Shown: in pieces, positions 1-53,017 of the stretch | How positions within the stretch are numbered: position 1 is the stretch's first letter | How the letters are laid out: the number at the start of each line of letters is the position of its first letter | The notes under the pieces: generated by a model | Databases searched by the model: none | What the model was told of the DNA's origin: nothing | Seen by the model: the letters and a program-made list of their open reading frames with translations, nothing else | Position numbers and translations under genes: made by a program | NCBI GenBank assembly: GCA_040755715.1 | Contig: JBFLXN010000001.1 | Span: 1-53,017 of the forward strand | Source of the DNA: Candidatus Edwardsbacteria bacterium | Lineage (GTDB): Bacteria; Edwardsbacteria; AC1; JBFLXN01 | Direction: 5' to 3' | Length of the DNA stretch: 53,017 nucleotides

Positions 1-177
1 GACTTCTCTTCTCCTGCCTGTCTGGGCGGGGCTTCTGAAATAGCCCAAGCCCAGACAGGCAAACACATCAGCATACTCCTACCTATGAAAATCCTCCATA
101 TCTATCATACTATTTTTGACAGTACCCGGATAATAATATGATTTCAACCCGGCCTGCCAAATATTTTTGTCATTTTT

Positions 178-552
178 CTACTTTCTTTTTATAACCTCTC
201 TAGCAAATAATAGAAAACTTCTCAATGCCTCTTCCGGGACATCGCTTATCTCACTTTCAGCAATGTTTTCTTCTTTCTCCTTATGAAAATGCTTTGGAAA
301 TGTCTTAAGTTGTCTTGCCTCTCTGTCAGGTATATTATTATGTCTGTAGATTGTTCCGTCAATAAGTTTTCTTTCCCAGTGATAGGCATATACCCCTTTT
401 CTTTTCTCAGAAATCCAGATATCCATAACACTATTATCGTTTAAAAATATCCGCAGTTTTCCCTCCACAAATCTTACACCCTCTACTAAATCAGAGAACT
501 CTCCTAAGGCAATATCAGAAAGTTTTTGGTATATTCGTTCACGAGTGTTCAT
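178..552 (-). CDS. TumE/DUF6516-like putative toxin of a type II TA pair
   Basis: 124 aa. The core YAYHWE...TFPKHFHK resembles the YHW...FPHHKH signature remembered for DUF6516/TumE. Overlaps the upstream small ORF by 14 nt. Confidence 0.45.
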   Translation of the reverse strand: MNTRERIYQKLSDIALGEFSDLVEGVRFVEGKLRIFLNDNSVMDIWISEKRKGVYAYHWERKLIDGTIYRHNNIPDREARQLKTFPKHFHKEKEENIAESEISDVPEEALRSFLLFAREVIKRK

Positions 553-832
553 GCCTTTCTTCTTCTATGAGTCTTTGGATTTTTTCTTTTTCAATCTCTA
601 AATATTCCAGCCGGGTAAGGTCATCAAAACATTGCGATTCAGATATTCTACCTGCTTCAATCTGCTCCCATAATTCGTCAAAAGAATTAACTCCGTATTT
701 TTGAGCTAGTTTAGCAATTTCCAAGACTTTATTTTTTAGTTCAATTTCCATAAATTTTCCAAGTTCTTCTTCTTTTAAATATTCCCTTGGTAGTTTTAAC
801 TCTTTTTCAATCTTTTCTAAAAGTGTTGACAT
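539..832 (-). CDS. small acidic helical protein, possible cognate partner of the TumE-like gene
   Basis: 97 aa, Glu/Lys-rich with coiled-coil character. Overlaps the downstream ORF. No family recognised. Confidence 0.3.
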   Translation of the reverse strand: MSTLLEKIEKELKLPREYLKEEELGKFMEIELKNKVLEIAKLAQKYGVNSFDELWEQIEAGRISESQCFDDLTRLEYLEIEKEKIQRLIEEERHEHS

Positions 833-1067
833 CCAAAACCTCCTGGTATAATATTCATTATACTTGTTTGTACATTGTCTCCACCTCAGGCGGATCCGCT
901 GACCCTTAGGGCGGAAACTACGATTACGCTGATTAACAAATCACTCTTCTCTCTGTAATCCCTGCCACCGATGCTATGTCCGCATGAATATAATCAAGCA
1001 TTTTTATAGAATGTCTCCTAATAATTTGCACGTCCGATTTGGGACATCAGTTATACAAATTTTTCTA

Positions 1068-1562
1068 CTATCGGAAGAGTTGGTCTAATTCACTTTCGGC
1101 TTCAGAAGTAAATTCAGCGCCTAACTTGGCTTCGGGTTTTGCCTGACCTTCCAATTTAGCAAAGATATTATTAAAGAGTTTTCCTAGATCCTCAACCGTC
1201 TTTTTTACTCTCACCCGCACCAGTCCAAGAGTAGTGCGCTGGTCAAAAATCACAGCCAACATCACTCTCGCTTCAATTGAAGCGACATAAATATTTTCTC
1301 TTTCGCCTTGATGAAACAAGGTAGAAAACTCTTTCTCTCCTACCAGAGAGGCTAATTGGCTAGTGGCCGCGAAGTCAGCCGCGGAAAGCGAGGCAAAGGA
1401 TGTGGTATCAAGCTTAGTGGTATCCCCGGCACTGGTAATCAGTTGTCCTGCCTTATCAATCAAGAGGACACAGTTGGAATTAGTGTTCCTCAAGAGTTGA
1501 TTGAGAAGTTCACTGATAGCCCAAAAATCATCTTCAAAGACATTGACATTTTCTACTGGCAA
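1068..1562 (-). CDS. roadblock/LC7 (MglB-like) domain protein
   Basis: 164 aa. Pattern LLIDKAGQLITSAGD...DFAATSQLAS...IFDQRTTLGLVR is typical of Robl_LC7 domains. Confidence 0.55.
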   Translation of the reverse strand: MPVENVNVFEDDFWAISELLNQLLRNTNSNCVLLIDKAGQLITSAGDTTKLDTTSFASLSAADFAATSQLASLVGEKEFSTLFHQGERENIYVASIEARVMLAVIFDQRTTLGLVRVRVKKTVEDLGKLFNNIFAKLEGQAKPEAKLGAEFTSEAESELDQLFR

Positions 1563-1593
1563 CTTCTTATTACCTCCTCGTCGCTTCGCTCCA

Positions 1594-1720
1594 TTGCAAA
1601 ATGAAAATTGTAAAATGCAAATTGTAAAACTAAAAACCGTCTCCTTTCTTTCATTTTGTAATAAGCGATAAGGTATTCCTTATTTCATTTTGCATTTTGC
1701 ATTTTGCAATCTGCATTTTA
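1594..1720. repeat. operon-spacer hairpin, word AAATGCA/TTGTAAA
   Basis: Arm 1594-1631 is approximately the reverse complement of arm 1685-1720 (ATTGCAAAATG-type words). Lies between porB and the roadblock gene. Confidence 0.6.
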
Positions 1721-1726
1721 AAATTC

Positions 1727-2647
1727 TTATACAACGCACGCTAAAAGTCTCTCCCATTTAATATCTATTTCTCTCTGAATTTCCTCAAGAAAATGTGTAT
1801 TTTCCGCTAAGAAGAGGTGGCGAAATCGTTCCTGCTTTTTCAGAAACTCAATTACTGGTTTTTTCTCCTTAGGTCTGTGGGTTATACGATACTTACCATT
1901 TTCAACTTCATATATAGGCCAAATGCAAGTATCTACTGCCAATCTTCCAATTTCTATGGTGTCTTCTGGTGGATAGCCCCAACCCAAACGGCAAGGCTGA
2001 AGGATATTGATAAAAGTAGGCCCATTGAAACTCAAAGCCTTTTCTACTTTAGTGACTAAATCATTCCAGTAACTGGGACAGGCTTGAGCCGCATAAGGTG
2101 GGTCGTGAGCGGCGATTATTTCGGTCAAATCTTTTCTTGACTGTTGTTTTCCTGGAATAACGGTTCCAGCCGGACTGGTAGTAGTATGGGCTCCTTTTGG
2201 TGTAGACCCAGAACGTTGGATACCGGTGTTCATATATGCTTCATTATTGTAGCAAACATAGAGCATATTGTGCCCACGCTCAATTGCCCCGGAGAGAGCC
2301 TGAATTCCGATATCATAAGTTCCACCATCTCCACCAAAAGCAATAAATTTTATTTCCTCAGCAATCTTACCTTTTTTCTTTAAAGCTTTATAAGCCGCTT
2401 CTACACCACTGATGGTGGCGGCAGCATTTTCAAAAGCATTATGAATGAAAGGAACCTTCCAGGCAGTATAAGGAAAAATGGTGGTGACTACTTCCAGACA
2501 ACCAGTAGCACAGGCACAAACTACCGGTGTTTTCCCTGCCGCTGCCAAAATCTGACGAACAATAATTGTTGAGCCGCAGCCAGCACACGCTCTATGTCCA
2601 CCAGAAAGAAATTCACCTCTTCTGACTAATTCTCTCAAATTTGCCAT
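1727..2647 (-). CDS. porB: 2-oxoacid:ferredoxin oxidoreductase beta subunit (POR/VOR type, TPP-binding)
   Basis: 306 aa. Has CAGCGS and GGDGGTYDIG motifs. Abuts the porA stop. Confidence 0.85.
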   Translation of the reverse strand: MANLRELVRRGEFLSGGHRACAGCGSTIIVRQILAAAGKTPVVCACATGCLEVVTTIFPYTAWKVPFIHNAFENAAATISGVEAAYKALKKKGKIAEEIKFIAFGGDGGTYDIGIQALSGAIERGHNMLYVCYNNEAYMNTGIQRSGSTPKGAHTTTSPAGTVIPGKQQSRKDLTEIIAAHDPPYAAQACPSYWNDLVTKVEKALSFNGPTFINILQPCRLGWGYPPEDTIEIGRLAVDTCIWPIYEVENGKYRITHRPKEKKPVIEFLKKQERFRHLFLAENTHFLEEIQREIDIKWERLLACVV

Positions 2648-3825
2648 TATTCTCTCACTCCTAAATAGTTTACCAAAGATTCAACCTTGTTTTTTGTAAC
2701 GGTGTCCTTAAGGTCACTATAGACCTCTTTGATTTGTTCTACATTAATATCTCGTCCCCCCAGTCCATAAACATAATTTACGGTTAGAGGTCTTTGCTTT
2801 GCTTCGTAAAGTGCAGAACGGATTTCAGTAAATAGCGGTCCACCTTGAGAACTAAAGGAATCAGACCGGTCAAGCACCGCAATCACCTTCATTCGGCTAA
2901 GACTCTCGGCAATTTCCTGAGCGGCAAAGGGACGAAAGATTCTGACCTTAAAAACACCTGCCTTTAGGCCTTTTTCCCGAACCGCATCACAGGCTACTTT
3001 TGCTGTTCCGGCTGTTGAACCCAAAGCCACTATTGCCATTTCGGCGTCTTCCATTTTATATTCTTCAAAGAGCCCGTATTTCCGTCCAAATTTCTTACCA
3101 AATTCTTCTCCTACATTCAGGATTACCTTGGAAACATTTTGCATGGAATGAATCTCAGCCCGCTTATGTTCAAAATAATAATCCTGTAAATCTAAAGCAC
3201 CAACAGTGATTGGCTGTTTAATATTAAGTAAGGTATGTTTTGGTTTATACTCGCCGAGATATGTTTTTACCTCATTATCATCAAGAATTTCAATCCTTTC
3301 CATCGCATGGCTGATAATAAAACCATCAGTAGTCACCATTGCCGGCAAAAGAACTTCTGGATGCTCTGCAATTTTCACTGCCTGGATTACATTGTCATAA
3401 GCCTCTTGTGAATTCTCGGAAAATAATTGAATCCAGCCAGAATCTCTGGCACCCATTGTATCCGAGTGGTCGCAGTGAATGTTAATTGGCGAAGACAAAG
3501 CCCGGTTAACTTCGCAGAGAACAATGGGCAATCGCAAGCCTGCGGCAATATATAAGACTTCATACATCAATGCTAGTCCCTGTGAGGCAGTAGAAGTCAT
3601 CACCCTTCCCCCAGCCGATGCGGCTCCAATGCAAGCGCTCATAGCGCTGTGTTCACTTTCCGCAGGTACAAATTCAGTATCTACCAAGCCATCGGCGACA
3701 AAACTAGCGAAGAGTTGGACAACTTCGGTAGCCGGGGTAATGGGATAGGCGGCCACTACATCAGGATTTACCTGACGCATCGCTTCAGCCATAATTTCGT
3801 TTCCAGTTTTAGCTACAATCTTCAT
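2647..3825 (-). CDS. porA: 2-oxoacid:ferredoxin oxidoreductase alpha subunit
   Basis: 392 aa. N-terminus GNEIMAEA...AAYPITPATE is typical of POR/VOR alpha. Confidence 0.85.
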   Translation of the reverse strand: MKIVAKTGNEIMAEAMRQVNPDVVAAYPITPATEVVQLFASFVADGLVDTEFVPAESEHSAMSACIGAASAGGRVMTSTASQGLALMYEVLYIAAGLRLPIVLCEVNRALSSPINIHCDHSDTMGARDSGWIQLFSENSQEAYDNVIQAVKIAEHPEVLLPAMVTTDGFIISHAMERIEILDDNEVKTYLGEYKPKHTLLNIKQPITVGALDLQDYYFEHKRAEIHSMQNVSKVILNVGEEFGKKFGRKYGLFEEYKMEDAEMAIVALGSTAGTAKVACDAVREKGLKAGVFKVRIFRPFAAQEIAESLSRMKVIAVLDRSDSFSSQGGPLFTEIRSALYEAKQRPLTVNYVYGLGGRDINVEQIKEVYSDLKDTVTKNKVESLVNYLGVRE

Positions 3826-3854
3826 CTTTTTCTCCTAACTTTCTCACTTTAATT

Positions 3855-4090
3855 CTGTAACCACAGATTTGACAGATTTTCCGCCAAAGGCGGATCTGCC
3901 CCAGGCATGAAACGGATTACATCAAATAAATATCAAGAATCAAAACCATTCATCCTCCTCCGTTCCGATGGCCATCGGGACGGAAGACAAGCAATCCAAA
4001 ATTTAAAAATTTAACTTTTCTTGCTCCTTTTTTTATTCTTGATTTTGGATTTACTTAATCCGTCTAATCCGTTTAATCCGTGGTTTCGTT
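3855..4090. repeat. composite spacer: CACAGAT / AATCCG word arms plus small palindromes
   Basis: 275-nt gap between porD and porA. AACGGATTAC...ATCAAGAATCAAAA faces TTCTTGATTTTGG...TAATCCGT. Inner palindromes at 3881-3893 (CCGCCAAAGGCGG) and 3959-3984 (TCCGTTCCGATGGCCATCGGGACGGA). Confidence 0.5.
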
Positions 4091-4100
4091 TTCTTTCTTT

Positions 4101-4409
4101 CTATTCTTTAAATTCGCTTTCTGGAACCATAGTGATTGCTTGAATCTTAGGTGGACATTCCTTAGCGCAGATGCCACAGCCCTTACAGTAAGCCAGGTCA
4201 ATACCCACAACTTTATCATCTTTAACAATAATTGAAGAGTCAGGGCAATAAATCCAGCAAATCAGACAGTTAGTACATTTTTCGGAATGGTGAACTGGTC
4301 GTAGACTTCGCCAGTCACCCGTTTCAAATTTCTCAGCTGAACCAGGTTCCAGGAGAAGACAACCAGTGGGTAATTCTTTCCAGCCAGGTAATTTTGTACT
4401 TTCATTCAT
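4101..4409 (-). CDS. porD: 2-oxoacid:ferredoxin oxidoreductase delta subunit (2x[4Fe-4S] ferredoxin)
   Basis: 102 aa with two CxxCxxCxxxCP clusters (CTNCLICWIYCP, CKGCGICAKECP). Confidence 0.85.
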   Translation of the reverse strand: MNESTKLPGWKELPTGCLLLEPGSAEKFETGDWRSLRPVHHSEKCTNCLICWIYCPDSSIIVKDDKVVGIDLAYCKGCGICAKECPPKIQAITMVPESEFKE

Positions 4410-4498
4410 TCCTCACCTCTTTGAAATATGGATTTTATCTGAATTTCTTTGACAGATGAAAACCCTTTATCATTTGTAATTAAAGTTGCCCCTAATAC
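4406..4498 (-). pseudogene. C-terminal remnant of a PIN-domain (VapC-like) toxin
   Basis: My own translation gives VLGATLITNDKGFSSVKEIQIKSIFQRGEE*. GATLITNDKGF matches the conserved C-terminal PIN motif (LvTnDkdF). Only ~30 codons remain. The frame overlaps the stop of the upstream antitoxin-like ORF, and its TGA overlaps the porD ATG. Confidence 0.45.
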
Positions 4499-4719
4499 AA
4501 AAGTTGTTGCAGCTCACCCCTTATTCTCCTTTGGAAACATAAAGGGTCCTCCTTTATATGTAATATTCCAACATATTCCTTTAATTTTTCCCGATGCATA
4601 ATCTTTCGACCGCATTCCAATATTTGTTCAATCTCTTTCCATTCGTCATAATTAATAATGACCTCTGATGGTCTATTGTTTTCATCTAGTACGATTTTTT
4701 TATGAATAGTCTTAATCAT
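4492..4719 (-). CDS. orphan antitoxin-like protein inside the por operon
   Basis: 75 aa. IVLDENNRPSEVIINYDEWKEIEQILE followed by LKEYVGIL...DPLCFQRRIRGE resembles antitoxins that pair with PIN toxins. Confidence 0.4.
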   Translation of the reverse strand: MIKTIHKKIVLDENNRPSEVIINYDEWKEIEQILECGRKIMHREKLKEYVGILHIKEDPLCFQRRIRGELQQLLY

Positions 4720-4720
4720 T

Positions 4721-5296
4721 TTAATTAACCTCCCCTTTTACCTCCTCATAGGCTCTTTCCATTGATTTGATGTTTCCCACTACTACTTCTGGTCTATTTC
4801 TAAATTTTGCTTCCAATTTTTCTCTGGCGTCTTTCAGTAGAGACTGAAAATCTATCAGCCTAGAAATTTTCACTACGGCGGCTAACATAGGCGTATTTGG
4901 CATTTCCCGACCCATTGTTTCTTTGGAAATTGTCGTGGCATCAACGGTATATATTTTGCCACTGTTTAACTTTAATTTTTTTCGCAAATTCTTCGGGTCT
5001 TCGGGTGTATTAACAATCAAAATGCCATTTTCAGGTAACCCTGCAGTAACATCAATTTTTCCAATCAGAGTGGGGTCCAACACCGCCACAATCTTTGGCG
5101 AACTCACCTGGCAATGGACTAAAATAGGTTTATCACTCAGACGGTTGAACGACTGGACTGGAGCTCCCATTCTTTCTGGACCATATTCGGGAAAAGCCTG
5201 GATATATTTACCAGCGCTGAGTGCGGCATCAGCAAAGAGCAAGGCTACGGTTTTTGCTCCTTGTCCTCCCCGTCCATGCCAGCGAATTTCTATCAT
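4721..5296 (-). CDS. porG: 2-oxoacid:ferredoxin oxidoreductase gamma subunit
   Basis: 191 aa. N-terminus MIEIRWHGRGGQGAKT is typical of POR/VOR gamma. Confidence 0.85.
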   Translation of the reverse strand: MIEIRWHGRGGQGAKTVALLFADAALSAGKYIQAFPEYGPERMGAPVQSFNRLSDKPILVHCQVSSPKIVAVLDPTLIGKIDVTAGLPENGILIVNTPEDPKNLRKKLKLNSGKIYTVDATTISKETMGREMPNTPMLAAVVKISRLIDFQSLLKDAREKLEAKFRNRPEVVVGNIKSMERAYEEVKGEVN

Positions 5297-5311
5297 AATT
5301 TCCTCCTTTTA

Positions 5312-5478
5312 ATTATTATTAGCAAGACTTCTGCAAAATGCCTGTTAAGTGTCATGGCGAGGAGCAAAGCGACGAAGCAATCTCTTTATTTACCATGAGT
5401 TGGGATTGCTTCGTCCCGATAAATCGGGACTCGCAATGACAAATTATCTCATTTTGCAGAACTCTATTATTATTAGCA
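5312..5478. mobile_element. 141-nt palindromic MITE-like element flanked by a 13-nt direct repeat
   Basis: ATTATTATTAGCA occurs at 5312-5324 and 5466-5478. Between them are nested inverted repeats: TTCTGCAAAATG/CATTTTGCAGAA, GTCATGGCGAG/CTCGCAATGAC, GACGAAGCAATC/GATTGCTTCGTC, and the core CCCGATAAATCGGG. Confidence 0.6.
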
Positions 5479-5495
5479 CCTCTAGCTTGAATTTA

Positions 5496-5525
5496 ATTAT
5501 ATTCCAAAATCCGACCTTTTGTCAA
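5496..5525 (-). promoter_or_regulatory. near-consensus sigma70-type promoter upstream of porG
   Basis: Minus strand reads TTGACA (5525-5520), 18 nt, TATAAT (5501-5496). The implied ~190-nt leader contains the palindromic element. Confidence 0.45.
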
Positions 5526-5538
5526 GGTTTTTTAGAGA

Positions 5539-6135
5539 TTACATCTCTCTTCTTCCTTCTAAGGCTCGGCTCAGAGTAACTTCATCCGCATATTCCAATT
5601 CACTCCCCACTGGTAAACCCCTGGCAATTCTGGTAACTTTTCTCACTAACGGTTTAATCAATTTTGCCAGATAGAGTGCTGTCGCTTCACCTTCGGCATT
5701 GGGTGCCGTAGCAATAATCACTTCATCAACTTCACTGTTTCTTAAACGATTCAGGAGTTCTTTAACTCTCAATTGTTCTGGTCCAATTCCGTCTAGTGGA
5801 GAAAGTGCTCCCTGTAAAATGTGATAATGTCCTTTGAATTCACCCGACTTCTCTAAAGCCACTAAATCACTTATCTTCTCCACTACGCAAAGGATTTTTC
5901 TATCTCGCTTTGAATCTTTACATATAGAACAGGTTTCGTCTTCAGTAGCATTGAAGCAAACAGAGCAGAAACGAACTCTTTCTTTCAATGATTCAATGGC
6001 TTTAGCCAGTGGTAGTGCTTCTTCCTTTGGTATTTTCAAAAGATAAAAGGCTAAGCGCTGGGCTGTTTTTGTGCCAATGCCAGGGAGTTTAGTAAACTCC
6101 TCAATGAGATTTCTGAGTAATTTGGAAGTATACAT
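5539..6135 (-). CDS. recR: recombination protein RecR
   Basis: 198 aa. Has the LPGIGTKTAQRLAF helix-hairpin-helix, the CSVC...CSIC zinc finger and a Toprim region. Confidence 0.95.
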   Translation of the reverse strand: MYTSKLLRNLIEEFTKLPGIGTKTAQRLAFYLLKIPKEEALPLAKAIESLKERVRFCSVCFNATEDETCSICKDSKRDRKILCVVEKISDLVALEKSGEFKGHYHILQGALSPLDGIGPEQLRVKELLNRLRNSEVDEVIIATAPNAEGEATALYLAKLIKPLVRKVTRIARGLPVGSELEYADEVTLSRALEGRREM

Positions 6136-6149
6136 CAGTAATCAATTCA

Positions 6150-6319
6150 AAATGCAAATATCAAAAATCAAAATTACAAACCAAAATTCAAAATGAGCAT
6201 CTTAAAACGTCTGTCAGCAGAGTAGCCGTATAATTTTTGACGTTCAGTACACTAATAGTTTTTAAAATTTAAAAGTTTTAATATGTCATTTTGATATTTG
6301 ATATTTGATTTTTAATTTC
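6150..6319. repeat. operon-spacer hairpin, word ATATCAAA
   Basis: Arm 6150-6196 (AAATATCAAAAATCAAAAT...CAAAATGA) faces arm 6287-6319 (TCATTTTGATATTTGATATTTGATTTTT). Confidence 0.6.
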
Positions 6320-6326
6320 CCCGCCT

Positions 6327-6659
6327 TCAGAACAGCCCTGGGATTGAAAGCCCACCGGTTAGTTTGCTCATTTCACTCGCTGCTAATTCTTGGGCACGCT
6401 TCCTGGCTTCATTTACTGCCGCTAATATCAAATCCTCCAACATCTCCACCTCATCAGGATTTACTACTTCTTTACTAATTTTTATTTCCATAATGTTTTG
6501 TTGTCCATCAGCTACAACAGTTACCATTCCACCACCACTGCTTGCTTCAACCCTCTTACTGGCCAATTCTTCTTGAATTTGTGCCAACTTTGTCTGCAAA
6601 AGTTGCATTTGTTTCATTAGATTACTCATTCCCTTCAACATCTTGTCAAAACCTCCCAT
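6327..6659 (-). CDS. ybaB: YbaB/EbfC nucleoid-associated protein
   Basis: 110 aa. MQ..LQ..L...QEEL then [16 protein letters not shown], the typical YbaB fold signature. Lies upstream of recR as in many bacteria. Confidence 0.9.
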
Positions 6660-6793
6660 TTAGTTGTCAGATATTCTCAAATTTGACCAGAGAAACGTGA
6701 AATAATGATATGCTGATACGGTTTACGGTAATGCGGAATGAAAAAACCACTCAACATATCACCATATTAACATATCAACGCTGTATATTTTTG

Positions 6794-7717
6794 TTATTTC
6801 ACATAAGTCAACCAATTATGTCGGTCTTCCTCTTCGCCAGAAACAATAGCAAAGAATGCATCCTGAAGTTTCTTAGCGATTGGGCCGCGTTTCCCATCTC
6901 CAATCACAATTTTATCAATTGAAGTAATCGGACTGATTTCTGCGGCGGTGCCGGTAAAGAAGACTTCTTCTGCAATGTAGAGTGCCTCTCGTGGAATTAG
7001 CACTTCTTGAACCTCCAGTCCCAAGTCTTTGGCCAAAGTAATGACTGAATGTCGGGTGATTCCGGGAAGGACGGAAGCGCCCAGAGGTGGTGTCTGTAAT
7101 TTGCCCCATCTGACAATGAACAGATTTTCTCCCGAACCTTCGCTGACATATCCATTCACATCCAAAGCAATTCCTTCACTATACCCGTTAAGGAGTGCCT
7201 CCATTTTAATTAACTGCGAATTCATATAATTAGCGCCGCATTTGGCCAAAGCCGGAAAGGTGTTGGGAGCCATCCGATTCCAAGTAGAAACACAGACTGA
7301 AACACCCTTTTCCAAAGCCTCAGGGCCCAAGTATTTCCCCCAATCCCAAACGGCAATCGCCACATCTACCGGATTAGGAAATGGATTCACTCCAAGTTCT
7401 GCATAACCACGATAGACTACTGGGCGAATATAGCAGGACTCCATCTTATTGACCTTGACTGTTTCTAAACAGGCATTAAAGATTTCGTCTATCGTGTAAG
7501 GAATATTCATCCGATACATTTTCGCTGAATTAAAAAGTCTTTCCAGATGTTCCTTTAAACGAAAAACACCTGAGCCCTTTTTTGTCTTATAGCAGCGGAT
7601 TCCTTCAAAAACGCTTGAACCATAATGCACCACATGGGAAAGCACATGAATCTTGGCCTCGTCCCAGTTAACAAATTTCCCATTCATCCAGATTTTTTCA
7701 GTCTTGTTAAATGGCAT
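6794..7717 (-). CDS. ilvE: branched-chain amino acid aminotransferase (class IV PLP)
   Basis: 307 aa. [35 protein letters not shown] and ...GITR... are canonical IlvE motifs. Confidence 0.9.
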
Positions 7718-7725
7718 TTTTTCCT

Positions 7726-7802
7726 CCTTTTTTTAACACAGATTACACAGATTTCTTAAAGAGATTACACCGATTAAGGAAATAATCTGTATAATCTGTC
7801 TT
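7726..7802. repeat. operon-spacer hairpin, word CACAGAT; contains the 38-nt leader shared with 27192-27229
   Basis: ACACAGATTACACAGAT... faces ...ATCTGTATAATCTGT...AATCTGTG. Segment 7731-7768 equals 27192-27229 with 1 mismatch. Confidence 0.65.
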
Positions 7803-7817
7803 TTAATCTGTGCAATC

Positions 7818-8717
7818 CTATTTACTTCCCATCACTCCTAAAGCCATTGAATAGAGTTTTGTTTCTTTAGTATCAGCGCGGGAAAGCATTACTACAGGGG
7901 CACTGGCACCTACCACAATCCCACATGCCTTTGCCTTACCTAAAAATATCAGCCCCTTGGCGAATATATTACCGGTAGCAATTTCCGGCACTAACAAGAT
8001 ATCCACCTCTCCACTGATTTTGCTCTCTATCTTCTTCTGCCTTGCCGCTTCCTTTGATACCGCCAAATCAAACGCCAGAGGTCCTTCTACTATCGCATCT
8101 TTAATCTCTCCTCTTTCTGCCATCTTTTTTAAAGCATCTGCCTCAACCGTTTCTGGCATATCTGGGTTGACAGTTTCAATTGCCGCCAAGACGGCTACTT
8201 TCGGTTTTTCTATACCCAGATGTTTTAAAAAATCTATCGCATTCTTCAGGATATCAATCTTCGTCTTAAGGTCTGGTTTCAAATTCATTCCTCCATCAGT
8301 CATAAAAAGAAGTTTATGATAGGTAGAAACCTCTAAAACACAGATATGACTTAATGTCCTTCCTGTTCTAAGTCCCTGCTCTTTATCTAAAACACCCTTG
8401 AGAAAGACAGATGTTGATACTTGTCCTTTCATCAAAATTTTTGCTCTACCTTCTCTGATGGCATTTATACCCTTTTGTATTGCCGATTTTTCGTCTTCTG
8501 TTTCTAAAATCTCAAATTCAGAAATATCTATCTTGGCAGATTTTGCTGTATTTTCAATTATTCTTTTGTTTCCAATCAATATTGATTTAGCAATTCCTTC
8601 TTCCTTCGCCAGGGCTGCCGCTTCAAGAACTACTTCATCCTCAGCCATAACAATGGCGATTTTATGGGAACCTTTTTTCTTCGCTTCTTTCAAAAGGGCG
8701 TCAAGAGATGTTATCAT
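7818..8717 (-). CDS. ptb: phosphate butyryltransferase / phosphotransacylase
   Basis: 299 aa, PTA_PTB family pattern (KIAIV.AEDE..LEAA, ILMKG.V.T, GPLAFD.A). A buk gene lies further upstream in the same array. Confidence 0.8.
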   Translation of the reverse strand: MITSLDALLKEAKKKGSHKIAIVMAEDEVVLEAAALAKEEGIAKSILIGNKRIIENTAKSAKIDISEFEILETEDEKSAIQKGINAIREGRAKILMKGQVSTSVFLKGVLDKEQGLRTGRTLSHICVLEVSTYHKLLFMTDGGMNLKPDLKTKIDILKNAIDFLKHLGIEKPKVAVLAAIETVNPDMPETVEADALKKMAERGEIKDAIVEGPLAFDLAVSKEAARQKKIESKISGEVDILLVPEIATGNIFAKGLIFLGKAKACGIVVGASAPVVMLSRADTKETKLYSMALGVMGSK

Positions 8718-9277
8718 AACAGTTTAATATTTTGGGGATTTTCTTCATCCGAATCCCAATGGTAAGGGTTTTCAAGAATGTATTGACGAATTTTATTCAA
8801 GGATTTTTCATTGCGAATGATATGTTCATAATAATTTCGTGGCCATTGAAAATGAGGATTACGATTATCTTTGCACCAATGGGTAACGGCGGATTTGTAG
8901 GTTCGGATGATAACCGACAATGTTCCCGATTTGGGTGATATTTGGGAATAACGATTTGTAGAACGGGCGTTTGTAGGGGCGTTAAATTTAACGCCCCTAC
9001 AGGCATCTGCAATTATAATTATTCCGTGAATATGGTTTGGCATAATCACGTATTCATCCAAAATAATATTTTGATAATGCACTGGGATTTCCTGCCAAAA
9101 TTTGCCAGCAATCTGGCCTAGGTCTGACAAACGCATTTGTCCCCCCGCTACATCTCCAAACAAACAGCGTCTATTCTCTACGCATATCGTCACATAATAT
9201 GCTCCTTCCTGTGAATAATCGTATGCAGGCAATCTAATGGAACGGCGATGTTTGTTGGGAACAAATGTTGTCATCAT
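8714..9277 (-). CDS. REP-associated tyrosine transposase (RAYT, IS200/IS605-like Y1 HUH)
   Basis: 187 aa. HUH motif MPNHIHGIII and C-terminal Tyr motif NYYEHIIRNE. A GTAG-type REP sits immediately 5'. The stop TGA overlaps the ptb ATG (ATGA). Confidence 0.8.
   Translation of the reverse strand: MMTTFVPNKHRRSIRLPAYDYSQEGAYYVTICVENRRCLFGDVAGGQMRLSDLGQIAGKFWQEIPVHYQNIILDEYVIMPNHIHGIIIIADACRGVKFNAPTNARSTNRYSQISPKSGTLSVIIRTYKSAVTHWCKDNRNPHFQWPRNYYEHIIRNEKSLNKIRQYILENPYHWDSDEENPQNIKLL
8973..9000. repeat. REP-like palindrome inside the RAYT gene
   Basis: GTAGGGGCGTTAAATTTAACGCCCCTAC, with perfect 11-bp arms. Encodes CRGVKFNAPT between the HUH and Tyr motifs. Confidence 0.7.
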
Positions 9278-9295
9278 TTTCCTTTGTAGGGGCGA

Positions 9296-9324
9296 CCCGG
9301 CGGGTCGCCCCTACAAAAAAAGAA
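9296..9324. repeat. REP palindrome (GTAG type)
   Basis: GTAGGGGCGACCCGGCGGGTCGCCCCTAC, 29 nt, about 19 nt upstream of the RAYT start codon. Confidence 0.85.
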
Positions 9325-9486
9325 TTCATATTTCCCGGCCGGCAACGTTCATCATTGCTGACTACCAGCCGCCGCCGGGTTTTTTTGTTCGCCTTGCGTT
9401 CGCAAAGCAGGAATAAAGCCTGTAATTGTCTGGCCCGCCTAACGGCGTTTCCGTAGAAGTGCCGCATCTCGGCATAGCCCGACGAA

Positions 9487-11394
9487 TTATAGGGAAACAC
9501 GAAACCCGATGTCGTTGTTCCTGCCGCCCGGGGTGATGTTGTAGCGATTAGAAACACGCAAGTAGGCCGGATTGAGGCCCCACGAGCCGCCGCGCAGAAG
9601 GCGGAATGACCCAGATGACGGCCCTGCAGGGTTATTGTTAGGAGAACTCCTGTAATAATTTTCATCATACCAATCCGCACACCACTCCCAAACATTGCCC
9701 GCCATATCATAACAACCGTAAGGCGATTTGCCACGGTCATAAGTGCCAACCGGCGAAGTGTATTCGTAGCCATCTCGCTTCCAAACATTGTGGTTTGTTC
9801 CTTCCCCATAATTTGCTCGATAAAAACCACCTGCCTCGGGTTCTTCATTTCCCCAGGGATATTTTCTGCCATCCGTTCCTCTAGCCGCTTTTTCCCATTC
9901 TGCTTCTGTGGGCAATCTTAATCCGGCCCAGTCGCAGTAGGCCTTAGCCTCGTTCCAGCTAACCTTCACCACGGGGTGGTCGTCCCGGTTGTTCCAATTC
10001 GGTTGTTCCGGCATTTTTCTGCCGGTGGCCTTGCAGAACTTCCTAAACTGCCCAACCGTTACCTCGTATTTGCCGATGTAGTATTTGTCCAAATAAACCG
10101 GGTGCACTGGTTTCTCGTCATTGTAATCGTTACTACCCATGGTAAAATTGCCGGCGGGAATTTCTATGAGAACCGAGCCATCCTTTTCGTTCCTAAATTC
10201 CCCTCTATCAAGAGGGGTTAGGGGTGTGTATGACCTCTCCCTTTCTCCCTCTCCTAAGGCTTTAAGAGATTTCAAAATCACATTCTTGACCACGCTTTGC
10301 CCTGCCCCCACGCTTATGCTTATTTCCCCGTCCTGGTAACCTCCTCTTTCAACCCTCACAGAATAATTGCCTGGCGAAAGGCCGGTAACCGAGCAGGGCG
10401 TAGTGCCTTTTTGTGAGCCATCAACATAAACAGTGGCACTACTGGGGGTGCTCGTAATCACTATACTGCCAGGCTGATAAGGAAGGACGGCATTTATTTC
10501 GGTGACTTCATCAGGCGTTGTGGTTACTTCTACTTCATAAGACTCATAGCCTGGTTTTGTCGCTCTTAACTTATGACTGCCAACCAGCAACTGGTTAATG
10601 AGCAACCCTTCTTCTGTTGTCACCCCTCTTGGCACACCGTCAAGAACTATCTCTGCCCCCACAGGTTGGCTGGTAATCCGTAAACTGCCATATTGCTTTA
10701 CTAAAGACGCCGAAATTGTTTTAGTAACATTTTTTGCCACGGTAATTCTTGTTTCATAATTTTTATACCCATCCTTGACTAAAACCAATTGATGCTCACC
10801 CACAACAATTTCCGACAACGCTTGCGGTGTCTCACCAAAGTTCTGTCCATCAAGAAAGACCACCGCTCCGGCTGGGGTAGAATAAACCTTCAGTCCCCCT
10901 GTCTCAGCCTCAGGTAGAGGCGACGGAGCAATGCCCAATCTGATGTGGGGAATAATTCTTAAAACAATTGGTGGAATCAGTTTGTCTAAATCCTCTTCAC
11001 TAACTACCTGTTTTTCTTCCTCAGTATAATCAATACTTCGCCGGTCTACATCTACTACTCGCAGGCTTAAGATATATTTAGTGCCAAGTTTGCCCAGAGA
11101 ACCAATAATCATCTTTTTCACATTTAACATTATTCCGGCTTCGGTGGCACAGCCTGCTTCAGTGCAGCCTGTTTGACGAAATGCCCACTCCTTTAAGATT
11201 TCGTCCATCTTGTTCTTCTCCACCAAGTCAAATTTCTGACTCTTTCTGAATTCGCTGCGCAGTAATTCCGAGATTACCGCCGCGGTGCCCTTTGGTACGT
11301 CTTGGGCCTCCAGGTCTAAAATTGCCAGAGGAATCCGCTGGGCAAAGGCTAAAGCCGGCAAAAAGACAAACAGAAAAAATAATGGTTTACGCAT
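9487..11394 (-). CDS. secreted multidomain protein: CsgG/LpoB-like N-domain, ~4 PEGA domains, C-terminal FGE-sulfatase (SUMF1) domain
   Basis: 635 aa. Signal peptide ends ALAFA-Q. PEGA-like units include GAVVFLDGQNFGETP, GAEIVLDGVPRGVTT and ATVYVDGSQKGTTP. The C-terminus has RLPTEAEWEKAARG...RLLRGGSW, typical of FGE-sulfatase. Confidence 0.75.
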   Translation of the reverse strand: MRKPLFFLFVFLPALAFAQRIPLAILDLEAQDVPKGTAAVISELLRSEFRKSQKFDLVEKNKMDEILKEWAFRQTGCTEAGCATEAGIMLNVKKMIIGSLGKLGTKYILSLRVVDVDRRSIDYTEEEKQVVSEEDLDKLIPPIVLRIIPHIRLGIAPSPLPEAETGGLKVYSTPAGAVVFLDGQNFGETPQALSEIVVGEHQLVLVKDGYKNYETRITVAKNVTKTISASLVKQYGSLRITSQPVGAEIVLDGVPRGVTTEEGLLINQLLVGSHKLRATKPGYESYEVEVTTTPDEVTEINAVLPYQPGSIVITSTPSSATVYVDGSQKGTTPCSVTGLSPGNYSVRVERGGYQDGEISISVGAGQSVVKNVILKSLKALGEGERERSYTPLTPLDRGEFRNEKDGSVLIEIPAGNFTMGSNDYNDEKPVHPVYLDKYYIGKYEVTVGQFRKFCKATGRKMPEQPNWNNRDDHPVVKVSWNEAKAYCDWAGLRLPTEAEWEKAARGTDGRKYPWGNEEPEAGGFYRANYGEGTNHNVWKRDGYEYTSPVGTYDRGKSPYGCYDMAGNVWEWCADWYDENYYRSSPNNNPAGPSSGSFRLLRGGSWGLNPAYLRVSNRYNITPGGRNNDIGFRVSL

Positions 11395-11405
11395 AAAATC
11401 CTCCC

Positions 11406-12248
11406 TTAAGGTTTTAAAACCTCATTCAACAATTTCTTAACCATCTCTTCCAAATTCTCCTTTGCAGAGAGACATCCAGAGACCGTTTTCTTTATCTCTT
11501 TACTCAATGGCTCGGAAAGAGTAAAATCAATACCAATCATTCCGCCAATTTGCGTCAAATTCCCATCTAACTCATAGTCACATTCAAAGGGTGAACCTTG
11601 TTCAGCCTGAATGAAGTCAAATCGACTATTCACTTTTAATTGATTGACAATAAATTCATTTACTTCTGTTAAAACCGTTTCTTTGTTAGTAAATTTCAAA
11701 CCAGCAAAGAAGAGTTTCGGCTTACCTTTTAGTTCAGCCACGAGACTATCAACCTTTGCCGAAATCTCTCCTTCCATTACTTTTGTATAGCCAACCCTGG
11801 AGAAACGAATCAAACCCCTCTTATCAATCAGAAACAGAGTAGGCAGAATACTGACACCATAAATTTTCTCAACTTTCTGATTTGAATCTAAGAGAATAGG
11901 ATAAGTTACTTTCTTTTGCAAAATAATATTTTTTACTAACCCAAGGTTTCTCTTTGAGTCCACGGTTATGCCTAAAATACATAAACCGTTATCTTTATAG
12001 TGTAGATGCAAACTTTCTAGAAAAGGCATCTCCTCTTTACAGGGCTTACACCAGGAAGCCCAAAAGTCAAGCAAGATGATTTTACCTTTCAGCTCTTTTA
12101 ATTCTACCTTTTCATCTATCAAATTGTAAAGAGAAAAATTGGGCGCCTTTTTTCGTAGAGGCACATGGCCATGTGCCTCTAGATGGTAAAAGAAAATATA
12201 AAGCCACAGACTCGCACAGATTAATACAAAATATATAAAATTTTTCAT
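11406..12248 (-). CDS. membrane-anchored thioredoxin-like (TlpA/ResA/redoxin) protein with an extra C-terminal domain
   Basis: WASWCKPCKEEMP is a CxxC redoxin motif. I prefer the start at M42 (MKNFIYFVL..., TM helix), because the upstream 41 codons of the annotated ORF run through REP-like sequence. Confidence 0.7.
   Translation of the reverse strand: MKNFIYFVLICASLWLYIFFYHLEAHGHVPLRKKAPNFSLYNLIDEKVELKELKGKIILLDFWASWCKPCKEEMPFLESLHLHYKDNGLCILGITVDSKRNLGLVKNIILQKKVTYPILLDSNQKVEKIYGVSILPTLFLIDKRGLIRFSRVGYTKVMEGEISAKVDSLVAELKGKPKLFFAGLKFTNKETVLTEVNEFIVNQLKVNSRFDFIQAEQGSPFECDYELDGNLTQIGGMIGIDFTLSEPLSKEIKKTVSGCLSAKENLEEMVKKLLNEVLKP
12156..12181. repeat. perfect 26-nt palindrome, in frame in the thioredoxin-like gene
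   Basis: TAGAGGCACATGG|CCATGTGCCTCTA, preceded by G (GTAG-like). Encodes ...EAHGHVPL... between the TM helix and the redoxin domain. Confidence 0.7.
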
Positions 12249-12384
12249 TGTGAAAATCTCGCCTGCCTGCTGTAAGTGCGGCGGGCCTGCCCGCTTCGTC
12301 TGTCCGCCGTAAGTGTAGCGGGCTTTGGCAGGGGGGTGTATTTTTATAGATAGCATTTTGTTTCCCATCATTTCTTTCTGTTTC

Positions 12385-12412
12385 TTAAGAAAAGGTTCAA
12401 ATTTTTGAACCC
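12385..12412 (-). terminator. possible weak intrinsic terminator after buk
   Basis: Minus strand reads GGTTCAAAAATTTGAACC followed by TTTTCTT. The stem is AT-rich and the loop is very short. Confidence 0.3.
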
Positions 12413-12415
12413 CTA

Positions 12416-13486
12416 CTAATATTCCTTCGCCTTCTCCTCACCCTTAATTACTCGCAATGCACCCAGTGCCAAAGCCTGCATCTCGTCTTCACCTGGATAA
12501 ATCTTCACTGGAGCAATCCAATTTACTCTTTGTCTAATCCAATCTATTAATCTCTTGAAGTTTGCTAATCCACCGGTAATGACAATAGCATCCACTTTTC
12601 CTTTCAAAACAGCCACATAAGCTCCAATTTCCTTAGCAATTTGATAAGCCATTGCTTCTACGATTAAACTTGCTTTCTCATCTCCCTTGTTCACCCTTTC
12701 TTCTATTTCTCGGCAATCGTTAGTTCCCAAGTGAGATATGAACCCACCCTTGCCATTGATTTTCTTTAACATCTCCTTTTCAGTATATTTTCCTGAGTAA
12801 CAAAGTTTTATCAATTCTACTGTTGGCAGCGTTCCGGCTCTTTCCGGAGAGAATGGTCCACCTTCATTGGCATTGTTCACATCTATAAATTTTCCTTTTT
12901 CTACAGGGGCAATAGAAATGCCCCCCCCGAGATGGACAATCACAAGATTTATATTCCTCAATTTTTTCTTTAAATCCTTTGCTCCTCTGATAGCTGTAGC
13001 TCTCATATTTAAAGCATGCAGGAGTGATTTTCGCTCAATTTCGGCTAATCCGGAAATGCGGGCTAAGGGACTAAACTCATCCACTGAGACAGGGTCAACA
13101 ATATAGGCCTCGGCTCCTGATTCATCGGCAATCTCTCTAGCAATAATCGCACCTAAATTTGAAGCATGCTCTCCCCTCTTTGCCTCTCTCAAATCTTTGA
13201 GCATCTCCTCATTCACCCGGTATGTTCCGGCAGAAAGCGGTTTTAACAGCCCCCCCCTTCCAACAACTGCATTTAAATCTTTAGCGGAAATCTTATTTCG
13301 CTTTAAAAATTCTTCTACCGCTTGTTTTCGCATCAAATACTGGTCAGCAATGTGTGAAAAAGAAGAAATCTCCTTCTCCTCGTGTCTGATCGTCTCTTCT
13401 ACTCTCAATTTCTCCCCTTGAAAGAGAGCAACTTTAGTTGAAGTAGAACCAGGATTGATGACTAAAATTAATGGTCGTCTTTTCAT
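12416..13486 (-). CDS. buk: butyrate kinase
   Basis: 356 aa. ILVINPGSTSTK, HLGGGISI and the ASKHA-fold pattern are typical of Buk. Confidence 0.9.
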   Translation of the reverse strand: MKRRPLILVINPGSTSTKVALFQGEKLRVEETIRHEEKEISSFSHIADQYLMRKQAVEEFLKRNKISAKDLNAVVGRGGLLKPLSAGTYRVNEEMLKDLREAKRGEHASNLGAIIAREIADESGAEAYIVDPVSVDEFSPLARISGLAEIERKSLLHALNMRATAIRGAKDLKKKLRNINLVIVHLGGGISIAPVEKGKFIDVNNANEGGPFSPERAGTLPTVELIKLCYSGKYTEKEMLKKINGKGGFISHLGTNDCREIEERVNKGDEKASLIVEAMAYQIAKEIGAYVAVLKGKVDAIVITGGLANFKRLIDWIRQRVNWIAPVKIYPGEDEMQALALGALRVIKGEEKAKEY

Positions 13487-14031
13487 AGATTTGACCTTTG
13501 TTCCGAGGTAGGGGCGACCCGTTGGGTCGCCCCTACTGCCTCCAATTCTACCAATGCTTCGCCGGCATTTATCAGTTTTCCGACAACAGTGTTTACTTTT
13601 CTCACTACGCCTTTGAAAGGTGACTTCAATTCATTTTCCATCTTCATTGCCTCTACAATAACAACCGTCTGATTGTGCTCCACTGTTTCCCCTTCAGAGA
13701 CATTAATTTTTACCACTGTGCCAGGCATAGGAGAGGATACCATTGCTTCTCCCGGGTGCATGGTTGGGGCGACCCGAGGGGTCGCCCCTACCGTTTCTTT
13801 TTCACTAAAATAAAATTCTCTTCCATTCAAATAGACGAATTTCTTCCCTTCATTTTCTATCAAATATGCCACAAAACTTTTGTCTCCAAGAAGTATAGAA
13901 AGACAGTTAGACGATATATAACTGTAATCAACTTTTAACTTTTTGTCTTCAAAGTTGACCAGGTATTTGTTATCTTTACATTCTATAGAAATCTTATATT
14001 CCTTTTCATTACAGATAAATTCAAATTCCAT
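13483..14031 (-). CDS. biotin carboxyl carrier (BT-like N-domain plus biotinyl domain) carrying two in-frame REP insertions
   Basis: 182 aa. Has the biotinylation motif EAMKMENEL. The two REPs translate as VGATPRVAPT and VGATQRVAPT. The stop overlaps the buk ATG. Confidence 0.8.
   Translation of the reverse strand: MEFEFICNEKEYKISIECKDNKYLVNFEDKKLKVDYSYISSNCLSILLGDKSFVAYLIENEGKKFVYLNGREFYFSEKETVGATPRVAPTMHPGEAMVSSPMPGTVVKINVSEGETVEHNQTVVIVEAMKMENELKSPFKGVVRKVNTVVGKLINAGEALVELEAVGATQRVAPTSEQRSNL
13508..13536. repeat. REP palindrome (GTAG type) forming the C-terminal tail of the BCCP
   Basis: GTAGGGGCGACCCGTTGGGTCGCCCCTAC, 29 nt. Confidence 0.85.
13763..13791. repeat. REP palindrome in the BCCP inter-domain linker
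   Basis: GTTGGGGCGACCCGAGGGGTCGCCCCTAC, 29 nt, one arm slightly degenerate. Confidence 0.8.
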
Positions 14032-14061
14032 ATTTTCCCTTTACAAATGAACACACTAATA

Positions 14062-14201
14062 GGTTGATACGGTGATACGATGATATGTTAATAAATTCGC
14101 CTCTGGCGGCGGATTTCGAGATTCGGATTTTTCTCAATGCGATATTCGAATTTCAGATTTATTTCCTTATCAGCATATCAACATATAACCATATCAACAA
14201 C
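14062..14201. repeat. operon-spacer hairpin, word GATAYG/ATATCA, with inner GATTTCG words
   Basis: Arm 14062-14094 matches the reverse complement of 14167-14201 at about 25 of 32 positions. A CCGCC..GGCGG palindrome and GATTTCGAGATTCGG words lie inside. Confidence 0.6.
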
Positions 14202-14223
14202 AAGTGAGTATCTATTTTTAGGT

Positions 14224-15738
14224 TTATACTTCCCACTTACCCACACTCAGCCAGGGATTAAAAATCTCTCTTGAAACTGTCACTCTCTGCTTTCTACCCT
14301 CCATGGCCTTGACATAGGCATCTATTCCAGCAGCAATTAGTGCCTCTTCTAGGAATTCTTTTTCTTCTTCTTTCCAGGAGGAAAAATTTTTTTCAATAAA
14401 ATTTGTTCTGGTTTGGCCATGGACAAAATCAGAATGTTGAATAACGGCACGGAGAAAATTTATTGTTGTTTTGATTCCTAAAATAATGTAATCTGAAAGA
14501 GCAGAGACCATTCTTTGTCGTGCACTTTCGCGGTTTTCTGCCCAGACAATTAATTTAGATAAAATTGGGTCATAATGTGGGCTGACTTCCCAACTGGTGT
14601 AAATCCCTGAATCAACCCTGATACCTAGACCAACTGGTTCTTTCACAAAAAGAATCTTTCCAGGAGACGGAAGAAAATTGTTTTTTGGGTCTTCTGCATA
14701 AATGCGGCATTCAATGGCATGGCCTCTTTGCTTTAATTCATTTTCCTTGATAGAAAGTTTTTCTCCTGCTGCTATTTTAATCTGTTGTTTTACTAAATCA
14801 ACACCTGTGACAGATTCTGTCACGGGGTGTTCTACCTGAATACGGGCGTTTACTTCCAGAAAATAAAAATTGCCGTTTTTGTCCAGGAGAAATTCTACTG
14901 TTCCGGCATTATTGTAATTAGCCGTTTTGATAACCTTAACTGCAGTCTCACCCATCTTCTCGCGCAATTCATCGTTAAGAGCGGTTGAAGGTGATTCTTC
15001 AATAATCTTCTGATGGCGACGTTGAATAGAACATTCTCTTTCAAAGAGGTGAATCGCATTTCCGTAATTATCGGCTAGAACTTGAAATTCTATATGACGG
15101 GGCTCTTCTAAGTATTTTTCCAGATAGACGGAATCATCGCCGAAAGCTGATTTTGCCTCCCGCATTCCTGCCGCTATTGAAGCTTCTAATTCACTCTCAG
15201 AATTAATGAGTCGCATTCCTTTCCCCCCCCCACCACCAGAGGCTTTTAACAATACTGGATAGCCAATTTTCTTCGCCTCTTCTTTAAACTCTGACGAGTC
15301 TTTACTGCTTTTTTTCATTCCAGGGATAATTGGAATCTTTGCTTTAGTCATTGTTTGTCTGGATTCAACCTTATCCCCTACCAGACGAAGAGCTTCTGAA
15401 TTTGGGCCAATGAAGACAATTTTAGCTTCTTCGCAGGCTTTGGCGAAAATATGATTCTCTGCCAGAAACCCGTAGCCGGGGTGAATTGCTTCTGCCTTGA
15501 ATTTTTTAGTTGTATCAATAATCTTATCAATATTTAGATAACTTTCTAGCGGTGGCGGTGGACCAATACAAACTGCTTCATCAGCCATTTGAACATGAAG
15601 CGAGCTTCTATCTGCGGTAGAATAGAGTGCTACTGTAGGAATACTCATTTCGCGGCAGGCTCGTATAATTCTAACCGCAATTTCACCACGATTGGCAATA
15701 AGAATTTTTTTAAACACTGCGGTTTCTATTCGCACCAC
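14224..15738 (-). CDS. biotin carboxylase subunit of an acyl-CoA carboxylase (probably the methylcrotonyl-CoA carboxylase alpha-equivalent)
   Basis: 504 aa. KILIANRGEIAVRIIRA, GGGGKGMR and the ATP-grasp pattern. No fused BCCP domain. Confidence 0.9.
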   Translation of the reverse strand: MVRIETAVFKKILIANRGEIAVRIIRACREMSIPTVALYSTADRSSLHVQMADEAVCIGPPPPLESYLNIDKIIDTTKKFKAEAIHPGYGFLAENHIFAKACEEAKIVFIGPNSEALRLVGDKVESRQTMTKAKIPIIPGMKKSSKDSSEFKEEAKKIGYPVLLKASGGGGGKGMRLINSESELEASIAAGMREAKSAFGDDSVYLEKYLEEPRHIEFQVLADNYGNAIHLFERECSIQRRHQKIIEESPSTALNDELREKMGETAVKVIKTANYNNAGTVEFLLDKNGNFYFLEVNARIQVEHPVTESVTGVDLVKQQIKIAAGEKLSIKENELKQRGHAIECRIYAEDPKNNFLPSPGKILFVKEPVGLGIRVDSGIYTSWEVSPHYDPILSKLIVWAENRESARQRMVSALSDYIILGIKTTINFLRAVIQHSDFVHGQTRTNFIEKNFSSWKEEEKEFLEEALIAAGIDAYVKAMEGRKQRVTVSREIFNPWLSVGKWEV

Positions 15739-16520
15739 TTTGGTTTTCTCTTTTCCAAAAATGCGGTCATTCCTTCCTGGCCTTCATCACTCATTCTCAA
15801 ACCTGCAATTACCTCTGCCGTATATTTTTTTACTTCTTCAAAGTTCATTGCCGGAACTTTCTTCAATAATTCCTTGCAGGTAGCCAAAGCTTCTGGACCG
15901 CTGGACAAGAGTTGATTCACCATCTCATTTACGGACTCATCAAGTTTCTCTAAAGGTATCACCTGATTTATCAATCCAGCTTCCAGTGCCTTCTCTGCTG
16001 AAAGTCTCTCACCAGTGAGAAAAAATTCTCTACATCGTCCTTCTCCAATGCGTCTAATTACATAAGGAGAAATACAGGCTGGCACTACCCCTATTTTTAC
16101 TTCACTAAAACTGAACTGGGCATTACTAGCAGCAATAGCCATATCACATACCGCTACAAAGCCTGTTCCTCCACCGATAGCCGCACCATTAACTCTGGCA
16201 ATGGTTGGCTTTGGTAAAGAATAAATAGTATAAAATAATTCGGCTAAATTTAAAGATTCCTTTAAATTTTCTTCAAAGGTATAGTCTTTTACACGGCGCA
16301 TCCAGTTCAAATCGGCACCGGCACAAAATGATTTCCCTTCACCTGTCAGAATAACTAAGCGAATGTCTTTATTATCAGTTATATGATGAAAAGTTTCTAA
16401 AAGTTCATTAATCATTACATCGTTAAAGGCATTGTGAACTTCAGGTCTATGGAGAATAACTTTTGCTATCGGGATTTCTAAAAGCAGAAGAATTGTTTGA
16501 AACTCTTTTTTATTTCTCAT
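15726..16520 (-). CDS. enoyl-CoA hydratase/isomerase family protein, candidate methylglutaconyl-CoA hydratase
   Basis: 264 aa crotonase fold (FCAGADL, GGG...). The specific assignment rests only on its position between MCC-beta and BC/BCCP. Confidence 0.6.
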   Translation of the reverse strand: MRNKKEFQTILLLLEIPIAKVILHRPEVHNAFNDVMINELLETFHHITDNKDIRLVILTGEGKSFCAGADLNWMRRVKDYTFEENLKESLNLAELFYTIYSLPKPTIARVNGAAIGGGTGFVAVCDMAIAASNAQFSFSEVKIGVVPACISPYVIRRIGEGRCREFFLTGERLSAEKALEAGLINQVIPLEKLDESVNEMVNQLLSSGPEALATCKELLKKVPAMNFEEVKKYTAEVIAGLRMSDEGQEGMTAFLEKRKPKWCE

Positions 16521-17095
16521 AGTATTTTGTCATAAAAATAAGGGTTGGATTGATTACAGCGATTAACTAAAAAGATTTTTGAAAAAATTATTTTCTTTTG
16601 AAGGAAATCTATAATTTTTACCTCTGTTCTTTTACGATTGCATTCCAAAATAGCGTATGAAGGTGGAAAGCCTTTCTTATCTTCCTTTTTTAGATGTCCC
16701 GGGTTCACCCATAAGACCCCTTCTTCCTCTTTAAGCTCTGGCTTGTGTGTATGGCCGTAGAGTATAACATCTACTTCTCTATTTTTTACGACTTCTTCTG
16801 GTTTAATATCCGAGGGGAAATCATTGGGGTGAGAAGTTGGAGAATGGGTGAGGAGAAAGCGCAAGCCTTCAAATTCCTTGATAACTCTATGCGGTAGGTT
16901 TGATTCAACATAGATAGGTTCATAGACACCGGGAATCTCAATCCATTCAACTGAAGGCTCTTTCAATCCCTCCAAATCGGTTATATCGTCTCCTAAATGA
17001 ATAAATATTTCAACACCTTCCTGATGAAATTTATCTATAACTTTTTTCAGATATTCAATATTACCGTGCGTATCACTAACTACACCAATCTTCAT
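16517..17095 (-). CDS. YfcE-like metallophosphoesterase
   Basis: 192 aa with MKIGVVSDTHGN, GD..D and GHTH motifs. Confidence 0.7.
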   Translation of the reverse strand: MKIGVVSDTHGNIEYLKKVIDKFHQEGVEIFIHLGDDITDLEGLKEPSVEWIEIPGVYEPIYVESNLPHRVIKEFEGLRFLLTHSPTSHPNDFPSDIKPEEVVKNREVDVILYGHTHKPELKEEEGVLWVNPGHLKKEDKKGFPPSYAILECNRKRTEVKIIDFLQKKIIFSKIFLVNRCNQSNPYFYDKIL

Positions 17096-17477
17096 ATTCT
17101 TTGTTTAGAATTCTCAGGTCTTTTATGGAATAATGTTTAGCATTGTAAGTAACCAGTATTAGATCATTGAGAATACAAGTAGCAGCTATTATTGCGTCAA
17201 CGAAATCAAAAATAATTCCCTTGGTTTTATATTTACGAATATATTCTCCAGTTAAATTGGCGACATTTCTATCTACCTTACATACTTTGAGATTGTTTAG
17301 TAGTAAATTCGTTGCTTCTTCCTCTCCTGCTTTTACACCCACTTGAACTTCTATAATTGAGACAGCAGAACAATAAGGTATCCCTTCTTGACTTAATTTC
17401 TCCACAAGTTCTATCGTTTCTTTTTTATTTCTCAGACACCAGATCAAGACATCTGAATCTAGGAGATATTTAGGCAT
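17076..17477 (-). CDS. vapC: PIN-domain toxin VapC
   Basis: 133 aa. N-terminal YLLDSDVLI, and a C-terminal ILVTYNAKHY PIN motif. Confidence 0.8.
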   Translation of the reverse strand: MPKYLLDSDVLIWCLRNKKETIELVEKLSQEGIPYCSAVSIIEVQVGVKAGEEEATNLLLNNLKVCKVDRNVANLTGEYIRKYKTKGIIFDFVDAIIAATCILNDLILVTYNAKHYSIKDLRILNKEYEDWCS

Positions 17478-17748
17478 TGAGCAATTTTTCTATTCTTTTG
17501 TTAGCTGAACTGCGAATTTTTTTTAGGTACCGGTTTAGGCCTCTTTGGTTCTTTAGCGTGGGATGATTTTTGTCACTCCAGCTTCCCTTTGTTCTATTTA
17601 GGGCTTGTAAGAATTTCATTCTTTCTAACTTTTCCTTTGTCGCCTCAACTACGAAACTACTTCTCTTTCCTTTACCCACTATTTTCTTTATTTCTTCAAG
17701 TAAATCTTCAGGAAAGAGGATATTAGTTCTTATACTATGTGCCACCAT
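17470..17748 (-). CDS. vapB: ribbon-helix-helix antitoxin (VapB-like)
   Basis: 92 aa. IRTNILFPEDLLEEIKKIV...RSSFVVEATKEKL resembles RHH. Overlaps vapC by 8 nt. Confidence 0.65.
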   Translation of the reverse strand: MVAHSIRTNILFPEDLLEEIKKIVGKGKRSSFVVEATKEKLERMKFLQALNRTKGSWSDKNHPTLKNQRGLNRYLKKIRSSANKRIEKLLNA

Positions 17749-17785
17749 ATTTTAAAAGCTCCAATTTCATTTTATCCACATAATT

Positions 17786-17814
17786 ATTATACATAAATGG
17801 TATGCATTTGTCAA
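17786..17814 (-). promoter_or_regulatory. consensus sigma70 promoter for vapBC, internal to the array
   Basis: Minus strand reads TTGACA (17814-17809), 17 nt, TATAAT (17791-17786), about 38 nt upstream of the vapB ATG. Confidence 0.6.
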
Positions 17815-17820
17815 CAAATT

Positions 17821-19428
17821 TCACATCCTAAACACTCCAAATCTATGGTCAGGGATTGGTGCATTCAAAGACATGGCGATAGCCAAGCCCAGAGCGGTTC
17901 GGGTTTCTAATGGCTCCACAATACCATCATCCCAGAGTCTTGCCGTAGAATAATAGGCAGAAGATTCCTCTTCGTATTTTGCTAGAGTCGGTGCCTTAAA
18001 TTTTTCCTGTTCTTCTTCTGTCATTGTTTCACCCTTTTTCCTTAGTGCTTCCATTTTGACCTGTAGCAAAGTGCTCGCCGCTTGTTCACCTCCCATCACA
18101 CAGATTTTGGCATTTGGCCACATCCAAAGAAGTCGTGGTCTGTATGCCCTTCCACACATCGCATAATTACCCGCACCATAAGAGCCTCCGATAATCACGG
18201 TGAACTTGGGCACATCAGCATTTGCCACCGCATGAACCATCTTTGCCCCATCTTTGGCAATGCCTCCGTGTTCATACTGTTTACCGACGATGAAGCCTGT
18301 AATATTTTGTAAGAAAACGAGGGGTATCTTTCTCACGGCACATAGAGAAATAAAGTGAGCACCCTTTTGGGCAGACTCTGAAAACAGAACTCCATTGTTT
18401 GCCAATATCCCTGCTGGATAGCCCATAATTTTGGCAAAGCCACAGACTAAAGTTACTCCGTATAACTCTTTAAATTCGTGGAATTCACTGTTATCAACAA
18501 TTCGGGCAATAATTTCTCGCATATCAAAAGACTTTTTCAAATCCTTTGGAATAATACCGTAAATTTCTTCAGAGTCATAATATGGTTCTTTTGGTTCAGA
18601 AACATCCAGTTCAAATTTCTGTGGCTTTGACAAATTTTGCAAGATATTTCTGCAAATTTCAATGGCGTGTTCGTCGTTAAGTGCGTAGTGGTCAGAGACC
18701 CCGGAAATTCGGCAATGCACATCCGCCCCCCCCAATTGCTCTGCGGTTACTTCTTCACCAGTAGCCGCTTTAACCAGCGGTGGTCCACCAATGTAGATTG
18801 TTCCCTGTCCTTTGACGATAATGGTCTCATCGCTCATCGCTGGCACATAGGCTCCGCCAGCGGTGCAAAAGCCCAACACCACTGAGATCTGAGGAATATT
18901 GAGAGCTGAAAATCTTGCTTGATTATAAAAAATCTTCCCAAAATGGTCTTTATCTGGAAATGTGCCAGACTGCATAGGAAGAAAGATACCACCAGAATCA
19001 ACAAGATAGACACAAGGTAGACGATTTTCCAAAGCAATTTCTTGAGCTCTCACATGTTTCTTGATTGTCTCCGGGAAATAGGTGCCACCTTTAACGGTAG
19101 CGTCGTTAGCCACAACCAAAACCTCTCTACCATGAACAACTCCAACGCCGGTAATGATGCCAGCGCAAGGCGCTTCGTTATTATGCAAGTCATAAGCGGC
19201 TAATGGACTAAATTCCAAAAATGGGGTGTTTTTGTCAAATAAAAGGTTTAATCTCTCCCGAACCAGCAATTTCCCACGAGCTTTGTGTCTTTCAATTTGG
19301 TCTGTTGGACCACCGGCTTTTACTTTAGTAAGTCGCTCTTTAAATTCATCAACCACTCGTTTCAATGCAGTTTTATTCTCTTGAAATTCCTTTGATTTGA
19401 CATCAATCTTTGATTCAATGCGATACAT
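17821..19428 (-). CDS. methylcrotonyl-CoA carboxylase carboxyltransferase (beta) subunit
   Basis: 535 aa. [15 protein letters not shown]...[13 protein letters not shown]...[12 protein letters not shown]...DHFG.IFYNQA...[14 protein letters not shown] closely parallels the remembered MCCC2/LiuB sequence. Confidence 0.85.
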
Positions 19429-19443
19429 AGATTTGCTCCTTGT

Positions 19444-20277
19444 TCACTTAAACCACTGCCCTCCAGTAAAAGCCAAAATAGAAGCAAGGCGAATAATCCT
19501 TACGAGTTCAGCCACATTCTTTGGCTTAAATTTGACAGTCCGACCACTCGTTCGTTCTATTCCAGGAATTAAAGTCACCAGGTCAGTTCTGAGTGTGTCC
19601 ATCAATTGCAGTTCCAATTCCAACGGTGGCGAGATTTTAAAAATGGGAGTCTTTTTTGCCTTAAGAACGGCGAGTTTTGCTTTCTCTCTCAATTCTTCTT
19701 CAATATCCTTTGGATGTCGGGTTGTAACAGCAAATCTGGAAATACCATATTTGGTGACTACATACTCAACTCCCTCGGGCAAAGTTTGTTGAGTATGTTC
19801 AATAAGTTTAGCATCTCCGGCCACTAACCCTACTGGCACTCCGAAATGTCCAGCGTAAGCGGCATTAATAGTAGTTTCACTCATTTCTTTACCATTGACC
19901 TTAATTGAATATATACTGGATGAAGAAAATGTATGGTCCATTGGAGCTGAAACAGTTCCTGCTTTGGCATGATGCCCGATAAGAAAAACCAGTTCAAATG
20001 TAGAATTAAGACCTTCCATCATTCCATAGGGTCGTGGCACTCCCCTTGTCACAAGGGTTCCCTTCGGTAGTTCTTCAAATAAAATATTGTTCATTTTTCC
20101 GTGAGAATCGCAGACGACAATCTTCTTGACCTCTATCTCAGCGTCCTTTATGCCTTCAATAACGGCGTTGACTTCGTTGGTCATAATTTTGCGGTAGCGT
20201 AGTCCTTCCTTTTCAAAATCCTCCCAGGACATTGTTCCAGCTACGCCTTCCATATCAACGGAAATAAAGAATTTCAC
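19444..20277 (-). CDS. M55 family D-aminopeptidase (DppA-like)
   Basis: 277 aa. N-terminus MKFFISVDMEGVAG is typical of Peptidase_M55. Confidence 0.75.
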   Translation of the reverse strand: MKFFISVDMEGVAGTMSWEDFEKEGLRYRKIMTNEVNAVIEGIKDAEIEVKKIVVCDSHGKMNNILFEELPKGTLVTRGVPRPYGMMEGLNSTFELVFLIGHHAKAGTVSAPMDHTFSSSSIYSIKVNGKEMSETTINAAYAGHFGVPVGLVAGDAKLIEHTQQTLPEGVEYVVTKYGISRFAVTTRHPKDIEEELREKAKLAVLKAKKTPIFKISPPLELELQLMDTLRTDLVTLIPGIERTSGRTVKFKPKNVAELVRIIRLASILAFTGGQWFK

Positions 20278-20310
20278 GGTTACCTCCTATTGTTAAAAAG
20301 GCAAAGATTA

Positions 20311-20427
20311 AAATTGAGGTTAAGGTTTAGAGAAGGAAGTAAAAGTCAATGTGCTAGATGGAGAATTTTACGGATTAAACGGAGAAACACCAGATTTTTC
20401 TTAACCTTAACCTCAACCTTAACCTTA
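20311..20427. repeat. operon-spacer hairpin, word GGTTAAG
   Basis: ATTGAGGTTAAGGTT (left) faces AACCTTAACCTCAACCTTAACC (right), with a 14-nt perfect core. Confidence 0.65.
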
Positions 20428-20445
20428 TCTTTTTTCTAGCTGTAT

Positions 20446-20835
20446 CTATACCAGCACTGCCTTATGTCCGTAGCAGAGAATTCCTGCCTTTCCATCCTCC
20501 TGAATTCGGCGAAATTCTAAACGCGCCTTCTTGCCAATCTCAATTTGGTCAAAATCACAATCAACAATCTGAGTGGTAACTCTAACTCCGCCATCTAACT
20601 CTACGATACCAACAACATAGGGTACCTCATCAGAGAATTGGCTCGGAGCAACACTAATTACGGTGAATGTTACAATCTTACCCTCGTCACTTAAAAAAAC
20701 AGTCTCAAATTCCCTATTCTTACATTTCGCACAAATTAAGCGAGGCGGGAAATAGATTGCGCCACACCTCTTGCATTTCGCCGCTTCAAGGCGATAGCGC
20801 TGTGGGATTTCACGATGATACCTTGCAGGAAACAT
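20446..20835 (-). CDS. Zn-ribbon/OB-fold DUF35 protein (scaffold of the thiolase/HMG-CoA synthase complex)
   Basis: 129 aa. Has a CKRCG...CAKC zinc ribbon followed by an OB fold. Lies directly downstream of thiolase and HMGCS. Confidence 0.8.
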   Translation of the reverse strand: MFPARYHREIPQRYRLEAAKCKRCGAIYFPPRLICAKCKNREFETVFLSDEGKIVTFTVISVAPSQFSDEVPYVVGIVELDGGVRVTTQIVDCDFDQIEIGKKARLEFRRIQEDGKAGILCYGHKAVLV

Positions 20836-20960
20836 ATTTACCTCCCTTCAAAGTGTTTCGTTCCTTCGTTTGTCGGTTGTGAGGCTCGTTTAGGCTAAGT
20901 CTTTAGGTGTCGTAATTCGTTTCCTTTCACCAAAACAAGACCAAGCAACTGTTTTACTTT

Positions 20961-22121
20961 TTATATTGCCTCTAATATATGCACTACCGTGCTTCCACCC
21001 GTGCCGCCCATATTCTGTGTCAGTCCCCTCTTCGCCTTTTCTACCTGTCTCTTTCCTGCTTCTCCTCTCAATTGTTCCACAATTTCGCATATTTGGGCAA
21101 CCCCGGTGGCACCAACCGGATGTCCCTTAGACTTTAATCCACCACTTACATTAACTGGAATCTTGCCGCCCAAAGAAGTAATCCCGCTTTCTACCGCAGG
21201 TCCGCCTTTCCCTTTTTCTACTAATCCGAGTGCTTCGGTAATGCAGATTTCGGCGATGGTAAAACAATCATGGACTTCAACCAAATCTACATCTTTGGGA
21301 TTGACATTTGCCATCTTGTAGGCAATTTCTGCCGCCTTTATTGTAGCATTAAAAGCAGTGAGGTCTTCTCTGGAATGCAGAGCAATAGTATCTGTAGCGT
21401 GCCCGACGCCAACAATTTTTACCAATGGCTTTTTCTCTGCTATCTTCTTTGCCATTTCCAGTGAGCAGAGAATAACAGCCGCCGCCCCGTCAGTAATCGG
21501 AGAACAGTCAAGGACTCTCAAAGGGTCAGCCACCATTGGTGAACTAAGGACTGCTTCCACTGTAATCTCCGAAGGATATTGGGCGTAAGGATTCATAGAA
21601 CCGTGCTTATGATTCTTCACTGCCACTTTGGCTAACTGTTCTCGCGTAGTGCCAAACTTTTGCATATGTGCCCGAGCAATCATTGCATATAATCCGGGAA
21701 ATGTTACACCTTGGTATGCCTCATATTCCTGGTCCGAGGCAGTAGCTAGAGCGTAGGTGGCACCATCAACAGAAACATCCGTCATCTTTTCCACACCACC
21801 GACTAAGACCACATCATTTATTCCAGAAGCAACTTCTATGAATCCTTGTCTAACAGCTACTCCTCCTGAGGCGCAGGCAGATTCTACTCTGGTGGCCGGA
21901 ATGGGAGCTACACCGAGATAGTCCGCCAAAAGAGAACCCAGATGTTCTTGTCCAATGAAAAGTCCACTGGACATACAGCCGATATACATTGAATCAATAT
22001 GGTCAACACCAGCGTCATCAATGGCTTTTAAGGCAGCCTCTACAAAAATTTGCCGCAGGGATTTCGTCCACAACTCTCCCCACTTAATCATTCCTACACC
22101 AATAATCGCTACTTCACGCAT
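20961..22121 (-). CDS. archaeal-type acetoacetyl-CoA thiolase
   Basis: 386 aa. [11 protein letters not shown], active-site region VESACASGG, and C-terminal [14 protein letters not shown]. Confidence 0.85.
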
Positions 22122-22145
22122 AGTTTCCTCCCTTGTTAACAGTAG

Positions 22146-22195
22146 ACAGAAGGCAGAAAGCAGTAAGCAAGCTGCTTTCTGCTTTCTGCTTTCTG
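22146..22195. repeat. operon-spacer hairpin, word GCAGAAAG
   Basis: CAGAAGGCAGAAAGCAG, loop TAAGCAAG, then CTGCTTTCTGC(TTTCTGC)CTTCTG. The stem is essentially perfect, with one extra 7-nt word on the right arm. Confidence 0.8.
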
Positions 22196-22215
22196 CCTTC
22201 TGCTTTTTTCTCCTT

Positions 22216-23262
22216 TCATTCTGCCTTCAAAATTTTTCTGCGGAATTTTGCATAGGTTCCATAGTCAATATATTTCTTATTATTGTCCAGCATCCATCTG
22301 GTCTTCGGGGCTTTGTTGCGAACTTCATCAATTTTCTTGGTCACGGTAAAGATAAACGCATCACTACCAGCACCAGAACCAAAGGAGACTAAAAGAATTT
22401 TGTCGCCTGACTTAGCAATATCCAAGGTAGCGGTTAATCCCATAGGTGAAGAGCCGGAATAAGTATTGCCCAAAGTAGGTGAAAGCCAGCCTGGCTCAAT
22501 TTGCTCCTTAGTAAATCCCAACATCTTGCCGACTGCTTGGGGGAATTTTCCGTTCGGCTGATGAAAAATGACATAATTGAAATCTTGAGGCTTCATCTTT
22601 GCTTTTGCCATGATTCCTTTGGCCGCACCTTGAATGTGTTTGAAATAGGCAGGTTCTCCGGTAAATCTACTGGCATGTCTCGGATAGTGTTCATATTCCC
22701 TTCTCCAAAAATCTGCAGTATCGGTCATATAGGCGTAGGTCTCATTAACTTCCGCAATTAACTTTTCTTTGCCAAAGATAAAGGCGGCGGCGCCAGCAGC
22801 AGCTGAATATTCAAGGGCATCTCCTGGCGCGCCTTGGGATGTATCAGCACCCACTGCCAGTCCATATTTTATTTCGCCTGCTTTAACCAGGCCGAGGCAG
22901 ACGAACATTGCTTCAGTTCCTGCCTTACAGGCAAACTCAAATGAGGCAGAATGAACCTCGGGGGTAGCATTTATTGCCTCAGCCAAAACTGTAGCACTCG
23001 GCTTCACTGCGTAGGGATGAGATTCAGACCCGACATAAGCGGCACCGATTTCTTTTGGGTCTATTTCTGCTCTCTTGAGTGCATTCTTGGTTGCTTCAAC
23101 TGACATCGTGATTGTGTCTTCGTCCAAAGCAGGCACAGCTTTTTCCCGTAACATCAAACCTTTCTTATAACTCTCCGCATCTGCCCCCCAGACCTTAGCA
23201 ATTTCTTCCACTTTTATTCTGTGCCTCGGGATATAGGCACCGTAGCCAACTATTCCAACCAT
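22216..23262 (-). CDS. archaeal-type hydroxymethylglutaryl-CoA synthase
   Basis: 348 aa. [16 protein letters not shown]...EFACKAGT... matches the UPF0219/HMGCS pattern. Lies in a trio with thiolase and DUF35. Confidence 0.85.
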
Positions 23263-23276
23263 TATGGCACCTCCTC

Positions 23277-23538
23277 AGTGCTTTGTTAAATTTTGGCTCA
23301 AAATCTGCCTGGAAGCCTTCTGGCACAATAATATAAGCCTATGAGGCACTTTTTCTTGTGCTTTTGAGGATGCCCTGAAGCCCCGATTTATCGGGGCTTG
23401 GGCTGTCTTTCTTCCCCCGACTTGTCGGGGGACAAGAGAAGAACAAGCCCAGAAGGCTTAAACGCTTGTCAGTGTTGATTTTCCTTCACTCCGTTCAGGA
23501 TAAATCGTGCCAATTTTAGACAAAATTTTAACAAAGTC
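23277..23538 (+). mobile_element. MITE-like element, copy A (~262 nt)
   Basis: Terminal inverted repeats CTTTGTTAAATTTTGGCTCAAAAT / ATTTTAGACAAAATTTTAACAAAG. Internal palindromes CCCCGATTTATCGGGG and CCCCCGACTTGTCGGGGG. Reverse complement of 44978-45216 apart from a ~23-nt indel. Confidence 0.75.
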
Positions 23539-23582
23539 GTGCTCCTGTTGTTTGGTCTGTTCATTTTTTACCACTTTTACTT

Positions 23583-24143
23583 TTAAGATTGAAATTTTAG
23601 TTTCTTTAACTTCTCAAATCTTTTGAAAAAATTTGGTTCAAACTCCTCTTCTAAAGTTTTAGACAACCATTCCATTCTTCTCCAATCTAGTCTTAATGTC
23701 TTGTTTTTTAAAATAGCCTTAATATCTTCCCAATCCTTTGGTTTTGCCCTACCAAGTTTATAAATTATTAACTCTTCGGGTGGTGCTATTTTCCACTCTT
23801 TATCCCATATTTTAAAAGCTTTTGCCCGCTTCAACGCTTCATAATCTATGGTAAATTTTACAATTCTTAAGTCGATTGAGAACTCGTCCTCATACCATAA
23901 TTTAGCGGGTTTTCCTTCTGATAGTTTTTTATAGGTTTTTTCTTTTGAAAAAACAAATCTGGCTTTAATGAATTCTTCTAACAATTCATTTATTTTATTT
24001 TCTTTTATGGCCAATACAATATCCATATTTGCGGTAGAAATTGGCATTCCCCAACAGGCAACGGCTATCCGACCAATAATGCAGTAATCTATCTTTTTAC
24101 TATTTAATATCTCATTTGTTTTTATTGAGATTTCTTTTAGCAT
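23583..24143 (-). CDS. putative nucleotidyltransferase-fold protein (AbiEii/DUF6036-like TA toxin candidate)
   Basis: 186 aa. IIGRIAVACWGMPISTANMDIVL resembles the GG..A......R.T.D.D motif of these NTases. Overlaps the upstream small ORF. Confidence 0.35.
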   Translation of the reverse strand: MLKEISIKTNEILNSKKIDYCIIGRIAVACWGMPISTANMDIVLAIKENKINELLEEFIKARFVFSKEKTYKKLSEGKPAKLWYEDEFSIDLRIVKFTIDYEALKRAKAFKIWDKEWKIAPPEELIIYKLGRAKPKDWEDIKAILKNKTLRLDWRRMEWLSKTLEEEFEPNFFKRFEKLKKLKFQS

Positions 24144-24312
24144 ATTTCATCCCTGCTTTATAAAATTCAGATATAAATTCTTGTAGTTCCTCAAAAAGTC
24201 TTAATTTTTCTTCTGGAGACTTCTGTAAGATTACATTTATTTCTTCCTCTTTGAGGGAGTTATATTCTCTTTTTATTTTCTTTGCCAATTTATATTTATC
24301 GCTACCTTGCAT
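24112..24312 (-). CDS. small helical protein, possible antitoxin partner
   Basis: 66 aa, overlapping the NTase-like ORF by 32 nt. No family recognised. Confidence 0.25.
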   Translation of the reverse strand: MQGSDKYKLAKKIKREYNSLKEEEINVILQKSPEEKLRLFEELQEFISEFYKAGMKYAKRNLNKNK

Positions 24313-24355
24313 GAGGCAAACCTCTCAAGAACGGTCTTTAGTCCCGTCAGAATCT

Positions 24356-24384
24356 GTAGAGACGGGTTTGAAATCTGTCTCTAC
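24356..24384. repeat. 29-nt GTAG...CTAC palindromic unit (REP variant)
   Basis: GTAGAGACGGGTTTGAAATCTGTCTCTAC has 8-bp arms, the same 29-nt length as the GGGGCG REPs and the same GTAG/CTAC ends. Confidence 0.5.
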
Positions 24385-24388
24385 TTTC

Positions 24389-24913
24389 CTAATATTCTAT
24401 TCCTTCTCTTGCTTGAATTCCCTTCGTTGAATAATGATGTTTCAATTCTTTCATTTCAGTGACCAAATCAGCCAAAGCCAAAATCTGCAATGGCGCATAG
24501 CGCCCGGTCAAAATCAGTTCAACACTTTTGGGCTTCTGCTTAATCAATTGCACCACCTCATTCAATTCTAATAGACCATAATCAATCGCTACATTTATTT
24601 CATCAAGAATTACCATATCATATTTACTGCTCTTTATAATCTCTTTGGCTTTGTTAAATCCCTTTTGTGCCAATTCCAAATCTTTTTCACTGGGTGCACC
24701 CTTCTTAACGAATGTGTCTAATCCATATTGTTCAATCGTAAAATTGGGAAATGATTTAACCGCTTTAAGTTCTCCGTAGTTTTTGCTTCCCTTCATAAAT
24801 TGAATGACAAAGACTTTCAGTCCATGCCCGGAAGCACGCAAGGCTTGACCCAAAGCGGCGGTCGTTTTACCCTTGCCATCACCCGTATAAACTTGAACTG
24901 TCCCGAATCTCAT
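24389..24913 (-). CDS. cobO: cob(I)yrinic acid a,c-diamide / cob(I)alamin adenosyltransferase (CobA/CobO type)
   Basis: 174 aa. VQVYTGDGKGKTTAALGQALRA...VIQFMKG is typical of CobA/BtuR. Confidence 0.85.
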   Translation of the reverse strand: MRFGTVQVYTGDGKGKTTAALGQALRASGHGLKVFVIQFMKGSKNYGELKAVKSFPNFTIEQYGLDTFVKKGAPSEKDLELAQKGFNKAKEIIKSSKYDMVILDEINVAIDYGLLELNEVVQLIKQKPKSVELILTGRYAPLQILALADLVTEMKELKHHYSTKGIQAREGIEY

Positions 24914-24935
24914 AGCGCCTTGTCAACTAAATTAT

Positions 24936-25010
24936 GTTTTTTCCTACACAGATTGGCACAGATAAAATGCCGCAAGATTATTACAGATATTGTCGGAAAA
25001 ATCTGTGCCC
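24936..25010. repeat. operon-spacer hairpin, word CACAGAT
   Basis: CAGATTGGCACAGATAAAAT faces AAAATCTGTGCCCATCTG. Confidence 0.55.
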
Positions 25011-25053
25011 ATCTGCGAAGTCTTTTATTTGTGGTTATCTGTGAGAGAATGCA

Positions 25054-25785
25054 TCATAGAATTTTGACATTGCCCGCAATTATTTTTCTTAAAGAACCAT
25101 CACTCATCTCTATTAGCAAAGCACCATCCTCGTCTAAGTCTACTGCTTTACCTTCAATGACTTCAGTTGGCGTTCTCACCTCAATCCGCCGATTGAACAT
25201 TTGAGAAAAGGATTTCCACTCTTTCAAAATGTAAGCAAGTCTACTCTCTATAAAGAGGAAATAAACTTGATTCAACTCATATTCTAAGTCCTTAATAAAA
25301 TTATCTATTACAATCTCTTTTTGAAGTTCTTTCTTAATTGAAGTAGTTTCTCTCAATTCTTCGGGAAATGTCTCTATATCAAGATTGGCATTGATTCCAA
25401 TTCCCAATATAACTGCTTTCCATTTGCTGTTTGTTTCTGTCAGGATACCGGCAACTTTTTTACCATTCAATAGGACATCGTTTGGCCATTTGAGGGAAGG
25501 ATTTAGCCCTAATTTCTTAATTGCCTTTGCTACTGCAATGGAAGCCAGTAATGAAATAGGTGGAAAGAAATTCTGCGAGAGTGGTGGTTTTAGAATCACT
25601 GAGAGATAAACGCCACCGGGAGGAGAAAACCAGACTCTATTAAGTCTCCCCCTCCCTTTCTTCTGCACTTCAGCAATAATGATTGTCCCCTCTTCAGCTT
25701 CATCAGCAATTTCTTTGGCAAAATCCTGAGTAGAATCAATCTCAGTAAAGCGATAGATTTTTTTACCAATCAAGATAACCCTCAC
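25054..25785 (-). CDS. birA: biotin-[acetyl-CoA-carboxylase] ligase (group I, no HTH)
   Basis: 243 aa. Has QKKGRGRLNRVWFSPPGG (the GRGRxGR.W motif) and KWPNDVL. Confidence 0.85.
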   Translation of the reverse strand: MRVILIGKKIYRFTEIDSTQDFAKEIADEAEEGTIIIAEVQKKGRGRLNRVWFSPPGGVYLSVILKPPLSQNFFPPISLLASIAVAKAIKKLGLNPSLKWPNDVLLNGKKVAGILTETNSKWKAVILGIGINANLDIETFPEELRETTSIKKELQKEIVIDNFIKDLEYELNQVYFLFIESRLAYILKEWKSFSQMFNRRIEVRTPTEVIEGKAVDLDEDGALLIEMSDGSLRKIIAGNVKIL

Positions 25786-25793
25786 TTCGGGTT

Positions 25794-25891
25794 TGATTAC
25801 GGCGATAAAATCACTAACCGCTATCCGTCAACCGCTTACCGCTAAACAATATGCGCATAGCGAAAAGCGATGTTTTTATATCGCCGTCATC
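25794..25891. repeat. operon-spacer hairpin, word CCGCTA/GGCGATA
   Basis: GATTACGGCGATAAAATCA faces TGTTTTTATATCGCCGTCATC. Inner ACCGCT words. Confidence 0.55.
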
Positions 25892-25913
25892 GTTCTTTTT
25901 ATCGTTGCTTTTT

Positions 25914-27167
25914 TCAGTTTTCCGCCCTTTTAAACACCATCGCCACTACCGTTTTGTCATTTCCGCCCATACTTGACAGCATTCCATAGGGACGAGTTTC
26001 CAAGTCAATCTTCACCTGACAATCTCCGGCTTTTCCTGTAAGTTGATGCAGAATATCTACTGCTTGTCTCACGCCGGTAGCACCAGTGGGATGTCCATAT
26101 CCAATAAGACCGCCGGTAGTATTCGTTGGAATCTCTCCATTTAGGCGGGTCTTTCCCTCCTTTACAAAATCTGCTCCTTCAGCATATTTGCAGAGTCCAA
26201 TCGCTTCAATCGCCAGAAGACCGGCAATAGTAAAGCAGTCATGAACCTCAAGAACACCCAAATCTTTAGGGGTGATACCTGCTCGTTCATAGGCAAGTTT
26301 AGCTGCTCTTTCACAGGTTGTGAGCCTCGTCAAATCTGGTGGTAGTACGGTTAAGTCATCCTGGCACTGGGCATAGGCAAGAACTTCTACTGCATCCTTT
26401 TTTGAGACACCTATTTTTTTAAGTCCCTCTTCAGAGGCAAAGATGATAGCGGAAGCACCATCAGAAACTTTGGAGCAATCGTAGGCGTTTATATGCTCGC
26501 AAAATGCTTTGGGACTCGGTGGAGTCATTCCCACGGCAAACAGGTCTTTAGTCTCGTTATGATACTCCTGGGCTTTTGGGTTTTTTCTGGCATTCTCAAT
26601 AGCCTGAACATACCAGTGAGTCATTCCTTCTCTGATTCTTTCCTTCCCAAACTTCTCAAAGCAAGCACCTGCTCTATCTGAGAACTTTGCCGGGAAGAAG
26701 TAGGCATGTCCATCTTTTCTCTCTCCTTTATACCAGCCTGCGGCCGCCAGATAGTCTGCGCCATAGAGAGCCTTTACGGTATTCTGGACCTCAACACCGA
26801 TGCACAAGACAACATCTGCAAGGTCTGCCAAAATTGTCTTAATTGAGACAACTAGGGCTAAACCGCCAGAATCGCAGGCCCCTTCAACTCTGGTGCAAGG
26901 TTTGTAAAGAAATGCCTTATCAACCATTGGAAAGAATCCACCGAGGTTTCCCTGACGGACAAACCTCTCGGCGACAAAGTTTCCAATCACTCCTTCATCA
27001 ATATTTTCTGCACTGTTTATCTGGACTATCGTTCCTTTCCCGGCTTCTAAGATGTAGTGTTCAATTCCCGGTCTTTCTGCCTTCGGGCTGAACTCTTTTC
27101 TTCCTGAACCAAACGAGACGGTGTTATAACCCGCAGTAACATAGATAGGTTTTCTGAGTTTAATCAT
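25914..27167 (-). CDS. thiolase-like protein (SCP-x/lipid-transfer type)
   Basis: 417 aa. Has VEGACDSGG (nucleophile Cys), HDCFTIAG and GYGHPTGATG motifs. Confidence 0.7.
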   Translation of the reverse strand: MIKLRKPIYVTAGYNTVSFGSGRKEFSPKAERPGIEHYILEAGKGTIVQINSAENIDEGVIGNFVAERFVRQGNLGGFFPMVDKAFLYKPCTRVEGACDSGGLALVVSIKTILADLADVVLCIGVEVQNTVKALYGADYLAAAGWYKGERKDGHAYFFPAKFSDRAGACFEKFGKERIREGMTHWYVQAIENARKNPKAQEYHNETKDLFAVGMTPPSPKAFCEHINAYDCSKVSDGASAIIFASEEGLKKIGVSKKDAVEVLAYAQCQDDLTVLPPDLTRLTTCERAAKLAYERAGITPKDLGVLEVHDCFTIAGLLAIEAIGLCKYAEGADFVKEGKTRLNGEIPTNTTGGLIGYGHPTGATGVRQAVDILHQLTGKAGDCQVKIDLETRPYGMLSSMGGNDKTVVAMVFKRAEN

Positions 27168-27184
27168 TGTGCCTCCTTTTTTAC

Positions 27185-27320
27185 GATAGATGATTACACA
27201 GATTTCTTAAAGAGATTACACAGATTAAGCAGGATAAAATCGCTTGGGTTCAATTTTACACACAGGATATTGCTTCATTCTACAAATTCGCCCAGATAAA
27301 ATCTGTGTCTGTCTTTTTCG
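27185..27320. repeat. operon spacer with CACAGAT words; contains the 38-nt leader shared with 7731-7768
   Basis: GATTACACAGATTTCTTAAAGAGATTACACAGATTAAG at 27192-27229. AAATCTGTGTCTGTC occurs at about 27299. Confidence 0.6.
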
Positions 27321-27345
27321 CACAAATAGAATTTAGTCGGCAAAA

Positions 27346-28680
27346 CTACAATGTTGATAAATTTTGTTTCGTATAGTTCCTCAAAAGCCATTTCCATATC
27401 GGAACAAATTTTATTATTTTACTATTTACTTTTTCTTTATTCTCGTAGTCTCCTGTGATGACCAATCCTTCACTTAATTTGAACTCATTAAGTGCATTCA
27501 TCAATGCTTTTAATTCCCTTCTCTTGACTTCGTAATCCGCTATATCCCAAGAAATCTGTATCAATTTTGTTACCTTTAATCCATCCTTTATCACGAAATC
27601 CACTTCTTTGTTATTACTTTTCCAATAATAAATTTCTAGATTAGGATTAAGATTTTGTTCTTTCTTCAACTCTATGGCTACCAAATTTTCAATTAGCCTG
27701 CCCAAATTTTCACTAAATCTAAACCCCATTGAATTTGCAAGTCCTACATCTGTCGGATACACTTTTCTGGCTGATTTTTCCTGTTCTTTAACCGAGTATG
27801 AAAACCTTCTTATAAAAAATATTAGATTTGCTTCTTCTAAATATGATGAGAACTTTTCCACTGTAATAGTTGCCGTGTTTAGAAATTTACGGATAGAATT
27901 GAAGGTTATTGGTCTGGCCATATTGGTTAAATAAAATCTTACCAATGTCTTTAGAAGTTCACTTCTTTTTATTCTGTACCTTCTTTCAATATCTTTCGTT
28001 AAAATATCATCAAAATAACTTAAAAGCAAGATTTTTTTATTTTCACTCAAAGTGACTTCAGGAAATCCTCCCCATTCCATATATTCCCTTAACAATGCCT
28101 TTATTTCTATTTTCTTTGAGACAACATCTAATTGGTCCTTTAGAGTTATGTTTTTAAAAAACAAAAATTCACCGAAGCCCAATGGATAAATATAAACATC
28201 AAGGTGTCTACCTGTTAAAACAGTGGATATTTCACTGGCGAGTAACTTTGATGATGACCCCGAGATAATAATCTTTGCCTTTCCAAGTTCATGAGCAGTT
28301 CTCACCCACCGTTCCCAGTCAGGTACATTATGCACTTCATCTAAAAATATATAAGGTTTTCCTGAAGGGTTTAAAAACTCAAGGTATGTTTCATAAATTT
28401 CTTGTAAAAGTCCCGGATAAAATTCTGTAAATCGCTGGTCTTCAAAATTTATTATCAATGTGTTTTCCTGACCAAGGCCACGAGATATTAAATTTTTGGC
28501 AATTTGACGCATAAGATAAGATTTCCCTGACCGTCTTATCCCCACTATGACAAGGATTATATTAGATTTTAATAAATCTGAGCAAGTTTTTAGATATTCG
28601 CTTCTTTCTTTTCCTGTTTCTTGCTCTTTTTTCCAGAAGTTCCAATCATTTAGTATTTCTAAAACCAGATTTTTATCCAT
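27346..28680 (-). CDS. AAA+ ATPase with C-terminal DUF4143 (COG1373-like)
   Basis: 444 aa. Walker A GIRRSGKSYL, Walker B IFLDEVH, and a C-terminal EVDFVI segment. Confidence 0.7.
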   Translation of the reverse strand: MDKNLVLEILNDWNFWKKEQETGKERSEYLKTCSDLLKSNIILVIVGIRRSGKSYLMRQIAKNLISRGLGQENTLIINFEDQRFTEFYPGLLQEIYETYLEFLNPSGKPYIFLDEVHNVPDWERWVRTAHELGKAKIIISGSSSKLLASEISTVLTGRHLDVYIYPLGFGEFLFFKNITLKDQLDVVSKKIEIKALLREYMEWGGFPEVTLSENKKILLLSYFDDILTKDIERRYRIKRSELLKTLVRFYLTNMARPITFNSIRKFLNTATITVEKFSSYLEEANLIFFIRRFSYSVKEQEKSARKVYPTDVGLANSMGFRFSENLGRLIENLVAIELKKEQNLNPNLEIYYWKSNNKEVDFVIKDGLKVTKLIQISWDIADYEVKRRELKALMNALNEFKLSEGLVITGDYENKEKVNSKIIKFVPIWKWLLRNYTKQNLSTL

Positions 28681-29067
28681 TTGTTTGCTCTATTAAACAT
28701 ATTTTTAGAATTTTGTTTAGTGAGGACATTGAATTTGACGCCCCTACACTTGCCGATGGAACCACAGATTTCGCGGATTTCCGCCTATGGCGGAAATCCG
28801 TGATTAAAAAATTATTGAGTAGAGTAGGAGATGGTATTACTACCATCCTCCCCTGCTTCAAACCGAACATCCAGATTTCCCGTATTCGGCTTCCCGAAGG
28901 AATTGACAGGTCGCCTGCCCGTCTTTAGCCACCTTTGGTTCACTTTCGTTTCGGGCTGGGAGTTTGTCTTGTTCCCTCCAGATTTCGCCTCACGGCGAAC
29001 ACCCTGAACTTGACTACAGAGCCTCCCTAAGTCAAAGAGTCTGACCCGACTTTAACGGGCAAGCCAG

Positions 29068-29145
29068 TTAGGCAGTGAGGTACTCATTTCCGATACTTTC
29101 AAAATAGCCATTTTCATCTTGCTCAATCAATATATGTAGTTTCAT
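29068..29145 (-). pseudogene. HicB-like antitoxin N-terminal remnant
   Basis: GGAGAGAG RBS then MKLHILIEQDENGYFESIGNEYLTA*. IEQDE.GY is HicB-like. A shifted frame continues LACPLKSGQTL*LREAL, compare LPGC.tqG.TleEA. Confidence 0.3.
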
Positions 29146-29204
29146 TCTCTCTCCTTTTGGATCTACGCCTTATGCCTTGCACTTTACGCTTTACGCCTCA
29201 AGCT

Positions 29205-30629
29205 TTACGCTTCAAGCGTCCAGCGTTTAGCACTTTTTATAACATTTCCCTTCTCATCAAGGTAAATAGTCTTAATTTTATTCTCCTGTTCATCGTATTC
29301 AAAACGCACCGTGGCAAAATGCAAATCCTTGCGATTCTTCAGTTGTCCATTTTTGTCGTAATAACTCTCCTCAATCTTTTTTCCCTGCTCGTCATATTTG
29401 TAACGAACACTGGCAGCTCCCAAATATTTGTGTTCTTTTAACTTCTCATCCTTGCTGTAATAACTCACTTCCGCCATATTTCCTTCTTCATTGTATCTGT
29501 AACGCAGAATGGCGAAGCCAAAATCGTTACGCTCTTTCAATTGCCCATCAGCGCCGTAATAACTTTCCTCAATCTTATTTCTTTGCTCATCATATTTCCA
29601 GCGATAGATGGCGAAGCCCTCTATGTCTTCTATCAATTTCTCACTGGCACTATAATAGCTTTCCTCAGTCATATTTCCTTGGTCATTGTATTTGTAATGG
29701 ACAATGGGAATGAAGGATATGAATTTCCTATTCTTTCCGTAGTAAGCTATCTCAATTCTATTCCCCTTACTATCATATTTAGAACATACAGCGGCGACCC
29801 TCCAATCTTCACGCTCTTTTAGTTGGCCATCGGTTCCGTAATAACTTTCTTCAGTCACGTTTCCTTGCTCGTCATATTTCCAGCGCCAAATAGCAATACC
29901 AGCCTTGTTTTCTTTCAATTTCTCTTTGGCATCGTAGAGGCTTTCTTCAATCAGATTCTTCTGGTCATCGTATTTATAACGCTCGATGGCAATGCCTGAG
30001 ATCAATTTTGGACCCTTGCCGTAGAGAGCTATATCAATCATGTTTTCTTGTTCATCATATTTCCAGCGTATTTCGTGTCGCCCATATTTGTCCACAATTC
30101 GCTCTCCATTCTTATTAAGCCTAATAGACTTGATTCGGTTACCATTTTCGTCTACAGTCCAGACATATTGAGCAACACCCATATCGTCCTCTGTCAGTTC
30201 ACCATTTCTATCATAGTTGAGCAATGCAATGGGAACACTCTCTTTATTCAGTTTAAGCCCCTGGCAATAAACCCCAAAGCCAGAATTTGTCATCGGATTA
30301 CCCTTCACATCAAAGTAGTGTCTTTTTTCGTAACCCTCGGGATATTCTATCTTGATTTGAGCCACTTCAAAGATAGGGTCGTAACTCAGTTTACCCCGTT
30401 TCAAGTATTCTACTCTAACCAATCTGCCGTTTTCGTTACATACAAGATGATAGCAATCAACCTTGTTGGCGACCTCTTCTGTTATGGGATAGCGACCGAT
30501 AATCTGCCATTTACCGTCCCAAGCAGGCGATGTGATTCGCCGATAATAGATGTCTGTCTCTTTGCCCCATCCGGCAGCAGCCATTAGACTATACAATGCA
30601 AATATCAAGCAGACCGCAATTCTTTTCAT
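29205..30629 (-). CDS. secreted YD/RHS-like repeat protein
   Basis: Preferred start is MKRIAVCLIFALYSLMAAAG (signal peptide). About 10 units of ~31 aa of the form W(R/K)YDEQGN.IEESYY..DG.LKE resemble YD repeats. No toxin tip recognised. Confidence 0.6.
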   Translation of the reverse strand: MKRIAVCLIFALYSLMAAAGWGKETDIYYRRITSPAWDGKWQIIGRYPITEEVANKVDCYHLVCNENGRLVRVEYLKRGKLSYDPIFEVAQIKIEYPEGYEKRHYFDVKGNPMTNSGFGVYCQGLKLNKESVPIALLNYDRNGELTEDDMGVAQYVWTVDENGNRIKSIRLNKNGERIVDKYGRHEIRWKYDEQENMIDIALYGKGPKLISGIAIERYKYDDQKNLIEESLYDAKEKLKENKAGIAIWRWKYDEQGNVTEESYYGTDGQLKEREDWRVAAVCSKYDSKGNRIEIAYYGKNRKFISFIPIVHYKYNDQGNMTEESYYSASEKLIEDIEGFAIYRWKYDEQRNKIEESYYGADGQLKERNDFGFAILRYRYNEEGNMAEVSYYSKDEKLKEHKYLGAASVRYKYDEQGKKIEESYYDKNGQLKNRKDLHFATVRFEYDEQENKIKTIYLDEKGNVIKSAKRWTLEA

Positions 30630-30778
30630 AACTCCACTCTTGTTTATTCTTTCACATTTTTTCGTCTCTAAAGAGGCGGAGCCCCAATTATGCATAGCAC
30701 GACACATGGGGAGGGCCTTTGATGGCGTTTGTGCTATTCTCCCTATCCCGCATCAGCGGGACCTCCGCCTCATATTTT

Positions 30779-32110
30779 TTAAACGTAGTCATTTATTGGC
30801 CCATACAGCCAGTAGAAGCCATTTGTCAGAACTGCATTGACATCATTCGCTGAATTAGCGATGCCATCGTCAACGAGTTTTTTGGCTATCTCTCCTGTCT
30901 TGAGAAGATATTCTCTGGCAAGCCTTGCTCCAAGTCCCCTTGCCGTCTTAAGATTAGCAAAATAACTTGAAAGTGCCTCCTCCTTCTTTGGCTCAGCGAT
31001 TAGTTTTTTCCAGGGATTGAATCCGCTTGGAAGATTTCCAATCTTTTTATCCAAATCTTCTTTTAACTTCCCTTCAATAGGAATGTATTCTCCTTTTTCC
31101 AGACTATAAACAGCCACTGGTCTGTTTTTTTCGTATTTCAAAAATCCATCCTTCTGCGAACCGTCCGGTCTCTGGCCTCCCAGAATCTTTCTTTCAACCA
31201 TCACATCAATTATTTCACTCTTGAGAGAACCATCTTTGAGATGTTTTTTCATAACTCTCAGGATGCACTGAAAGACATCTATTCCGACATAATCAATCAA
31301 TTGGAAGATACCCATTGGTCTGATGAGAAAATCCTGGCTCACCCGATTCATCACATAGACTGCTCCAGCAAAAGAATGCTTTTTCTGTAATCTTTTCACC
31401 TGTTTGATAGCATAAAGTCCATCCCTGATGAAATGTCCATTTCCGATAAATCCAGCTACATCGTTTGCCGAAACCAGGGTCTTTCTTAGCCTTTTACCAA
31501 GTTCAGTAGCAATATCTTTAAGTTCCTGAGGGGTCGTTTTGCCTGTGATTACCTCCACCAACCTTTGCACCACGGGCGGATTGTAGAAATGATATCCAAT
31601 TATCTTTCCCGAAAGTCCTGCTTTCTCATCAAGAAAACCAATGGGCACAGAAGAGGTGTTGGTGAAGAAAAATATCTCTTCACTGCACATATTTTTCAAT
31701 TCTTTGAATACTTTAATCTTCAGTTTCTCATCTTCAATAATTGCCTCAAAAATCATCTTTGAATTCTTTGCCAAATTCAAGTCCGTACCGAATCTTACCA
31801 CAGAAAATGCGTCTCTTGCAAAGGCATTCACTATTTCTTCATTTTCCACAAGATTTTTTTTATCTCTATATATATCTCTTAAGGAAACAATTCCTTTTTC
31901 TGCGGTCTTAGTAAGCTCACTTCTAAGATAGTTTTGGAGACCATCAAGTCCTTTCTCACTAATATCAATCAGATTCAGTCTATAAATCTTGTCTTTGTTC
32001 TTTAGTTTTAGCCCTGCTATTTCCTGGGCTAAAAGAACGGCAATACCGCTGCCCATCTTCCCAGCCGCTCCAATTACGGAGACATTTTCTAATCTTTCAT
32101 CAAGTGTCAT
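30779..32110 (-). CDS. 3-hydroxyacyl-CoA dehydrogenase family protein (long form)
   Basis: 443 aa. Has the VIGAAGKMGSGIA Rossmann motif and the GYHFYNPP 3HCDH motif. Confidence 0.8.
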   Translation of the reverse strand: MTLDERLENVSVIGAAGKMGSGIAVLLAQEIAGLKLKNKDKIYRLNLIDISEKGLDGLQNYLRSELTKTAEKGIVSLRDIYRDKKNLVENEEIVNAFARDAFSVVRFGTDLNLAKNSKMIFEAIIEDEKLKIKVFKELKNMCSEEIFFFTNTSSVPIGFLDEKAGLSGKIIGYHFYNPPVVQRLVEVITGKTTPQELKDIATELGKRLRKTLVSANDVAGFIGNGHFIRDGLYAIKQVKRLQKKHSFAGAVYVMNRVSQDFLIRPMGIFQLIDYVGIDVFQCILRVMKKHLKDGSLKSEIIDVMVERKILGGQRPDGSQKDGFLKYEKNRPVAVYSLEKGEYIPIEGKLKEDLDKKIGNLPSGFNPWKKLIAEPKKEEALSSYFANLKTARGLGARLAREYLLKTGEIAKKLVDDGIANSANDVNAVLTNGFYWLYGPINDYV

Positions 32111-32550
32111 TATGAACCTCCTTGTATATTTTGTAATCGTCGCCTTTTCTTTCTGTGGTTAATGATTGCTCCCTTTACGAAATCACGAATTTCCCCGGCC
32201 ATTTGCTGAGCCATTTCTGCTTCGTCTCTACTGATTTCTGTTGGCCAATGAACCGGATAACGGGTATCTACATAAAAATCTGTAAGAAATTCGCAGGCTT
32301 TCTTAAGTTTAGAAAACGATGATTGGTGAGCCTGACAAATTTTGAGCAATTCCGGGAGATCGTGAATCCTCCTGAAAGATAACTCGCAAGCAACGATATA
32401 AGTTTTCAGATACTTCTCAGCCGCTTGTTGAAAGTGAAAGCAAATCTGAGTGAAGAAAGTATTTGAATGATTGGCAAGATTTAGAGAAGCAAAGCAAAAA
32501 TCTTCCTCTGCTTTATTCAACCATTCTCTGATAATTTTCTCATCTACCAT
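32110..32550 (-). CDS. HEPN domain protein (HEPN/MNT module 1)
   Basis: 146 aa. AEEDF..A, then FHFQQAAEKYLK, then RIHDL, giving an Rx4-6H-like HEPN pattern. Overlaps the MNT gene. Its stop abuts the hbd-like start. Confidence 0.75.
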   Translation of the reverse strand: MVDEKIIREWLNKAEEDFCFASLNLANHSNTFFTQICFHFQQAAEKYLKTYIVACELSFRRIHDLPELLKICQAHQSSFSKLKKACEFLTDFYVDTRYPVHWPTEISRDEAEMAQQMAGEIRDFVKGAIINHRKKRRRLQNIQGGS

Positions 32551-32872
32551 ATACTACTTTTCCTTCTTTTAAGATAGCCAGAACGAATGGATCTCCCAGA
32601 CGGATTCGCTCTTCAAATTCTTCTGGTCTATAGATGAGAAAATCTGTTGGCAGATTTTTTTTTATCAATCTCCTCAATTCTCTCGCCCTGTCTCTACCAA
32701 TAGTCGGAGTTTCTCTCTTGATAATTAGGAAATCAACATCACTGTCTTCGCTAAGATTACCCTGTGCCGCAGAACCAAAGAGGATTATTCTTTCAGGCTT
32801 GTATTTCGTTACAATTTCTTTGATTATCCTTTTGATTTCCCTCATCAAATTTTGCTTTTGTAATACGGACAT
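32540..32872 (-). CDS. minimal nucleotidyltransferase (MNT) antitoxin-type protein
   Basis: 110 aa. ILFGSAAQGNLSEDSDVDFLI is the GS...D.D motif. Confidence 0.8.
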   Translation of the reverse strand: MSVLQKQNLMREIKRIIKEIVTKYKPERIILFGSAAQGNLSEDSDVDFLIIKRETPTIGRDRARELRRLIKKNLPTDFLIYRPEEFEERIRLGDPFVLAILKEGKVVYGR

Positions 32873-32934
32873 TCTTTTCCCTCCCTTATGCTTACCGCGT
32901 AAATAGTGCCACTACATCTTTCCTTTCGCCACCA

Positions 32935-33705
32935 CTACCAGTTCGGCTTTCTCTTTTCCAAAAACGCCTTCATTCCTTCTTTTGCCTCATCAGTGGAAAA
33001 AAGAATACTGAACGCTTCCATCTCATAAGAATTTGCCGTGGTAAGATTAGCGTCAATGCCACGATTGACAACCGTCTTGGCAATATGAACTGCAGTAGGC
33101 CCAACTTCTATAATCTTCTTGGCCATGTTTTTTGCCTCTTCCATTAAACTCTCCGGTGCTACAACTCTATTCACCAGACCAATCCGAAACGCCTCTTGGG
33201 CCTCAATCATCTCCCCGGTAAAGATTAACTCTTTTGCTCTACCAATTCCGACCAGACGAGCCAACCGTTGGGTTCCTGCATGTCCAGGAATTAAACCAAG
33301 TTTTACCTCAGGCTGACCTAATTTTGCCTTTTCCGAGGCAATCCTTATGTCACAAGCCATCGCTATTTCACAACCAGAGCCTAAAGCATAACCATTCACT
33401 GCCGCAATTACCGGTTTTTCCATATTTTCAATAAACGATAACACCCGTTGTCCAATCTGGCTATATTCTCTCGCCTTGAGCGAATCCATCTCGGCAAGTT
33501 TAGAAATATCCGAACCGGAAACAAAAGATTTGCCTTCTCCGGTAAGAATTACCACTTTAATATTAGCATCATTATTTAACTGATGCATTGCTTCTTCCAA
33601 TTCCAGAATGGTCTCTGGGTTTATTGCATTCAGCACCTGCGGTCTATTGAATTTCACCACCGCAATTCCTTCTTCCCTTTCAATCAAAAAATTTTGAAAT
33701 GCCAT
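32935..33705 (-). CDS. short-chain enoyl-CoA hydratase (crotonase)
   Basis: 256 aa. VILTGEGKSFVSGSDI and AAVNGYALGSGCEIAMACD are canonical crotonase motifs. Confidence 0.85.
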   Translation of the reverse strand: MAFQNFLIEREEGIAVVKFNRPQVLNAINPETILELEEAMHQLNNDANIKVVILTGEGKSFVSGSDISKLAEMDSLKAREYSQIGQRVLSFIENMEKPVIAAVNGYALGSGCEIAMACDIRIASEKAKLGQPEVKLGLIPGHAGTQRLARLVGIGRAKELIFTGEMIEAQEAFRIGLVNRVVAPESLMEEAKNMAKKIIEVGPTAVHIAKTVVNRGIDANLTTANSYEMEAFSILFSTDEAKEGMKAFLEKRKPNW

Positions 33706-33765
33706 TGATTCCTCCCATTATTACATTGTTTGTTAAAACATTGTGAAGCAATCGTCAAACGATAG

Positions 33766-34134
33766 TCAAGCAGTTGTGAAACGACCGATGGATTTAATGT
33801 AATTGTTGAGTTTAACTTTCAGATTTATATAATCCTTAATAAACTTATCATATTCTTCTCCCGTGATATACTTACGCTTCAAGCTAAATAACATAAAGTG
33901 CTTCGTTTCTGTAAGAGAACCGCGTGCCTGACGACAAAACTGCTGGTTTTCTTTATAGTGAAACCGCCCATACCCTTCGGCAATATTTGCCCCTATTGAT
34001 GTACCCGCTCGTCTCAACTGGGAAACAACATTATATTTTTCTTCCTCAGGAAATCTCGAAGTAATATCATAAATCCGGTCTGCCAATTCTATTGATAATT
34101 TATACACCTCTAAGTCATCAAAATCCTTAATCAT
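33766..34134 (-). CDS. four-helix-bundle protein (23S rRNA intervening-sequence protein family)
   Basis: 122 aa. YKLSIELADRIY..T..FP.EEKY.VVSQLRRAGTSIGANIAEGYGR is the family signature. Confidence 0.8.
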   Translation of the reverse strand: MIKDFDDLEVYKLSIELADRIYDITSRFPEEEKYNVVSQLRRAGTSIGANIAEGYGRFHYKENQQFCRQARGSLTETKHFMLFSLKRKYITGEEYDKFIKDYINLKVKLNNYIKSIGRFTTA

Positions 34135-34194
34135 TACTCCTCCTATTGCTTGACCATCGCTTGACTATTGTTTGACTACTCCCCACTCATCGCC

Positions 34195-35496
34195 TTACCT
34201 TTTTAATAACCCCTTTTCGTACGCTTCTTTTTCTAATCTTTCCCGATGGTCTGGATGGGCAATGTCAATTAAGGATTTTGTCCGTTCCCGCAAGTTCTTT
34301 CCGTGAAGATACGCAATCCCATATTCGGTCACCACATAGTGAACATCACCACGGCTTGTTACCACTCCGGCGCCTTCTTTTAAAGACGAAACGATGCGTG
34401 AAATCTTTCCATCTTTAGCTGAAGCAGGAAGTGCAATAATTGGTTTACCTCCTTTTGAACTAGCGGCACCACGAATAAAATCTACCTGACCACCGATACC
34501 AGAATAAATCCTATGTCCGATAGAATCAGCACAAACCTGGCCAGTAAGGTCTACTTCAATGGCTGAATTAATCGCAACTATCTTGTCATTCTGAGCGACG
34601 ATAAATGGATTATTAGTATAATCGCAAGGATGAAGTTCAAATAGAGGATTGTTGTGGATGAACTGATACAACCTGCGTGAACCAAAAACAAAAGTAGCGA
34701 CAACTTTGCCAGGATGAAGTGTCTTTTGACTCCCGGTAATTACACCTGCTTCAATCGCCTCCATAATACCATCAGAAACCATTTCCGTGTGAATTCCTAA
34801 ATCTTTCTTATTTTTTAAATTGCTAATCACGGCGTCAGGAATACCACCTATTCCCAGCTGTAAGGTAGAGCCATCTTCAATCAGAGAAGTGACATAATTT
34901 CCGATCTTCTTTTCCACCTCGGTCGGCTCCTTCCGTGGGAGTTCAGGCAATTCTTCTGAAACTTCCACAATTTGGGCAGCTCGGGAAATATGAACGAAGC
35001 AGTCGCCCAGGGTTCTCGGCATCTTATCATTTATCTGGACAATCAAAGTCTTAGCGGCTTCTACGGCGGACTTAGAAGCCAAAGTTTCTACCCCCAAACT
35101 TAAGAATCCATGCTGGTCAGGTGTTGAGGTATGAATTAAGGCGACATCAATGGGCAGAGAGCCTGAACGCAAAAGTAGAGGAATTTGATAGAGAAAGATG
35201 GGAATATAGTCTGCTCTTCCTTCGTTAACTGCTTCGCGGTCTGCCGGTCCAACAAAGAGAGAATTGTGGCGAAAATGTCCTTCCATTTCAGGACGGGCGG
35301 TAGGGTCATCTCCCCACAGGAGAACATGGATGATTTCAACATTTTTTATTGCGTCTTTTCTTTGAGCCAGAGCTTTTAGTAAGGGATACGGTGTAGCAGC
35401 GTTGGCGCTAATATATACACGTTGACCACTCTTTACCACAGATACGGCAGATTCTAAGGAAAATATCTTTTTCTTATATTCTTCAATCCAGCTCAT
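34195..35496 (-). CDS. acetyl-CoA hydrolase/transferase family (4-hydroxybutyrate or butyryl-CoA:acetate CoA-transferase type)
   Basis: 433 aa. SGQRVYISANAATP, LQLGIGGIPDAV and GIGGQVDF motifs. Confidence 0.8.
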   Translation of the reverse strand: MSWIEEYKKKIFSLESAVSVVKSGQRVYISANAATPYPLLKALAQRKDAIKNVEIIHVLLWGDDPTARPEMEGHFRHNSLFVGPADREAVNEGRADYIPIFLYQIPLLLRSGSLPIDVALIHTSTPDQHGFLSLGVETLASKSAVEAAKTLIVQINDKMPRTLGDCFVHISRAAQIVEVSEELPELPRKEPTEVEKKIGNYVTSLIEDGSTLQLGIGGIPDAVISNLKNKKDLGIHTEMVSDGIMEAIEAGVITGSQKTLHPGKVVATFVFGSRRLYQFIHNNPLFELHPCDYTNNPFIVAQNDKIVAINSAIEVDLTGQVCADSIGHRIYSGIGGQVDFIRGAASSKGGKPIIALPASAKDGKISRIVSSLKEGAGVVTSRGDVHYVVTEYGIAYLHGKNLRERTKSLIDIAHPDHRERLEKEAYEKGLLKR

Positions 35497-35527
35497 TTTT
35501 TTCTCCTTGAATACAAGATAATCAGAA

Positions 35528-35625
35528 GGAATCGTAGGAAACGCAGGAACCGAAGGAAACGTATGAAACGTCAGAACCCCTGTTTCTCTCCCACACGATT
35601 CCTCCGTTTCCTACGTCTCCTACGG
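35528..35625. repeat. operon-spacer hairpin, word GGAAACG
   Basis: CGTAGGAAACGCAGGAACCG faces CGATTCCTCCGTTTCCTACG, about 18 of 20 complementary. Confidence 0.7.
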
Positions 35626-35631
35626 CTTTAA

Positions 35632-36780
35632 TCAAGTCAATCTTTCTCTCCTACACAATTCCTCGGATTCACTATACTTCCAACCTTCTTTAGCAATATT
35701 TTTATTTGTCACGCAACCCTGGTATGTATAAAGCCCACGACGCAGAGGGTAAAGTTGACTAAGCGTCTTTTCCATACCATTCAATTCCATCTCTTTTAAG
35801 TAAGGAACTATGGAATTGCTGAGTGCATGAGAAGCTGTCCTTGCCACCCAAGTTGGAACATTGGGAACACAGAAGTGAATTATTCCTTCATCAATATAGA
35901 CAAAATTCTCTTGGGGTGTGAGACGGGATGTCTCCACACATCCACCCTGGTCTATGGAAAAGTCTATAATTACCCTTGCCTTTTTCATAGTCTTCACCAT
36001 ATCTCTGGTAATAAGAACAGGTGCTCTGGCGCCTGGAACATAGGCACAGGTAACAAGCACATCAGCAAATTTTACGACTGTTTCCAGATTATGTTTATTT
36101 GATACCATGGTGATAATTCTTTGGTGAGAACAGATTTGTTCTATTTCTTCAAGGCGTCTTAGATTTCTTCCTAAAACATATACTGTCGCTCCAATTCCGG
36201 CAAAGGATCTAGCGGCATAGAAACCCAGTGTGCCGGTACCTATGATGACAACCTCTGCCGGAGGCACACCAGAAACTCCGCTTAGAAGGACTCCTCTTCC
36301 ACCCTTAGTAGTATTTTCTAATAACCTCCCGGCAATCTGAACCGCCATCTTGCCGGCAATCTGGCTCATCGGCTTAAGAATAGGAAGATGCTCATCTTTA
36401 GTTTGAATTGTCTCATATCCTATAGCGGTGATTTTCTTGCTTAAAAGCAAATCTAAAAATTCTTTTGGAGCCACGGCTAAATGCAGAAAACCCAGGAGTG
36501 TCTGTTCTTCTCTCAAAAGTTCCCACTTCTCTTTCAACGGACGACTGACTTTTACTATGATATCAGAACGACCATAGACCTCTTCTTTGGAATAGACAAT
36601 CTGTGCCCCTGCCTTTTGATAATCTTCATCCTTAAATCCTGCGCCTTCACCGGCCTTGCTCTCCACATAAATCTCAATACCGGCTGAACACAGTTCTTTC
36701 ACACCTGATGGTGAAAGGCTAACTCTATTTTCACTTAATCCTTCACTCCAGAGTATCTCTTTGGGAATACCAATAGACAT
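35632..36780 (-). CDS. ald: alanine dehydrogenase
   Basis: 382 aa. IGIPKEI...ENRV.L.P.GV and the VIIGTGTLG NAD motif. Confidence 0.8.
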   Translation of the reverse strand: MSIGIPKEILWSEGLSENRVSLSPSGVKELCSAGIEIYVESKAGEGAGFKDEDYQKAGAQIVYSKEEVYGRSDIIVKVSRPLKEKWELLREEQTLLGFLHLAVAPKEFLDLLLSKKITAIGYETIQTKDEHLPILKPMSQIAGKMAVQIAGRLLENTTKGGRGVLLSGVSGVPPAEVVIIGTGTLGFYAARSFAGIGATVYVLGRNLRRLEEIEQICSHQRIITMVSNKHNLETVVKFADVLVTCAYVPGARAPVLITRDMVKTMKKARVIIDFSIDQGGCVETSRLTPQENFVYIDEGIIHFCVPNVPTWVARTASHALSNSIVPYLKEMELNGMEKTLSQLYPLRRGLYTYQGCVTNKNIAKEGWKYSESEELCRRERLT

Positions 36781-36798
36781 TACAGCCTCCCTTTTTAA

Positions 36799-36856
36799 CT
36801 ACGCTTTACACTCTACGCTTGATGCGTTCAGTGTGTAGCGTATAGCGCTCAGCGCG
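36799..36856. repeat. operon-spacer hairpin, word TACGCTT
   Basis: TACGCTTTACAC faces GTGTGTAGCGTA. Further AGCGCT words are present. Confidence 0.5.
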
Positions 36857-36857
36857 C

Positions 36858-38033
36858 CTATGCTTTCTCTAACGCCTGTTTCAAATCTTCAATGATATCC
36901 TCAGCATCTTCTAAGCCCACCGAAAGCCTAATTAAACCCGGTGTAATACCGAATTTCAAACATTCTTCTTCACTATAAGTATAATGCGTCATTGACGCTG
37001 GATGCTCAATCAAGGTATCTGTATCTCCCAAACTCACAGCCAGAGTGCAAAGTTTAACACTATTACAAACTCGCCGGCCTGCTTCTCTACCACCAGTCAA
37101 TTCAAAAGCAACCATTCCTCCAAAATCACTCATTTGTTTCTTCGCAATTGTATGTTGTGGATGGCTTGTCAGTCCTGGATAAAAGACTCTTTTTACTTTT
37201 TTATGTGATTCCAAGAACTTTGCTACTTGCATGGCATTTTCTGAATGTCTTTTCATTCTCACGGCTAAAGTTTTCAATCCCCGCAAATTCAAGAATGCAT
37301 TAAAAGGACTAGCACATCCACCAATGTTAATCGCATAGTCATTCTTTACCATCTCCACAAAATCCTTTTTGCCTACCATTATTCCGCCAATGGTATCTCC
37401 GTGTCCACCGATATACTTTGTAGTACTGTGAATCACAATATCTGCACCCCACTCCAATGGACGCTGAAGATAAGGAGTAGCAAATGTGTTATCAACAATA
37501 AGCGGCAAGCGATGCCTTTTGCAAAGCCTTGATACCGTCCCAATATCAATCACCTTTAAGTTAGGATTTGTTGGCGTTTCTATATATACCAATTTTGTAT
37601 TTTTCTGAATTTCCTTTTCTATGTTTTTGGTACTGATAGCATCGACAAGACTTATTTTAATTCCTAACTTAGGGAGAACATTAGTAAAAAGAGCAAATGT
37701 TCCTCCATAAAGTGTATTATCTGAAATGAGATGAGCTCCGTTTGAAGCTAAAGCGAAAATAGTAGCAAAAATCGCCGCCATACCTGAAGCAAAAGCCAGC
37801 CCTTCTTCTGCACCTTCTAAATAAGCAACTTTTCTTTCCAGGGCAGAAATTGTTGGATTTCCAAGACGGGTATAGATATATCCCTCCTTCTTCTTGGCAA
37901 AGAGTGCCGCACCTTCTTCTGCATTCTTGAAGACAAAGGTAGAAGTCTGATAGATTGGAGGGACATGTGCCCCAGTTGCAGGGTCGGGTTTTAGCCCTCC
38001 GTGAACTACTTTAGTGTTCATCTTGTAACGCAT
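36858..38033 (-). CDS. methionine gamma-lyase / Cys-Met-metabolism PLP enzyme
   Basis: 391 aa. Has the HSTTKYIGGHGD PLP-lysine motif. AGGAGG lies 8 nt upstream of the ATG. Gamma-lyase versus sulfhydrylase cannot be resolved by eye. Confidence 0.7.
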   Translation of the reverse strand: MRYKMNTKVVHGGLKPDPATGAHVPPIYQTSTFVFKNAEEGAALFAKKKEGYIYTRLGNPTISALERKVAYLEGAEEGLAFASGMAAIFATIFALASNGAHLISDNTLYGGTFALFTNVLPKLGIKISLVDAISTKNIEKEIQKNTKLVYIETPTNPNLKVIDIGTVSRLCKRHRLPLIVDNTFATPYLQRPLEWGADIVIHSTTKYIGGHGDTIGGIMVGKKDFVEMVKNDYAINIGGCASPFNAFLNLRGLKTLAVRMKRHSENAMQVAKFLESHKKVKRVFYPGLTSHPQHTIAKKQMSDFGGMVAFELTGGREAGRRVCNSVKLCTLAVSLGDTDTLIEHPASMTHYTYSEEECLKFGITPGLIRLSVGLEDAEDIIEDLKQALEKA

Positions 38034-38062
38034 AGATATCTCCTCCTAATACGCTTTACGCC

Positions 38063-38533
38063 TCACGCTTCCCGCTTTTGGCATGGGGTGTCTTTGTTAA
38101 CTCTTTCTATCGTTTTCTTGTCTTCAATTAACTCTATTAAGACACCCAAGGTAGTTTCGGGTTTAAAGAAGACAACTCGTTTACCTTCACTACCCATCCG
38201 TGGTGTATCAATCGTTTGTATCCCATTTTGAGCTAACTGAGATAATACGGTATCTAAATTTTTTACTCCAAAACAAATATGGTGAAGTCCGGGGCCTCTC
38301 TTTCTAATAAATCGGGCAATGACACTATCTTCCTTTAATGATTCCAAAAGTTCAATCTTTATCCCTTTCAAATCAAAGAGAGCCAGACGAATTCCTCGCT
38401 CTGGCAATGTTACTATCTTATATTTCCCCAGGGTAAAGACTTCACCATAAAGTTTTGTAGCCATCTCTAAATTCTCTACCGCAATGCCGATATGGTCAAA
38501 TTTAGAAAACAACTTTTTCTTTGTACTCACCAA
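38063..38533 (-). CDS. mce: methylmalonyl-CoA epimerase (VOC family)
   Basis: 156 aa. [12 protein letters not shown]...[10 protein letters not shown] matches the epimerase pattern. Overlaps the mutase gene. The last codons run into TACGCTT-type words. Confidence 0.8.
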
Positions 38534-40061
38534 ATACCTCTTTTAGGATATCACAAATTTCGCCAATGGTGGCATAGCATTTTACTGCTTCAATTATTGG
38601 TAACATTAAATTTTCTTTACCCTTAGCCGTTCTTTTGAGATTTTCTAACGACTGTTTAACCTTGAGATTGTTTCGCCTTTGTTTCAATCGTTTCAGTCTG
38701 AGAATTTGTCTCTTTGCCACTTGGGGATTGACTTTTAGTATCTTAAAATGCTTTTCCTTCTCGGCTTCAATAAATTCATTAACTCCGACGATGATTTCTT
38801 TTTTTTCTTCAATTTTCTTTTGACACTCGTAAGCACTCTTCTGTATCTCCTTTTGATAAAAACCGGTTTCAATGGCTTTCAGAGCTCCACCCAGATTTTC
38901 AATCTCTTCTAAATATTTTTTTGCCTTCTCTTCCAGATGAGCTGTCAACCATTCTAGATAGTAGGAGCCACCCAGAGGGTCAATGGTCTCAGTAACTTTA
39001 GTCTCATAACCAATGATTTGTTGTGTGCGCAATGCCAATTTGACTGATTCTTCAGATGGAAGAGCTAGAGCTTCGTCTTTCGCATTAGTATGAAGTGATT
39101 GTGTCCCACCTAGAACAGCGGCTAAGGCCTGTAAGGTCACTCTCACAGCATTATTTTCAGATTGCTGGGCGGTGAGGGTGCATCCAGCGGTTTGAGTATG
39201 AAATCTCAACATCCAAGAGCGAGGATTTTGTGCTTCAAATTTTTCCTTCATTATTCTTGCCCACAATCTTCTGGCTGCTCTGAATTTGGCAATCTCTTCA
39301 AAGAGGTTATTGTGGGCATTAAAGAAGAAAGAAAGGCGTGGAGCAAAATCGTCTATGTTCAATCCAGCTTGCCTAGCGGACTGCACATAAGCAATAGCAT
39401 TGGCTAAGGTAAAAGCAATCTCCTGAACTGCAGTTGAGCCTGCCTCTCTGATGTGATAGCCACTGATAGAAATGGTATTCCATTTTGGTAGGTGTTTTCC
39501 GCAATAAGCAAAGATATCTGTAGTCAAACGCAGAGAAGGTTCTGGTGGAAATATATAAGTCCCCCGAGCGATATATTCTTTTAGAATATCATTCTGAATT
39601 GTGCCTTCAAGTGTCTCTGGTTTCACTCCTTGTTTTTCTGCCACGGCAACATACATTCCCAGCAGAACAGCAGCAGTAGCATTGATGGTCATTGAAGTAG
39701 AGACTTTATCCAAAAGAATTCCCTTAAAAAGTCTTTCCATATCTTCAAGTGAATCAATAGCCACGCCTGTCTTGCCAACTTCTCCTGAAGCCATTGGATG
39801 GTCAGAATTATAGCCCATCTGTGTTGGCAAATCAAATGCCACGGAAAGGCCGGTTTGCCCTTGTTGCAAAAGATATTTGTATCTGCGGTTAGATTCTTCA
39901 GCGGCAGCATATCCTGAGTATTGCCGCATCGTCCAGAGTTTACCCCGATACATCGTGGAATAGATGCCACGAGTAAAAGGATAATCCCCAGGAAAACCCA
40001 GGTCTCTTTGGTAATCTAGATCTCTTACATCATCGGGAAGATACAGAAGTTCCTTTTTCAT
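38502..40061 (-). CDS. acyl-CoA mutase large (catalytic TIM-barrel) subunit, MCM-type (Tyr/Arg)
   Basis: 519 aa. TMRQYSGY and [15 protein letters not shown] carry the Tyr89/Arg207 equivalents of P. shermanii MutB. No fused B12 domain. Confidence 0.85.
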
Positions 40062-40072
40062 AGTTTATGGAA

Positions 40073-40309
40073 TCAAAGAATATATTGCAGTCCGACACTT
40101 ATTGTTAGTCCTCGGAGCTTAATGCGATTTCCGTTTTCTCTTCTTAGAACACTACCTGATTTGAGTGGGAATCCATAAAAACACTGCCAGAAGCAAGGTA
40201 TAGGACCAAAAGGAGCAATTTCCATACCTAACAAGAGCCTTTTACCACTTTCGCTTGTCTGAGCTTCTATCGGCAACAAAGATAACGCTAAAGATAATAA
40301 AAGAAACAT
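40073..40309 (-). CDS. small secreted protein, unknown function
   Basis: 78 aa. Strong RBS (AGGAGGTG) and signal-peptide-like N-terminus MFLLLSLALSLLPIEA. No family recognised. Confidence 0.35.
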   Translation of the reverse strand: MFLLLSLALSLLPIEAQTSESGKRLLLGMEIAPFGPIPCFWQCFYGFPLKSGSVLRRENGNRIKLRGLTISVGLQYIL

Positions 40310-40324
40310 TGCTCTTCACCTCCT

Positions 40325-40840
40325 TCACTCCAATACCACCAACACATCCCCGCCATTTACTTTTGCACCTTGATGAACTATTATTTCTTTTACTACTCCT
40401 TCTTTGGGTGCCCGAATTTCATTTTGCATCTTCATTGCTTCTAAAATGACTACTCCTTTCCCCTTTTCTACCGTGTCCCCTGCTTTCACCTCTACAGCAA
40501 CAACCAAACCAGGCATTGGTGCCTTGACCGCTAAAACACCAGATTTATGCCTACCCATTTCCCTCTCCACCTTCTTAACCCTTTCATCTTCCACTCTCAC
40601 ATGATAGGTTTCATCTCTCATAGAGACATAGTATCCGTCTTCTTCTTTATCCACTTCAATATCATAAGATTCATTGGCAAGGAGCAAAGATAGATGTCCT
40701 GGTTTATTTACTACAGAAACACCGACTTCCTTTGGTTGTCCATCAATCAAAAGAGAATAAATATCTTCTCTTGATTCACTGTAGTGGTTTTCAATTTCAA
40801 TTCTATAAGTTTTATTTTGCACCGAAACAAGATAAGCCAT
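40325..40840 (-). CDS. biotin carboxyl carrier (BT-like N-domain plus biotinyl domain), REP-free paralog
   Basis: 171 aa. Has EAMKMQNEI. Same architecture as 13483-14031. Confidence 0.8.
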   Translation of the reverse strand: MAYLVSVQNKTYRIEIENHYSESREDIYSLLIDGQPKEVGVSVVNKPGHLSLLLANESYDIEVDKEEDGYYVSMRDETYHVRVEDERVKKVEREMGRHKSGVLAVKAPMPGLVVAVEVKAGDTVEKGKGVVILEAMKMQNEIRAPKEGVVKEIIVHQGAKVNGGDVLVVLE

Positions 40841-40860
40841 AGCGCCTCGCTACACTCGGC

Positions 40861-40995
40861 AGTAGTGAGTAGTAAGTAGAAAGTATTGAGTTAATTGAGT
40901 TTGTTGAGTTTTTGGGTTCATTGGGTTTTAACAACCCGATAAACTCAATAAACTGAGTAAACCCAATAAACCTATTTCTCCTCGTTACTATTTTA
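40861..40995. repeat. operon-spacer hairpin, words ATTGAGT / AGTAGTGAGT
   Basis: TATTGAGTTAATTGAGTTTGTTGAGTTTTTGGGTTCATTGGGTT faces AACCCGATAAACTCAATAAACTGAGTAAACCCAATAAACC. Outer arms are AGTAGTGAGTAGTAAG / CTCGTTACTAT. Confidence 0.65.
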
Positions 40996-41003
40996 TGTAT
41001 TGT

Positions 41004-42494
41004 TCACCTTCTCAGCATCATCCATCGGCTAACCTTTTTCCAATTGCTCATTGTTTCTTTACTTTCTTTTATAATTGGTGATTCTTCCTCTTTAAGTGCG
41101 ATGATTGCCGCCGCCATTGCCGCTATCTCTTCGTTTTGCTCTTTTGGTAGAGGCGTATCAAGTATCTTTTGCAAAAAACCTGTATCAAAATTGCCTCCTA
41201 AGAAGTCCCTATGGGAAAGAATCCGTTTGTGAAAGGGGATGGTAGTCTTTATTCCTTTTATTTTATATTCACTCAATGCCCTCTGCATTCGCACAATTGC
41301 TTCCTGCCTGTCCCTGCCCCAGGCAAGAACCTTGGCTATGAGTGGGTCATAGAAGAGTGGAATCTCATACCCTTCAAAGATTCCACTCTCCACTCTTATC
41401 CCAGGACCGGTAGGGTCTACAATTTCCTCAATCCTTCCGGTAGAAGGGAAGAAGTTATTGTCCGGATCTTCAGCAGAAATTCGGCATTCAATGGCAGCCC
41501 CACGGAGCCAGACCTCTTCCTGTTTTAGTCTGAGTTTTTCGCCACTGGCAATATGAATTTGTTCCTTTACAATATCTATTCCAGTAACCAATTCTGTGAC
41601 AGGATGTTCAACCTGAAGACGGGTATTGACCTCCAGAAAATAGAAGTTTTTATTTTTATCCACAAGAAATTCTACTGTTCCGGCATTTGTATATCCTGCG
41701 GTCTTTGCCACCTTCTTTGCAGACTCTCCCATCTTTCTTCTCAAATCTTCTGTCATAATACAGCAGGGAGATTCTTCTATCATCTTCTGATAGCGTCTCT
41801 GGATGGAACATTCTCTTTCATTGAGATGAACCACCTTACCGAAGTTATCAGCCAAGACTTGAATTTCCACATGTCTTGGATGGAGAAGATATTTCTCTAT
41901 ATATACTGCTGGATTTCCAAAGGCGGAGGAAGCTTCAGCAATTGCACCTTTAAGTGCGCTCTGCAGTCCACTTTTATTTTCCACCATGCGCATTCCCTTC
42001 CCCCCCCCACCGCCGGCTGCCTTTATGAGAATGGGAAATCCTATCTTTTCTGCTATTTTCTTTGCTTCTTCTTCATTTCTTAGAGGTTTTTCCATCCCGG
42101 GAATAATGGGAATGCCTGCCTTAGACATAGTCTGTCTCGCCGCTGTTTTATCCCCTAAGAGTGCCATGGCTTTACTGGTAGGACCGATAAACATTATTCC
42201 GGCACCCTCTACCGCTTTGGCAAAATTCTCGTTCTCTGCTAAAAATCCATATCCTGGGTGAATTGCTTCTGCCTTTGACTTCTTTGCTACATCAAGAATT
42301 TTGTCTATCCTGAGATAACTCTCGGTAGAAGGAGAAGGACCTATGAAATAGGCTTCATCAGCATATCTTGTATGAGGTGCACTCCTATCTGCTTCGGAAA
42401 AGACAGCGACAGAGAGAATATTCAGTTCCCTGCAGGCGCGCATCACCCGCAAGGCAATTTCCCCCCGATTAGCGATGAGAATTTTTTTAAACAT
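41004..42494 (-). CDS. biotin carboxylase subunit (propionyl-CoA carboxylase-type set)
   Basis: Preferred start is MFKKILIANRGEIA, with GGAGAAG 6 nt upstream. GGGGKGMR and the ATP-grasp pattern are present. Confidence 0.9.
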   Translation of the reverse strand: MFKKILIANRGEIALRVMRACRELNILSVAVFSEADRSAPHTRYADEAYFIGPSPSTESYLRIDKILDVAKKSKAEAIHPGYGFLAENENFAKAVEGAGIMFIGPTSKAMALLGDKTAARQTMSKAGIPIIPGMEKPLRNEEEAKKIAEKIGFPILIKAAGGGGGKGMRMVENKSGLQSALKGAIAEASSAFGNPAVYIEKYLLHPRHVEIQVLADNFGKVVHLNERECSIQRRYQKMIEESPCCIMTEDLRRKMGESAKKVAKTAGYTNAGTVEFLVDKNKNFYFLEVNTRLQVEHPVTELVTGIDIVKEQIHIASGEKLRLKQEEVWLRGAAIECRISAEDPDNNFFPSTGRIEEIVDPTGPGIRVESGIFEGYEIPLFYDPLIAKVLAWGRDRQEAIVRMQRALSEYKIKGIKTTIPFHKRILSHRDFLGGNFDTGFLQKILDTPLPKEQNEEIAAMAAAIIALKEEESPIIKESKETMSNWKKVSRWMMLRR

Positions 42495-42554
42495 AATTTT
42501 TTCTTCTCCACCTTTTTCCTCTCCCATCAAAGAGGAGGAGTTTTTGGTGTAAGA

Positions 42555-42920
42555 TTATTCTTTCTGGGCGAGGATAATCCCGTTTTCGTTAATCCTTTTG
42601 AAAAATGAATTTTCCCCTGCCTTTACAACTTCTTCAATGGTAAAAGGGAAAACATCAACAGGTAAACCGACAGAAAGAAAATAAAGCAGATATTGGGGTA
42701 TTCGGTCCATTCTTCTTCTCTTATCGTTGGCAAGAATAATTAATAAATCAATATCACTATGAGGCGAATAGTTGCTATTTGATAGAGAACCGAAAAGGAC
42801 AATCTTTAAAACATTTTTATCTTGGGAAATCAACTCTCGGGCAATCTTTGACAACTTAGTCAAAACCTCTTCTCTATTTAGGGAGTAAACTTTCACAGTA
42901 TTTGATAATTTCGCTTGCAT
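42555..42920 (-). CDS. minimal nucleotidyltransferase (HEPN/MNT module 2)
   Basis: 121 aa. VLFGSLSNSNYSPHSDIDLLI is the GS...D.D motif. Confidence 0.75.
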   Translation of the reverse strand: MQAKLSNTVKVYSLNREEVLTKLSKIARELISQDKNVLKIVLFGSLSNSNYSPHSDIDLLIILANDKRRRMDRIPQYLLYFLSVGLPVDVFPFTIEEVVKAGENSFFKRINENGIILAQKE

Positions 42921-43260
42921 TTTTTATCGCCTCCTCGGCATCGTTTTTAAAAAAATATTCTTTTGGTGTACCAGTTTCAAAACTATTTGCATACCTAGTG
43001 GGAATATAAAATCTATCCAATCTAGCGCCCTTTTCTATCAAATCTTCAGGCACATCTGTGGCGAGATTTTTTAAGAGACTACTTACCGAATGTCCCCAGG
43101 CTTCCATATTACGAAATAAATATAGGGCTTTTACTGCTTTTTCTGCCGATTGTTGCGCACTAAAGCATGCCCACTCATAAAACTTTTCTTCCGTATCCTT
43201 CTGTGCATGTGCTAAATCTCTTTTTGCTTGTTCTAACCAATCAACCCACCGGCTAGCCAT
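42874..43260 (-). CDS. HEPN domain protein (module 2)
   Basis: 128 aa. AKRDL..A, then FSAQQSAEKAVKALY, then GHS. The gene order is opposite to module 1. Confidence 0.75.
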   Translation of the reverse strand: MASRWVDWLEQAKRDLAHAQKDTEEKFYEWACFSAQQSAEKAVKALYLFRNMEAWGHSVSSLLKNLATDVPEDLIEKGARLDRFYIPTRYANSFETGTPKEYFFKNDAEEAIKNASEIIKYCESLLPK

Positions 43261-43358
43261 TTGCTTCTCCTCTTTCTGATAAACTCAAATAGCAGGTTCC
43301 TTCTATTCCCAGCCATAAAAGGCTGGGCTATTGATCTCTTCTATCCTTATTCTGCCGC

Positions 43359-44339
43359 TTAGTCAGTAGTGAGCCTGACATCCATTCTGTCTATCGTCCT
43401 GTTGGTGCCCTTGTAGACTATCTGCCAGCTTTTCTCTCCTACAATCTTCCGCTCAAACCGGTTGGCATTGGTGACCCTGACACCGCCATCCCATCTCCTA
43501 ACTGCTTCAACGGCGTTGGCGTCATTCGGATAACCCCGATAGTAGGAAACAGGCCCACCCAAACTCATATCAGCCATGATGTAGCGAACCCGAGCCTCAT
43601 CATAAGCTCGTGAAAGCTTTTCTTCTATCGCTTTAAGATATTTTTCTGCCTTTTCCCGATAGGAACTCTCTGGAGGCGCCATTTTGAGAACATTCTCAAA
43701 TTCTATCTTTGCCTCAGCATATTTTTTTAGCTCATAAAGCTGATAACCTTTTCCATAAATCTTCTTAATCTTTGAAGTGGGTGCAGATAGTGTTACTGCC
43801 ACCGTTTCCACTGGTGCAGGCAGCGGAGGCGGTGGTGCTACAGGAGCTGTCATTTCCTCTTCTTTCACCTCTTTTCCCACAATCTCTCCTGCAAGAGAAG
43901 AAAAAATGCCGAGAAGAGCATCCACTTCACCTTTATGCTCTCTCCTTGCCGTTTTCTCTACCTTCGCCGTGGCCACATCCACGAGGAGCAAGGTCACGGA
44001 ATATGTCTGTCCGACCTTACCTACATTTCCTCCAATCATTTTCCTTACTCCGAGTGCCTTACCAAACTTGGCAATACAACTTGCTTGGTCACAGGCACCT
44101 GTATGCTGAAGTGCCCATTCCTTCAAGACGCTCTCCCTCTTCTCGGTTGTAACTAATGTAAACCAGCTTCGTTCCTGAAGTTTGTCCAGTTCTGCAATTA
44201 GTCTGTAAGTCATTGTCTTCGCCTCATCCTCAGAAACTCCAGAAGCAGAAAGGTCCATGACAGAAAGAGTCGTCTTAGCAGTGCTTACTCCGAAACTTAA
44301 AATAAACAAAACTATGGGCAAAAGAAATTTCTTCAACAT
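43359..44339 (-). CDS. secreted CsgG/LpoB-like domain protein with Pro-rich linker and TPR-like C-terminal region
   Basis: 326 aa with a signal peptide. The N-domain pattern VMDL..SGVSEDEA......L...L......F.LV...KRESVLKEWALQHTGACDQASC...GKALGV.K.I.G.VGKVG is shared with 9487-11394 and 51615-52259. Confidence 0.55.
   Translation of the reverse strand: MLKKFLLPIVLFILSFGVSTAKTTLSVMDLSASGVSEDEAKTMTYRLIAELDKLQERSWFTLVTTEKRESVLKEWALQHTGACDQASCIAKFGKALGVRKMIGGNVGKVGQTYSVTLLLVDVATAKVEKTARREHKGEVDALLGIFSSLAGEIVGKEVKEEEMTAPVAPPPPLPAPVETVAVTLSAPTSKIKKIYGKGYQLYELKKYAEAKIEFENVLKMAPPESSYREKAEKYLKAIEEKLSRAYDEARVRYIMADMSLGGPVSYYRGYPNDANAVEAVRRWDGGVRVTNANRFERKIVGEKSWQIVYKGTNRTIDRMDVRLTTD
44086..44339. repeat. 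254-nt tract almost identical to 52006-52259
   Basis: I counted 4 mismatches in 254 nt, versus 9 in the adjacent 60 nt and about 17 in the next 60 nt. The identity ends at the start codon. Confidence 0.85.
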
Positions 44340-44354
44340 GGCTTGCCTCTTCTC

Positions 44355-44744
44355 TTAAATGGCAACCTGCCTTACTCTATACTTTGTTTCTGATATTATC
44401 ACCAAAGACCTGTTGTGTTCTATGTTTTTGAAACCTGGACTTCCTATGAACTCTCTCAGAATTTCAATTGCATGTTCCACTGTAGGGGGCTTGATTCTCA
44501 AGACCCATACACCGAAACTGCCCTTGCCTGAGCGATAATACAACTCTCCAAAATCCAAATCAAAGGTCAGAATGACAAACCCTTTCCCCTTGGCAATATC
44601 AACCACTTTTCTATCCGGCAGACCCACGGAAAACTCTGTAGTTCTTTTGGCATCAAATCCAACTTCCTTCAAAAAACTAATAATTTTAGGACTAATGTTT
44701 TCATTGCCTAAAATCTTGAGTTCAGACAAGGCCCACCTCTTCAT
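44355..44744 (-). CDS. DUF5615-like (Mut7-C/PIN-like) putative toxin
   Basis: 129 aa. Lies downstream of and overlaps a DUF433 gene. ILTFDLDFGEL is typical of this family as I recall it. Confidence 0.55.
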   Translation of the reverse strand: MKRWALSELKILGNENISPKIISFLKEVGFDAKRTTEFSVGLPDRKVVDIAKGKGFVILTFDLDFGELYYRSGKGSFGVWVLRIKPPTVEHAIEILREFIGSPGFKNIEHNRSLVIISETKYRVRQVAI

Positions 44745-44949
44745 ATTGAGTTACCTGAGAAGCATACCATATTGCCGCCAAAACATCCTCTCTCTGCAAT
44801 TCTGGATAGTCATCAATTATCTCTTCCGCTGAACAGCCGGATGACAAAAGTTCCAGTATCAAGTAAACCGGAATTCTTGTGCCACGAATTACAGGTTTAC
44901 CAAGCATAATATTTGGGTCAACTACTATTCTTTCATTGGGGGTTGACAT
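44722..44949 (-). CDS. DUF433 domain protein (putative antitoxin)
   Basis: 75 aa. IVVDPNIMLGKPVIRGTRIPV..ILE.L..G.S.EEI..DYP.L..EDV.AA is the DUF433 signature. Confidence 0.7.
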   Translation of the reverse strand: MSTPNERIVVDPNIMLGKPVIRGTRIPVYLILELLSSGCSAEEIIDDYPELQREDVLAAIWYASQVTQYEEVGLV

Positions 44950-44977
44950 ATTTTTTTCTCCTCTTTGTATTTAACAG

Positions 44978-45216
44978 GACTTTGTTAAAATTTTGTCTAA
45001 AATTGGCACGAAAATCAACACTGACAAGCGTTTAAGCCTTCTTGGCTTGTTCTTCTCTTGTCCCCCGACAAGTCGGGGGAAGAAAGACAGCCCAAGCCCC
45101 GATAAATCGGGGCTTCAGGGCGTCCTGAAAAGCACAAGAAAAGCGCATTCACAGGCTTATATTATTGTGCCAGAAGGCTTTCAGGCAGATTTTGAGCCAA
45201 AATTTAACAAAGCACT
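44978..45216 (-). mobile_element. MITE-like element, copy B (~239 nt, inverted relative to copy A)
   Basis: Reverse complement aligns end to end with 23277-23538. Same TIRs and internal palindromes. Confidence 0.75.
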
Positions 45217-45280
45217 GTTTAAGTTCCGTAGTCTCCTGCGAGTCTGCCTTAGGCAGACGATCCTGCGTTTCCTGCGTTTT

Positions 45281-46831
45281 TTACAGCGGTATGTTCCCAT
45301 GCTTTTTGGGTGGGTTTGTGTCTCTCTTGTTTTGTAGCATCTCCAAGGCATTGATTAGTTTTGGTCTTGTTTCACTGGGACGAATGATTTCATCTATGTA
45401 TCCACGAGAGGCTGTGATAAACGGATTAGCAAATTTGTCTACATATTCAGCCACTTTTTCAGCTCTTATTTTTGCCGAATCTTCTGCCTTAGCAATTTCC
45501 TCACGATACAAAATATTGACTGCACCCTCAGGACCCATCACCGCAATTTCCGCCGTGGGCCAAGCATAATTAATATCTGCACGAATATGTTTACTATTCA
45601 TTACGCAATACGCACCGCCGTAAGCTTTCCGGGTTATGACAGTCAATCGTGGCACTGTTGCCTCACAAAAGGCGAACATCAATTTTGCTCCCTGTTTAAT
45701 TACACCACTGTGTTCTTGAGCTACGCCTGGCAAAAAACCGGGCACATCTTCAAAGACAACCAACGGAATATTAAAACAATCACAAAATCTTACAAATCTC
45801 GCTCCCTTAACAGAAGAGAGAGTATCTAAAACGCCAGCTAAGACTGCGGGCTGATTTGCCACAAGGCCAACGCTTCTCCCATTGAGTCTGGCGAAGCCTA
45901 CAATCAGGTTTTCAGCAAAATGCTGGTGCACCTCTAAAAATTCACCGTTATCAACAACCCGATGAATTATCTCCTTCATATCGTAAGGTTTTATCGGACT
46001 ATCAGGAACTATTCTGTCTAATTCAGCATCCATACGATTTGGGTCATCCTTACATTCAACTACAGGTGGGTCCTCAAGATTGTTCTGAGGCAAATAGGTC
46101 AGTAATTCACGAATTCCCTTTAGACATTCCTCTTCTGTTTCTATAGCAAAATGAGCCACACCGCTCGTAGTGTTATGCACCATTGCGCCACCAAGTTGCT
46201 CAAAGGTAACCTCTTCATGTGTTACTGTTTTAATCACATCAGGTCCGGTAAGGAACATATAGGAGGTTCCCTGCACCATAAATACGAAATCTGTCAGTGC
46301 TGGCGAATACACCGCTCCTCCAGCACAAGGACCCATAATCGCTGAAATCTGGGGAACTACCCCAGAAGCCAAAACATTTCGCAAAAAAATATCTGAATAC
46401 CCTGCCAGGCTATCTACGCCTTCTTGAATTCTGGCACCTCCTGAATCTTTTAATCCAATAATGGGCGCACCATTCTTCATTGCCAAATCTTGAATCTTAC
46501 AAATCTTTTCTGCATAAGCCATACTTAAAGAGCCACCAAATACAGTAAAGTCCTCAGAAAGGACATAAGCCAGACGCCCATTGATTTGCCCATAGCCAGT
46601 GATTACTCCATCACCTAAGATTTTTTTCTTCTCCATCTCAAAATCAATACAGCGGTGAGTAACAAACATATCCATCTCTTTGAAACTACCCTTATCCAAA
46701 AGCAAATCAATCCTTTCCCGGGCGGTCAGTTTACCTCCTTCGTGTTGTCTTTTAATTCTCTCTTCTCCGCCGCCTAAAAGTGCCTCTTTCTTTAGTTTTT
46801 CTAAATGTTTCAATCTCTCTTCAATATTCAT
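45281..46831 (-). CDS. propionyl-CoA carboxylase beta / methylmalonyl-CoA carboxyltransferase-type subunit
   Basis: 516 aa. [30 protein letters not shown] and [16 protein letters not shown] motifs. Confidence 0.85.
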
Positions 46832-47646
46832 AATGGTTTCTCCAAATCTTTACTACACACTATTCCTATTTTGAGGTCGTGTTCAAAGATTAATAGCCAT
46901 TCTTCTTCCTTTGCTTTCTTAAGTAATTCCTTCTTTTTCCCCATTGTCACAAGCGGATAGAGGTCGTAGCCCATCACAAAAGGAATCTTCAGGTGTGAGG
47001 TTGTAGGAATTAAATCACCAAAGTATATAGCCGTCTTTTCTCCGTCCTGAATTAAAATACTCTGATGTCCCTCAGTATGTCCTCCGGTAACCAAAGTCTT
47101 TATCCCCGGCACTATCTCTATATCTCCCTCAATTAATTCTAATTGTTTAAACTCTAACAAGGGAAGAAAATTCTCTGCAAGATAACTTGCCTTTGTCCTC
47201 TCATTGGGTGAAATAGCGTCTTCCCATTCTTTTTTTTGAATAAAATACTTTGCTTTTGGAAATGTTGGCACAATTTTGCCGTCTTCTGTCCTTATGGTAT
47301 TCCCACCGCAGTGGTCAAAATGCAGATGTGTATTTATGACAATGTCAATATTGTTTGGCGACACTCCAATCTTTTTGAGTGAAGAAATTAGTGTATCTTT
47401 TTTGTCAATTCCATATATCTCGGCAATTTTTTTGCTGAACTTATCTCCTATCCCTGTATCAATCAATATTTTTTTGCCCTTTGTTTCAATCAAGAGACAG
47501 TTCAGTCCCAATTCAATTCTATTCTTTTCATCAGGTGTGCTAAGTCTCTCCCAGATAACCTTAGGGACGACGCCAAACATCGCCCCTCCATCAAGAGCAA
47601 ATTTTCCATCACTCAAAAGAAAAATTTCCATACTTCTGAATTTCAC
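46828..47646 (-). CDS. MBL-fold metallo-hydrolase
   Basis: 272 aa with [10 protein letters not shown] (HxHxDH). Has a 4-nt overlap with the PCC-beta start. Confidence 0.75.
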
Positions 47647-47678
47647 TTTTAATTTCCCTTCAAAGGCTTGCTAAAAAA

Positions 47679-47737
47679 AGTTCATAGTTCATGGTTCGTA
47701 GTTCATACCATCAACTATAAACTATGAACTATCAACT
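47679..47737. repeat. operon-spacer hairpin, word GTTCATA
   Basis: Arm 47679-47706 matches the reverse complement of 47710-47737 at 23 of 28 positions, with a 3-nt loop. The right arm overlaps the stop of the B12-subunit gene. Confidence 0.75.
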
Positions 47738-48133
47738 GTGTTTCTTCACTGTTTTCTGGATAAAGTTGACTATTTCCGTAGTGGGTGTACCTGGGCCAAA
47801 AAGTTGTTTCACCCCCATTTTTTTTAGCGCCCTTATGTCTTCCTCAGGAATTATCCCCCCCCCTGTAAGTGTAATTCCAGTTGCCTTCTTTTCTTTTAAG
47901 AGTTTAAGGATTTTAGGAAAGACTGTCATATGGGCACCAGAAAGGATGCTTACTCCTATTACCTCCACATCTTCTTGAATTGCTGTTTCTACAATCATTT
48001 CTGGTGTTTGATGCAGACCGGTATAAATAACTTCCATTCCTGCATCTCTCAGGGCCCTGGCTACGACTTTTGCTCCCCGGTCATGCCCATCAAGTCCAGG
48101 TTTAGCGATTAAAACACGAATCTTTCTCTCCAT
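47732..48133 (-). CDS. B12-binding small subunit of an acyl-CoA mutase
   Basis: 133 aa. [20 protein letters not shown] carries the DxHxxG base-off/His-on motif, and GGG.IP is present. Confidence 0.85.
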
Positions 48134-48159
48134 AATGCCTCCGATAGACGCTTCACGCC

Positions 48160-48555
48160 TTACGCTTCACGCTTCACGCTCGAGGCTTGACGTCTCTGGC
48201 GTTTAACACTAAGCGCATTTCTAAATTTTCTAGTTTTTGCTTCAATTTTATCACAAAATTCACAGATATCTTTAACTACAATGTTTTCAAGAAATCCCAG
48301 CCTCTCACATACTTTCATACAGGCAATTATTTCAACAAGTGACTTAAGAGAAATCCCAAGAAATCTTCTGAATTCGGCATCGCTGTCCGAAGCTCTTCCT
48401 TCTGCGATATTTAAAGATACAGAGACAGCGACTCTTTTGAGTTGACTTGACAAGCCAAATTTTTCATCTTCTGGGAGTTTTGCTGTAATTTTGTATATCT
48501 TTTCCACAAGATCCAATGACAATTGCCATATCTCTAATTTTTCAAAAGGATACAT
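48160..48555 (-). CDS. four-helix-bundle protein (23S rRNA intervening-sequence protein family)
   Basis: 131 aa. [44 protein letters not shown]. The C-terminal tail SSVKREA is encoded by ACGCTTC words. Confidence 0.8.
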
Positions 48556-48647
48556 TCAATCCTCCTTTTAGGCACGTTTTACGCCTTACGCTCGGTGCCT
48601 GGCGTTCAGCGTCAAGCGTCAGGCATTTAGCGTTTAGCGTCCAGCAT

Positions 48648-50297
48648 TCAAAAGACCGGTGGTTCTTTATATTCGCCAAAGACTTCTCTCAAGGCGTCAC
48701 AAATCTCACCAATGGTGGTATAACAACGAACGCATTCTAAGAATCTTGGCATTAGATTATCTTTGCTTTTGGCGGCTTTTTTTAATTGTTCCAGAGTCTT
48801 CTTCACTTTCAAGTTGTCTCTCTCCCGACGCACTTTATTTAAGTTTTTGATTTGTTCTTGCTCCACCCCAGGACCAATCTTCAAGAGTTCAATTTCCGGT
48901 TGTATTTCATCTGCGAATTCATTCACTCCCACCACAATTTTTTCTTTTTTCTCAAGTTCTTTTTGATAGCGGTAAGCACTGTCGGCAATTTCCTTCTGGA
49001 AGAATCCTTTCTCAATCGCCTTAATTACTCCACCTAAGATTTCAATCTTTTCAAAATATTTTTCTGCTTCTTCTACCATCCTGTTAGTTAATACTTCTAC
49101 ATAATATGAACCAGCAAGTGGGTCAATGGTATTGGCGACTCCAGTTTCGTAAGCAATAACCTGCTGGGTTCGCAAGGCAATTTTGGCTGCCTTTTCTGTT
49201 GGTAAAGCATAAGTTTCATCCATTGAATTAGTGTGCAGACTTTGTGTTCCACCCAAAACTGCTGATAAGGCTTCAAACGCGGTGCGCACAATATTATTTT
49301 CCGGCTGTTGAGCGGTAAGACTGCAACCCGCAGTTTGGGTATGAAATCTCAGAAGACAAGACCGTGGGTCTTTGGCTTTGTACTTTTCTTTCATCCTTTT
49401 AGCCCAGATGCGTCTGGCCGCTCTATATTTGGCTATTTCTTCAAAAAAATCTAAATGAGCATTAAAGAAGAAAGAAAGGCGTGGGGCAAATGTATCTACC
49501 TCCATACCAGCTCTTACCCCCGCCTCCACATAGGCAAATCCATTGGCTAAAGTAAAAGCCAGTTCCTGAACTGCTGTTGAACCGGCTTCACGAATGTGGT
49601 AACCACTGATGCTGATGGTATTCCATTTCGGCACATAATCGGCACTGAATTTCATAATATCAGTAATGATGCGCATTGAAGGTTCGGGAGGAAAAATCCA
49701 GGATTTCTGGGCTTGATACTCTTTTAATATATCATTTTGAATTGTGCCAGTGAGAAGCTTTGAGTCAACGCTCTGTTTTTCTCCCACCGCTATATACATC
49801 GCCAAAAGAATTCCTGCTGGGGCATTAATCGTCATAGAAGTAGAAATCTTATCCAATGGAATACCGTGGAATATTGTCTCCATATCCTTCAGAGAGTCAA
49901 CTGCTACTCCGCATCTTCCCACTTCACCTTTGGAAAGCGGATGGTCAGAATCTCTCCCATAAAGTGTAGGAAAATGAAAGGCGACCGAAAGTCCTGTCTG
50001 ACCGTGTTTGAGAAGAAATTTATATCTGGCATTTGTATCTTTGGGTGTACCGAATCCTGAAAATTGACGCATTGTCCACAACCGTCCACGATACATATTG
50101 TAATAGACACCACGAGTATAAGGATATTCTCCTGGAAAACCTATGTCTTTCAAATAATCTACGCCCACGACATCTTCTGGTGTATAAAGCACTCCTACTG
50201 GCTCTCCTGAAATAGTCGTAAATTTCCACGGTCTCTGTTTACCCTCTTCGGAGAGTTTTCTCTCCCATTCTTTTCTAAGTTTGTTTATCTCATCCAT
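48648..50297 (-). CDS. acyl-CoA mutase large subunit, ICM-type (Phe/Gln) with an atypical AFHFPT motif
   Basis: Preferred start is [11 protein letters not shown], with GAGGT upstream. TMRQFSGF and [15 protein letters not shown] carry the Phe80/Gln198-type substitutions. [15 protein letters not shown] replaces the usual AFD(L/M)PT..GYDSD. Confidence 0.8.
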
Positions 50298-50378
50298 ATT
50301 TTTTACCTCGCTAATAAATTTAAAAATCACATATTGCCATGTAAAATAAATAAGGGTTGTATTTGCCCAGACTGCGAA

Positions 50379-50407
50379 ATCATACCTTTAGTTAGTTGAC
50401 AAAGCAA
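50379..50407 (-). promoter_or_regulatory. possible promoter upstream of the ICM-type mutase gene
   Basis: Minus strand reads TTGCTT, 17 nt, TATGAT. Only a moderate match to consensus. Confidence 0.25.
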
Positions 50408-50505
50408 CAGATCAAAATTTGAAATGTTTAAAAAATTTGGGATTGTCATTTTGTCCGATGACTCCATATTCCCGATGAAAATCGGGACATCGGAGATATT
50501 TGAAT

Positions 50506-51492
50506 TTATCTTCTCCTCTTGGCTAAAAGGTTATCAACTATTTTGAATGGGTCAATTTCTTTCTTATATATCCGTTCCACTGCTTCATCCAAACGATTCT
50601 CTTTGAGAGTAAGATGTTCTCTAATTTTTTCTTCCAATATTGCCTTGAGTTGGGATTTAATCTGGCGTTTACGATTGACTTCAAAAAGCCCACTATTTGT
50701 TAAATATCTTCTGTGTGTAAGTATAGATTGTAGAAGTCCATCAATTCCTTTATCGTTAACTGCTTCAGTCATCAATATGGGATAGTCCCAGCCATTGTTT
50801 TTCTGGCGGAGTTCCGAAACAACCTTTAGTTCCTTAACCAAACCGTGTGCCCCTTGTCTATCAGCTTTATTAACCACAATAATATCAGCAATCTCTAATA
50901 ATCCAGCTTTCATCACTTGAATGCTATCTCCGGATTCTGGCACCAGAACCAGAACGGTAGTATCGCCAGCATCAGCGATATCCAGTTCAACCTGACCGAC
51001 ACCCACGGTTTCAATAATAACATAATCTATTCCGAAGGCCTCCATTAGCAAAGCTACCTCATTAGTTGCTCGGGCTAATCCTCCAAGACTCCCTCTGGTA
51101 GCCATACTTCTGATGAAGAGGCCTTCTTTACCAGTCAACTCCATCATCCGAATGCGGTCGCCTAAGATTGCCCCCCCCGAAAATGGACTGGTCGGGTCAA
51201 CCGCAATAATCCCAACTTTTTCTCCTTTAGCCAAAATTCTCTGGGCAAGTTTGTCAACCAGAGTGCTCTTTCCTGCTCCGGGGGGACCAGTAATTCCAAG
51301 ACGATAACTCTCTCTACTATGAGAGAAAATTTCTCTCAGGAGATGCTTATAACCATCAGAGCGATTTTCTACTTGAGAAATCGCCTTGGCTAAAGCAACT
51401 TTGTCACCTTTGAGGAGACCCTTTACTAAGTGTAGGGGCGTGGCAACCCCGCTACCACGGTTTGATATTTTGGGGATTTTCTTCAATGGCAT
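50506..51492 (-). CDS. meaB: MeaB/ArgK-type G-protein chaperone of B12 mutases
   Basis: 328 aa. GITGPPGAGKSTL (P-loop), IIETVGVGQ and VVNKAD motifs. Confidence 0.85.
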   Translation of the reverse strand: MPLKKIPKISNRGSGVATPLHLVKGLLKGDKVALAKAISQVENRSDGYKHLLREIFSHSRESYRLGITGPPGAGKSTLVDKLAQRILAKGEKVGIIAVDPTSPFSGGAILGDRIRMMELTGKEGLFIRSMATRGSLGGLARATNEVALLMEAFGIDYVIIETVGVGQVELDIADAGDTTVLVLVPESGDSIQVMKAGLLEIADIIVVNKADRQGAHGLVKELKVVSELRQKNNGWDYPILMTEAVNDKGIDGLLQSILTHRRYLTNSGLFEVNRKRQIKSQLKAILEEKIREHLTLKENRLDEAVERIYKKEIDPFKIVDNLLAKRRR

Positions 51493-51614
51493 AGGAAATT
51501 ATACTACGAATTGCACGAATGGAACGAATTAAATACAAATAATTGGCAAATTTTATTCATAGTGTTTTGTCAACAAGTAGAGAGAATTAAAAACTCTTTT
51601 CTCGCTACTTGCTA

Positions 51615-52259
51615 CTAAATAAAGGGATGATTTCGCAGATTTAATTTACCCAGCATTATGGAGAAGACGCTACCCGAAAGCCGGAGTCCGAGCGCTTGTA
51701 AGAAGCCGAATCCCAGCTCCGACTCGCCGTCTTTTTCATTCTTATACTCTTCATAGCTTTGATTATTTTTACCAAGATAGGTTATTCCTTCTTTCCCAAC
51801 AATTTCTGCGGCAATAGAAGAAAAAATGCCCAAAAGTCCATCTATCTCACCTTTATAGTCTCGGACAGCAGTCTTCTCCACTTTGACAGTGGCAACATTC
51901 ACTAACATTAAAGTAACAGCATATGTCTGTCCAACTTTTCCCACATTCCCTCCAATTATCTTTCTCACTCCAAGTGCCTTTCCAAATTTGGCAATGCAAC
52001 TCGCCTGGTCACAGGCACCTGTATGCTGAAGTGCCCATTCCTTCAAGACGCTCTCCCTCTTCTCGGTTGTAACTAATGTAAACCAGCTTCGTTCCTGAAG
52101 TTTGTCCAGTTCTGCAATTAGTCTGTAAGTCATTGTCTTCACCTCATCCTCAGAAACTCCAGAAGCAGAAAGGTCCATTACAAAAAGAGTCGTCTTAGCA
52201 GTGCTTACTCCGAAACTTAAAATAAGCAAAACTATGGGCAAAAGAAATTTCTTCAACAT
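51615..52259 (-). CDS. secreted CsgG/LpoB-like domain protein, paralog of 43359-44339 with a different C-terminus
   Basis: 214 aa. The first ~155 aa align with the paralog. AGGAGG RBS. Confidence 0.55.
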   Translation of the reverse strand: MLKKFLLPIVLLILSFGVSTAKTTLFVMDLSASGVSEDEVKTMTYRLIAELDKLQERSWFTLVTTEKRESVLKEWALQHTGACDQASCIAKFGKALGVRKIIGGNVGKVGQTYAVTLMLVNVATVKVEKTAVRDYKGEIDGLLGIFSSIAAEIVGKEGITYLGKNNQSYEEYKNEKDGESELGFGFLQALGLRLSGSVFSIMLGKLNLRNHPFI

Positions 52260-52299
52260 TTTTTCTCCTCCTTTTTAACCACAAATTGCGGAAATCTGA

Positions 52300-52920
52300 G
52301 CCAAAATCTGTCTATCCAAAGTTCCAAAGACGATTGCTCATTCCCGTATCCGATTTCGGGCCGATTCGGGACTATTTTGCAAAAAGGTTATAGAATTTCT
52401 CCATCAAGAGGGCTATGGTTATGCGATTGTAGCTAAACTTTATCCGACCATTAAAAGACTAGCTATGGGATGTCGTTTTCAGAAACTAAAGAATGGCTGG
52501 GAATCAGCAGAGTTCCAATATCAACCCTACAAATGGAAGACACCTCACCGTTTTATGGTAGTTCGACACCCTATCCCCGAAGACCCAGTGGAGGCAAAGC
52601 AATTGACCCTTTTCAAACACAAAAGGTATGCCTACCATGTTCTTGTTACCAATCTGAAGATGCATCCGTGGAGGATATGGCGATTCTACGCCAGCAGAGC
52701 TATTATTGAAAAAGATGTCCGAGAACTTCTTTACGATTATCCTCTGGGGCATATCCCAACAAAGGACTGGACAGCCAAGGTGGCTTTCTTCCAGCTTCTC
52801 CTACTGGCTTACAACATCGTTCATTGGTTCAAGAGACTTTATCTGCCAAAGGAATATTTGTACGCCACACTAGATACAGTCAGAAATGATTTTCTAGTGC
52901 TTTATGACATAAGTTCTTGA
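52300..52920 (+). pseudogene. 5'- and probably 3'-truncated DDE transposase (IS1380/IS4-like) relic
   Basis: The frame is open from 52300 and reads ...IRFRADSGLFCKKVIEFL (second catalytic Asp region), then YASRAIIEKDVRELL (the YxxRxxxE motif). There is no N-terminal half, and it abuts the lipoprotein start. Confidence 0.6.
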
Positions 52921-53017
52921 CAAATTAAATTATTTATGATATACTACCTCCAAAAGGAGGTGGTATACTTGAAAATAAAAAATCAAGTTAAATTAAAACC
53001 AAATGAGCGAAAATTAT

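Follow-up and report, generated by a model that had tools for sequence, protein, structure and literature searches.

Hairpins of tandem short words in operon spacers of Candidatus Edwardsbacteria: probable miniatures of IVS-type cassettes

Intervening sequence (IVS)-type cassettes are best known from 23S rRNA genes, and the protein family encoded in these intervening sequences is the four-helix-bundle family TIGR02436. For 23S rRNA intervening sequences of this architecture, cleavage by RNase III was shown experimentally (PMC4990558). In Coxiella, GACAGAT heptamers are located at the RNase III site of the IVS, and strains have two or three of them (PMC4990558). Paired inverted heptamer arrays were described in Xanthomonas (PMC4692102) and, according to the passage of that paper citing Mrazek 2007, many bacteria contain heptamer repeats in excess.

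The hairpins analyzed here have the design of the two ends of small selfish gene cassettes of the type found as 23S rRNA intervening sequences. Their arms correspond to the ends of cassettes encoding four-helix-bundle or GxxExxY proteins, so that the design does belong to a described class, contrary to the first-pass annotation; they are also similar to the Xanthomonas arrays and to the cyanobacterial STRR heptamers. A full cassette consists of a tandem array of 7-11-nt words, a Shine-Dalgarno site, a small ORF and the reverse-complement array, in this order. The encoded protein is of the four-helix-bundle type (TIGR02436, Avd-like) or of the GxxExxY type (TIGR04256).

Word hairpins and cassettes of the window

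The window, i.e. the whole stretch of 53,017 nt analyzed, contains about 14 ORF-less word hairpins and two ORF-bearing cassettes among about 35 spacers of at least 44 nt; a hairpin in almost every spacer, as assumed before, was an overstatement. The hairpins are long and imperfect, consist of tandem words of 7-9 nt and separate co-transcribed genes. Inverted-repeat z values compare the best score per spacer with 100 dinucleotide shuffles.

1593..1724, minus strand: ORF-less word hairpin (spacer 1563), words AAAATGC / GCATTTT, between an MglB-like gene and the POR beta-subunit gene; inverted-repeat z 9.3, fold z -3.07, TRF arrays 1593-1629 and 1686-1719
3855..4085, minus strand: composite spacer with a small CACAGAT/GACAGAT hairpin (3855-3900) and a long hairpin (3905-4085) with words ACGGATTA / TAATCCGT, three copies at 4056-4081 (TRF array, period 9), and a REP-like hairpin nested in the loop; fold z -5.05
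6144..6318, minus strand: ORF-less word hairpin (spacer 6136), words ATATCAAA / TTTGATAT, between ybaB and recR; inverted-repeat z 6.7, I3 arms of 43 nt 79% complementary, fold z -3.9
6692..6779, minus strand: weaker word hairpin, 8-nt words GATATGCT / CATATCAA, same family as hairpin 14032-14223 (I22 80% complementary to 14165-14189); fold z -2.5 to -2.8, not significant in the ungapped inverted-repeat test
7736..7817, minus strand: ORF-less word hairpin (spacer 7718), words CACAGATTA / TAATCTGTG, between PTA and IlvE-like genes; fold z -6.8, inverted-repeat z 5.1, TRF arrays 7736-7753 and 7782-7799
14042..14220, minus strand: ORF-less word hairpin (spacer 14032), 8-nt words TGATACGG / CATATCAA, between biotin carboxylase (BC) and BCCP; fold z -5.2, inverted-repeat z 4.3, 58/85 pairs Watson-Crick
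20295..20435, minus strand: ORF-less word hairpin (spacer 20278), words GGTTAAG / CTTAACC, between an OB-fold gene and an M55 peptidase gene; fold z -5.2, inverted-repeat z 3.7, I4 arms of 40 nt 80% complementary
22139..22203, minus strand: ORF-less word hairpin (spacer 22122), words CAGAAAG / CTTTCTG, between HMG-CoA synthase (HMGCS) and thiolase; fold z -6.4, inverted-repeat z 10.5, one arm longer than the other by one word
24947..25043, minus strand: ORF-less word hairpin of the CACAGAT family (spacer 24914), between biotin ligase and cob(I)alamin adenosyltransferase; inverted-repeat z 7.9, fold z -2.4
25795..25891, minus strand: degenerate word hairpin (spacer 25786), words ACCGCTA / TAGCG; inverted-repeat z 4.0, fold z -3.4
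27188..27320, minus strand: decayed or interrupted CACAGAT-family member, about 40 nt in common with 7736-7790 as read from the sequence; neither the inverted-repeat nor the fold test significant
28755..28806, minus strand: small CACAGAT/CGCGGAT hairpin, by its sequence homologous to hairpin 3855-3900
29164..29226, minus strand: TACGCTT array (TRF period 7, 7 copies; family D7 member) plus short hairpin, overlapping the stop codon of an RHS-repeat gene; inverted-repeat z 6.2
33706..34194, minus strand: complete IVS-type cassette, four-helix-bundle ORF 33766-34134 between inverted 11-nt words (TAGTCAAGCAA / complement); 5' arm (mRNA sense) 34143-34178, 3' arm 33743-33765
35520..35628, minus strand: ORF-less word hairpin (spacer 35497), 9-nt words AGGAAACGT / ACGTTTCCT, between alanine dehydrogenase and acetyl-CoA hydrolase/transferase; fold z -6.7, inverted-repeat z 9.3, TRF arrays 35527-35571 and 35600-35624
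36800..36842, minus strand: ORF-less word hairpin of the TACGCTT family (spacer 36781; family D7 member); inverted-repeat z 3.8, fold z -2.4
38046..38077, minus strand: direct TACGCTT array without inverted partner, spanning the stop codon of the methylmalonyl-CoA epimerase gene
40861..40990, minus strand: ORF-less word hairpin (spacer 40841), word types AGTAGTG and TTGAGTT, between a second biotin carboxylase and its BCCP; inverted-repeat z 10.2, fold z -4.1 to -5.3
45261..45279, minus strand: solo direct word array, TCCTGCGTT, two copies
47673..47743, minus strand: ORF-less word hairpin (spacer 47647), words TAGTTCA / TGAACTA, with the stop codon of the B12-binding subunit gene within the first word; inverted-repeat z 10.7, fold z -3.8 to -4.3
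48134..48650, minus strand: complete IVS-type cassette, four-helix-bundle ORF 48160-48555, TACGCTT-type arrays 48148-48180 and 48575-48650
51506..51529, minus strand: solo direct word array, ACGAATTGC, 2.8 copies

When the transcribed (minus) strand was folded as RNA, 14 spacers gave structures much more stable than those of shuffled controls (z -2.4 to -6.8), whereas size-matched coding controls (n = 40) had a mean z of -0.23 (sd 1.25). All 12 spacers named in that annotation contain the hairpins it described, with inverted-repeat z values from 3.7 (spacer 20278) to 10.7 (spacer 47647). In the shuffle test, no significant inverted repeat was found in spacers 20836, 30708, 32873 and 43261, nor in spacer 27168, although CACAGAT words are present in the latter. 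Several long “spacers” contain small ORFs, REP-like elements, a MITE or a group II intron fragment.

The composition of the arms from tandem words was confirmed. A custom detector found 24 tandem arrays in the window compared to 0-5 in shuffles, and six strictly paired arrays compared to none; tandem 6-9-nt arrays are about 10 times commoner in the window than in shuffles, and paired arrays with a period of 6-9 were also detected by TRF. Non-coding DNA, about 13% of the window, contains or borders 22 of the 24 arrays. The recurrence of words was confirmed: CACAGAT occurs 20 times on both strands (5.1 expected) with clusters at 3.86, 7.7, 24.9, 27.2 and 28.8 kb, and TACGCTT eight times (3.8 expected), at 29.2, 36.8, 38.05 and 48.16 kb. 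The word at 6.2-6.8 and 14.1 kb, previously given as GATATCA, is ATATCAA.

The ORFs of both complete cassettes belong to TIGR02436 (cut-off 24 bits), with 110 bits for ORF 33766-34134 and 100 bits for ORF 48160-48555. For cassette 33706..34194, a closing stem of 19 bp was obtained in both MFE and centroid folds, and its words were found again in the homologues L082, L084 and L085. Cassette 48134..48650 sits between the catalytic and B12-binding subunits of methylmalonyl-CoA mutase (MCM), the gene downstream being identified by TIGR00640; in its MFE and centroid folds, a long-range stem (about 45 bp) closes around both Shine-Dalgarno site and ORF. The spacer pairs 33706-33765/34135-34194 and 48134-48159/48556-48647, the arms of these ORF-containing cassettes, had been missed before.

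Cassette design, mobility and gain in other genomes

Complementary flanks at z ≥ 4 were found for 48 of 72 metagenomic four-helix-bundle genes (67%) compared to 6 of 354 control small ORFs (1.7%), and 50 of the 72 have a tandem array in a flank. Neighbouring genes in the four-helix-bundle survey were co-directional in 97 of 106 cases. For copies on Nostoc plasmids, the flanking arrays are (TCAGGAG)n/(CTCCTGA)n and (GGGAAAA)n/(TTTTCCC)n, and the GxxExxY genes of L001, Bacteroides and Bernardetia have CACGGAT or CACAGAG arrays in their flanks; the word CAC[A/G]GA[T/G] is conserved across phyla.

ORF-less hairpins and cassettes are related. The words of hairpin 22122 form the arms of four-helix-bundle cassettes in L141 and L158, those of hairpin 40841 in L135 and L161, and the word type of hairpin 20278 in L147. 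Within the window, TACGCTT words are present in both a cassette and ORF-less hairpins. Homology between an ORF-less hairpin and cassette arms is seen in the Zixibacteria relative L011, where the hairpin has about 80% identity with each arm of a cassette 1.3 kb away. Remnants of four-helix-bundle genes were not found in the loops of ORF-less hairpins.

One cassette occurs in unrelated contexts: L137 and L159 have about 500 nt in common, comprising array, ORF and array, with 99-100% identity and unrelated flanks. Target-site duplications were not found, nor was an associated transposase or recombinase. Whole words are gained and lost: exactly one 7-nt word separates L143 from L116, and L094 differs from L107 in both arms by two 8-nt words (16 nt). 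These differences, together with the two or three GACAGAT heptamers of Coxiella strains, support replication slippage, as proposed earlier, as the process by which the arms change.

At the junctions where the window has hairpins, most relatives have gaps of 6-15 nt; median gaps are 14.5 and 6 nt in relatives compared to 94 and 125 nt in the window. The HMG-CoA synthase/thiolase junction (hairpin 22139..22203) is a 9-15-nt gap in most relatives, and the relatives' junction sequence is TAG-GAGG-N5-ATG. The window hairpins are therefore lineage-specific inserts. The genome, represented by these 53 kb, lacks close relatives, thiolase identity reaching 78-80% at best.

Stem pairing and alternative explanations

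The inserts extend from the stop codon to just ahead of a free Shine-Dalgarno site, which is unpaired in 11 of 11 folds. The arms are polar relative to transcription: on the sense strand, the 5' arm is much richer in G than in C in 39 of 42 cassettes (p = 6e-9), and 11 of the 14 window hairpins show this bias as well. Among stem mismatches on the sense strand, G·U was not in excess over A·C in 43 cassettes (90 vs. 95), nor significantly so in the window (45 vs. 34). As this preference is lacking, selection for RNA pairing is not demonstrated.

The first-pass annotation implied a host-evolved regulatory RNA, with each junction independently gaining a stem as RNase III site, stabiliser or insulator and the words being a by-product of stem lengthening. 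This would agree with the highly significant stems, the Shine-Dalgarno site being always free, the polar arms, the separation of genes needing differential or coupled expression, and the presence of a hairpin with different words at the same junction in both BC/BCCP paralogue pairs. It is nevertheless unlikely, because the same junctions have short gaps without hairpins in most relatives, a G·U excess is missing, the cassette moves as a unit, and unrelated junctions and unrelated organisms share identical word families, which invariably go together with two specific ORF families. Alternatively, slippage together with intrastrand template switching might produce palindromic microsatellites from short native hairpins or stop-proximal sequence, with neither an element nor a function involved. 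In hairpin 22122, the word is similar to the ancestral 3'-terminal codons of the gene upstream (GCAGAATGA), hence this array could have grown in place, and spacer 35497 repeats part of the 3' end of its upstream gene; whole-word indels between near-identical copies, the symmetry of G·U and A·C mismatches and the general abundance of heptamers mentioned above point in the same direction. Such a neutral origin is improbable given the strong and specific association with four-helix-bundle genes, the words conserved across phyla, the significance of the arm polarity and the identity of array, ORF and array in unrelated contexts.

Intrinsic terminators or attenuators would also be stable intergenic stems. 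However, the stems are not followed by U-tracts, A-rich mRNA tracts lie beside the stem in hairpins inspected by eye, consensus-like terminator sites are not enriched in the window (16 vs. 16.6 expected), and the hairpins separate subunits of single enzymes (MCM large/B12-binding, BC/BCCP) as well as HMGCS and thiolase. For these reasons a role in termination, already doubted before, is very improbable. Imperfect palindromes between same-strand genes could likewise be integron attC sites, which separate gene cassettes, or REP/REPIN elements, which a RAYT transposase mobilises, and REP-like elements do occur in the window. Yet the attC cores are almost lacking (GTTRRRY in 0 of 12 hairpins, RYYYAAC once, internally, in one hairpin), the surrounding genes are conserved syntenic operons and not cassettes, the hairpins have no common consensus whereas the window REPs have GTAGGGGCGACCC, and the window contains neither an integrase nor a RAYT gene. 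An assignment to either type is hardly credible.

Word hairpins as inserts in operons

The word hairpins are probably miniature forms of an IVS-type selfish cassette which colonises operon spacers, MITE-like and devoid of the ORF. Besides 23S rRNA genes, such cassettes occupy gaps between co-directional genes, reaching from the stop codon upstream to a point just ahead of the Shine-Dalgarno site downstream. The words, some of them conserved across phyla, may not be mere pairing partners but may be recognised by whatever spreads or maintains the element. The inserts would be transcribed through within the operon mRNA, and their RNA would fold into imperfect stems of 25-45 bp, leaving the ribosome-binding site free. 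By analogy to rRNA IVS stems and to the intercistronic sites of phage T7, where RNase III cuts, processing of the operon hairpins by this enzyme is plausible; alternatively, the stems may simply be tolerated. The polycistronic transcript would be split or insulated in this way.

Word hairpins in the operon spacers

Nearly all genes of the window lie on the minus strand, and the gene content is that of acyl-CoA and amino-acid catabolism. The genes comprise:

pyruvate:ferredoxin oxidoreductase subunits
YbaB and RecR
HMG-CoA synthase (HMGCS), thiolase and an OB-fold protein
two sets of biotin carboxylase (BC), BCCP and carboxyltransferase
two methylmalonyl-CoA mutases
others

Read on the plus strand, every spacer opens with CCTCC, which is the Shine-Dalgarno (SD) sequence belonging to its left-hand gene. 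The first-pass annotation had described the spacers as word hairpins, i.e. imperfect hairpins with arms consisting of inverted tandem arrays of a short word. The spacers named there fold better than controls on the transcribed strand (RNA z -2.4 to -6.8; mean of 40 size-matched coding segments -0.23, sd 1.25), and their inverted symmetry holds under alignment, with z of 3.7 to 10.7 for 12 named spacers in an independent inverted-repeat test. The degenerate palindrome often fills the whole spacer almost to its centre; spacer 14032-14223 has 85 aligned pairs, 58 of which are Watson-Crick. The tandem nature of the arms was recovered with TRF, which gives paired arrays of period 6-9. A periodicity detector found 24 arrays compared to 0-5 in ten dinucleotide shuffles, and six strictly paired arrays compared to none. 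The array detector relying on exact 6-mers was too strict and the pairing detector relying on the TRF consensus is conservative. All but two of the 24 arrays fall within, or border on, the non-coding ~13% of the window; the periods of the 24 are 7 nt (11 arrays), 9 nt (8), 8 nt (4) and 6 nt (1). They show the features by which STRRs or long simple-sequence repeats are recognized: a tandem unit of 5-11 nt, typically 7 nt, concentrated in intergenic DNA. The noted recurrence of words is likewise present, as CACAGAT occurs 20 times (5.1 expected) and TACGCTT 8 times (3.8 expected).

Word hairpins are real and abundant. The statement that almost every spacer contains one was too strong: about 14 ORF-less word hairpins, plus two spacer pairs which form the arms of cassettes, were counted among ~35 spacers of at least 44 nt. 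Spacers 20836, 30708, 32873 and 43261 (named, like the hairpins below, by start coordinate) gave nothing significant in the fold and inverted-repeat tests, and spacer 27168 contains CACAGAT words and no significant inverted repeat. Further spacers are occupied by REP-like elements, by small ORFs of toxin-antitoxin type, by a MITE of 265 nt or by a probable group II intron fragment. The following additional elements were recorded:

539-832, small-ORF module
4492-4719, small-ORF module
17076-17748, small-ORF module
32110-32872, small-ORF module
42555-43260, small-ORF module
44355-44949, small-ORF module
9286-9314, GTAGGGGCGACCCNNNGGGTCGCCCCTAC REP-type palindrome
13508-13536, GTAGGGGCGACCCNNNGGGTCGCCCCTAC REP-type palindrome
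13763-13791, GTAGGGGCGACCCNNNGGGTCGCCCCTAC REP-type palindrome
23263-23541 and 44975-45230, a MITE-like element (~265 nt) present twice in inverted orientation, with 92% identity between the copies
28819-28999, minus strand, matches to Rfam group II intron models RF00029 (42.8 bits) and RF02001 (36.8 bits)
17786-17814, minus strand, perfect sigma-70 consensus (TTGACA, 17 nt, TATAAT; 12/12)
29279-30068, at least six tandem coding repeats of 96-99 nt within the RHS-repeat gene 29205-30707

The small-ORF modules, all located between metabolic genes, comprise gene pairs of toxin-antitoxin type (with a PIN domain or an MntA-like nucleotidyltransferase) as well as further short ORFs, so that the operons are colonized by several kinds of small selfish modules besides the hairpins. 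Two of the three GTAGGGGCGACCCNNNGGGTCGCCCCTAC palindromes are inside the predicted BCCP-like ORF 13483-14031 and would therefore be translated. The MITE-like element is bounded by inverted repeats of ~27 nt (CTTTGTTAAATTTTGGCTCAAAAT...) and contains two hairpins of REP type, CCCCGATTTATCGGGG and CCCCCGACTTGTCGGGGG; when the JGI metagenome collection was scanned with 22 nt of this element, no match was obtained. The region 28819-28999 is probably an intron fragment in a 524-nt spacer, and no reverse-transcriptase ORF was found near it. The sigma-70 consensus is upstream of a carboxyltransferase gene in a spacer without word hairpin.

In mRNA sense, the hairpins begin 0-22 nt past the upstream stop codon, or overlap it, and end about 8-36 nt (mostly 17-36 nt) ahead of the next start codon. 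GGAGG is unpaired in 11 of 11 folds. All copies are located between protein-coding genes, none of them in helix 25 or 45 of a 23S rRNA, and no rRNA is present within the window.

Several known element types were compared and rejected. Intrinsic (Rho-independent) terminators do not fit, as no U-tract follows the stems on the transcribed strand, in agreement with the first-pass annotation, and terminator-like consensus sites are not enriched. For integron attC sites, GTTRRRY was found in 0 of 12 hairpins tested and RYYYAAC gave one internal match, in the 40841 hairpin. REP/REPIN elements were excluded since the word hairpins have no common consensus; the true REPs of the window (GTAGGGGCGACCC...) form a separate family. 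At the gathering score, no Rfam family matches the word hairpins, the only matches in the window being those at 28819-28999.

Some genes of the window are paralogous. The biotin carboxylase genes 14224-15738 and 41004-42530 and the BCCP genes 13483-14031 and 40325-40840 are offset by 26,777 nt with ~71-73% DNA identity, and both BC/BCCP junctions contain a word hairpin, with unrelated words. The methylmalonyl-CoA mutase paralogues 38502-40061 and 48648-50330 are offset by 10,143 nt.

Cassettes with an ORF and their proposed ORF-less relatives

A profile search of all ORFs detected two four-helix-bundle genes in the window, matching NCBIfam TIGR02436 (cut-off 24 bits):

33766-34134, four-helix-bundle gene of the first cassette, 110 bits
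48160-48555, four-helix-bundle gene of the second cassette, 100 bits

The spacers flanking both genes are the two arms of a cassette, an element of the intervening sequence (IVS) type in which a word array is followed by an SD site, a small ORF (four-helix-bundle or GxxExxY) and the reverse-complement array. The arms are TAGTCAAG-type 11-mers and their complement in the first cassette and TACGCTT-type heptamers and their complement in the second, which separates the catalytic subunit of methylmalonyl-CoA mutase from the B12-binding subunit. In both, the terminal inverted repeats pair into a long-range stem which closes around SD site and ORF in MFE and centroid folds; this predicted fold has the architecture of a 23S rRNA IVS. 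An ORF of the TIGR02436 or GxxExxY type is present in the two cassettes and absent from the 14 ORF-less hairpins. With cassettes of IVS architecture and TIGR02436 ORFs in the same window, the hairpins, formerly assigned to no described class, are regarded as a variant of a known element type rather than a new class.

At 38063-38077, 48160-48180, 47732-47743 and 29205-29226, a word array extends across the stop codon of the upstream gene and thereby codes for the C-terminal residues of its protein, for instance the ...SVKREA tail of a four-helix-bundle protein. Many words contain a stop codon themselves (TAGTTGA, AAGCGTAA, GGTTAAG).

The generality of the design was examined by a metagenome scan with the window four-helix-bundle protein, which yielded 80 loci with 72 testable genes. 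Complementary 5' and 3' flanks reached z ≥ 4 for 48 of the 72 genes and z ≥ 3 for 56, compared to z ≥ 4 for 6 of 354 small ORFs used as controls. A tandem array was present in the flank of 50 of the 72 genes, mostly of period 7 or 8 (cassette arrays of 7 nt, 49; of 8 nt, 35), and 97 of 106 neighbouring genes are co-directional. Homologues in plasmid records are almost all cyanobacterial (Nostoc, Calothrix), and the gene is located between inverted heptamer arrays in two of four records examined. Both genera are classical organisms of STRR heptamers. The annotated GxxExxY genes of Bacteroides finegoldii and Bernardetia have CACAGAG arrays on both sides, and one Treponema GxxExxY gene has single CACGGATTCG copies on both sides. 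Words of the CACAGAT type are not used by the 72 sampled four-helix-bundle cassettes and accompany GxxExxY genes and the Coxiella IVS. Taking together the CACAGAG and CACGGAT arrays of GxxExxY genes and GACAGAT of Coxiella, CAC(A/G)GA(T/G) is common to IVS-type cassettes of several phyla; it is also the word of the largest hairpin family of the window. The literature searched contains no account of inverted tandem-word arrays flanking four-helix-bundle or GxxExxY genes outside rRNA. In two CRISPR surveys, 23S_rRNA_IVP genes are named as array- or cas-associated, and such an association would be expected of these cassettes.

To compare junctions, 80 loci of other phyla encoding the same thiolase at 68-78% identity were used. 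The median gap from HMGCS to thiolase is 14.5 nt in these loci versus 94 nt in the window, and from thiolase to the OB-fold gene 6 nt versus 125 nt. The usual junction of the relatives is packed as TAG-GAGG-N5-ATG (stop, SD, start), and by this comparison the window hairpins are lineage-specific inserts. The few relatives whose gap is large proved decisive: it is filled by a GxxExxY gene in L001 (Candidatus Zhuqueibacter; TIGR04256, 1e-38) and by a four-helix-bundle gene in L011 (Zixibacteria; TIGR02436); the same gap of loci L002 and L009 holds ORFs homologous to the latter (jackhmmer). Inverted tandem-word arrays (CACGGAT/ATCCGTG and TCGAAGC/GCTTCGA) bracket the gap gene in L001, L002 and L011, and L009 has kept the upstream array alone. 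The genome has no close relative; the best thiolase identity, with GTDB species representatives and 5.8 billion proteins covered, is 78-80%. A single further contig was found, in Logan run SRR29635779, and its sequence does not differ from the window (100% identity).

The ORF-less hairpins appear, from shared arm sequences, to be derivatives or relatives of the cassettes. In L011, an ORF-less hairpin in the thiolase/OB-fold gap matches both arms, 5' and 3', of the four-helix-bundle cassette 1.3 kb upstream at ~80% identity, and window hairpins share words with cassettes; in both cases the hairpins correspond, as in MITEs, to the termini of a larger ORF-bearing element. The TACGCTT family of the window includes one cassette and three ORF-less sites. 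Hairpins 6660 and 14032 share arms, hairpins 1563 and 6136 share words, and four word families are dispersed with 2-5 sites each within 53 kb. Apparently private words are not always so: in unrelated metagenomes, four-helix-bundle cassettes have arms built from the words of three such hairpins, namely CAGAAAG (again preceded by A6), TTGAGTAG and GGTTAAG. A search of the hairpin loops for remnants of four-helix-bundle ORFs found none. No target-site duplication was recognizable by eye, only an SD-like motif flanking hairpin 22122 on both sides.

An alternative is that the arrays grew in place from local sequence, as suggested by hairpins 22122, 47647 and 35497. Comparison of 22204-22260 with loci L005, L008, L010 and L015 gives TAG-GAGG-N5-ATG as the ancestral HMGCS/thiolase junction. 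In the window, an SD-like AAGGAG is located just past the HMGCS stop codon and a second motif, GGGAGG, beyond the hairpin, and the array word CAGAAAG is similar to the conserved last HMGCS codons GCAGAATGA. The AAGGAG motif and this similarity could reflect either an insertion guided by microhomology or growth in place. Growth in place is weakened, however, because the cassette of L141 carries CAGAAAG arms with the same A6 prefix.

Differences between related cassettes were also recorded. The same array-ORF-array block occurs in L137 and L159 with 99-100% identity between unrelated flanks. A single 7-nt word separates L143 from L116, and the difference between L094 and L107 is 16 nt in each arm. 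In L137, a direct repeat of ~60 nt (~1360-1420 and ~1890-1950; unit ...TTTTTTGAGGAA.AAAG..AATGATTT.AAT....GTCGGTCTCAGAGACCC) brackets the cassette outside the word arrays and may be a target or recombination site. The contigs L106 and L108 have a four-helix-bundle cassette without a single difference (100% identity) between a nuoF- and a nuoG-like gene, whereas the flanking nuoG coding sequence has clearly diverged (~92% identity over the compared flanks); this points to a recent event, transfer or conversion, that was confined to the cassette.

Comparison with known elements

Short IVSs without ORF are known from Salmonella; thus, an ORF is not obligatory for an IVS. Like 23S rRNA IVSs, the elements described here are inserts in a transcribed region in sense orientation, their inverted-repeat termini would pair into a stem around the insert, the ORF family (TIGR02436) is the same, and forms with and without ORF exist. 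Unlike them, the window elements are hosted by protein-coding operon junctions, between stop codon and SD, instead of rRNA helices 25 or 45, the majority of copies lack an ORF, and many word families occur in one genome. In addition, 23S rRNA IVSs are cut by RNase III, and for the window elements such a cleavage is predicted.

REP/BIME, ERIC and the Neisseria Correia elements are palindromic, MITE-like intergenic elements in operons, and phage T7 early mRNA has intercistronic RNase III sites. As with the window hairpins, these are transcribed imperfect palindromes between co-transcribed genes. Their role in stabilizing or processing segments of the mRNA is also the function proposed for the window hairpins. 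In contrast to the latter, REP/BIME, ERIC and Correia elements have a conserved consensus and lack arms made of tandem words; REPs rely on RAYT transposases, and the T7 sites are not repetitive elements.

The STRR heptanucleotide repeats of heterocystous cyanobacteria, attributed to Mazel and colleagues (1990), are reported to be direct arrays in which a small number of words is used throughout the genome. They resemble the window arrays in having tandem 7-nt words confined to intergenic DNA, and Nostoc plasmid arrays of STRR type flank four-helix-bundle genes in inverted orientation. Unlike the window elements, STRRs are not tied to a cassette or to hairpins in the literature searched. For long simple-sequence repeats, Mrazek 2007 is referred to as cited in PMC4692102.

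In 23S rRNA IVSs of Coxiella, Leptospira and Brucella, the four-helix-bundle ORF is S23p, and a homologue which is not part of an IVS exists in Xanthomonas (PMC4990558). The Coxiella IVS contains GACAGAT tandem heptamers with a copy number varying among strains, and its RNase III site is located at the first repeat (PMC4990558). Xanthomonas genomes have 70-75 pairs of convergent GGGAATC heptamer arrays each, which are intergenic, near the end of the upstream ORF, mostly between co-directional genes, transcribed, and of varying length among species (PMC4692102). These arrays are similar to the window hairpins in being paired and inverted, intergenic, transcribed and near the upstream ORF end, but they use one G-rich word genome-wide, which is read as G-quadruplex-forming, and have no reported link to a cassette (PMC4692102). 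TAACTGA direct repeats show a patchy distribution across phyla (Beggiatoaceae, cyanobacteria, Bacteroidetes; PMC4679880). They, too, are intergenic tandem heptamers, oriented to the downstream gene, with stop codons in the word, but are almost only direct (1 of 170 inverted), consist of a single word and end beside the start codon (PMC4679880).

Level of action and interpretation

Selection at the RNA level was tested through wobble mismatches on the sense strand, with a negative outcome in cassettes (A·C 95 versus G·U 90, 43 cassettes) and in window hairpins (34 versus 45); selection for RNA pairing is not visible in the stems. The lack of a G·U excess fits arms which are inverted as element termini, or which are homogenized at DNA level. 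A polarity test pointed in a different direction. The first-transcribed arm contains far more G than C (651 versus 246; 39 of 42 cassettes, p 6e-9), and 11 of 14 ORF-less window hairpins have the same G-first polarity relative to their host genes; orientation relative to transcription therefore matters. A speculative explanation of the polarity invokes Rho, for which an arm rich in C and poor in G would offer a loading site if it emerged first.

The best reading of the hairpins is that of miniature IVS-type elements colonizing stop-to-SD gaps. By analogy to rRNA IVSs and the intercistronic sites of phage T7, RNase III would be expected to cleave them. A more far-reaching proposal, which we consider rather unlikely, is that the words do more than build stems and are iterated recognition sites of an unrecognized mobile-element system whose proteins spread or maintain the cassettes, with the ORF-less hairpins as its MITEs. 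The proteins would be the Avd-like four-helix-bundle or the PD-(D/E)XK-like GxxExxY proteins, and the cassettes would home to transcribed but non-translated gaps, namely stop-to-SD gaps of operons and rRNA helices. If true, one mechanism would account for three old puzzles, namely the origin of rRNA intervening sequences, the cyanobacterial STRRs and Xanthomonas heptamers, and the repeated 'CRISPR association' of 23S_rRNA_IVP genes.

The analysis joins subjects which have been described separately, i.e. 23S rRNA IVSs, STRR or long simple-sequence repeats, and the abundant four-helix-bundle and GxxExxY families without assigned function. It suggests that IVSs, STRR-type repeats and both gene families are facets of one element type colonizing transcribed spacers. 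This predicts that RNase III cuts the stems, that the encoded proteins bind the word arrays and that strains show presence/absence polymorphism. Such arrays can pass for CRISPR-like repeats, inflate intergenic length in metagenome-assembled genomes and contribute stop codons as well as C-terminal tails to adjacent genes. Provided that the window is typical, the genome would contain in the order of a thousand such hairpins and would be a strong natural system for asking how long intercistronic stems affect operon mRNAs.

Follow-up and report, generated by a model that had tools for sequence, protein, structure and literature searches.

An archaeal-type HMG-CoA synthase/thiolase/DUF35 trio in one operon with methylcrotonyl-CoA carboxylase: a probable stand-in for HMG-CoA lyase in uncultured bacteria

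We found that an uncultured groundwater bacterium, and with it many other uncultured bacteria, joins an archaeal-type HMG-CoA synthase/thiolase/DUF35 trio in one operon to 3-methylcrotonyl-CoA carboxylase (MCC) and a LiuC-type hydratase, and that its genome carries no known HMG-CoA consumer. Since the trio stands with MCC and the hydratase instead of a lyase, the complex probably runs backwards; the module would then serve leucine/isovalerate catabolism, in which the reversed trio replaces HMG-CoA lyase and gives three acetyl-CoA. We regard this reading as probable. A literature search returned no description of the trio joined to MCC and the hydratase in place of the lyase.

Genes of the module and their identity

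The module lies in a 53-kb window, the whole stretch of 53,017 nucleotides that was analysed. Every gene that the first-pass annotation had named was found there on the minus strand, and the features are given below in coding order.

22216-23262, minus: HMGCS, archaeal-type HMG-CoA synthase (348 aa; TIGR00748), first gene of the module
20961-22121, minus: SCP-x-type acetoacetyl-CoA thiolase (386 aa; PRK06064, 567 bits)
20446-20835, minus: DUF35 zinc-ribbon/OB scaffold protein (129 aa; PF12172, zf-ChsH2, and PF01796, OB_ChsH2_C)
19444-20277, minus: M55 D-aminopeptidase-like gene (PF04951, 305 bits)
17821-19428, minus: MCC beta, carboxyltransferase subunit of MCC (535 aa; by its best PDB matches)
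17470-17748, minus: small ORF, presumed VapB antitoxin (92 aa; from its overlap with the PIN gene)
17076-17477, minus: PIN-domain (VapC-like) toxin gene (PF01850, 56 bits)
16517-17095, minus: YfcE-type metallophosphoesterase (TIGR00040, 78 bits, cut-off 56)
15726-16520, minus: LiuC-type 3-methylglutaconyl-CoA hydratase of the crotonase family (264 aa; one-glutamate signature)
14224-15738, minus: biotin carboxylase (BC), part of a split MCC alpha (504 aa; TIGR00514, 658 bits)
13483-14031, minus: BCCP, C-terminal part of the split MCC alpha (182 aa; AMKM biotinylation motif)
12416-13486, minus: butyrate kinase, buk (TIGR02707, 517 bits, cut-off 289)

The buk gene overlaps the stop of BCCP.

The archaeal type proposed for the trio by the first-pass annotation is upheld by the profile search, in which HMGCS scored 565 bits against the TIGR00748 cut-off of 353, and by 468 bits to the M. 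thermolithotrophicus synthase (PDB 6ESQ chain I); an MvaS-type identity was rejected, with TIGR01835 giving only 119 of the 360 bits that its cut-off requires. Its E-C-H-N tetrad (Glu80, Cys112, His234 and Asn266) is invariant in 82 of 82 sequences. The thiolase reached 559 bits with NF053570, the model of the M. thermolithotrophicus thiolase, slightly below the cut-off of 600, and its Cys83 and HDCF motif (residues 284-287) are invariant in 74 of 74 sequences, while the four zinc-ribbon cysteines of DUF35 are retained in about 65 of 70 relatives. Judged by these alignments, the trio keeps all residues needed for true HMG-CoA chemistry, namely the tetrad, the thiolase cysteine, HDxF and the zinc ribbon.

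The best solved relatives of MCC beta are all MCC beta subunits, from Legionella (9TPS, 764 bits), P. aeruginosa (3U9R, 739 bits) and human (8J4Z, 721 bits); 9TPS is an MCC (bioRxiv 10.64898/2025.12.22.694428). Geranyl-CoA carboxylase, at only 461 bits, and PCC-type enzymes, at most 277 bits, were rejected against these scores. BC is an ATP-grasp enzyme with Biotin_carb_N, CPSase_L_D2 and Biotin_carb_C domains, and the BCCP gene consists of a BT-domain remnant and a biotinyl domain, its residues 20-163 aligning with residues 533-672 of Legionella MCC alpha. The presence of an ATP-dependent biotin carboxylase points to the carboxylation direction for MCC; the decarboxylating biotin enzymes of anaerobes are known to have no biotin carboxylase subunit.

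For the hydratase, the best NCBIfam models were PRK05674 and PRK07468, at about 272 bits each and both under cut-off. In 47 of 47 sequences, Gly120 takes the position equivalent to Glu144 and Glu140 that equivalent to Glu164, whereas the ordinary crotonase of the window has both glutamates. Such a one-glutamate signature is known from LiuC and AtuE (PMC13689101), whose substrates have to be carboxylated, so the substrate here probably has a free carboxylate, like the product of MCC. The match to the HCHL model was weak (PRK09120, 167 bits, cut-off 276), and the LiuC/AtuE signature fits better.

Conservation of the operon and the fate of HMG-CoA

In a phylum-mate from another class (G018), the order is HMGCS-thiolase-DUF35-MCCbeta-hydratase-BC-BCCP with short spacers, that from DUF35 to MCC beta being 90 bases, and the M55, vapBC and phosphoesterase insertions are absent. 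The comparison covered G018 and, from the GTDB species genomes, the 80 HMGCS loci closest to this one; 59 loci were informative, with at least 1.8 kb of sequence past DUF35. MCC beta is the next gene after DUF35, with a gap below 1.5 kb, in 42 of these 59, follows a 2-4 kb insertion in five more, and lies upstream or divergently nearby in two. These loci carry about a dozen phylum-level record labels; the labels include Acidobacteriota/Aminicenantes, Zixibacteria, Eisenbacteria, WOR-3, Ignavibacteria, Coatesbacteria, Glassbacteria and Deltaproteobacteria, while MCC beta lies behind an insertion in a Cloacimonadota locus and is near but divergent in Planctomycetota. Within the phylum of the window, MCC beta orthologues occur only in trio genomes (2 of 2, against 0 of 17 without the trio). 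The adjacency of trio and MCC is far beyond chance and the operon is kept across phyla; this next-gene linkage bears out the earlier suggestion that the trio belongs with the MCC/hydratase set. An acyl-CoA dehydrogenase lies on the operon strand in 12 related loci, and the related loci share no further conserved gene of unknown function within the operon.

The three foreign units, M55, vapBC and the phosphoesterase, interrupt the operon in this genome only. The M55 gene is missing from the corresponding place in 81 of 81 related loci, and the PIN and phosphoesterase genes from the related operons; the small ORF, which has no Pfam match, shares 8 bases with the PIN gene.

The genome of the window is a MAG of 358 contigs, 95.9% complete, and its absences rest on this completeness and on the pattern in other carriers. 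Genome-wide, we found no HMGL-like domain, no CitE/HpcH-type lyase, no HMG-CoA reductase and no mevalonate kinases, the only GHMP kinase being IspE; Dxr is present and the MEP pathway is in use. Neither a mevalonate pathway nor a canonical lyase operon, which the first-pass annotation had said would undo the proposed link, therefore turned up elsewhere in the genome, and its remark that 53 kb hold no lyase or isovaleryl-CoA dehydrogenase extends to any acyl-CoA dehydrogenase in the window.

Among the 43 other carriers, three have a canonical lyase above cut-off and nine an HMG-CoA reductase, so the trio may in those nine also, or instead, feed mevalonate. An HpcH/CitE-like protein occurs in 17 of the 44 genomes searched, this one not among them, and 18 of the 44, this one counted, have none of lyase, reductase and CitE-like protein. 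One WOR-3 carrier, submitted as a single chromosome (L084/G055), has the full operon and none of the three, and G018 likewise lacks every known HMG-CoA consumer. HMGCS and lyase are not strictly exclusive, since 26 genomes of a Zixibacteria-type phylum carry both.

Metabolic context and direction of flux

Further genes of the window bear on the supply and use of branched acyl-CoA, as follows.

7818-8717, minus: phosphate butyryl/acyl-transferase, ptb, partner of buk in substrate-level phosphorylation (PF01515; PRK08190, 345 bits, cut-off 282)
6794-7717, minus: IlvE, branched-chain amino acid aminotransferase, first step from leucine (TIGR01122, 444 bits, cut-off 246)
1727-5296, minus: four-subunit 2-oxoacid:ferredoxin oxidoreductase (POR, Fer4, POR_N/PFOR_II, TPP_enzyme_C), with gamma at 4721-5296, ferredoxin at 4101-4409, alpha at 2647-3825 and beta at 1727-2647
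25054-25785, minus: BirA, biotin protein ligase (PF03099 and PF02237)

The window also holds hbd and crt, and buk is the sole acetate-kinase-family gene of the genome (PF00871 search). As for the isovaleryl-CoA dehydrogenase and ETF that the first-pass annotation had proposed to look for, ETF is present outside the window, but the genome has only four generic Bcd/AcrC-like acyl-CoA dehydrogenases, all on other contigs and under every equivalog cut-off. Neither LeuA nor IlvC is in the genome, so branched-chain amino acids must come from outside the cell. A search of the genome for haem-copper oxidases was negative.

In the reading that we favour, leucine would reach isovaleryl-CoA through IlvE and the oxidoreductase, which is a candidate for the step from 2-oxoisocaproate, or isovalerate would reach it by way of buk/ptb. 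3-Methylcrotonyl-CoA would be formed by ETF and one of the short-chain acyl-CoA dehydrogenases, MCC (beta and the split alpha) would carboxylate it at the expense of ATP, and the hydratase would then form (S)-HMG-CoA. The trio, working in the reverse of its archaeal direction, would convert HMG-CoA and two CoA to three acetyl-CoA and water, with acetoacetyl-CoA handed between the active sites of HMGCS and thiolase. HMGCS is regarded as favourable toward synthesis, and its reversal requires a pull from thiolysis and the removal of acetyl-CoA; the net reaction of the trio would be near equilibrium.

Both directions had been left open by the first-pass annotation, and of the two the reverse cleavage fits better, because biotin carboxylase, IlvE, the oxidoreductase, ptb and buk are in the window, and LeuA and IlvC are missing. 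An anabolic use is unlikely. The trio would make HMG-CoA from three acetyl-CoA, the hydratase would dehydrate it to 3-methylglutaconyl-CoA, and MCC would work in reverse, decarboxylating this to 3-methylcrotonyl-CoA with a gain of ATP; the product, once reduced to isovaleryl-CoA, would serve iso-branched lipids, or leucine after reductive carboxylation and transamination; this is the myxobacterial alternative isovaleryl-CoA route minus AibA/B. The trio is native in form and predicted to be synthase-competent, the oxidoreductase is of a reversible type and stands with IlvE in the window, and LiuC is common to the catabolic and anabolic directions in myxobacteria. An HMGL-like domain, and with it LeuA, is missing from 27 of 43 carriers, 11 of which still have ketol-acid reductoisomerase, so leucine alone may be without a standard route there. 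However, this genome also lacks IlvC, which fits general auxotrophy and amino-acid uptake and not a special leucine route, and it has no CoA_trans fold for an AibA/B-type decarboxylase. We know of no physiological decarboxylase that contains biotin carboxylase, and with one reduction per three acetyl-CoA the route would serve a fermentation poorly as an electron sink.

There is also a small chance that both halves run in their textbook directions and meet at HMG-CoA, which would be consumed by an enzyme outside the recognisable families: the hydratase's own hydratase/lyase activity, an unfamiliar lyase or reductase, or a hydrolase. Crotonase-family hydratase/lyases do the same retro-aldol chemistry, the hydratase weakly matches the HCHL model, and part of the carriers have a CitE-like protein or a reductase. 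Against this, the hydratase is closer to the LiuC/AtuE signature, the operon offers no recurring candidate gene, this genome, G018 and the chromosome-deposited carrier lack every known consumer, and the sharing of one operon by trio and MCC across phyla would be left unexplained. It is very improbable that the adjacency here is a relic, in which the insertions have cut the link between the halves, leaving the genes with separate expression and use, or in decay. The operon is broken in this genome only, and a perfect sigma-70 consensus (12 of 12, 17814-17786) lies after MCC beta and just upstream of the vapB-like ORF; yet none of the seven genes is truncated or disrupted, all run in one direction and keep every conserved catalytic residue, and no strong terminator exceeding shuffled expectation separates them.

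Relation to known systems and energy yield

The archaeal complex (2018 work, as cited in PMC12960953) is built from the same three proteins, encoded in this order, with the tetrad, thiolase cysteine, HDxF and zinc ribbon conserved. Here, in contrast, the complex is predicted from the genes, belongs to a MEP-pathway bacterium without HMG-CoA reductase or mevalonate kinases, is encoded alongside MCC and the LiuC-type hydratase in a single operon, and would work in the direction of HMG-CoA cleavage. The tripartite PhlABC of Pseudomonas and MucABC of Streptococcus derive from the same archaeal-type complex (PMC12960953, PMC6392133), and among solved structures PhlA-type chains come second in similarity to HMGCS (222-227 bits). 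These acylases have lost the tetrad and the HDxF motif and perform Friedel-Crafts acylation (PMC12960953), whereas both motifs are invariant here and the context is primary acyl-CoA metabolism.

Pseudomonas liuABCDE likewise groups MCC beta, MCC alpha functions and a one-glutamate methylglutaconyl-CoA hydratase in one operon, and the Desulfococcus multivorans cluster for anaerobic isovalerate use (Mcc, EchA2, HmgL; PMC5109826) groups the MCC and hydratase functions; the 12 related loci with a dehydrogenase resemble both clusters further. The present module differs in that the LiuE/HmgL lyase is absent from cluster and genome with the trio in its place, MCC alpha is split into BC and BT/BCCP genes, and the window has no dehydrogenase. 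The myxobacterial pathway (MvaS, LiuC, AibA/AibB, AibC) also couples branched C5 acyl-CoA metabolism with an HMG-CoA synthase and with a hydratase of LiuC type, but its synthase is MvaS and not of the archaeal complex type, and a complete ATP-dependent MCC is found here instead of AibA/B.

If the favoured reading is true, free acetoacetate would not be released, so one extra thioester would be saved per leucine. By stoichiometry, three acetyl-CoA minus one ATP for MCC would leave 2 ATP by substrate-level phosphorylation, compared with 1 for the lyase route and 1 for isovalerate excretion, and for isovalerate, activated for one thioester, the net yield would rise from 0 to 1. The reversed trio would thus be an energy-saving end of leucine breakdown.

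Gene content and catalytic residues of the module

The genes of the module were identified by Pfam and NCBIfam profile searches and by comparison with solved structures (PDB). Each gene call of the first-pass annotation was borne out by both profile collections. Every gene in 12.4-23.3 kb lies on the minus strand, in line with the co-direction that the annotation had noted.

22216-23262 (-), HMG-CoA synthase (HMGCS; TIGR00748, 565 bits against a cut-off of 353)
20961-22121 (-), thiolase of the SCP-x/PRK06064 type
20446-20835 (-), DUF35 protein of 129 aa, with a zinc ribbon (PF12172) and an OB fold (PF01796)
17821-19428 (-), carboxyltransferase, the MCC beta subunit (MCCbeta) by its best solved relatives
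14224-15738 (-), biotin carboxylase (BC) of 504 aa, with BC domains
13483-14031 (-), BCCP of 182 aa, with the end of a BT domain and a biotinyl domain carrying an AMKM motif

The synthase matched 6ESQ_I, the synthase of the solved Methanothermococcus complex, with 468 bits. The four best solved relatives of the carboxyltransferase (706-764 bits) are M. tuberculosis AccD1 and three MCC beta subunits, from Legionella, P. aeruginosa, and human (721-764 bits), while its scores against geranyl-CoA carboxylase (461 bits) and PCC-type enzymes (at most 277 bits) are lower. The BCCP aligns to residues 533-672 of the alpha subunit of Legionella MCC (9TPS), and BC and BCCP together amount to a split MCC alpha subunit. 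This split is common to the other carriers of the operon (loci L013-L093), where the medians for the two genes are 507 aa and 168 aa.

The set is interrupted by an M55 peptidase gene, by a vapB-like ORF with a PIN gene, and by a YfcE phosphoesterase gene, and it is followed by butyrate kinase (buk). A scan for promoters and terminators gave counts that were not above shuffled expectation, with the exception of one perfect sigma-70 consensus at 17786-17814 (-) (TTGACA, 17 nt, TATAAT; 12/12), located past the stop of MCCbeta and ahead of the vapB-like ORF. A promoter may thus have come with the inserted toxin-antitoxin cassette, and the hydratase, BC, BCCP, and buk genes downstream could be driven from it as well.

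The residues expected of an HMG-CoA-handling complex are retained in the trio of synthase, thiolase, and DUF35 protein. Glu80, Cys112, His234, and Asn266 of the synthase (the E-C-H-N tetrad) are invariant in 82/82 sequences, as are the thiolase Cys83 and the HDCF motif at 284-287 (the HDxF motif, fused CoA site) in 74/74, and the four zinc-ribbon cysteines of the DUF35 protein are kept in about 65 of 70; the tetrad and the HDxF motif are used here as defined in PMC12960953. The bacterial enzymes known to descend from the complex are acylases of secondary metabolism (PMC12960953, PMC6392133), among which the Friedel-Crafts acyltransferases PhlABC and MucABC have lost both tetrad and HDxF, whereas the window trio keeps both. 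The retention of the tetrad, thiolase cysteine, HDxF, and ribbon thus argues that the trio forms a true HMG-CoA-handling complex, as predicted from its sequences, and not an acylase.

In the crotonase-family protein of the operon, Gly120 stands at the position of the canonical first catalytic glutamate and the second glutamate, Glu140, is retained, a signature seen in 47/47 sequences, while the other crotonase of the window (32935-33705) has both glutamates. LiuC of P. putida and AtuE of P. aeruginosa are described as being in this one-glutamate state, in which the missing base is thought to be replaced by the substrate's own free carboxylate, and substrates without a free carboxylate are not hydrated by LiuC (PMC13689101). 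The signature fits 3-methylglutaconyl-CoA, the product of MCC, as the predicted substrate. The best NCBIfam models of the hydratase, PRK05674 and PRK07468, score about 272 bits each, under their cut-offs of 426 and 350.

Distribution of the operon, HMG-CoA lyase, and HMG-CoA reductase

Among the 19 species genomes of the window's phylum, the synthase is found in only one besides the window genome, namely G018, a member of a different class. Its genes run in the order HMGCS-thiolase-DUF35-MCCbeta-hydratase-BC-BCCP. The spacers are short, the one from DUF35 to MCCbeta measuring 90 bases, and the three inserted units of the window operon (M55, vapB-like/PIN, and YfcE) are absent from it. Of the 19 genomes, only these two have MCCbeta orthologues (78-100% identity), and the remaining 17 have the PCC-type paralogue only.

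When GTDB was scanned with one genome for each species, at least 578 synthase relatives came up, of which the closest 80 were examined. All 80 are bacterial, with labels that include Acidobacteriota/Aminicenantes, Zixibacteria, Eisenbacteria, WOR-3, Ignavibacteria, Planctomycetota, Cloacimonadota, Coatesbacteria, Glassbacteria, Calditrichota, Gemmatimonadota, and Deltaproteobacteria. The order HMGCS-thiolase-DUF35 is present in 70/81 loci, the rest being mostly interrupted by contig ends. Where enough sequence was available past DUF35 (59 loci), MCCbeta is the next gene in 42, follows after an insertion in 5 further loci, and is otherwise arranged nearby in 2. The adjacency of trio and MCC is not due to chance. 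A short-chain Bcd-type acyl-CoA dehydrogenase lies on the operon's strand in 12 loci.

The first-pass annotation had seen no HMG-CoA lyase in the window, and this holds for the whole genome, a groundwater MAG of 2.93 Mb in 358 contigs (95.9% complete, 1.5% contaminated) of which the window is contig 1. Whole-genome profile searches gave no match to NF004283, no HMGL-like domain (PF00682) at all, and no CitE/HpcH-type protein (PF03328); the last absence matters because the mycobacterial CitE-like protein Rv2498c can act as an HMG-CoA lyase. The search for HMG-CoA reductase and other mevalonate genes that the annotation had proposed was likewise negative in this genome: PF00368 has no match, and the sole GHMP kinase is IspE, which together with the presence of Dxr indicates that isoprenoids are made via the MEP pathway.

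Among the 43 other carriers of the operon, the lyase is absent above cut-off in 40 and present in 3, and the reductase occurs in 9, most of them labelled Zixibacteria or Ignavibacteria. Lyase, reductase, and CitE-like protein are all absent in 18 of the 44 genomes, the window genome included. One of these 18 is a WOR-3 record deposited as a chromosome, in which the operon is complete, so that the absence is not explained by assembly gaps.

We also counted the synthase and the canonical lyase in 239 genomes, each at least 85% complete, of the Zixibacteria-type phylum. The synthase is present in 198 of them and the lyase in 35; 172 carry the synthase without the lyase. A strict either/or of trio and lyase is ruled out by the 26 genomes with both and the 32 with neither.

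Seven carriers, most of them under Zixibacteria or Ignavibacteria labels (G024, G033, G034, G041, G044, G053, and G059; loci L099 and L101-L104), have the reductase domain within open frames of about 750-820 aa. This length suggests a fusion protein, and in the lineages of these carriers the trio may also feed mevalonate.

Metabolic context and proposed pathway

The co-directional contig also encodes BirA, a 3-hydroxyacyl-CoA dehydrogenase (hbd), and a crotonase (crt), in addition to buk and the following genes, the carboxylase set being upstream of the module on the same strand.

1727-5296, 2-oxoacid:ferredoxin oxidoreductase, four subunits
6794-7717, IlvE (TIGR01122, 444 bits)
7818-8717, ptb
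25914-27167 (-), second SCP-x-type thiolase-like gene, 417 aa, 36% identity to the trio thiolase
40325-40840, BCCP of a second acyl-CoA carboxylase set
41004-42530, BC of the second set
45281-46831, carboxyltransferase (CT) of the second set

The thiolase-like gene has no adjoining DUF35 or synthase and is outside the conserved operon of the other genomes. Together with the second carboxylase set, the region 29205-53017 encodes a methylmalonyl-CoA-type mutase, an ICM-type mutase, a B12 subunit, MeaB, and an epimerase, as well as methionine gamma-lyase, alanine dehydrogenase, a CoA-transferase, crt, and hbd. Scattered through this region are HEPN/nucleotidyltransferase pairs and ORFs of the 23S-rRNA-IVS family.

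On its other contigs, the genome has four acyl-CoA dehydrogenases and two ETF pairs. None of the four dehydrogenases reaches an equivalog cut-off and all are generic short-chain types, so that no single one stands out as the isovaleryl-CoA dehydrogenase (LiuA). No haem-copper oxidase was found in the genome, nor were LeuA and citramalate synthase (no HMGL-like domain) or IlvC (ketol-acid reductoisomerase), and buk is its only member of the acetate-kinase family. The organism looks like an anaerobic user of amino acids and short acids that is auxotrophic for branched-chain amino acids, and its kinase-type substrate-level phosphorylation appears to depend on the single ptb/buk pair.

In the proposed pathway, leucine would be transaminated by IlvE and the oxo acid converted to isovaleryl-CoA by the oxoacid:ferredoxin oxidoreductase; alternatively, isovalerate would be activated via buk and ptb. 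A short-chain acyl-CoA dehydrogenase with ETF would then give 3-methylcrotonyl-CoA, to which MCC would add bicarbonate at the expense of one ATP, and the LiuC-type hydratase would form (S)-HMG-CoA, the isomer that is produced by HMGCS. Running in reverse, the synthase would take the free carboxymethyl arm onto its cysteine and cut the C3-C4 bond, yielding an acetyl-enzyme (then acetyl-CoA) and acetoacetyl-CoA, which the neighbouring thiolase would split into two acetyl-CoA. More speculatively, acetoacetyl-CoA might also be diverted to butyrate by way of hbd and crt of the window, providing an internal electron sink.

The archaeal complex, as outlined in PMC12960953 (citing Vogeli 2018), couples the unfavourable thiolase condensation to the favourable synthase step. 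With such coupling, the net reaction of the trio should be fairly close to equilibrium, so that mass action could reverse it. The ordinary lyase route loses one thioester because acetoacetate needs re-activation, whereas by stoichiometry the reverse-synthase route would lose none. Complete leucine oxidation would then give 2 rather than 1 substrate-level ATP after the cost of MCC, which exceeds the yield of isovalerate excretion.

The window trio resembles the archaeal thiolase/HMGCS/DUF35 complex in its TIGR00748-type synthase, its catalytic residues, and the adjoining DUF35 gene, but its genome, with Dxr and neither reductase nor mevalonate kinases, offers it no mevalonate role. The liu cluster is matched by MCC beta and by the MCC alpha functions (BC, BT, and a biotinyl domain with the MKM lysine); in contrast, LiuE is absent from the genome and the archaeal-type trio stands in its place. 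Judged from gene content, the module appears to be a liu-type cluster in which LiuE has been replaced by an archaeal-type complex. The anaerobic isovalerate cluster of Desulfococcus multivorans uses the lyase HmgL, with support from proteomics (PMC5109826). Among the papers covered by a full-text search, none links the trio with MCC or leucine, and the papers found on the complex itself make no mention of leucine or carboxylases.

Alternative readings and implications

The module could instead run anabolically, with MCC reversed: three acetyl-CoA would be joined to HMG-CoA and converted via 3-methylglutaconyl-CoA to 3-methylcrotonyl-CoA by an ATP-yielding MCC reversal, then to isovaleryl-CoA and, by reductive carboxylation and transamination, to leucine. 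A LeuA-type enzyme is lacking in 27/43 carriers, 11 of which keep IlvC, and in these eleven leucine alone may be without its standard biosynthetic route (ketol-acid reductoisomerase present, HMGL-like domain absent: G020, G024, G032, G033, G034, G039, G041, G045, G053, G057, and G058). The window genome, however, also lacks IlvC, and the reading would require a biotin carboxylase to run backwards physiologically, for which no precedent is known. The first-pass annotation had further proposed a search for AibA/B-like decarboxylases, and none was found: the CoA_trans fold expected of them (PF01144) has no match in the genome, unlike the myxobacterial alternative isovaleryl-CoA pathway with its glutaconate-CoA-transferase-like AibA/AibB. 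We consider the anabolic direction unlikely, and equally a reversible C5/C2 link that works anabolically in the eleven carriers of 43. If true, such a link would mean an isopropylmalate-independent leucine biosynthesis, and a biotin carboxylase would for the first time be seen to run in reverse physiologically with formation of ATP.

It is also rather improbable that the HMG-CoA is used by an unrecognised consumer, which would leave the trio's travelling with MCC unexplained. Functional decay of the operon following the insertions is very unlikely, given that its genes and their residues are all intact. Lyase-free breakdown of leucine or isovalerate to three acetyl-CoA, with the trio in reverse, is the reading that we consider probable; its direction, HMG-CoA cleavage, is inferred from sequence.

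If the trio cleaves HMG-CoA, leucine and isovalerate breakdown would have a second, non-homologous end in which one more thioester is kept. Complete fermentation of leucine would give twice as much ATP by substrate-level phosphorylation, and isovalerate oxidation would become energy-positive for anaerobes close to the thermodynamic limit. The module is frequent in uncultured phyla of sediment and groundwater, as in the Zixibacteria-type phylum, and automatic annotation based on the lyase will mark the pathway as incomplete in these groups and take the synthase for a mevalonate gene, which bears on how the turnover of protein and branched-chain fatty acids is modelled for anoxic habitats. The archaeal channelling complex would, if this reading is true, be shown to be a reversible machine.

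Follow-up and report, generated by a model that had tools for sequence, protein, structure and literature searches.

An acyl-CoA operon spacer with a PF05635 gene between inverted word arrays

Within the 53,017-nt stretch of DNA analysed here (the window), a CoA-transferase gene, a small open reading frame (ORF) of the PF05635 family and a crotonase gene all lie on one strand (Table 1). The neighbours within ~3 kb encode the CoA-transferase, an alanine dehydrogenase, a methionine gamma-lyase-like protein, the crotonase, MNT and HEPN proteins and a 3-hydroxyacyl-CoA dehydrogenase. The original prediction held that the ORF is bracketed by inverted repeats, and these are real: CGTCAAACGATAGTCAAGC (33753-33771), which spans the ORF stop codon (TGA, 33766-33768, minus strand), and GCTTGACTATTGTTTGAC (34159-34176), from which the ATG at 34134 is 25 nt downstream, pair at 17 of 18 positions, in agreement with the count given there. 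Additional TTGAC/GTCAA words had also been noticed nearby, and a repeat search extends the pair to word-built arms of 30 nt each that are 83% complementary and have 374 nt between them. In the right arm, a direct repeat occurs three times at a period of 11 nt. The ORF fills the loop between the arms almost exactly, and its stop codon and last two codons are contained in the 3′ arm. The CoA-transferase stop codon is separated from the 5′ arm by 18 nt, and the 3′ arm from the crotonase start codon by 37 nt.

Table 1. Coordinates of the two PF05635 units, their host genes and the ORF-less word hairpins in the window.
Feature	Position	Strand	Remarks
Whole unit, copy 1	33743-34176	-	434 nt
5′ arm, copy 1 (sense RNA)	34147-34176	-	GTCAAACAATAGTCAAGCGATGGTCAAGCA; three GTCAA words, 11-nt period; read from sequence, repeat search and fold
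Ribosome-binding site (RBS) of PF05635 ORF	34137-34143	-	GGAGGAG; in loop, immediately past 5′ arm; read directly from sequence
PF05635/TIGR02436 four-helix-bundle ORF, copy 1	33766-34134	-	122 aa; HMM and structure model
3′ arm, copy 1 (sense RNA)	33743-33772	-	TGCTTGACTATCGTTTGACGATTGCTTCAC; TTGAC/TTCAC words, 11-nt period
RBS of downstream crotonase gene	33710-33716	-	GGGAGGA; intact, outside stem; read from sequence
Upstream host gene, acetyl-CoA hydrolase/transferase family (4-hydroxybutyrate CoA-transferase-like)	34195-35496	-	
Downstream host gene, enoyl-CoA hydratase (crotonase)	32935-33705	-	
5′ arm, copy 2	48602-48639	-	CGCTAAACGCTAAATGCCTGACGCTTGACGCTGAACGC; ACGC heptamers
PF05635/TIGR02436 ORF, copy 2	48160-48555	-	131 aa; TIGR02436 100.4 bits
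3′ arm, copy 2	48142-48179	-	GCGT heptamers; overlaps ORF end
ORF-less word hairpin, intercistronic spacer	1593-1724	-	7-nt words AAAATGC
ORF-less word hairpin, intercistronic spacer	3907-4068	-	words ACGGATT
ORF-less word hairpin, intercistronic spacer	6144-6318	-	words ATATCAA
ORF-less word hairpin, intercistronic spacer	20295-20435	-	words AAGGTT(A/G)
ORF-less word hairpin, intercistronic spacer	22140-22202	-	words GCAGAAA; 3-nt loop
ORF-less word hairpin, next spacer upstream of copy 1 (alanine dehydrogenase/CoA-transferase)	35520-35628	-	words GTAGGA(A/G)AC
ORF-less word hairpin, intercistronic spacer	40884-40968	-	words TTGAGTTTA
ORF-less word hairpin	47673-47743	-	words AGTTCAT; plus-strand right arm enters 3′ end of B12-binding subunit gene (47732-48133)

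The pattern TTGAC-N6-TTGAC occurs three times in the window, each time within the copy-1 arms, where 0.08 occurrences would be expected in the whole window. A register shift of one word yields a continuous 19-bp helix on the sense (minus-strand) RNA, two G-U pairs included, in which the last 19 nt of the 5′ arm (34147-34165) form the core and pair with 33754-33772. This helix appears in both the minimum-free-energy and the centroid folds of a 501-nt transcript, and the partition function gives it a pairing probability of ~1.0. The arm-arm duplex has an energy of -42.3 kcal/mol, compared with -24.6±3.6 for dinucleotide shuffles, none of 200 being as low; the flanks therefore fold better than shuffled controls, a comparison that the original prediction had staked itself on. 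For the region as a whole, the fold z-score is only -1.6, which is uninformative because the ORF dominates the fold. On these models, a stable helix is to be expected on the transcript of the operon.

The assignment of the encoded protein to the IVS family was confirmed by HMM search (PF05635, E=1e-34, 119.4 bits, cut-off 33.8; TIGR02436, 110 bits, cut-off 24). The polar motif R-x3-S-x3-N-x2-E reported for the family (PMC3936711) lies in helix 2, where R42, S46, N50 and E53 are all present and are invariant or nearly so in a 44-sequence alignment. An AlphaFold2 model (pLDDT 95) contains four helices at residues 9-25, 30-55, 60-86 and 92-115. In Foldseek comparisons, this model reached TM scores of 0.86-0.96 to Xcc0516 (2gsc), 0.77-0.87 to 2rld (BT_0352 fold), and 0.69-0.86 to Avd, both from phage and from the ribonucleoprotein of a diversity-generating retroelement (DGR), with a sequence identity to bAvd of ~9-15%. 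The protein is thus Avd-like and probably assembles as a pentamer of four-helix bundles. Across five loci of its subfamily the ORF is under purifying selection (dN/dS ~0.1), and the protein is intact.

A second PF05635 copy separates the catalytic gene of methylmalonyl-CoA mutase (48648-50330) from the gene for the B12-binding subunit (47732-48133). If the layout at copy 1 belongs to the family, other copies should be flanked as well, and copy 2 indeed carries inverted word arms, with a duplex energy of -65.8 vs -41.4±4.8 for shuffles. The arms of the two copies are unrelated in sequence. Both neighbours are co-directional for both copies. Neither copy shows much G>C skew, and there is almost no G/C skew in the copy-1 arms, which we count against the interpretation developed below. 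The 3′ word array of copy 2 encodes the C-terminal tail of its protein. Word hairpins can thus be read through as protein, as in this tail and at one further locus (L055).

The nearest genome found is a WOR-3 MAG (L002), whose CoA-transferase is 80% identical. There, the CoA-transferase gene is followed directly by the crotonase gene across a 55-nt spacer, with no hairpin and no cassette. Removal of the unit from the spacer in the window would leave 18+37 = 55 nt, the same as in L002. The flanking protein being only 80% identical, this comparison by itself does not distinguish insertion here from loss there. When the crotonase was looked up by exact protein match, only the source contig came back; no empty-site variant from another strain turned up, which we count against the interpretation below.

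Inverted word arrays flank PF05635 genes at other loci

To place the two copies within their family, flanking inverted repeats (threshold z>4) were scored around 73 metagenomic PF05635 ORFs, with 182 other ORFs from the same contigs as controls. Relatives elsewhere are flanked in the same way: inverted repeats were found at 46 of the 73 PF05635 ORFs, where they form word arms, vs 4 of the 182 neighbours (Fisher p=8e-27). About one third of the sampled members are without a detectable ungapped flanking repeat, which we count against the interpretation below. On viral contigs, 12 of 14 scored copies had z>0.8, with z>5 for 10 of these.

Across the family, the arms are tandem arrays of 7-11-nt words. 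Of the 46 loci, 29 have a period of 7 nt and the others one of 8-11 nt; arms measure 31 nt at the median, and the 5′ arm has G>C in 39 of 45 loci. Each array holds a median of ~3 words (range ~2-10). A footprint of the pentamer in the number of words is unsupported by this median, which we count against the interpretation below. Both neighbours were co-directional in 33 of 38 cases, for which the background is 67% for single adjacent pairs, and the same was true of all four annotated close-homolog contexts. Most sampled copies sit co-oriented between protein-coding genes. A search with universal rRNA motifs found no rRNA next to PF05635 among ~100 sampled copies, the single match being a CoA-transferase locus (L011) and not a PF05635 locus. 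The ~100 relatives suggest that the hairpin-wrapped design is the usual form of the family.

Arm sequences differ widely between subfamilies, and word similarity follows protein similarity (Mantel r=0.21, p=0.0005). At five independent loci of the copy-1 subfamily, there are 18 GTCAW and no WTGAC words upstream, and 20 WTGAC and three GTCAW words downstream, mostly phased at 10-11 nt or multiples thereof. Synonymous sites are saturated in these five loci (pS 0.63-0.82). In the copy-2 subfamily, ACGC/GCGT heptamers are kept in four loci that represent three distinct gene contexts. These comparisons have shown word cores that are subfamily-specific and kept under selection.

A candidate promoter-less cassette

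The interpretation we favour, with moderate confidence, is that 33743-34176 is a promoter-less selfish cassette of the IVS type, made up of arms, RBS and PF05635 gene and inserted in the sense direction into an acyl-CoA operon spacer. The original prediction saw here the stem-loop-ORF layout of a 23S rRNA IVS placed in an mRNA operon, and that description stands, the unit being 434 nt long with a 19-30 bp stem in an operon spacer.

Such a cassette would be transcribed solely as part of its host operon. The arms would zip the ~375-nt loop shut and thereby form a double-stranded RNA stem of at least two helical turns. By analogy with rRNA IVSs, RNase III may then cut this stem and release a monocistronic PF05635 mRNA. 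We propose that both halves of the host operon would stay functional after the cut, because each keeps its stop codon or RBS outside the stem. Building the arms from tandem words would allow the long-range pairing to tolerate register shifts. The conserved word cores (GTCAW here) could serve as recognition sites for a factor acting in trans, most economically the cassette's own protein. The conservation of these cores despite saturated synonymous sites leads to a specific hypothesis, namely binding of the words by the cassette's own protein, with the stem as the substrate of RNase III.

Alternative explanations

The arms may instead work at the level of DNA, as terminal inverted repeats or binding-site arrays (as in Tn7 and Mu) for a recombinase or transposase acting in trans, with the RNA stem as a by-product. 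We regard this as possible, though we would not expect it; it is also compatible with the cassette reading, the two not being mutually exclusive. The arms contain 77 sense-strand G-U and 87 A-C mismatches, and duplexes of the sense and of the antisense strand have equal energies across loci. With no excess of G-U and with equal strand energies, complementarity looks to be maintained at the DNA level or symmetrically rather than through selection on a single RNA strand, which we count against the cassette reading. A sense-strand G-U excess, as a sign of selection on RNA, gave no signal, so covariation cannot support an RNA-level function. Mobility is further indicated by cassettes of the GxxExxY family, which have the conserved terminus TTAGCCACGAAT...ATTCGTGGCTAA in common at unrelated loci, and by proteins that are 69-81% identical although they come from different phyla and gene contexts, so that horizontal spread is implied. 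Mobility of IVSs was also proposed by Ralph and McClelland, as cited in PMC4990558. No GxxExxY gene was found on viral contigs. On the other hand, no transposase lies within the copy-1 unit or close to it, and inspection of the sequence revealed no direct repeat or target-site duplication abutting its arms, an absence that we count against the cassette reading as well. The wide variation of arms between subfamilies also argues against a DNA-level element. Finally, the strong co-orientation with the host and an arm polarity that is fixed relative to transcription indicate that the constraints act on expression or on RNA.

The window also holds eight ORF-less hairpins that have the tandem-word architecture of the cassettes (Table 1), occupy the same type of spacer and show G>C in seven of the eight sense 5′ arms. 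Per 100 kb, the window has 13 such hairpins, compared with 0.8 in a set of diverse genomes that totals 1.3 Mb. In an unbiased set of loci, PF05635/GxxExxY ORFs were confined to word-hairpin loci (L003 and L056; 2/5 vs 0/69), and a second gene family, PD-(D/E)XK (GxxExxY, PDDEXK_3), occupies the same kind of hairpin loop. These observations speak for a model in which the hairpins came first, as intercistronic RNA elements of the host that arose locally in the spacers and serve to process, stabilize or insulate transcripts, and PF05635/GxxExxY ORFs inserted into their loops later. We nevertheless consider this order of events unlikely. Word sequence changes in step with the protein subfamily, and a given core (GTCAW, or ACGC) turns up at unrelated insertion sites in different hosts. 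For this reason an ORF carried as cargo by a generic hairpin, as suggested earlier, is a poorer fit than a single unit of arms and ORF. Moreover, there is no empty GTCAW-type hairpin in the window, the spacer of L002 is without a hairpin, and words are shared between ORF-less and PF05635 arms no more often than between shuffles (37 arm pairs vs 40±7), composition and polarity alone being held in common. An HMM search of the eight ORF-less loops for PF05635 or PDDEXK_3 remnants gave only matches with E>0.3. The proposed link between the ORF-less hairpins and the cassettes, a putative one, is drawn from architecture, polarity, location and co-occurrence; their words match no better than composition-matched shuffles, and no remnant was found.

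An ordinary regulatory feature, whether a terminator or attenuator or a crotonase promoter with TTGAC as its -35 boxes, is very improbable, as is a chance arrangement. A weak sigma-70-like TTGACT-18-CACAAT (9/12) in the 3′ arm does face the crotonase gene. However, there is no minus-strand terminator-like site (stem plus U-run) in 33600-34300, and the -35 idea fails for the other subfamilies because their words are unrelated to TTGACA. An Rfam scan of the window returned only a group II intron fragment, with no rRNA and nothing matching the copy-1 region. Chance is excluded as the source of the copy-1 repeat by the TTGAC-N6-TTGAC count and the shuffles.

Weakest of all, and effectively refuted at the copy-1 locus, is a role as a DGR accessory protein (Avd): the structure is like that of bAvd (4DWL) and of the DGR ribonucleoprotein Avd chains, PF22296 (bAvd) matches some homologs and PF05635-Avd homology has been stated (PMC10053308), but the surrounding genes are metabolic or belong to a HEPN/MNT pair, no reverse-transcriptase domain is present among the Pfam-scanned window ORFs, a repeat search found neither a template/variable repeat pair nor a long direct repeat near the ORF, and the sequence identity to bAvd is as low as noted above.

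Implications

Extending the cassette reading beyond this locus, we tentatively suggest that PF05635 and GxxExxY genes might be cargo forms of a widespread, undescribed class of operon cassettes, a generalization that we hold as a speculative one. The ends of these cassettes would be inverted arrays of 5-7-nt words read by the cassette's own protein, an Avd-like pentamer or a small nuclease; rRNA IVSs would be rare rRNA-resident members of the class, and ORF-less hairpins its non-autonomous relatives. If this is true, ORF-less word hairpins, which fill operon spacers in some phyla, would shape the cutting and expression of polycistronic mRNAs.

The function of the S23p/IVS protein and the nature of rRNA IVSs, questions that have stood since 1993, are reframed by the family-wide pattern: the rRNA location of PF05635 becomes the exception, a hairpin of tandem words the general feature of the family, and the word cores a trait conserved within each protein subfamily. 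PF05635 genes also occur between cas genes, for example cmr3/cmr2 (PMC3936711), and such 'association' with cas genes and other operons would arise because the cassette inserts into operons in general. Word arms offer a simple sequence signature for finding such cassettes. There is also a warning for annotation, since hairpins of tandem words between operon genes are genuine and can be translated through. In the literature searched, older IVS papers from 1993-1995 excepted, we found no description of tandem-word arms for PF05635/TIGR02436, GxxExxY or short tandemly repeated repetitive (STRR) sequences.

Comparison with known systems

The unit at copy 1 resembles the 23S rRNA IVSs of Leptospira and Coxiella burnetii (S23p) in its PF05635 protein, its length of 434 nt, its stem of ~20-30 bp, and a sense-oriented ORF that has its start signals in the loop. 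The Coxiella IVS measures 428-444 nt, has a 28-bp terminal stem with the S23p ORF in its loop, and is cut by RNase III in mid-stem (PMC4990558). Cleavage by RNase III has been demonstrated in that system and would apply here by analogy. Unlike these IVSs, the host here is an mRNA operon spacer rather than a 16S/23S rRNA helix, and the arms are subfamily-specific word arrays, of which none has been described for IVSs in the searchable literature, older IVS papers excepted. Furthermore, the Coxiella IVS ORF is decaying, whereas the copy-1 ORF is under purifying selection. Insertions in the 16S and 23S rRNA of CPR bacteria also contain PF05635 ORFs (PMC11270868).

Avd of the Bordetella phage BPP-1 DGR is alike in its four-helix-bundle fold (TM 0.69-0.86). 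Because Avd contacts RNA as a pentamer within the DGR ribonucleoprotein, the PF05635 family can reasonably be expected to bind nucleic acid. In contrast to Avd, the gene stands alone in operon spacers, with no reverse transcriptase, no template/variable repeat and ~10% identity.

The ORF-less hairpins can be compared with ORF-less IVSs and with REP, REPIN and MITE hairpins, which likewise are short hairpins in transcribed spacers or rRNA helices and occur as ORF-less beside ORF-bearing forms. The copies of a REP, REPIN or MITE element within one genome have a single conserved sequence in common and require a RAYT protein or a transposase, whereas each hairpin here has its own word and there is no common sequence beyond composition. 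Nor, within the one 53-kb window covered, do the two PF05635 units look like a MITE or insertion sequence, their arms being unrelated, with no target-site duplication at copy 1 and no transposase in the unit. STRR heptamers of heterocystous cyanobacteria are similar in being tandem heptamers in operon intergenic regions. Repeats of TTGGTCA, which we take to be the STRR2 unit, flank several PF05635 loci (L111, L119-like, L120 and L138). Descriptions of STRRs present them simply as repeats and do not show inverted pairs of arrays around a gene.

Like the ends of Tn7 and Mu, the arms present a short site in multiple copies, direct within an end and inverted between ends, and like integron cassettes the unit is promoter-less cargo that relies on transcription from outside. 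Unlike all of these, it has no transposase or integrase, and its sites are only 5-7 nt long at a spacing of 7-11 nt. An integron cassette has attC at one end only, whereas here there are arms at both.

A stem-loop-ORF unit in an acyl-CoA operon

The original prediction placed an ORF of the 23S-rRNA-IVS (intervening sequence) family, bracketed by inverted repeats, at 33745-34185. We confirmed the ORF and the repeats at slightly shifted coordinates (copy 1) and reproduced the count of 17 complementary positions out of 18 between CGTCAAACGATAGTCAAGC and GCTTGACTATTGTTTGAC. As read directly from the sequence, an RBS, GGAGGAG, sits 4 nt 5' of the ATG. A repeat search gave arms of 30 nt that are 83% complementary, the right one consisting of three direct repeats with a period of 11 nt. 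All three occurrences of TTGAC-N6-TTGAC in the 53-kb window (0.08 expected) fall within these arms. Their repetitive make-up allows the arms to pair in several registers; the best one in the sense RNA is predicted to form a continuous 19-bp helix with two G-U pairs, which is present in the MFE and centroid folds of a 501-nt transcript and has a pairing probability of ~1.0 in the partition function. The arm-arm duplex (-42.3 kcal/mol) is more stable than dinucleotide shuffles (-24.6±3.6 kcal/mol; 0 of 200 as low).

Both neighbours of copy 1, an acetyl-CoA hydrolase/transferase-family gene and a crotonase gene, lie on the same strand as the unit. The 5' arm starts 18 nt from the stop codon of the upstream gene, and 37 nt separate the 3' arm from crotonase, whose RBS and ATG lie beyond the arm. 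In the closest genome from a 185,579-species collection, a WOR-3 MAG (L002) with an 80% identical CoA-transferase, a plain 55-nt spacer without ORF or hairpin joins the two genes; the window spacer outside the arms has the same length (18+37 nt). A clean insertion of 434 nt would be consistent with this, although the two spacers are too diverged to align. Neither a terminator-like site nor a convincing promoter was present in the copy 1 region, and no Rfam family matched it. We conclude that copy 1 is an IVS-type stem-loop-ORF unit residing in an mRNA operon, which upholds the central idea of the original prediction.

Coordinates of the cassettes and of other features (L-numbers are loci from other genomes or metagenomes)
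Feature	Position	Strand	Remark
PF05635 ORF, copy 1	33766-34134	-	122 aa
Arms, copy 1	33743-33772; 34147-34176		
CGTCAAACGATAGTCAAGC	33753-33771		spans stop codon of copy 1 ORF
GCTTGACTATTGTTTGAC	34159-34176		partner repeat of CGTCAAACGATAGTCAAGC
19-bp helix, copy 1	34147-34165 with 33754-33772		
Copy 2 ORF	48160-48555	-	TIGR02436, 100 bits
Translated GCGT array, copy-2 subfamily	window 48160-48200; L185, L186 ~2850-2911		
Copy-2 relative near cas1-cas2	L189 1-2866		WOR-3 MAG
GxxExxY / PDDEXK_3 (PF13366) genes	L003 18383-18960; L175, L180, L182 ~3001-3384; L056 16547-17008		operon spacers, within inverted repeats
Heptamer hairpins in frame	L055 13478-15097		Chloroflexota, Ca. Leptovillus
MNT nucleotidyltransferase	32540-32872	-	
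HEPN	32110-32550	-	
Addiction-type loci	42555-43260; 17076-17748; 178-832; 44355-44744	-	
Group II intron matches	28819-28999	-	RF00029, 42.8 bits; RF02001, 36.8 bits
AAA_14/DUF4143 ATPase	27346-28680		444 aa
RHS-repeat protein	29205-30707		
GC-rich palindromes	13507-13536; 13763-13792		GGTAGGGGCGACCC..GGGTCGCCCCTACC
ORF at the palindromes	13483-14031		182 aa

The protein belongs to the IVS-protein family, as predicted (PF05635, E=1e-34; TIGR02436, 110 bits), and its sequence matches those of Xcc0516 (2GSC) and BT_0352 (2RLD), two pentamers of solved structure. AlphaFold2 models it as a four-helix bundle (pLDDT 95), of which residues 116-122, encoded by the 3' arm, are the sole low-confidence part. 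TM-scores of the model are 0.86-0.96 with Xcc0516 and 0.69-0.86 with phage Avd, alone and within the DGR ribonucleoprotein; homology between PF05635 and Avd has been stated (PMC10053308). Compared with four close homologs, the ORF has a dN/dS of ~0.1 with saturated synonymous sites; it therefore encodes a functional protein and is no relic.

Inverted word arms across the family

We scored each ORF by the best ungapped inverted repeat between its start-side and stop-side flanks, as z against shuffles. A metagenome scan yielded 80 loci with relatives, in which 73 ORFs had sufficient flanking sequence for scoring. Flanking repeats with z>4 were found at 46 of these 73. Among 182 other ORFs from those contigs, only 4 reached this score (Fisher p=8e-27), at least two of them directly adjoining a cassette. 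Inverted repeats are found at other family members as well, and this family-wide analysis extends beyond the original prediction. Nearly all arms are tandem words, with a period of 7 nt at 29, 8 nt at 10 and 9-11 nt at 7 of the 46 loci, a median arm length of 31 nt and ~3 words per array. On IMG/VR contigs, 12 of 14 scored copies had z>0.8, among them 10 with z>5. In 33 of 38 cases, the PF05635 gene ran in the same direction as both of its neighbours (for single adjacent pairs, the background is 67%), as it does in four annotated close-homolog contexts and in the window. None of the sampled loci contains any of the universal rRNA motifs searched. With these motifs absent and the genes mostly co-oriented between their neighbours, an rRNA position, from which the family takes its name, is the exception.

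At L111, L119, L120 and L138, several PF05635 genes lie between TTGGTCA (or TGGTTCAT) repeats. We take TTGGTCA to be the cyanobacterial STRR2 heptamer, and STRR repeats may in part be arms of PF05635-type cassettes.

The other family copy in the window, copy 2, is flanked by the methylmalonyl-CoA mutase catalytic gene and the B12-binding subunit gene. It too has inverted arms, 38 nt each, of ACGC/GCGT heptamers, with a duplex of -65.8 kcal/mol (shuffles, -41.4±4.8), and its 3' array is translated as the C-terminal tail of the protein. Three relatives (62-76% identical), examined with their surroundings, added three further loci and two new gene contexts, L185 and L186 having one common context of glutamate-synthase type. 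They keep ACGC heptamers upstream (19 ACGC vs 6 GCGT) and GCGT heptamers downstream (19 GCGT vs 3 ACGC); both neighbours are co-directional in two of three contexts (L185, L186), the exception being L189. The translated tail of the subfamily is K/R-rich and repetitive (..SVKREA*, ..ASSVKR*), and the array itself provides the stop codon. The relative in L189, with ACGC words too, lies downstream of cas1-cas2, and a short ORF-less hairpin of similar words lies directly upstream of it. PF05635 genes between cas genes have been interpreted as CRISPR-Cas 'associated' (PMC3936711; PMC10910872); L189 fits these reports, and the association may simply be insertion into operons.

The arms as a probable part of the unit

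Words differ within one genome, the window having GTCAA, ACGC and eight other word types, so they are no host property. Across loci, word similarity increases with protein similarity (Mantel r=0.21, p=0.0005). Close homologs of copy 1, one from a Planctomycetota MAG, are 69-76% identical over aligned codons and lie between unrelated genes; in all of them, GTCA(A/T) words stand upstream (18 GTCAW, 0 WTGAC) and their complement downstream (20 WTGAC, 3 GTCAW), with ~0.2 of each expected per flank and a spacing of mostly 10-11 nt or multiples thereof. At these distances synonymous sites are saturated; the word cores must therefore be under selection. Since pairing does not depend on which words are used, this implies a trans factor reading them, and the simplest such factor, we infer, would be the protein that the cassette itself encodes. 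GTNAW words are present two or more times in half of all 5' arms and in 1 of 46 3' arms.

L133 and L128, whose proteins are 95% identical, have identical 3' arms; the 5' arm of L128 has five differences from that of L133, each of which makes the repeat more regular and none of which is compensated. Arms thus seem to evolve by within-array homogenisation as well as by selection for pairing.

At 39 of 45 loci, G outnumbers C in the sense 5' arm (396 G vs 113 C), and the 3' arm has the opposite bias. Arm mismatches are symmetric (77 G-U vs 87 A-C), as are sense and antisense arm stabilities. Polarity and symmetry could reflect avoidance of exposed C-rich, Rho-loading RNA before the partner arm is transcribed, a Shine-Dalgarno sequence kept unpaired, or a protein preferring G/A/U-rich words.

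ORF-less hairpins and other cargo

Hairpins with tandem-word arms fill eight window spacers between co-directional genes, and shuffled versions of the window gave no such hairpins. Per 100 kb, there are 13 of them in the window and 0.8 in a 1.3-Mb set of other genomes (5 of 74 loci). The proposal that they are tied to IVS-like elements held in part: architecture, position, polarity (G>C in the 5' arm in seven of eight, as in cassettes) and co-occurrence link them to the cassettes, PF05635/GxxExxY genes being present in the unbiased 74-locus set only in hairpin-bearing loci (L003, L056). Against it, the eight loops contain no ORF remnant, and shuffled sequences match PF05635 arms as well as the words do. 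They could be decayed, non-autonomous or independent elements.

In L003, a Cloacimonadota MAG, a word hairpin between crotonase-like and biotin carboxylase genes encloses a GxxExxY gene; this packaging is therefore not unique to PF05635. GxxExxY relatives in Kuenenia-like and other genomes are also co-directional within gene clusters, and their arms have a terminus, TTAGCCACGAAT...ATTCGTGGCTAA, that is common to unrelated loci and looks like a true terminal inverted repeat.

In L055, ATTGCGG/CCGCAAT heptamer hairpins lie within a continuous 1288-aa frame of a purL/purQ-like gene and are translated as IRNPQSA-type peptide repeats; these are either genuine in-frame insertions or gene calls fused across hairpins.

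Other features of the window

The minus strand carries nearly every gene of the window. The operon of copy 1 also contains a toxin-antitoxin-type MNT/HEPN pair, without word arms, between the crotonase and 3-hydroxyacyl-CoA dehydrogenase genes; L002 has no such pair after crotonase, and its next ORFs are on the opposite strand. The array contains four further loci of small addiction-type genes, all running in its direction: a second MNT and HEPN pair, a PIN gene and a TumE toxin gene, each with a small upstream ORF, and a DUF5615 gene. The group II intron matches, without a reverse-transcriptase ORF, adjoin the AAA_14/DUF4143 ORF. Two copies of a GC-rich palindromic sequence, 226 nt apart and apparently in the 182-aa ORF or at its end, differ from the AT-rich word hairpins.

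Comparison with known systems

The literature covered by our search describes neither tandem-word arms nor their polarity or covariation with the protein. In CPR bacteria, PF05635 ORFs occur at several 16S and 23S rRNA insertion sites (PMC11270868). The Coxiella IVS is 428-444 nt long, with a 28-bp terminal stem, an S23p ORF in the loop and mid-stem RNase III cuts, and Ralph and McClelland suggested that it is a mobile element (PMC4990558). By analogy, RNase III would cleave the cassette stem. Both the Coxiella IVS and copy 1 are stem-loop-ORF units, but the host transcript of copy 1 is an mRNA operon.

Follow-up and report, generated by a model that had tools for sequence, protein, structure and literature searches.

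Isobutyryl-CoA-mutase-type and methylmalonyl-CoA-mutase-type large subunits in one gene array with a single B12-binding subunit

Which acyl-CoA esters are handled by two B12-dependent acyl-CoA mutases whose genes share one co-directional array, and can a single B12-binding subunit serve both? The question is raised by a 53-kb contig of an uncultured groundwater bacterium, analysed here over its whole length (the window; 53,017 nucleotides). The array comprises the following features.

50506..51492, minus strand: MeaB-type G-protein chaperone (TIGR00750, 331.4 bits; cut-off 240.75)
48648..50297, minus strand: acyl-CoA mutase large subunit of isobutyryl-CoA mutase (ICM) type, Phe79/Gln197, 549 residues, without a B12 domain
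48160..48555, minus strand: four-helix-bundle gene of the 23S rRNA IVS protein family (TIGR02436, 100.4 bits)
47732..48133, minus strand: B12-binding small subunit with the motif DGHDRG (DxHxxG) (TIGR00640, 177.6 bits)
46828..47647, minus strand: MBL-fold hydrolase (partial YtnP-family match, 239 bits, below the cut-off of that family)
45281..46831, minus strand: acyl-CoA carboxylase carboxyltransferase subunit of propionyl-CoA carboxylase beta type (TIGR01117, 823 bits, a subfamily-level match under the equivalog cut-off)
41004..42530, minus strand: biotin carboxylase subunit (NF006367, 669.6 bits; cut-off 597)
40325..40840, minus strand: biotin carboxyl carrier protein (biotinyl-domain matches)
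38502..40061, minus strand: acyl-CoA mutase large subunit of methylmalonyl-CoA mutase (MCM) type, Tyr48/Arg166, 519 residues, without a B12 domain
38063..38533, minus strand: methylmalonyl-CoA epimerase, overlapping the end of the MCM-type gene (TIGR03081, 122.1 bits; cut-off 114.95)

Both large subunits belong to the acyl-CoA mutase family, scoring 810.6 and 781.6 bits with TIGR00641 (cut-off 303.8). Isobutyryl-CoA mutases carry Phe/Gln as the counterpart of the Tyr/Arg pair of MCM, at what we take to be Phe80/Gln198 in IcmA, one residue off from the window protein. HMMER alignments to solved structures placed Phe79/Gln197 of the ICM-type protein (codons 50061-50063 and 49707-49709) and Tyr48/Arg166 of the MCM-type protein at MCM positions Tyr89/Arg207, and both assignments, which an earlier note had proposed, were reproduced in a 151-sequence MAFFT alignment. 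A Tyr/Arg pair indicates MCM under a rule given in PMC7238569, which credits Jost et al. 2015 and names no Phe/Gln counterpart. The ICM-type frame starts at an ATG at 50297 with a GAGGT ribosome-binding site, the end at 50330 given earlier being a GTG extension of the same frame. The C-termini of the two proteins coincide with the end of the barrel and linker in P. shermanii MutB (about residue 560 of 727); in agreement with the earlier note, a fused B12 domain is thus absent from each.

The catalytic, CoA and adenosine positions (MCM Tyr243, His244, Gln197, Arg283, Gln330, Asn366, Glu370 and others) are in both proteins those of P. shermanii MutB. Across 37 barrel, CoA, substrate and adenosine positions compared, the window proteins differ at 89, 118, 119, 122, 123, 125, 126, 139 and 207; they are 63% identical to one another. 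An AlphaFold2 model of the Phe/Gln subunit (pLDDT 92.3) has the TIM-barrel substrate domain fold, and its best match in the PDB is HcmA (4r3u, TM 0.96-0.97).

The Tyr/Arg protein is closest to the split MCMs of archaeal and Firmicute type (Ilyobacter polytropus, Desulfofundulus kuznetsovii, Caldanaerobacter), with 63-72% identity and a grouping supported at 0.92. It has all MCM pocket residues and, as in those operons, epimerase and carboxyltransferase genes alongside. The earlier note had left the choice between MCM and ECM type open. The MCM half of that proposal stands; ECM/MeaA identity was rejected, given 38-40% identity to Ruegeria MeaA and the clustering with split MCMs.

For the Phe/Gln protein, the likeness to ICM (Streptomyces cinnamonensis IcmA/IcmB; fused IcmF, PDB 4xc6, 5cjt-5cjw) lies in the Phe/Gln pair, in a separate DxHxxG small subunit as in the two-subunit IcmA/IcmB, and in a MeaB-type chaperone. 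IcmF, the only solved ICM, is 33-34% identical and, unlike the window protein, fused; with the IcmF equivalog model NF045497 the window protein reaches 374 bits (cut-off 1500). Identity is higher (58-63%) to the MCM of Ilyobacter and to the Tyr/Arg neighbour in the window. In a tree built without Streptomyces IcmA the Phe/Gln clade groups with split MCMs, so its pocket may have arisen independently. The clade is a close paralogue of the split MCMs and probably arose by losing the two carboxylate-binding residues. We found no assayed member of it.

Two further identities were considered and rejected. HcmAB (Aquincola tertiaricarbonis, PDB 4r3u; Xaut_5021 type) has the same split architecture and, among solved structures, matches both large subunits best (E ~1e-172 to 1e-176), as well as the small subunit (HcmB, E 8.9e-46). 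HCM, however, has Ile at position 89 (HcmA Ile90) and Asp at 116 (HcmA Asp117), where the window proteins have Phe/Ala (Phe/Gln protein) and Tyr/Ala (Tyr/Arg protein); no 2-HIBA-CoA ligase gene was found near the mutase genes. Xaut_5043/5044 of Xanthobacter autotrophicus Py2, which we take to be the characterised pivalyl-CoA mutase (PCM) genes (Kitanishi et al. 2015), likewise encode a split enzyme with a MeaB neighbour, and represent the other lineage without Asp at 118. Xaut_5043 is 38% identical to the Phe/Gln protein, and its remodelled pocket (SLLPCCSG, Leu89, Leu116, Pro117, Cys118, Asn207, Gln243) shares none of these features with it.

The most unusual feature of the Phe/Gln protein is a 17-residue motif, AFHFPT...GRDSD, in which His108 (codon 49974-49976) aligns to MCM Asp118, Phe to Leu119 and Arg to Tyr125. 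Almost every one of about 150 diverse representatives of the family has Asp at position 118, so the motif is atypical in its His, as the earlier note had said. It is not atypical in GRDSD, since position 125 varies freely among Phe/Gln enzymes. Among the 121 closest Phe/Gln homologues, Asp (67) and His (54, about 45%) alternate, with some five switches on the tree, between orthologues at least 72% identical. Across species-representative genomes, 58 Phe/Gln proteins have Asp, 17 have His (about one-fifth) and four have Ser, and the His variant recurs in Asgard archaea and Eisenbacteria. Tyr/Arg proteins, by comparison, have Asp throughout (13/13 in species-representative genomes, 119/119 among other homologues), with no His in these 132 relatives.

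The earlier note had suggested that the motif marks a different substrate, possibly with an isovaleryl- or pivalyl-type rearrangement. The Phe/Gln enzyme would then act on something other than a classical ICM substrate (isovaleryl/pivalyl-CoA, valeryl/2-methylbutyryl-CoA or a hydroxylated acyl-CoA), with His tuning the pocket. The near-invariance of Asp118 in the family agrees with such a role, as does the nature of its main exception outside the clade, the pivalyl-CoA mutase type, whose segment is remodelled throughout; an effect of His on the pocket is therefore conceivable. Further, the modelled His108 lies directly after strand β2, two residues beyond the one to which the hydroxyl group of the substrate binds in HCM, and leucine-pathway genes lie on the same 53-kb contig as both mutases. 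HcmA Asp117, the specificity residue of HCM, aligns to the Ala of 'SVA' rather than to His108. Against a new substrate, Asp and His alternate among close orthologues that keep their operon partners, and no second site was found among the orthologues to covary with the switch. The other pocket positions match MCM/ICM and differ from PCM (Leu89, Leu116, Pro117, Asn207, Gln243) and HCM (Ile89, Asp116). We regard a new substrate as improbable, and the isovaleryl/pivalyl proposal finds no support in the sequence. From the Asp/His alternation and the MCM/ICM-like remainder of the pocket, the motif most likely marks a relaxed site: His at position 118 would be a recurrent variant where constraint has eased in the Phe/Gln lineage, with no switch of specificity. 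Once the carboxylate-binding pair is lost, a near-invariant Asp of the family can give way to His or Ser. Because close relatives repeatedly show the unusual His motif as a variant, the ICM-type enzyme is one more, unremarkable member of an established enzyme type.

The genes around the mutases suggest what they do. The contig also carries a 2-oxoacid:ferredoxin oxidoreductase, a branched-chain aminotransferase, a phosphate butyryltransferase, a butyrate-kinase-like gene, crotonase, 3-hydroxyacyl-CoA dehydrogenase, thiolases and a CoA-transferase. We consider it likely that an ICM-type and an MCM-type mutase here operate within one catabolic array for amino acids and acyl-CoA esters, and we infer substrates and direction of flux as follows. 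The array would break down amino-acid-derived acyl-CoA esters and encode two active, split-type, adenosylcobalamin-dependent mutases. The Tyr/Arg subunit would be a methylmalonyl-CoA mutase which, with propionyl-CoA carboxylase and the epimerase, converts propionyl-CoA to succinyl-CoA. The Phe/Gln subunit, paired with the adjacent small subunit and loaded and protected by MeaB, would be an isobutyryl-CoA/butyryl-CoA mutase, passing valine-derived isobutyryl-CoA as butyryl-CoA to the contig's crotonase, 3-hydroxyacyl-CoA dehydrogenase and thiolase. The contig showed no acyl-CoA dehydrogenase or ETF that could oxidise butyryl-CoA. Databases label the Phe/Gln clade, which spans many uncultured bacterial and archaeal phyla, methylmalonyl-CoA mutase; the present assignments correct that label, which conceals a likely valine/isobutyrate to butyryl-CoA route in anaerobic and subsurface microbes.

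How the MCM-type subunit obtains its cofactor is a separate matter. A permissive six-frame phmmer scan of the 53-kb contig (E<=1; queries, five different small subunits and MeaB) returned one B12-binding ORF (47732-48133) and one MeaB ORF (50506-51492), with no second of either kind, confirming the single pair beside the ICM-type gene described earlier; the B12-binding ORF lies 7.7 kb upstream of the MCM-type gene. This layout is conserved: the order meaB, Phe/Gln subunit, B12 subunit, MBL-fold hydrolase, carboxylase beta subunit, biotin carboxylase, (carrier protein), Tyr/Arg subunit, epimerase occurs in at least ten genomes, the window included, among them WOR-3-like bacteria, Zixibacteria and Ignavibacteria, and one small subunit is visible at each locus. 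In relatives, too, meaB lies upstream of the Phe/Gln gene, and an MBL-fold hydrolase gene directly follows the small subunit gene in some 20 related loci. The Phe/Gln large and small subunit genes are 18-47 nt apart in relatives with no insert, where the window has the IVS-family gene.

It is plausible that the MCM-type subunit and its ICM-type neighbour draw on a common small subunit and MeaB. The small subunit shares 57-65% identity with the partners of large subunits of both MCM and HCM type, and 65% with that of the Ilyobacter MCM operon. Alternatively, the MCM-type subunit does not share, and a second B12-binding subunit is encoded outside the contig. The search for B12 subunits covered the 53-kb contig, and distant partners do occur, as in Streptomyces, where the ICM subunit genes are unlinked. 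In the small-subunit tree, too, the subunits of two-large-subunit operons cluster with Phe/Gln-linked ones rather than with the Tyr/Arg-only type. Against this, the pairing of two large subunits with one small subunit and one MeaB per array is maintained at ten loci, which come from at least three phyla. The nearest Tyr/Arg-only operons, moreover, have the small subunit directly downstream of the Tyr/Arg gene, a slot that is empty in the window, where the small subunit instead follows the Phe/Gln gene; and the window subunit is 60-65% identical to partners of Tyr/Arg subunits. We judge a second, distant subunit rather unlikely.

A fuller version of sharing, which we put forward tentatively and at somewhat less than even chances, is that one small subunit and one MeaB form a cofactor module common to the ICM-type and MCM-type barrels of one conserved operon. 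A scarce cofactor would then be split between valine- and propionate-derived carbon by competition for the single subunit, and the change of Asp118 to His, confined to the Phe/Gln lineage, would reflect release from a carboxylate-binding constraint. If both enzymes do use a single small subunit and chaperone, the B12 cofactor machinery would be deployed as a module; we know of no biochemical demonstration of two mutases sharing them.

The MCM-type protein has one peculiarity of its own, Asn85 in GYNSD (codon AAT, 39807-39809, confirmed in a Logan contig), which is unique among 120 homologues with an otherwise invariant GYDSD. Together with the missing small subunit gene beside it, this could indicate that the MCM-type copy is impaired or decaying and that the ICM-type enzyme alone functions with the single small subunit, a reading to which we give very little weight. 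Relatives with the same layout retain GYDSD, and the window's Tyr/Arg frame is intact, with every catalytic, CoA and adenosine position checked conserved, and is flanked by propionyl-CoA carboxylase and epimerase genes, both of them intact.

The two acyl-CoA mutases of the window are of a known enzyme type and lie in a conserved gene order, and both their specificity assignment and the layout with a single small subunit are supported. The genes concerned, all on the minus strand, are as follows.

50506–51492, minus strand, MeaB
48648–50297, minus strand, Phe/Gln (isobutyryl-CoA mutase, ICM-type) large subunit, 549 residues
47732–48133, minus strand, B12-binding small subunit
38502–40061, minus strand, Tyr/Arg (methylmalonyl-CoA mutase, MCM-type) large subunit, 519 residues
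38063–38533, minus strand, epimerase

Both large-subunit ORFs score far above the cut-off of the acyl-CoA mutase N-terminal domain model. We assigned their residues from HMMER alignments to solved structures and from an alignment of 151 sequences that used P. shermanii MutB as its anchor; MutB numbering is used for positions 89 to 207 below. As the earlier note had read them, the residues at MCM Tyr89 and Arg207 are Tyr48 and Arg166 in ORF 38502–40061, and Phe79 and Gln197 in ORF 48648–50297. The Phe/Gln gene starts at ATG 50297, with a GAGGT site upstream, and relatives of its product are 543–549 residues long. Both large subunits stop where the MutB barrel and linker end, therefore neither has the fused B12 domain that was also said to be missing. 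The AlphaFold2 model of the Phe/Gln protein (pLDDT 92.3) superimposes on HcmA (4r3u) with a TM-score of 0.96–0.97, and the match of this protein to IcmF is at just 33–34% identity. An inactive, MutA-like partner role was ruled out for either large subunit because all catalytic residues are retained in both.

Phe/Gln is the signature of ICM. PMC7238569 gives Tyr/Arg as the MCM signature and credits the two specificity sites to Jost et al. 2015. Compared with its Tyr/Arg paralogue across 37 pocket, CoA and adenosine positions, the Phe/Gln enzyme differs only at 89, 118, 119, 122, 123, 125, 126, 139 and 207. The residues that define ethylmalonyl-CoA mutase (ECM) are absent, which rules out membership of that class. 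Because the enzyme has the ICM-defining residues, and has neither the Ile89/Asp116 pair that defines 2-hydroxyisobutyryl-CoA mutase (HCM) nor the residues that define pivalyl-CoA mutase (PCM), we assign it, from its sequence, as a putative ICM-type butyryl-CoA/isobutyryl-CoA mutase.

Table. Identity of the Phe/Gln enzyme to other large subunits
Tyr/Arg neighbour in the window: 63%
Ilyobacter split MCM: 58%
HCM-type Xaut_5021: 52%
P. shermanii MutB: 46%
PCM-type Xaut_5043: 38%
ECM-type Ruegeria MeaA: 38%
IcmF: 33–34%

FastTree, run on 163 sequences, places the Phe/Gln clade with the split Tyr/Arg MCMs, inside a group of 83 leaves (support 0.975) that leaves HCM and PCM outside, while the exact sister relation of the clade is weakly supported (0.15). 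The Phe/Gln pocket here may be independent in origin from those of the Streptomyces and IcmF enzymes. When Streptomyces IcmA was sought in plasmid records, the Streptomyces matches inspected were all of the Tyr/Arg type, and tblastn with P0177, a fragmentary Phe/Gln representative, was uninformative.

The Phe/Gln protein carries the motif [17 protein letters not shown], in which the alignment pairs the His with MCM Asp118, the Phe with Leu119 and the Arg with Tyr125. The HCM specificity residue, Asp117 of HcmA, pairs with the motif Ala, two residues before the His. In the model, residues 102–107 form a strand and His108 comes directly after it, which from barrel geometry would place His108 at the end of barrel strand 2 that faces the cofactor. 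Asp at 118 is unusually conserved, as had been noted, and is present in almost all of ∼150 representatives of clusters made at 50% identity, regardless of the residues at 89 and 207. The exceptions among these representatives are the PCM type with a remodelled segment (Xaut_5043 and one relative), one degenerate sequence, and the window's own clade. A literature search on the human counterpart of Asp118 (Asp139) gave nothing relevant.

The proposed link between this motif and a new substrate is not supported, with Asp and His mixed among close orthologues. The closest homologues, 121 proteins with identities of 72% or more, comprise 67 with Asp and 54 with His, and their tree has ∼5 switches between the two, with Asp ancestral. 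A search for a second site covarying with Asp/His found none, giving phylogenetic signal only, and the operon context is the same for His-bearing and Asp-bearing proteins. Among Phe/Gln proteins from genomes representing separate species, Asp is found in 58, His in 17 and Ser in 4, and the His-bearing proteins, whose adjoining residues vary, occur in WOR-3, Eisenbacteria, Thor- and Promethearchaeota and unclassified MAGs. Asp is retained in the Tyr/Arg proteins, in 13/13 from the species-representative loci and in each of the 119 further close homologues of the window's Tyr/Arg copy. Other Phe/Gln representatives have Cys, Tyr, Asp, Lys, Arg or Leu at position 125, so GRDSD does not stand out. 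The most economical interpretation is that position 118 came under weaker constraint after the carboxylate-binding Tyr and Arg had been replaced; we consider a direct action of the His on the pocket improbable.

A Phe/Gln subgroup from Asgard and uncultured archaeal MAGs (loci L070, L079, L080 and L081) has SVAFSLHTIYG(Y/I)EA(D/E/I), with Ser for the Asp118 equivalent, His for the Pro two residues on, and an altered DSD acidic motif, and so departs more strongly than the window's motif.

The pocket of the Tyr/Arg enzyme is completely of MCM type, and the protein groups with split MCMs (70–72% identity to Desulfofundulus and Caldanaerobacter, 63% to Ilyobacter). Its gene comes after three propionyl-CoA carboxylase genes and overlaps the epimerase gene, and its predicted role is that of an ordinary MCM. 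The protein has Asn85 in GYNSD (codon AAT, 39807–39809) rather than the usual GYDSD, at a site that is Asp in all 119 other close homologues and in nearly all family representatives. Assembly error was ruled out as the source of Asn85, because a Logan contig of the source run (depth ∼27), which is independent of the window, agrees with it at every base.

When all six frames of the contig were scanned permissively with five small subunits and MeaB as queries, the B12-binding ORF (47732–48133, DGHDRG) and the MeaB ORF each proved to be the only one present, as observed earlier. The genes run in the order meaB, Phe/Gln large subunit, small subunit, MBL-fold hydrolase, carboxyltransferase, biotin carboxylase, (BCCP), Tyr/Arg large subunit, epimerase. 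This order is found in the window, in the WOR-3-like MAGs L009 and L010, in four Zixibacteria (L023, L033, L072 and L074) and in three Ignavibacteriaceae (L031, L042 and L059). Within view at every such locus are one small subunit and no more than one MeaB. By contrast, in the Tyr/Arg-only operons of Ilyobacter, D. kuznetsovii, Caldanaerobacter, two Streptomyces plasmids and a Bdellovibrionales MAG, the small subunit gene adjoins the Tyr/Arg gene. The window has no small subunit gene in that slot, and its epimerase gene overlaps the mutase stop. Given the conserved synteny, it is reasonable to infer that both large subunits would share one small subunit. Against partners of Tyr/Arg enzymes the window's small subunit shows 60–65% identity, against an HCM partner 57% and against the PCM partner 48%. 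In a tree of these 130-residue proteins, which is poorly resolved, it falls among the Phe/Gln-linked ones.

In Bathyarchaeia-type MAGs (L075, L089 and L091), a Tyr/Arg subunit and MeaB are transcribed divergently from a Phe/Gln subunit, and the visible stretch of the contig has no B12 small subunit.

The MBL-fold hydrolase gene (46828–47646) directly follows the small subunit gene, and its product has a weak, below-cut-off match to YtnP-like lactonases. It occupies this place, ahead of the carboxyltransferase gene, in ∼20 related loci from several phyla; acyl-CoA thioesterase activity or cofactor handling would be only a guess. A four-helix-bundle gene of the 23S rRNA IVS protein family (48160–48555) separates the large and small subunit genes, which are spaced by 18–47 nt in WOR-3 relatives. 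Genes of this family occur at other junctions of the operon type (L009 9673–9993; L010 13972–14340), and a further one lies in the window at 33766–34134.

The window is a whole contig of 53,017 bases, the length also listed in the exact-match cluster entry P0276. It comes from a groundwater metagenome, and its nearest relatives by the Phe/Gln mutase, also in a scan of genome contigs, are candidate division WOR-3 MAGs (81–82% identity). Almost all its genes are on the minus strand and make up a catabolic array for amino acids and acyl-CoA compounds:

2-oxoacid:ferredoxin oxidoreductase, branched-chain aminotransferase, phosphate butyryltransferase and a butyrate-kinase-like gene
a methylcrotonyl-CoA-carboxylase-like set, thiolase with an HMG-CoA-synthase-like gene, 3-hydroxyacyl-CoA dehydrogenase, crotonase and CoA-transferase
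alanine dehydrogenase and a methionine-gamma-lyase-family enzyme, followed by the two-mutase region

Judging from translated products, this metabolic array is interrupted by two pairs of small HEPN/nucleotidyltransferase-like genes (42555–43260 and 32110–32872), a PIN-like gene (44355–44744) and a pair of lipoprotein paralogues (43359–44339 and 51615–52259).
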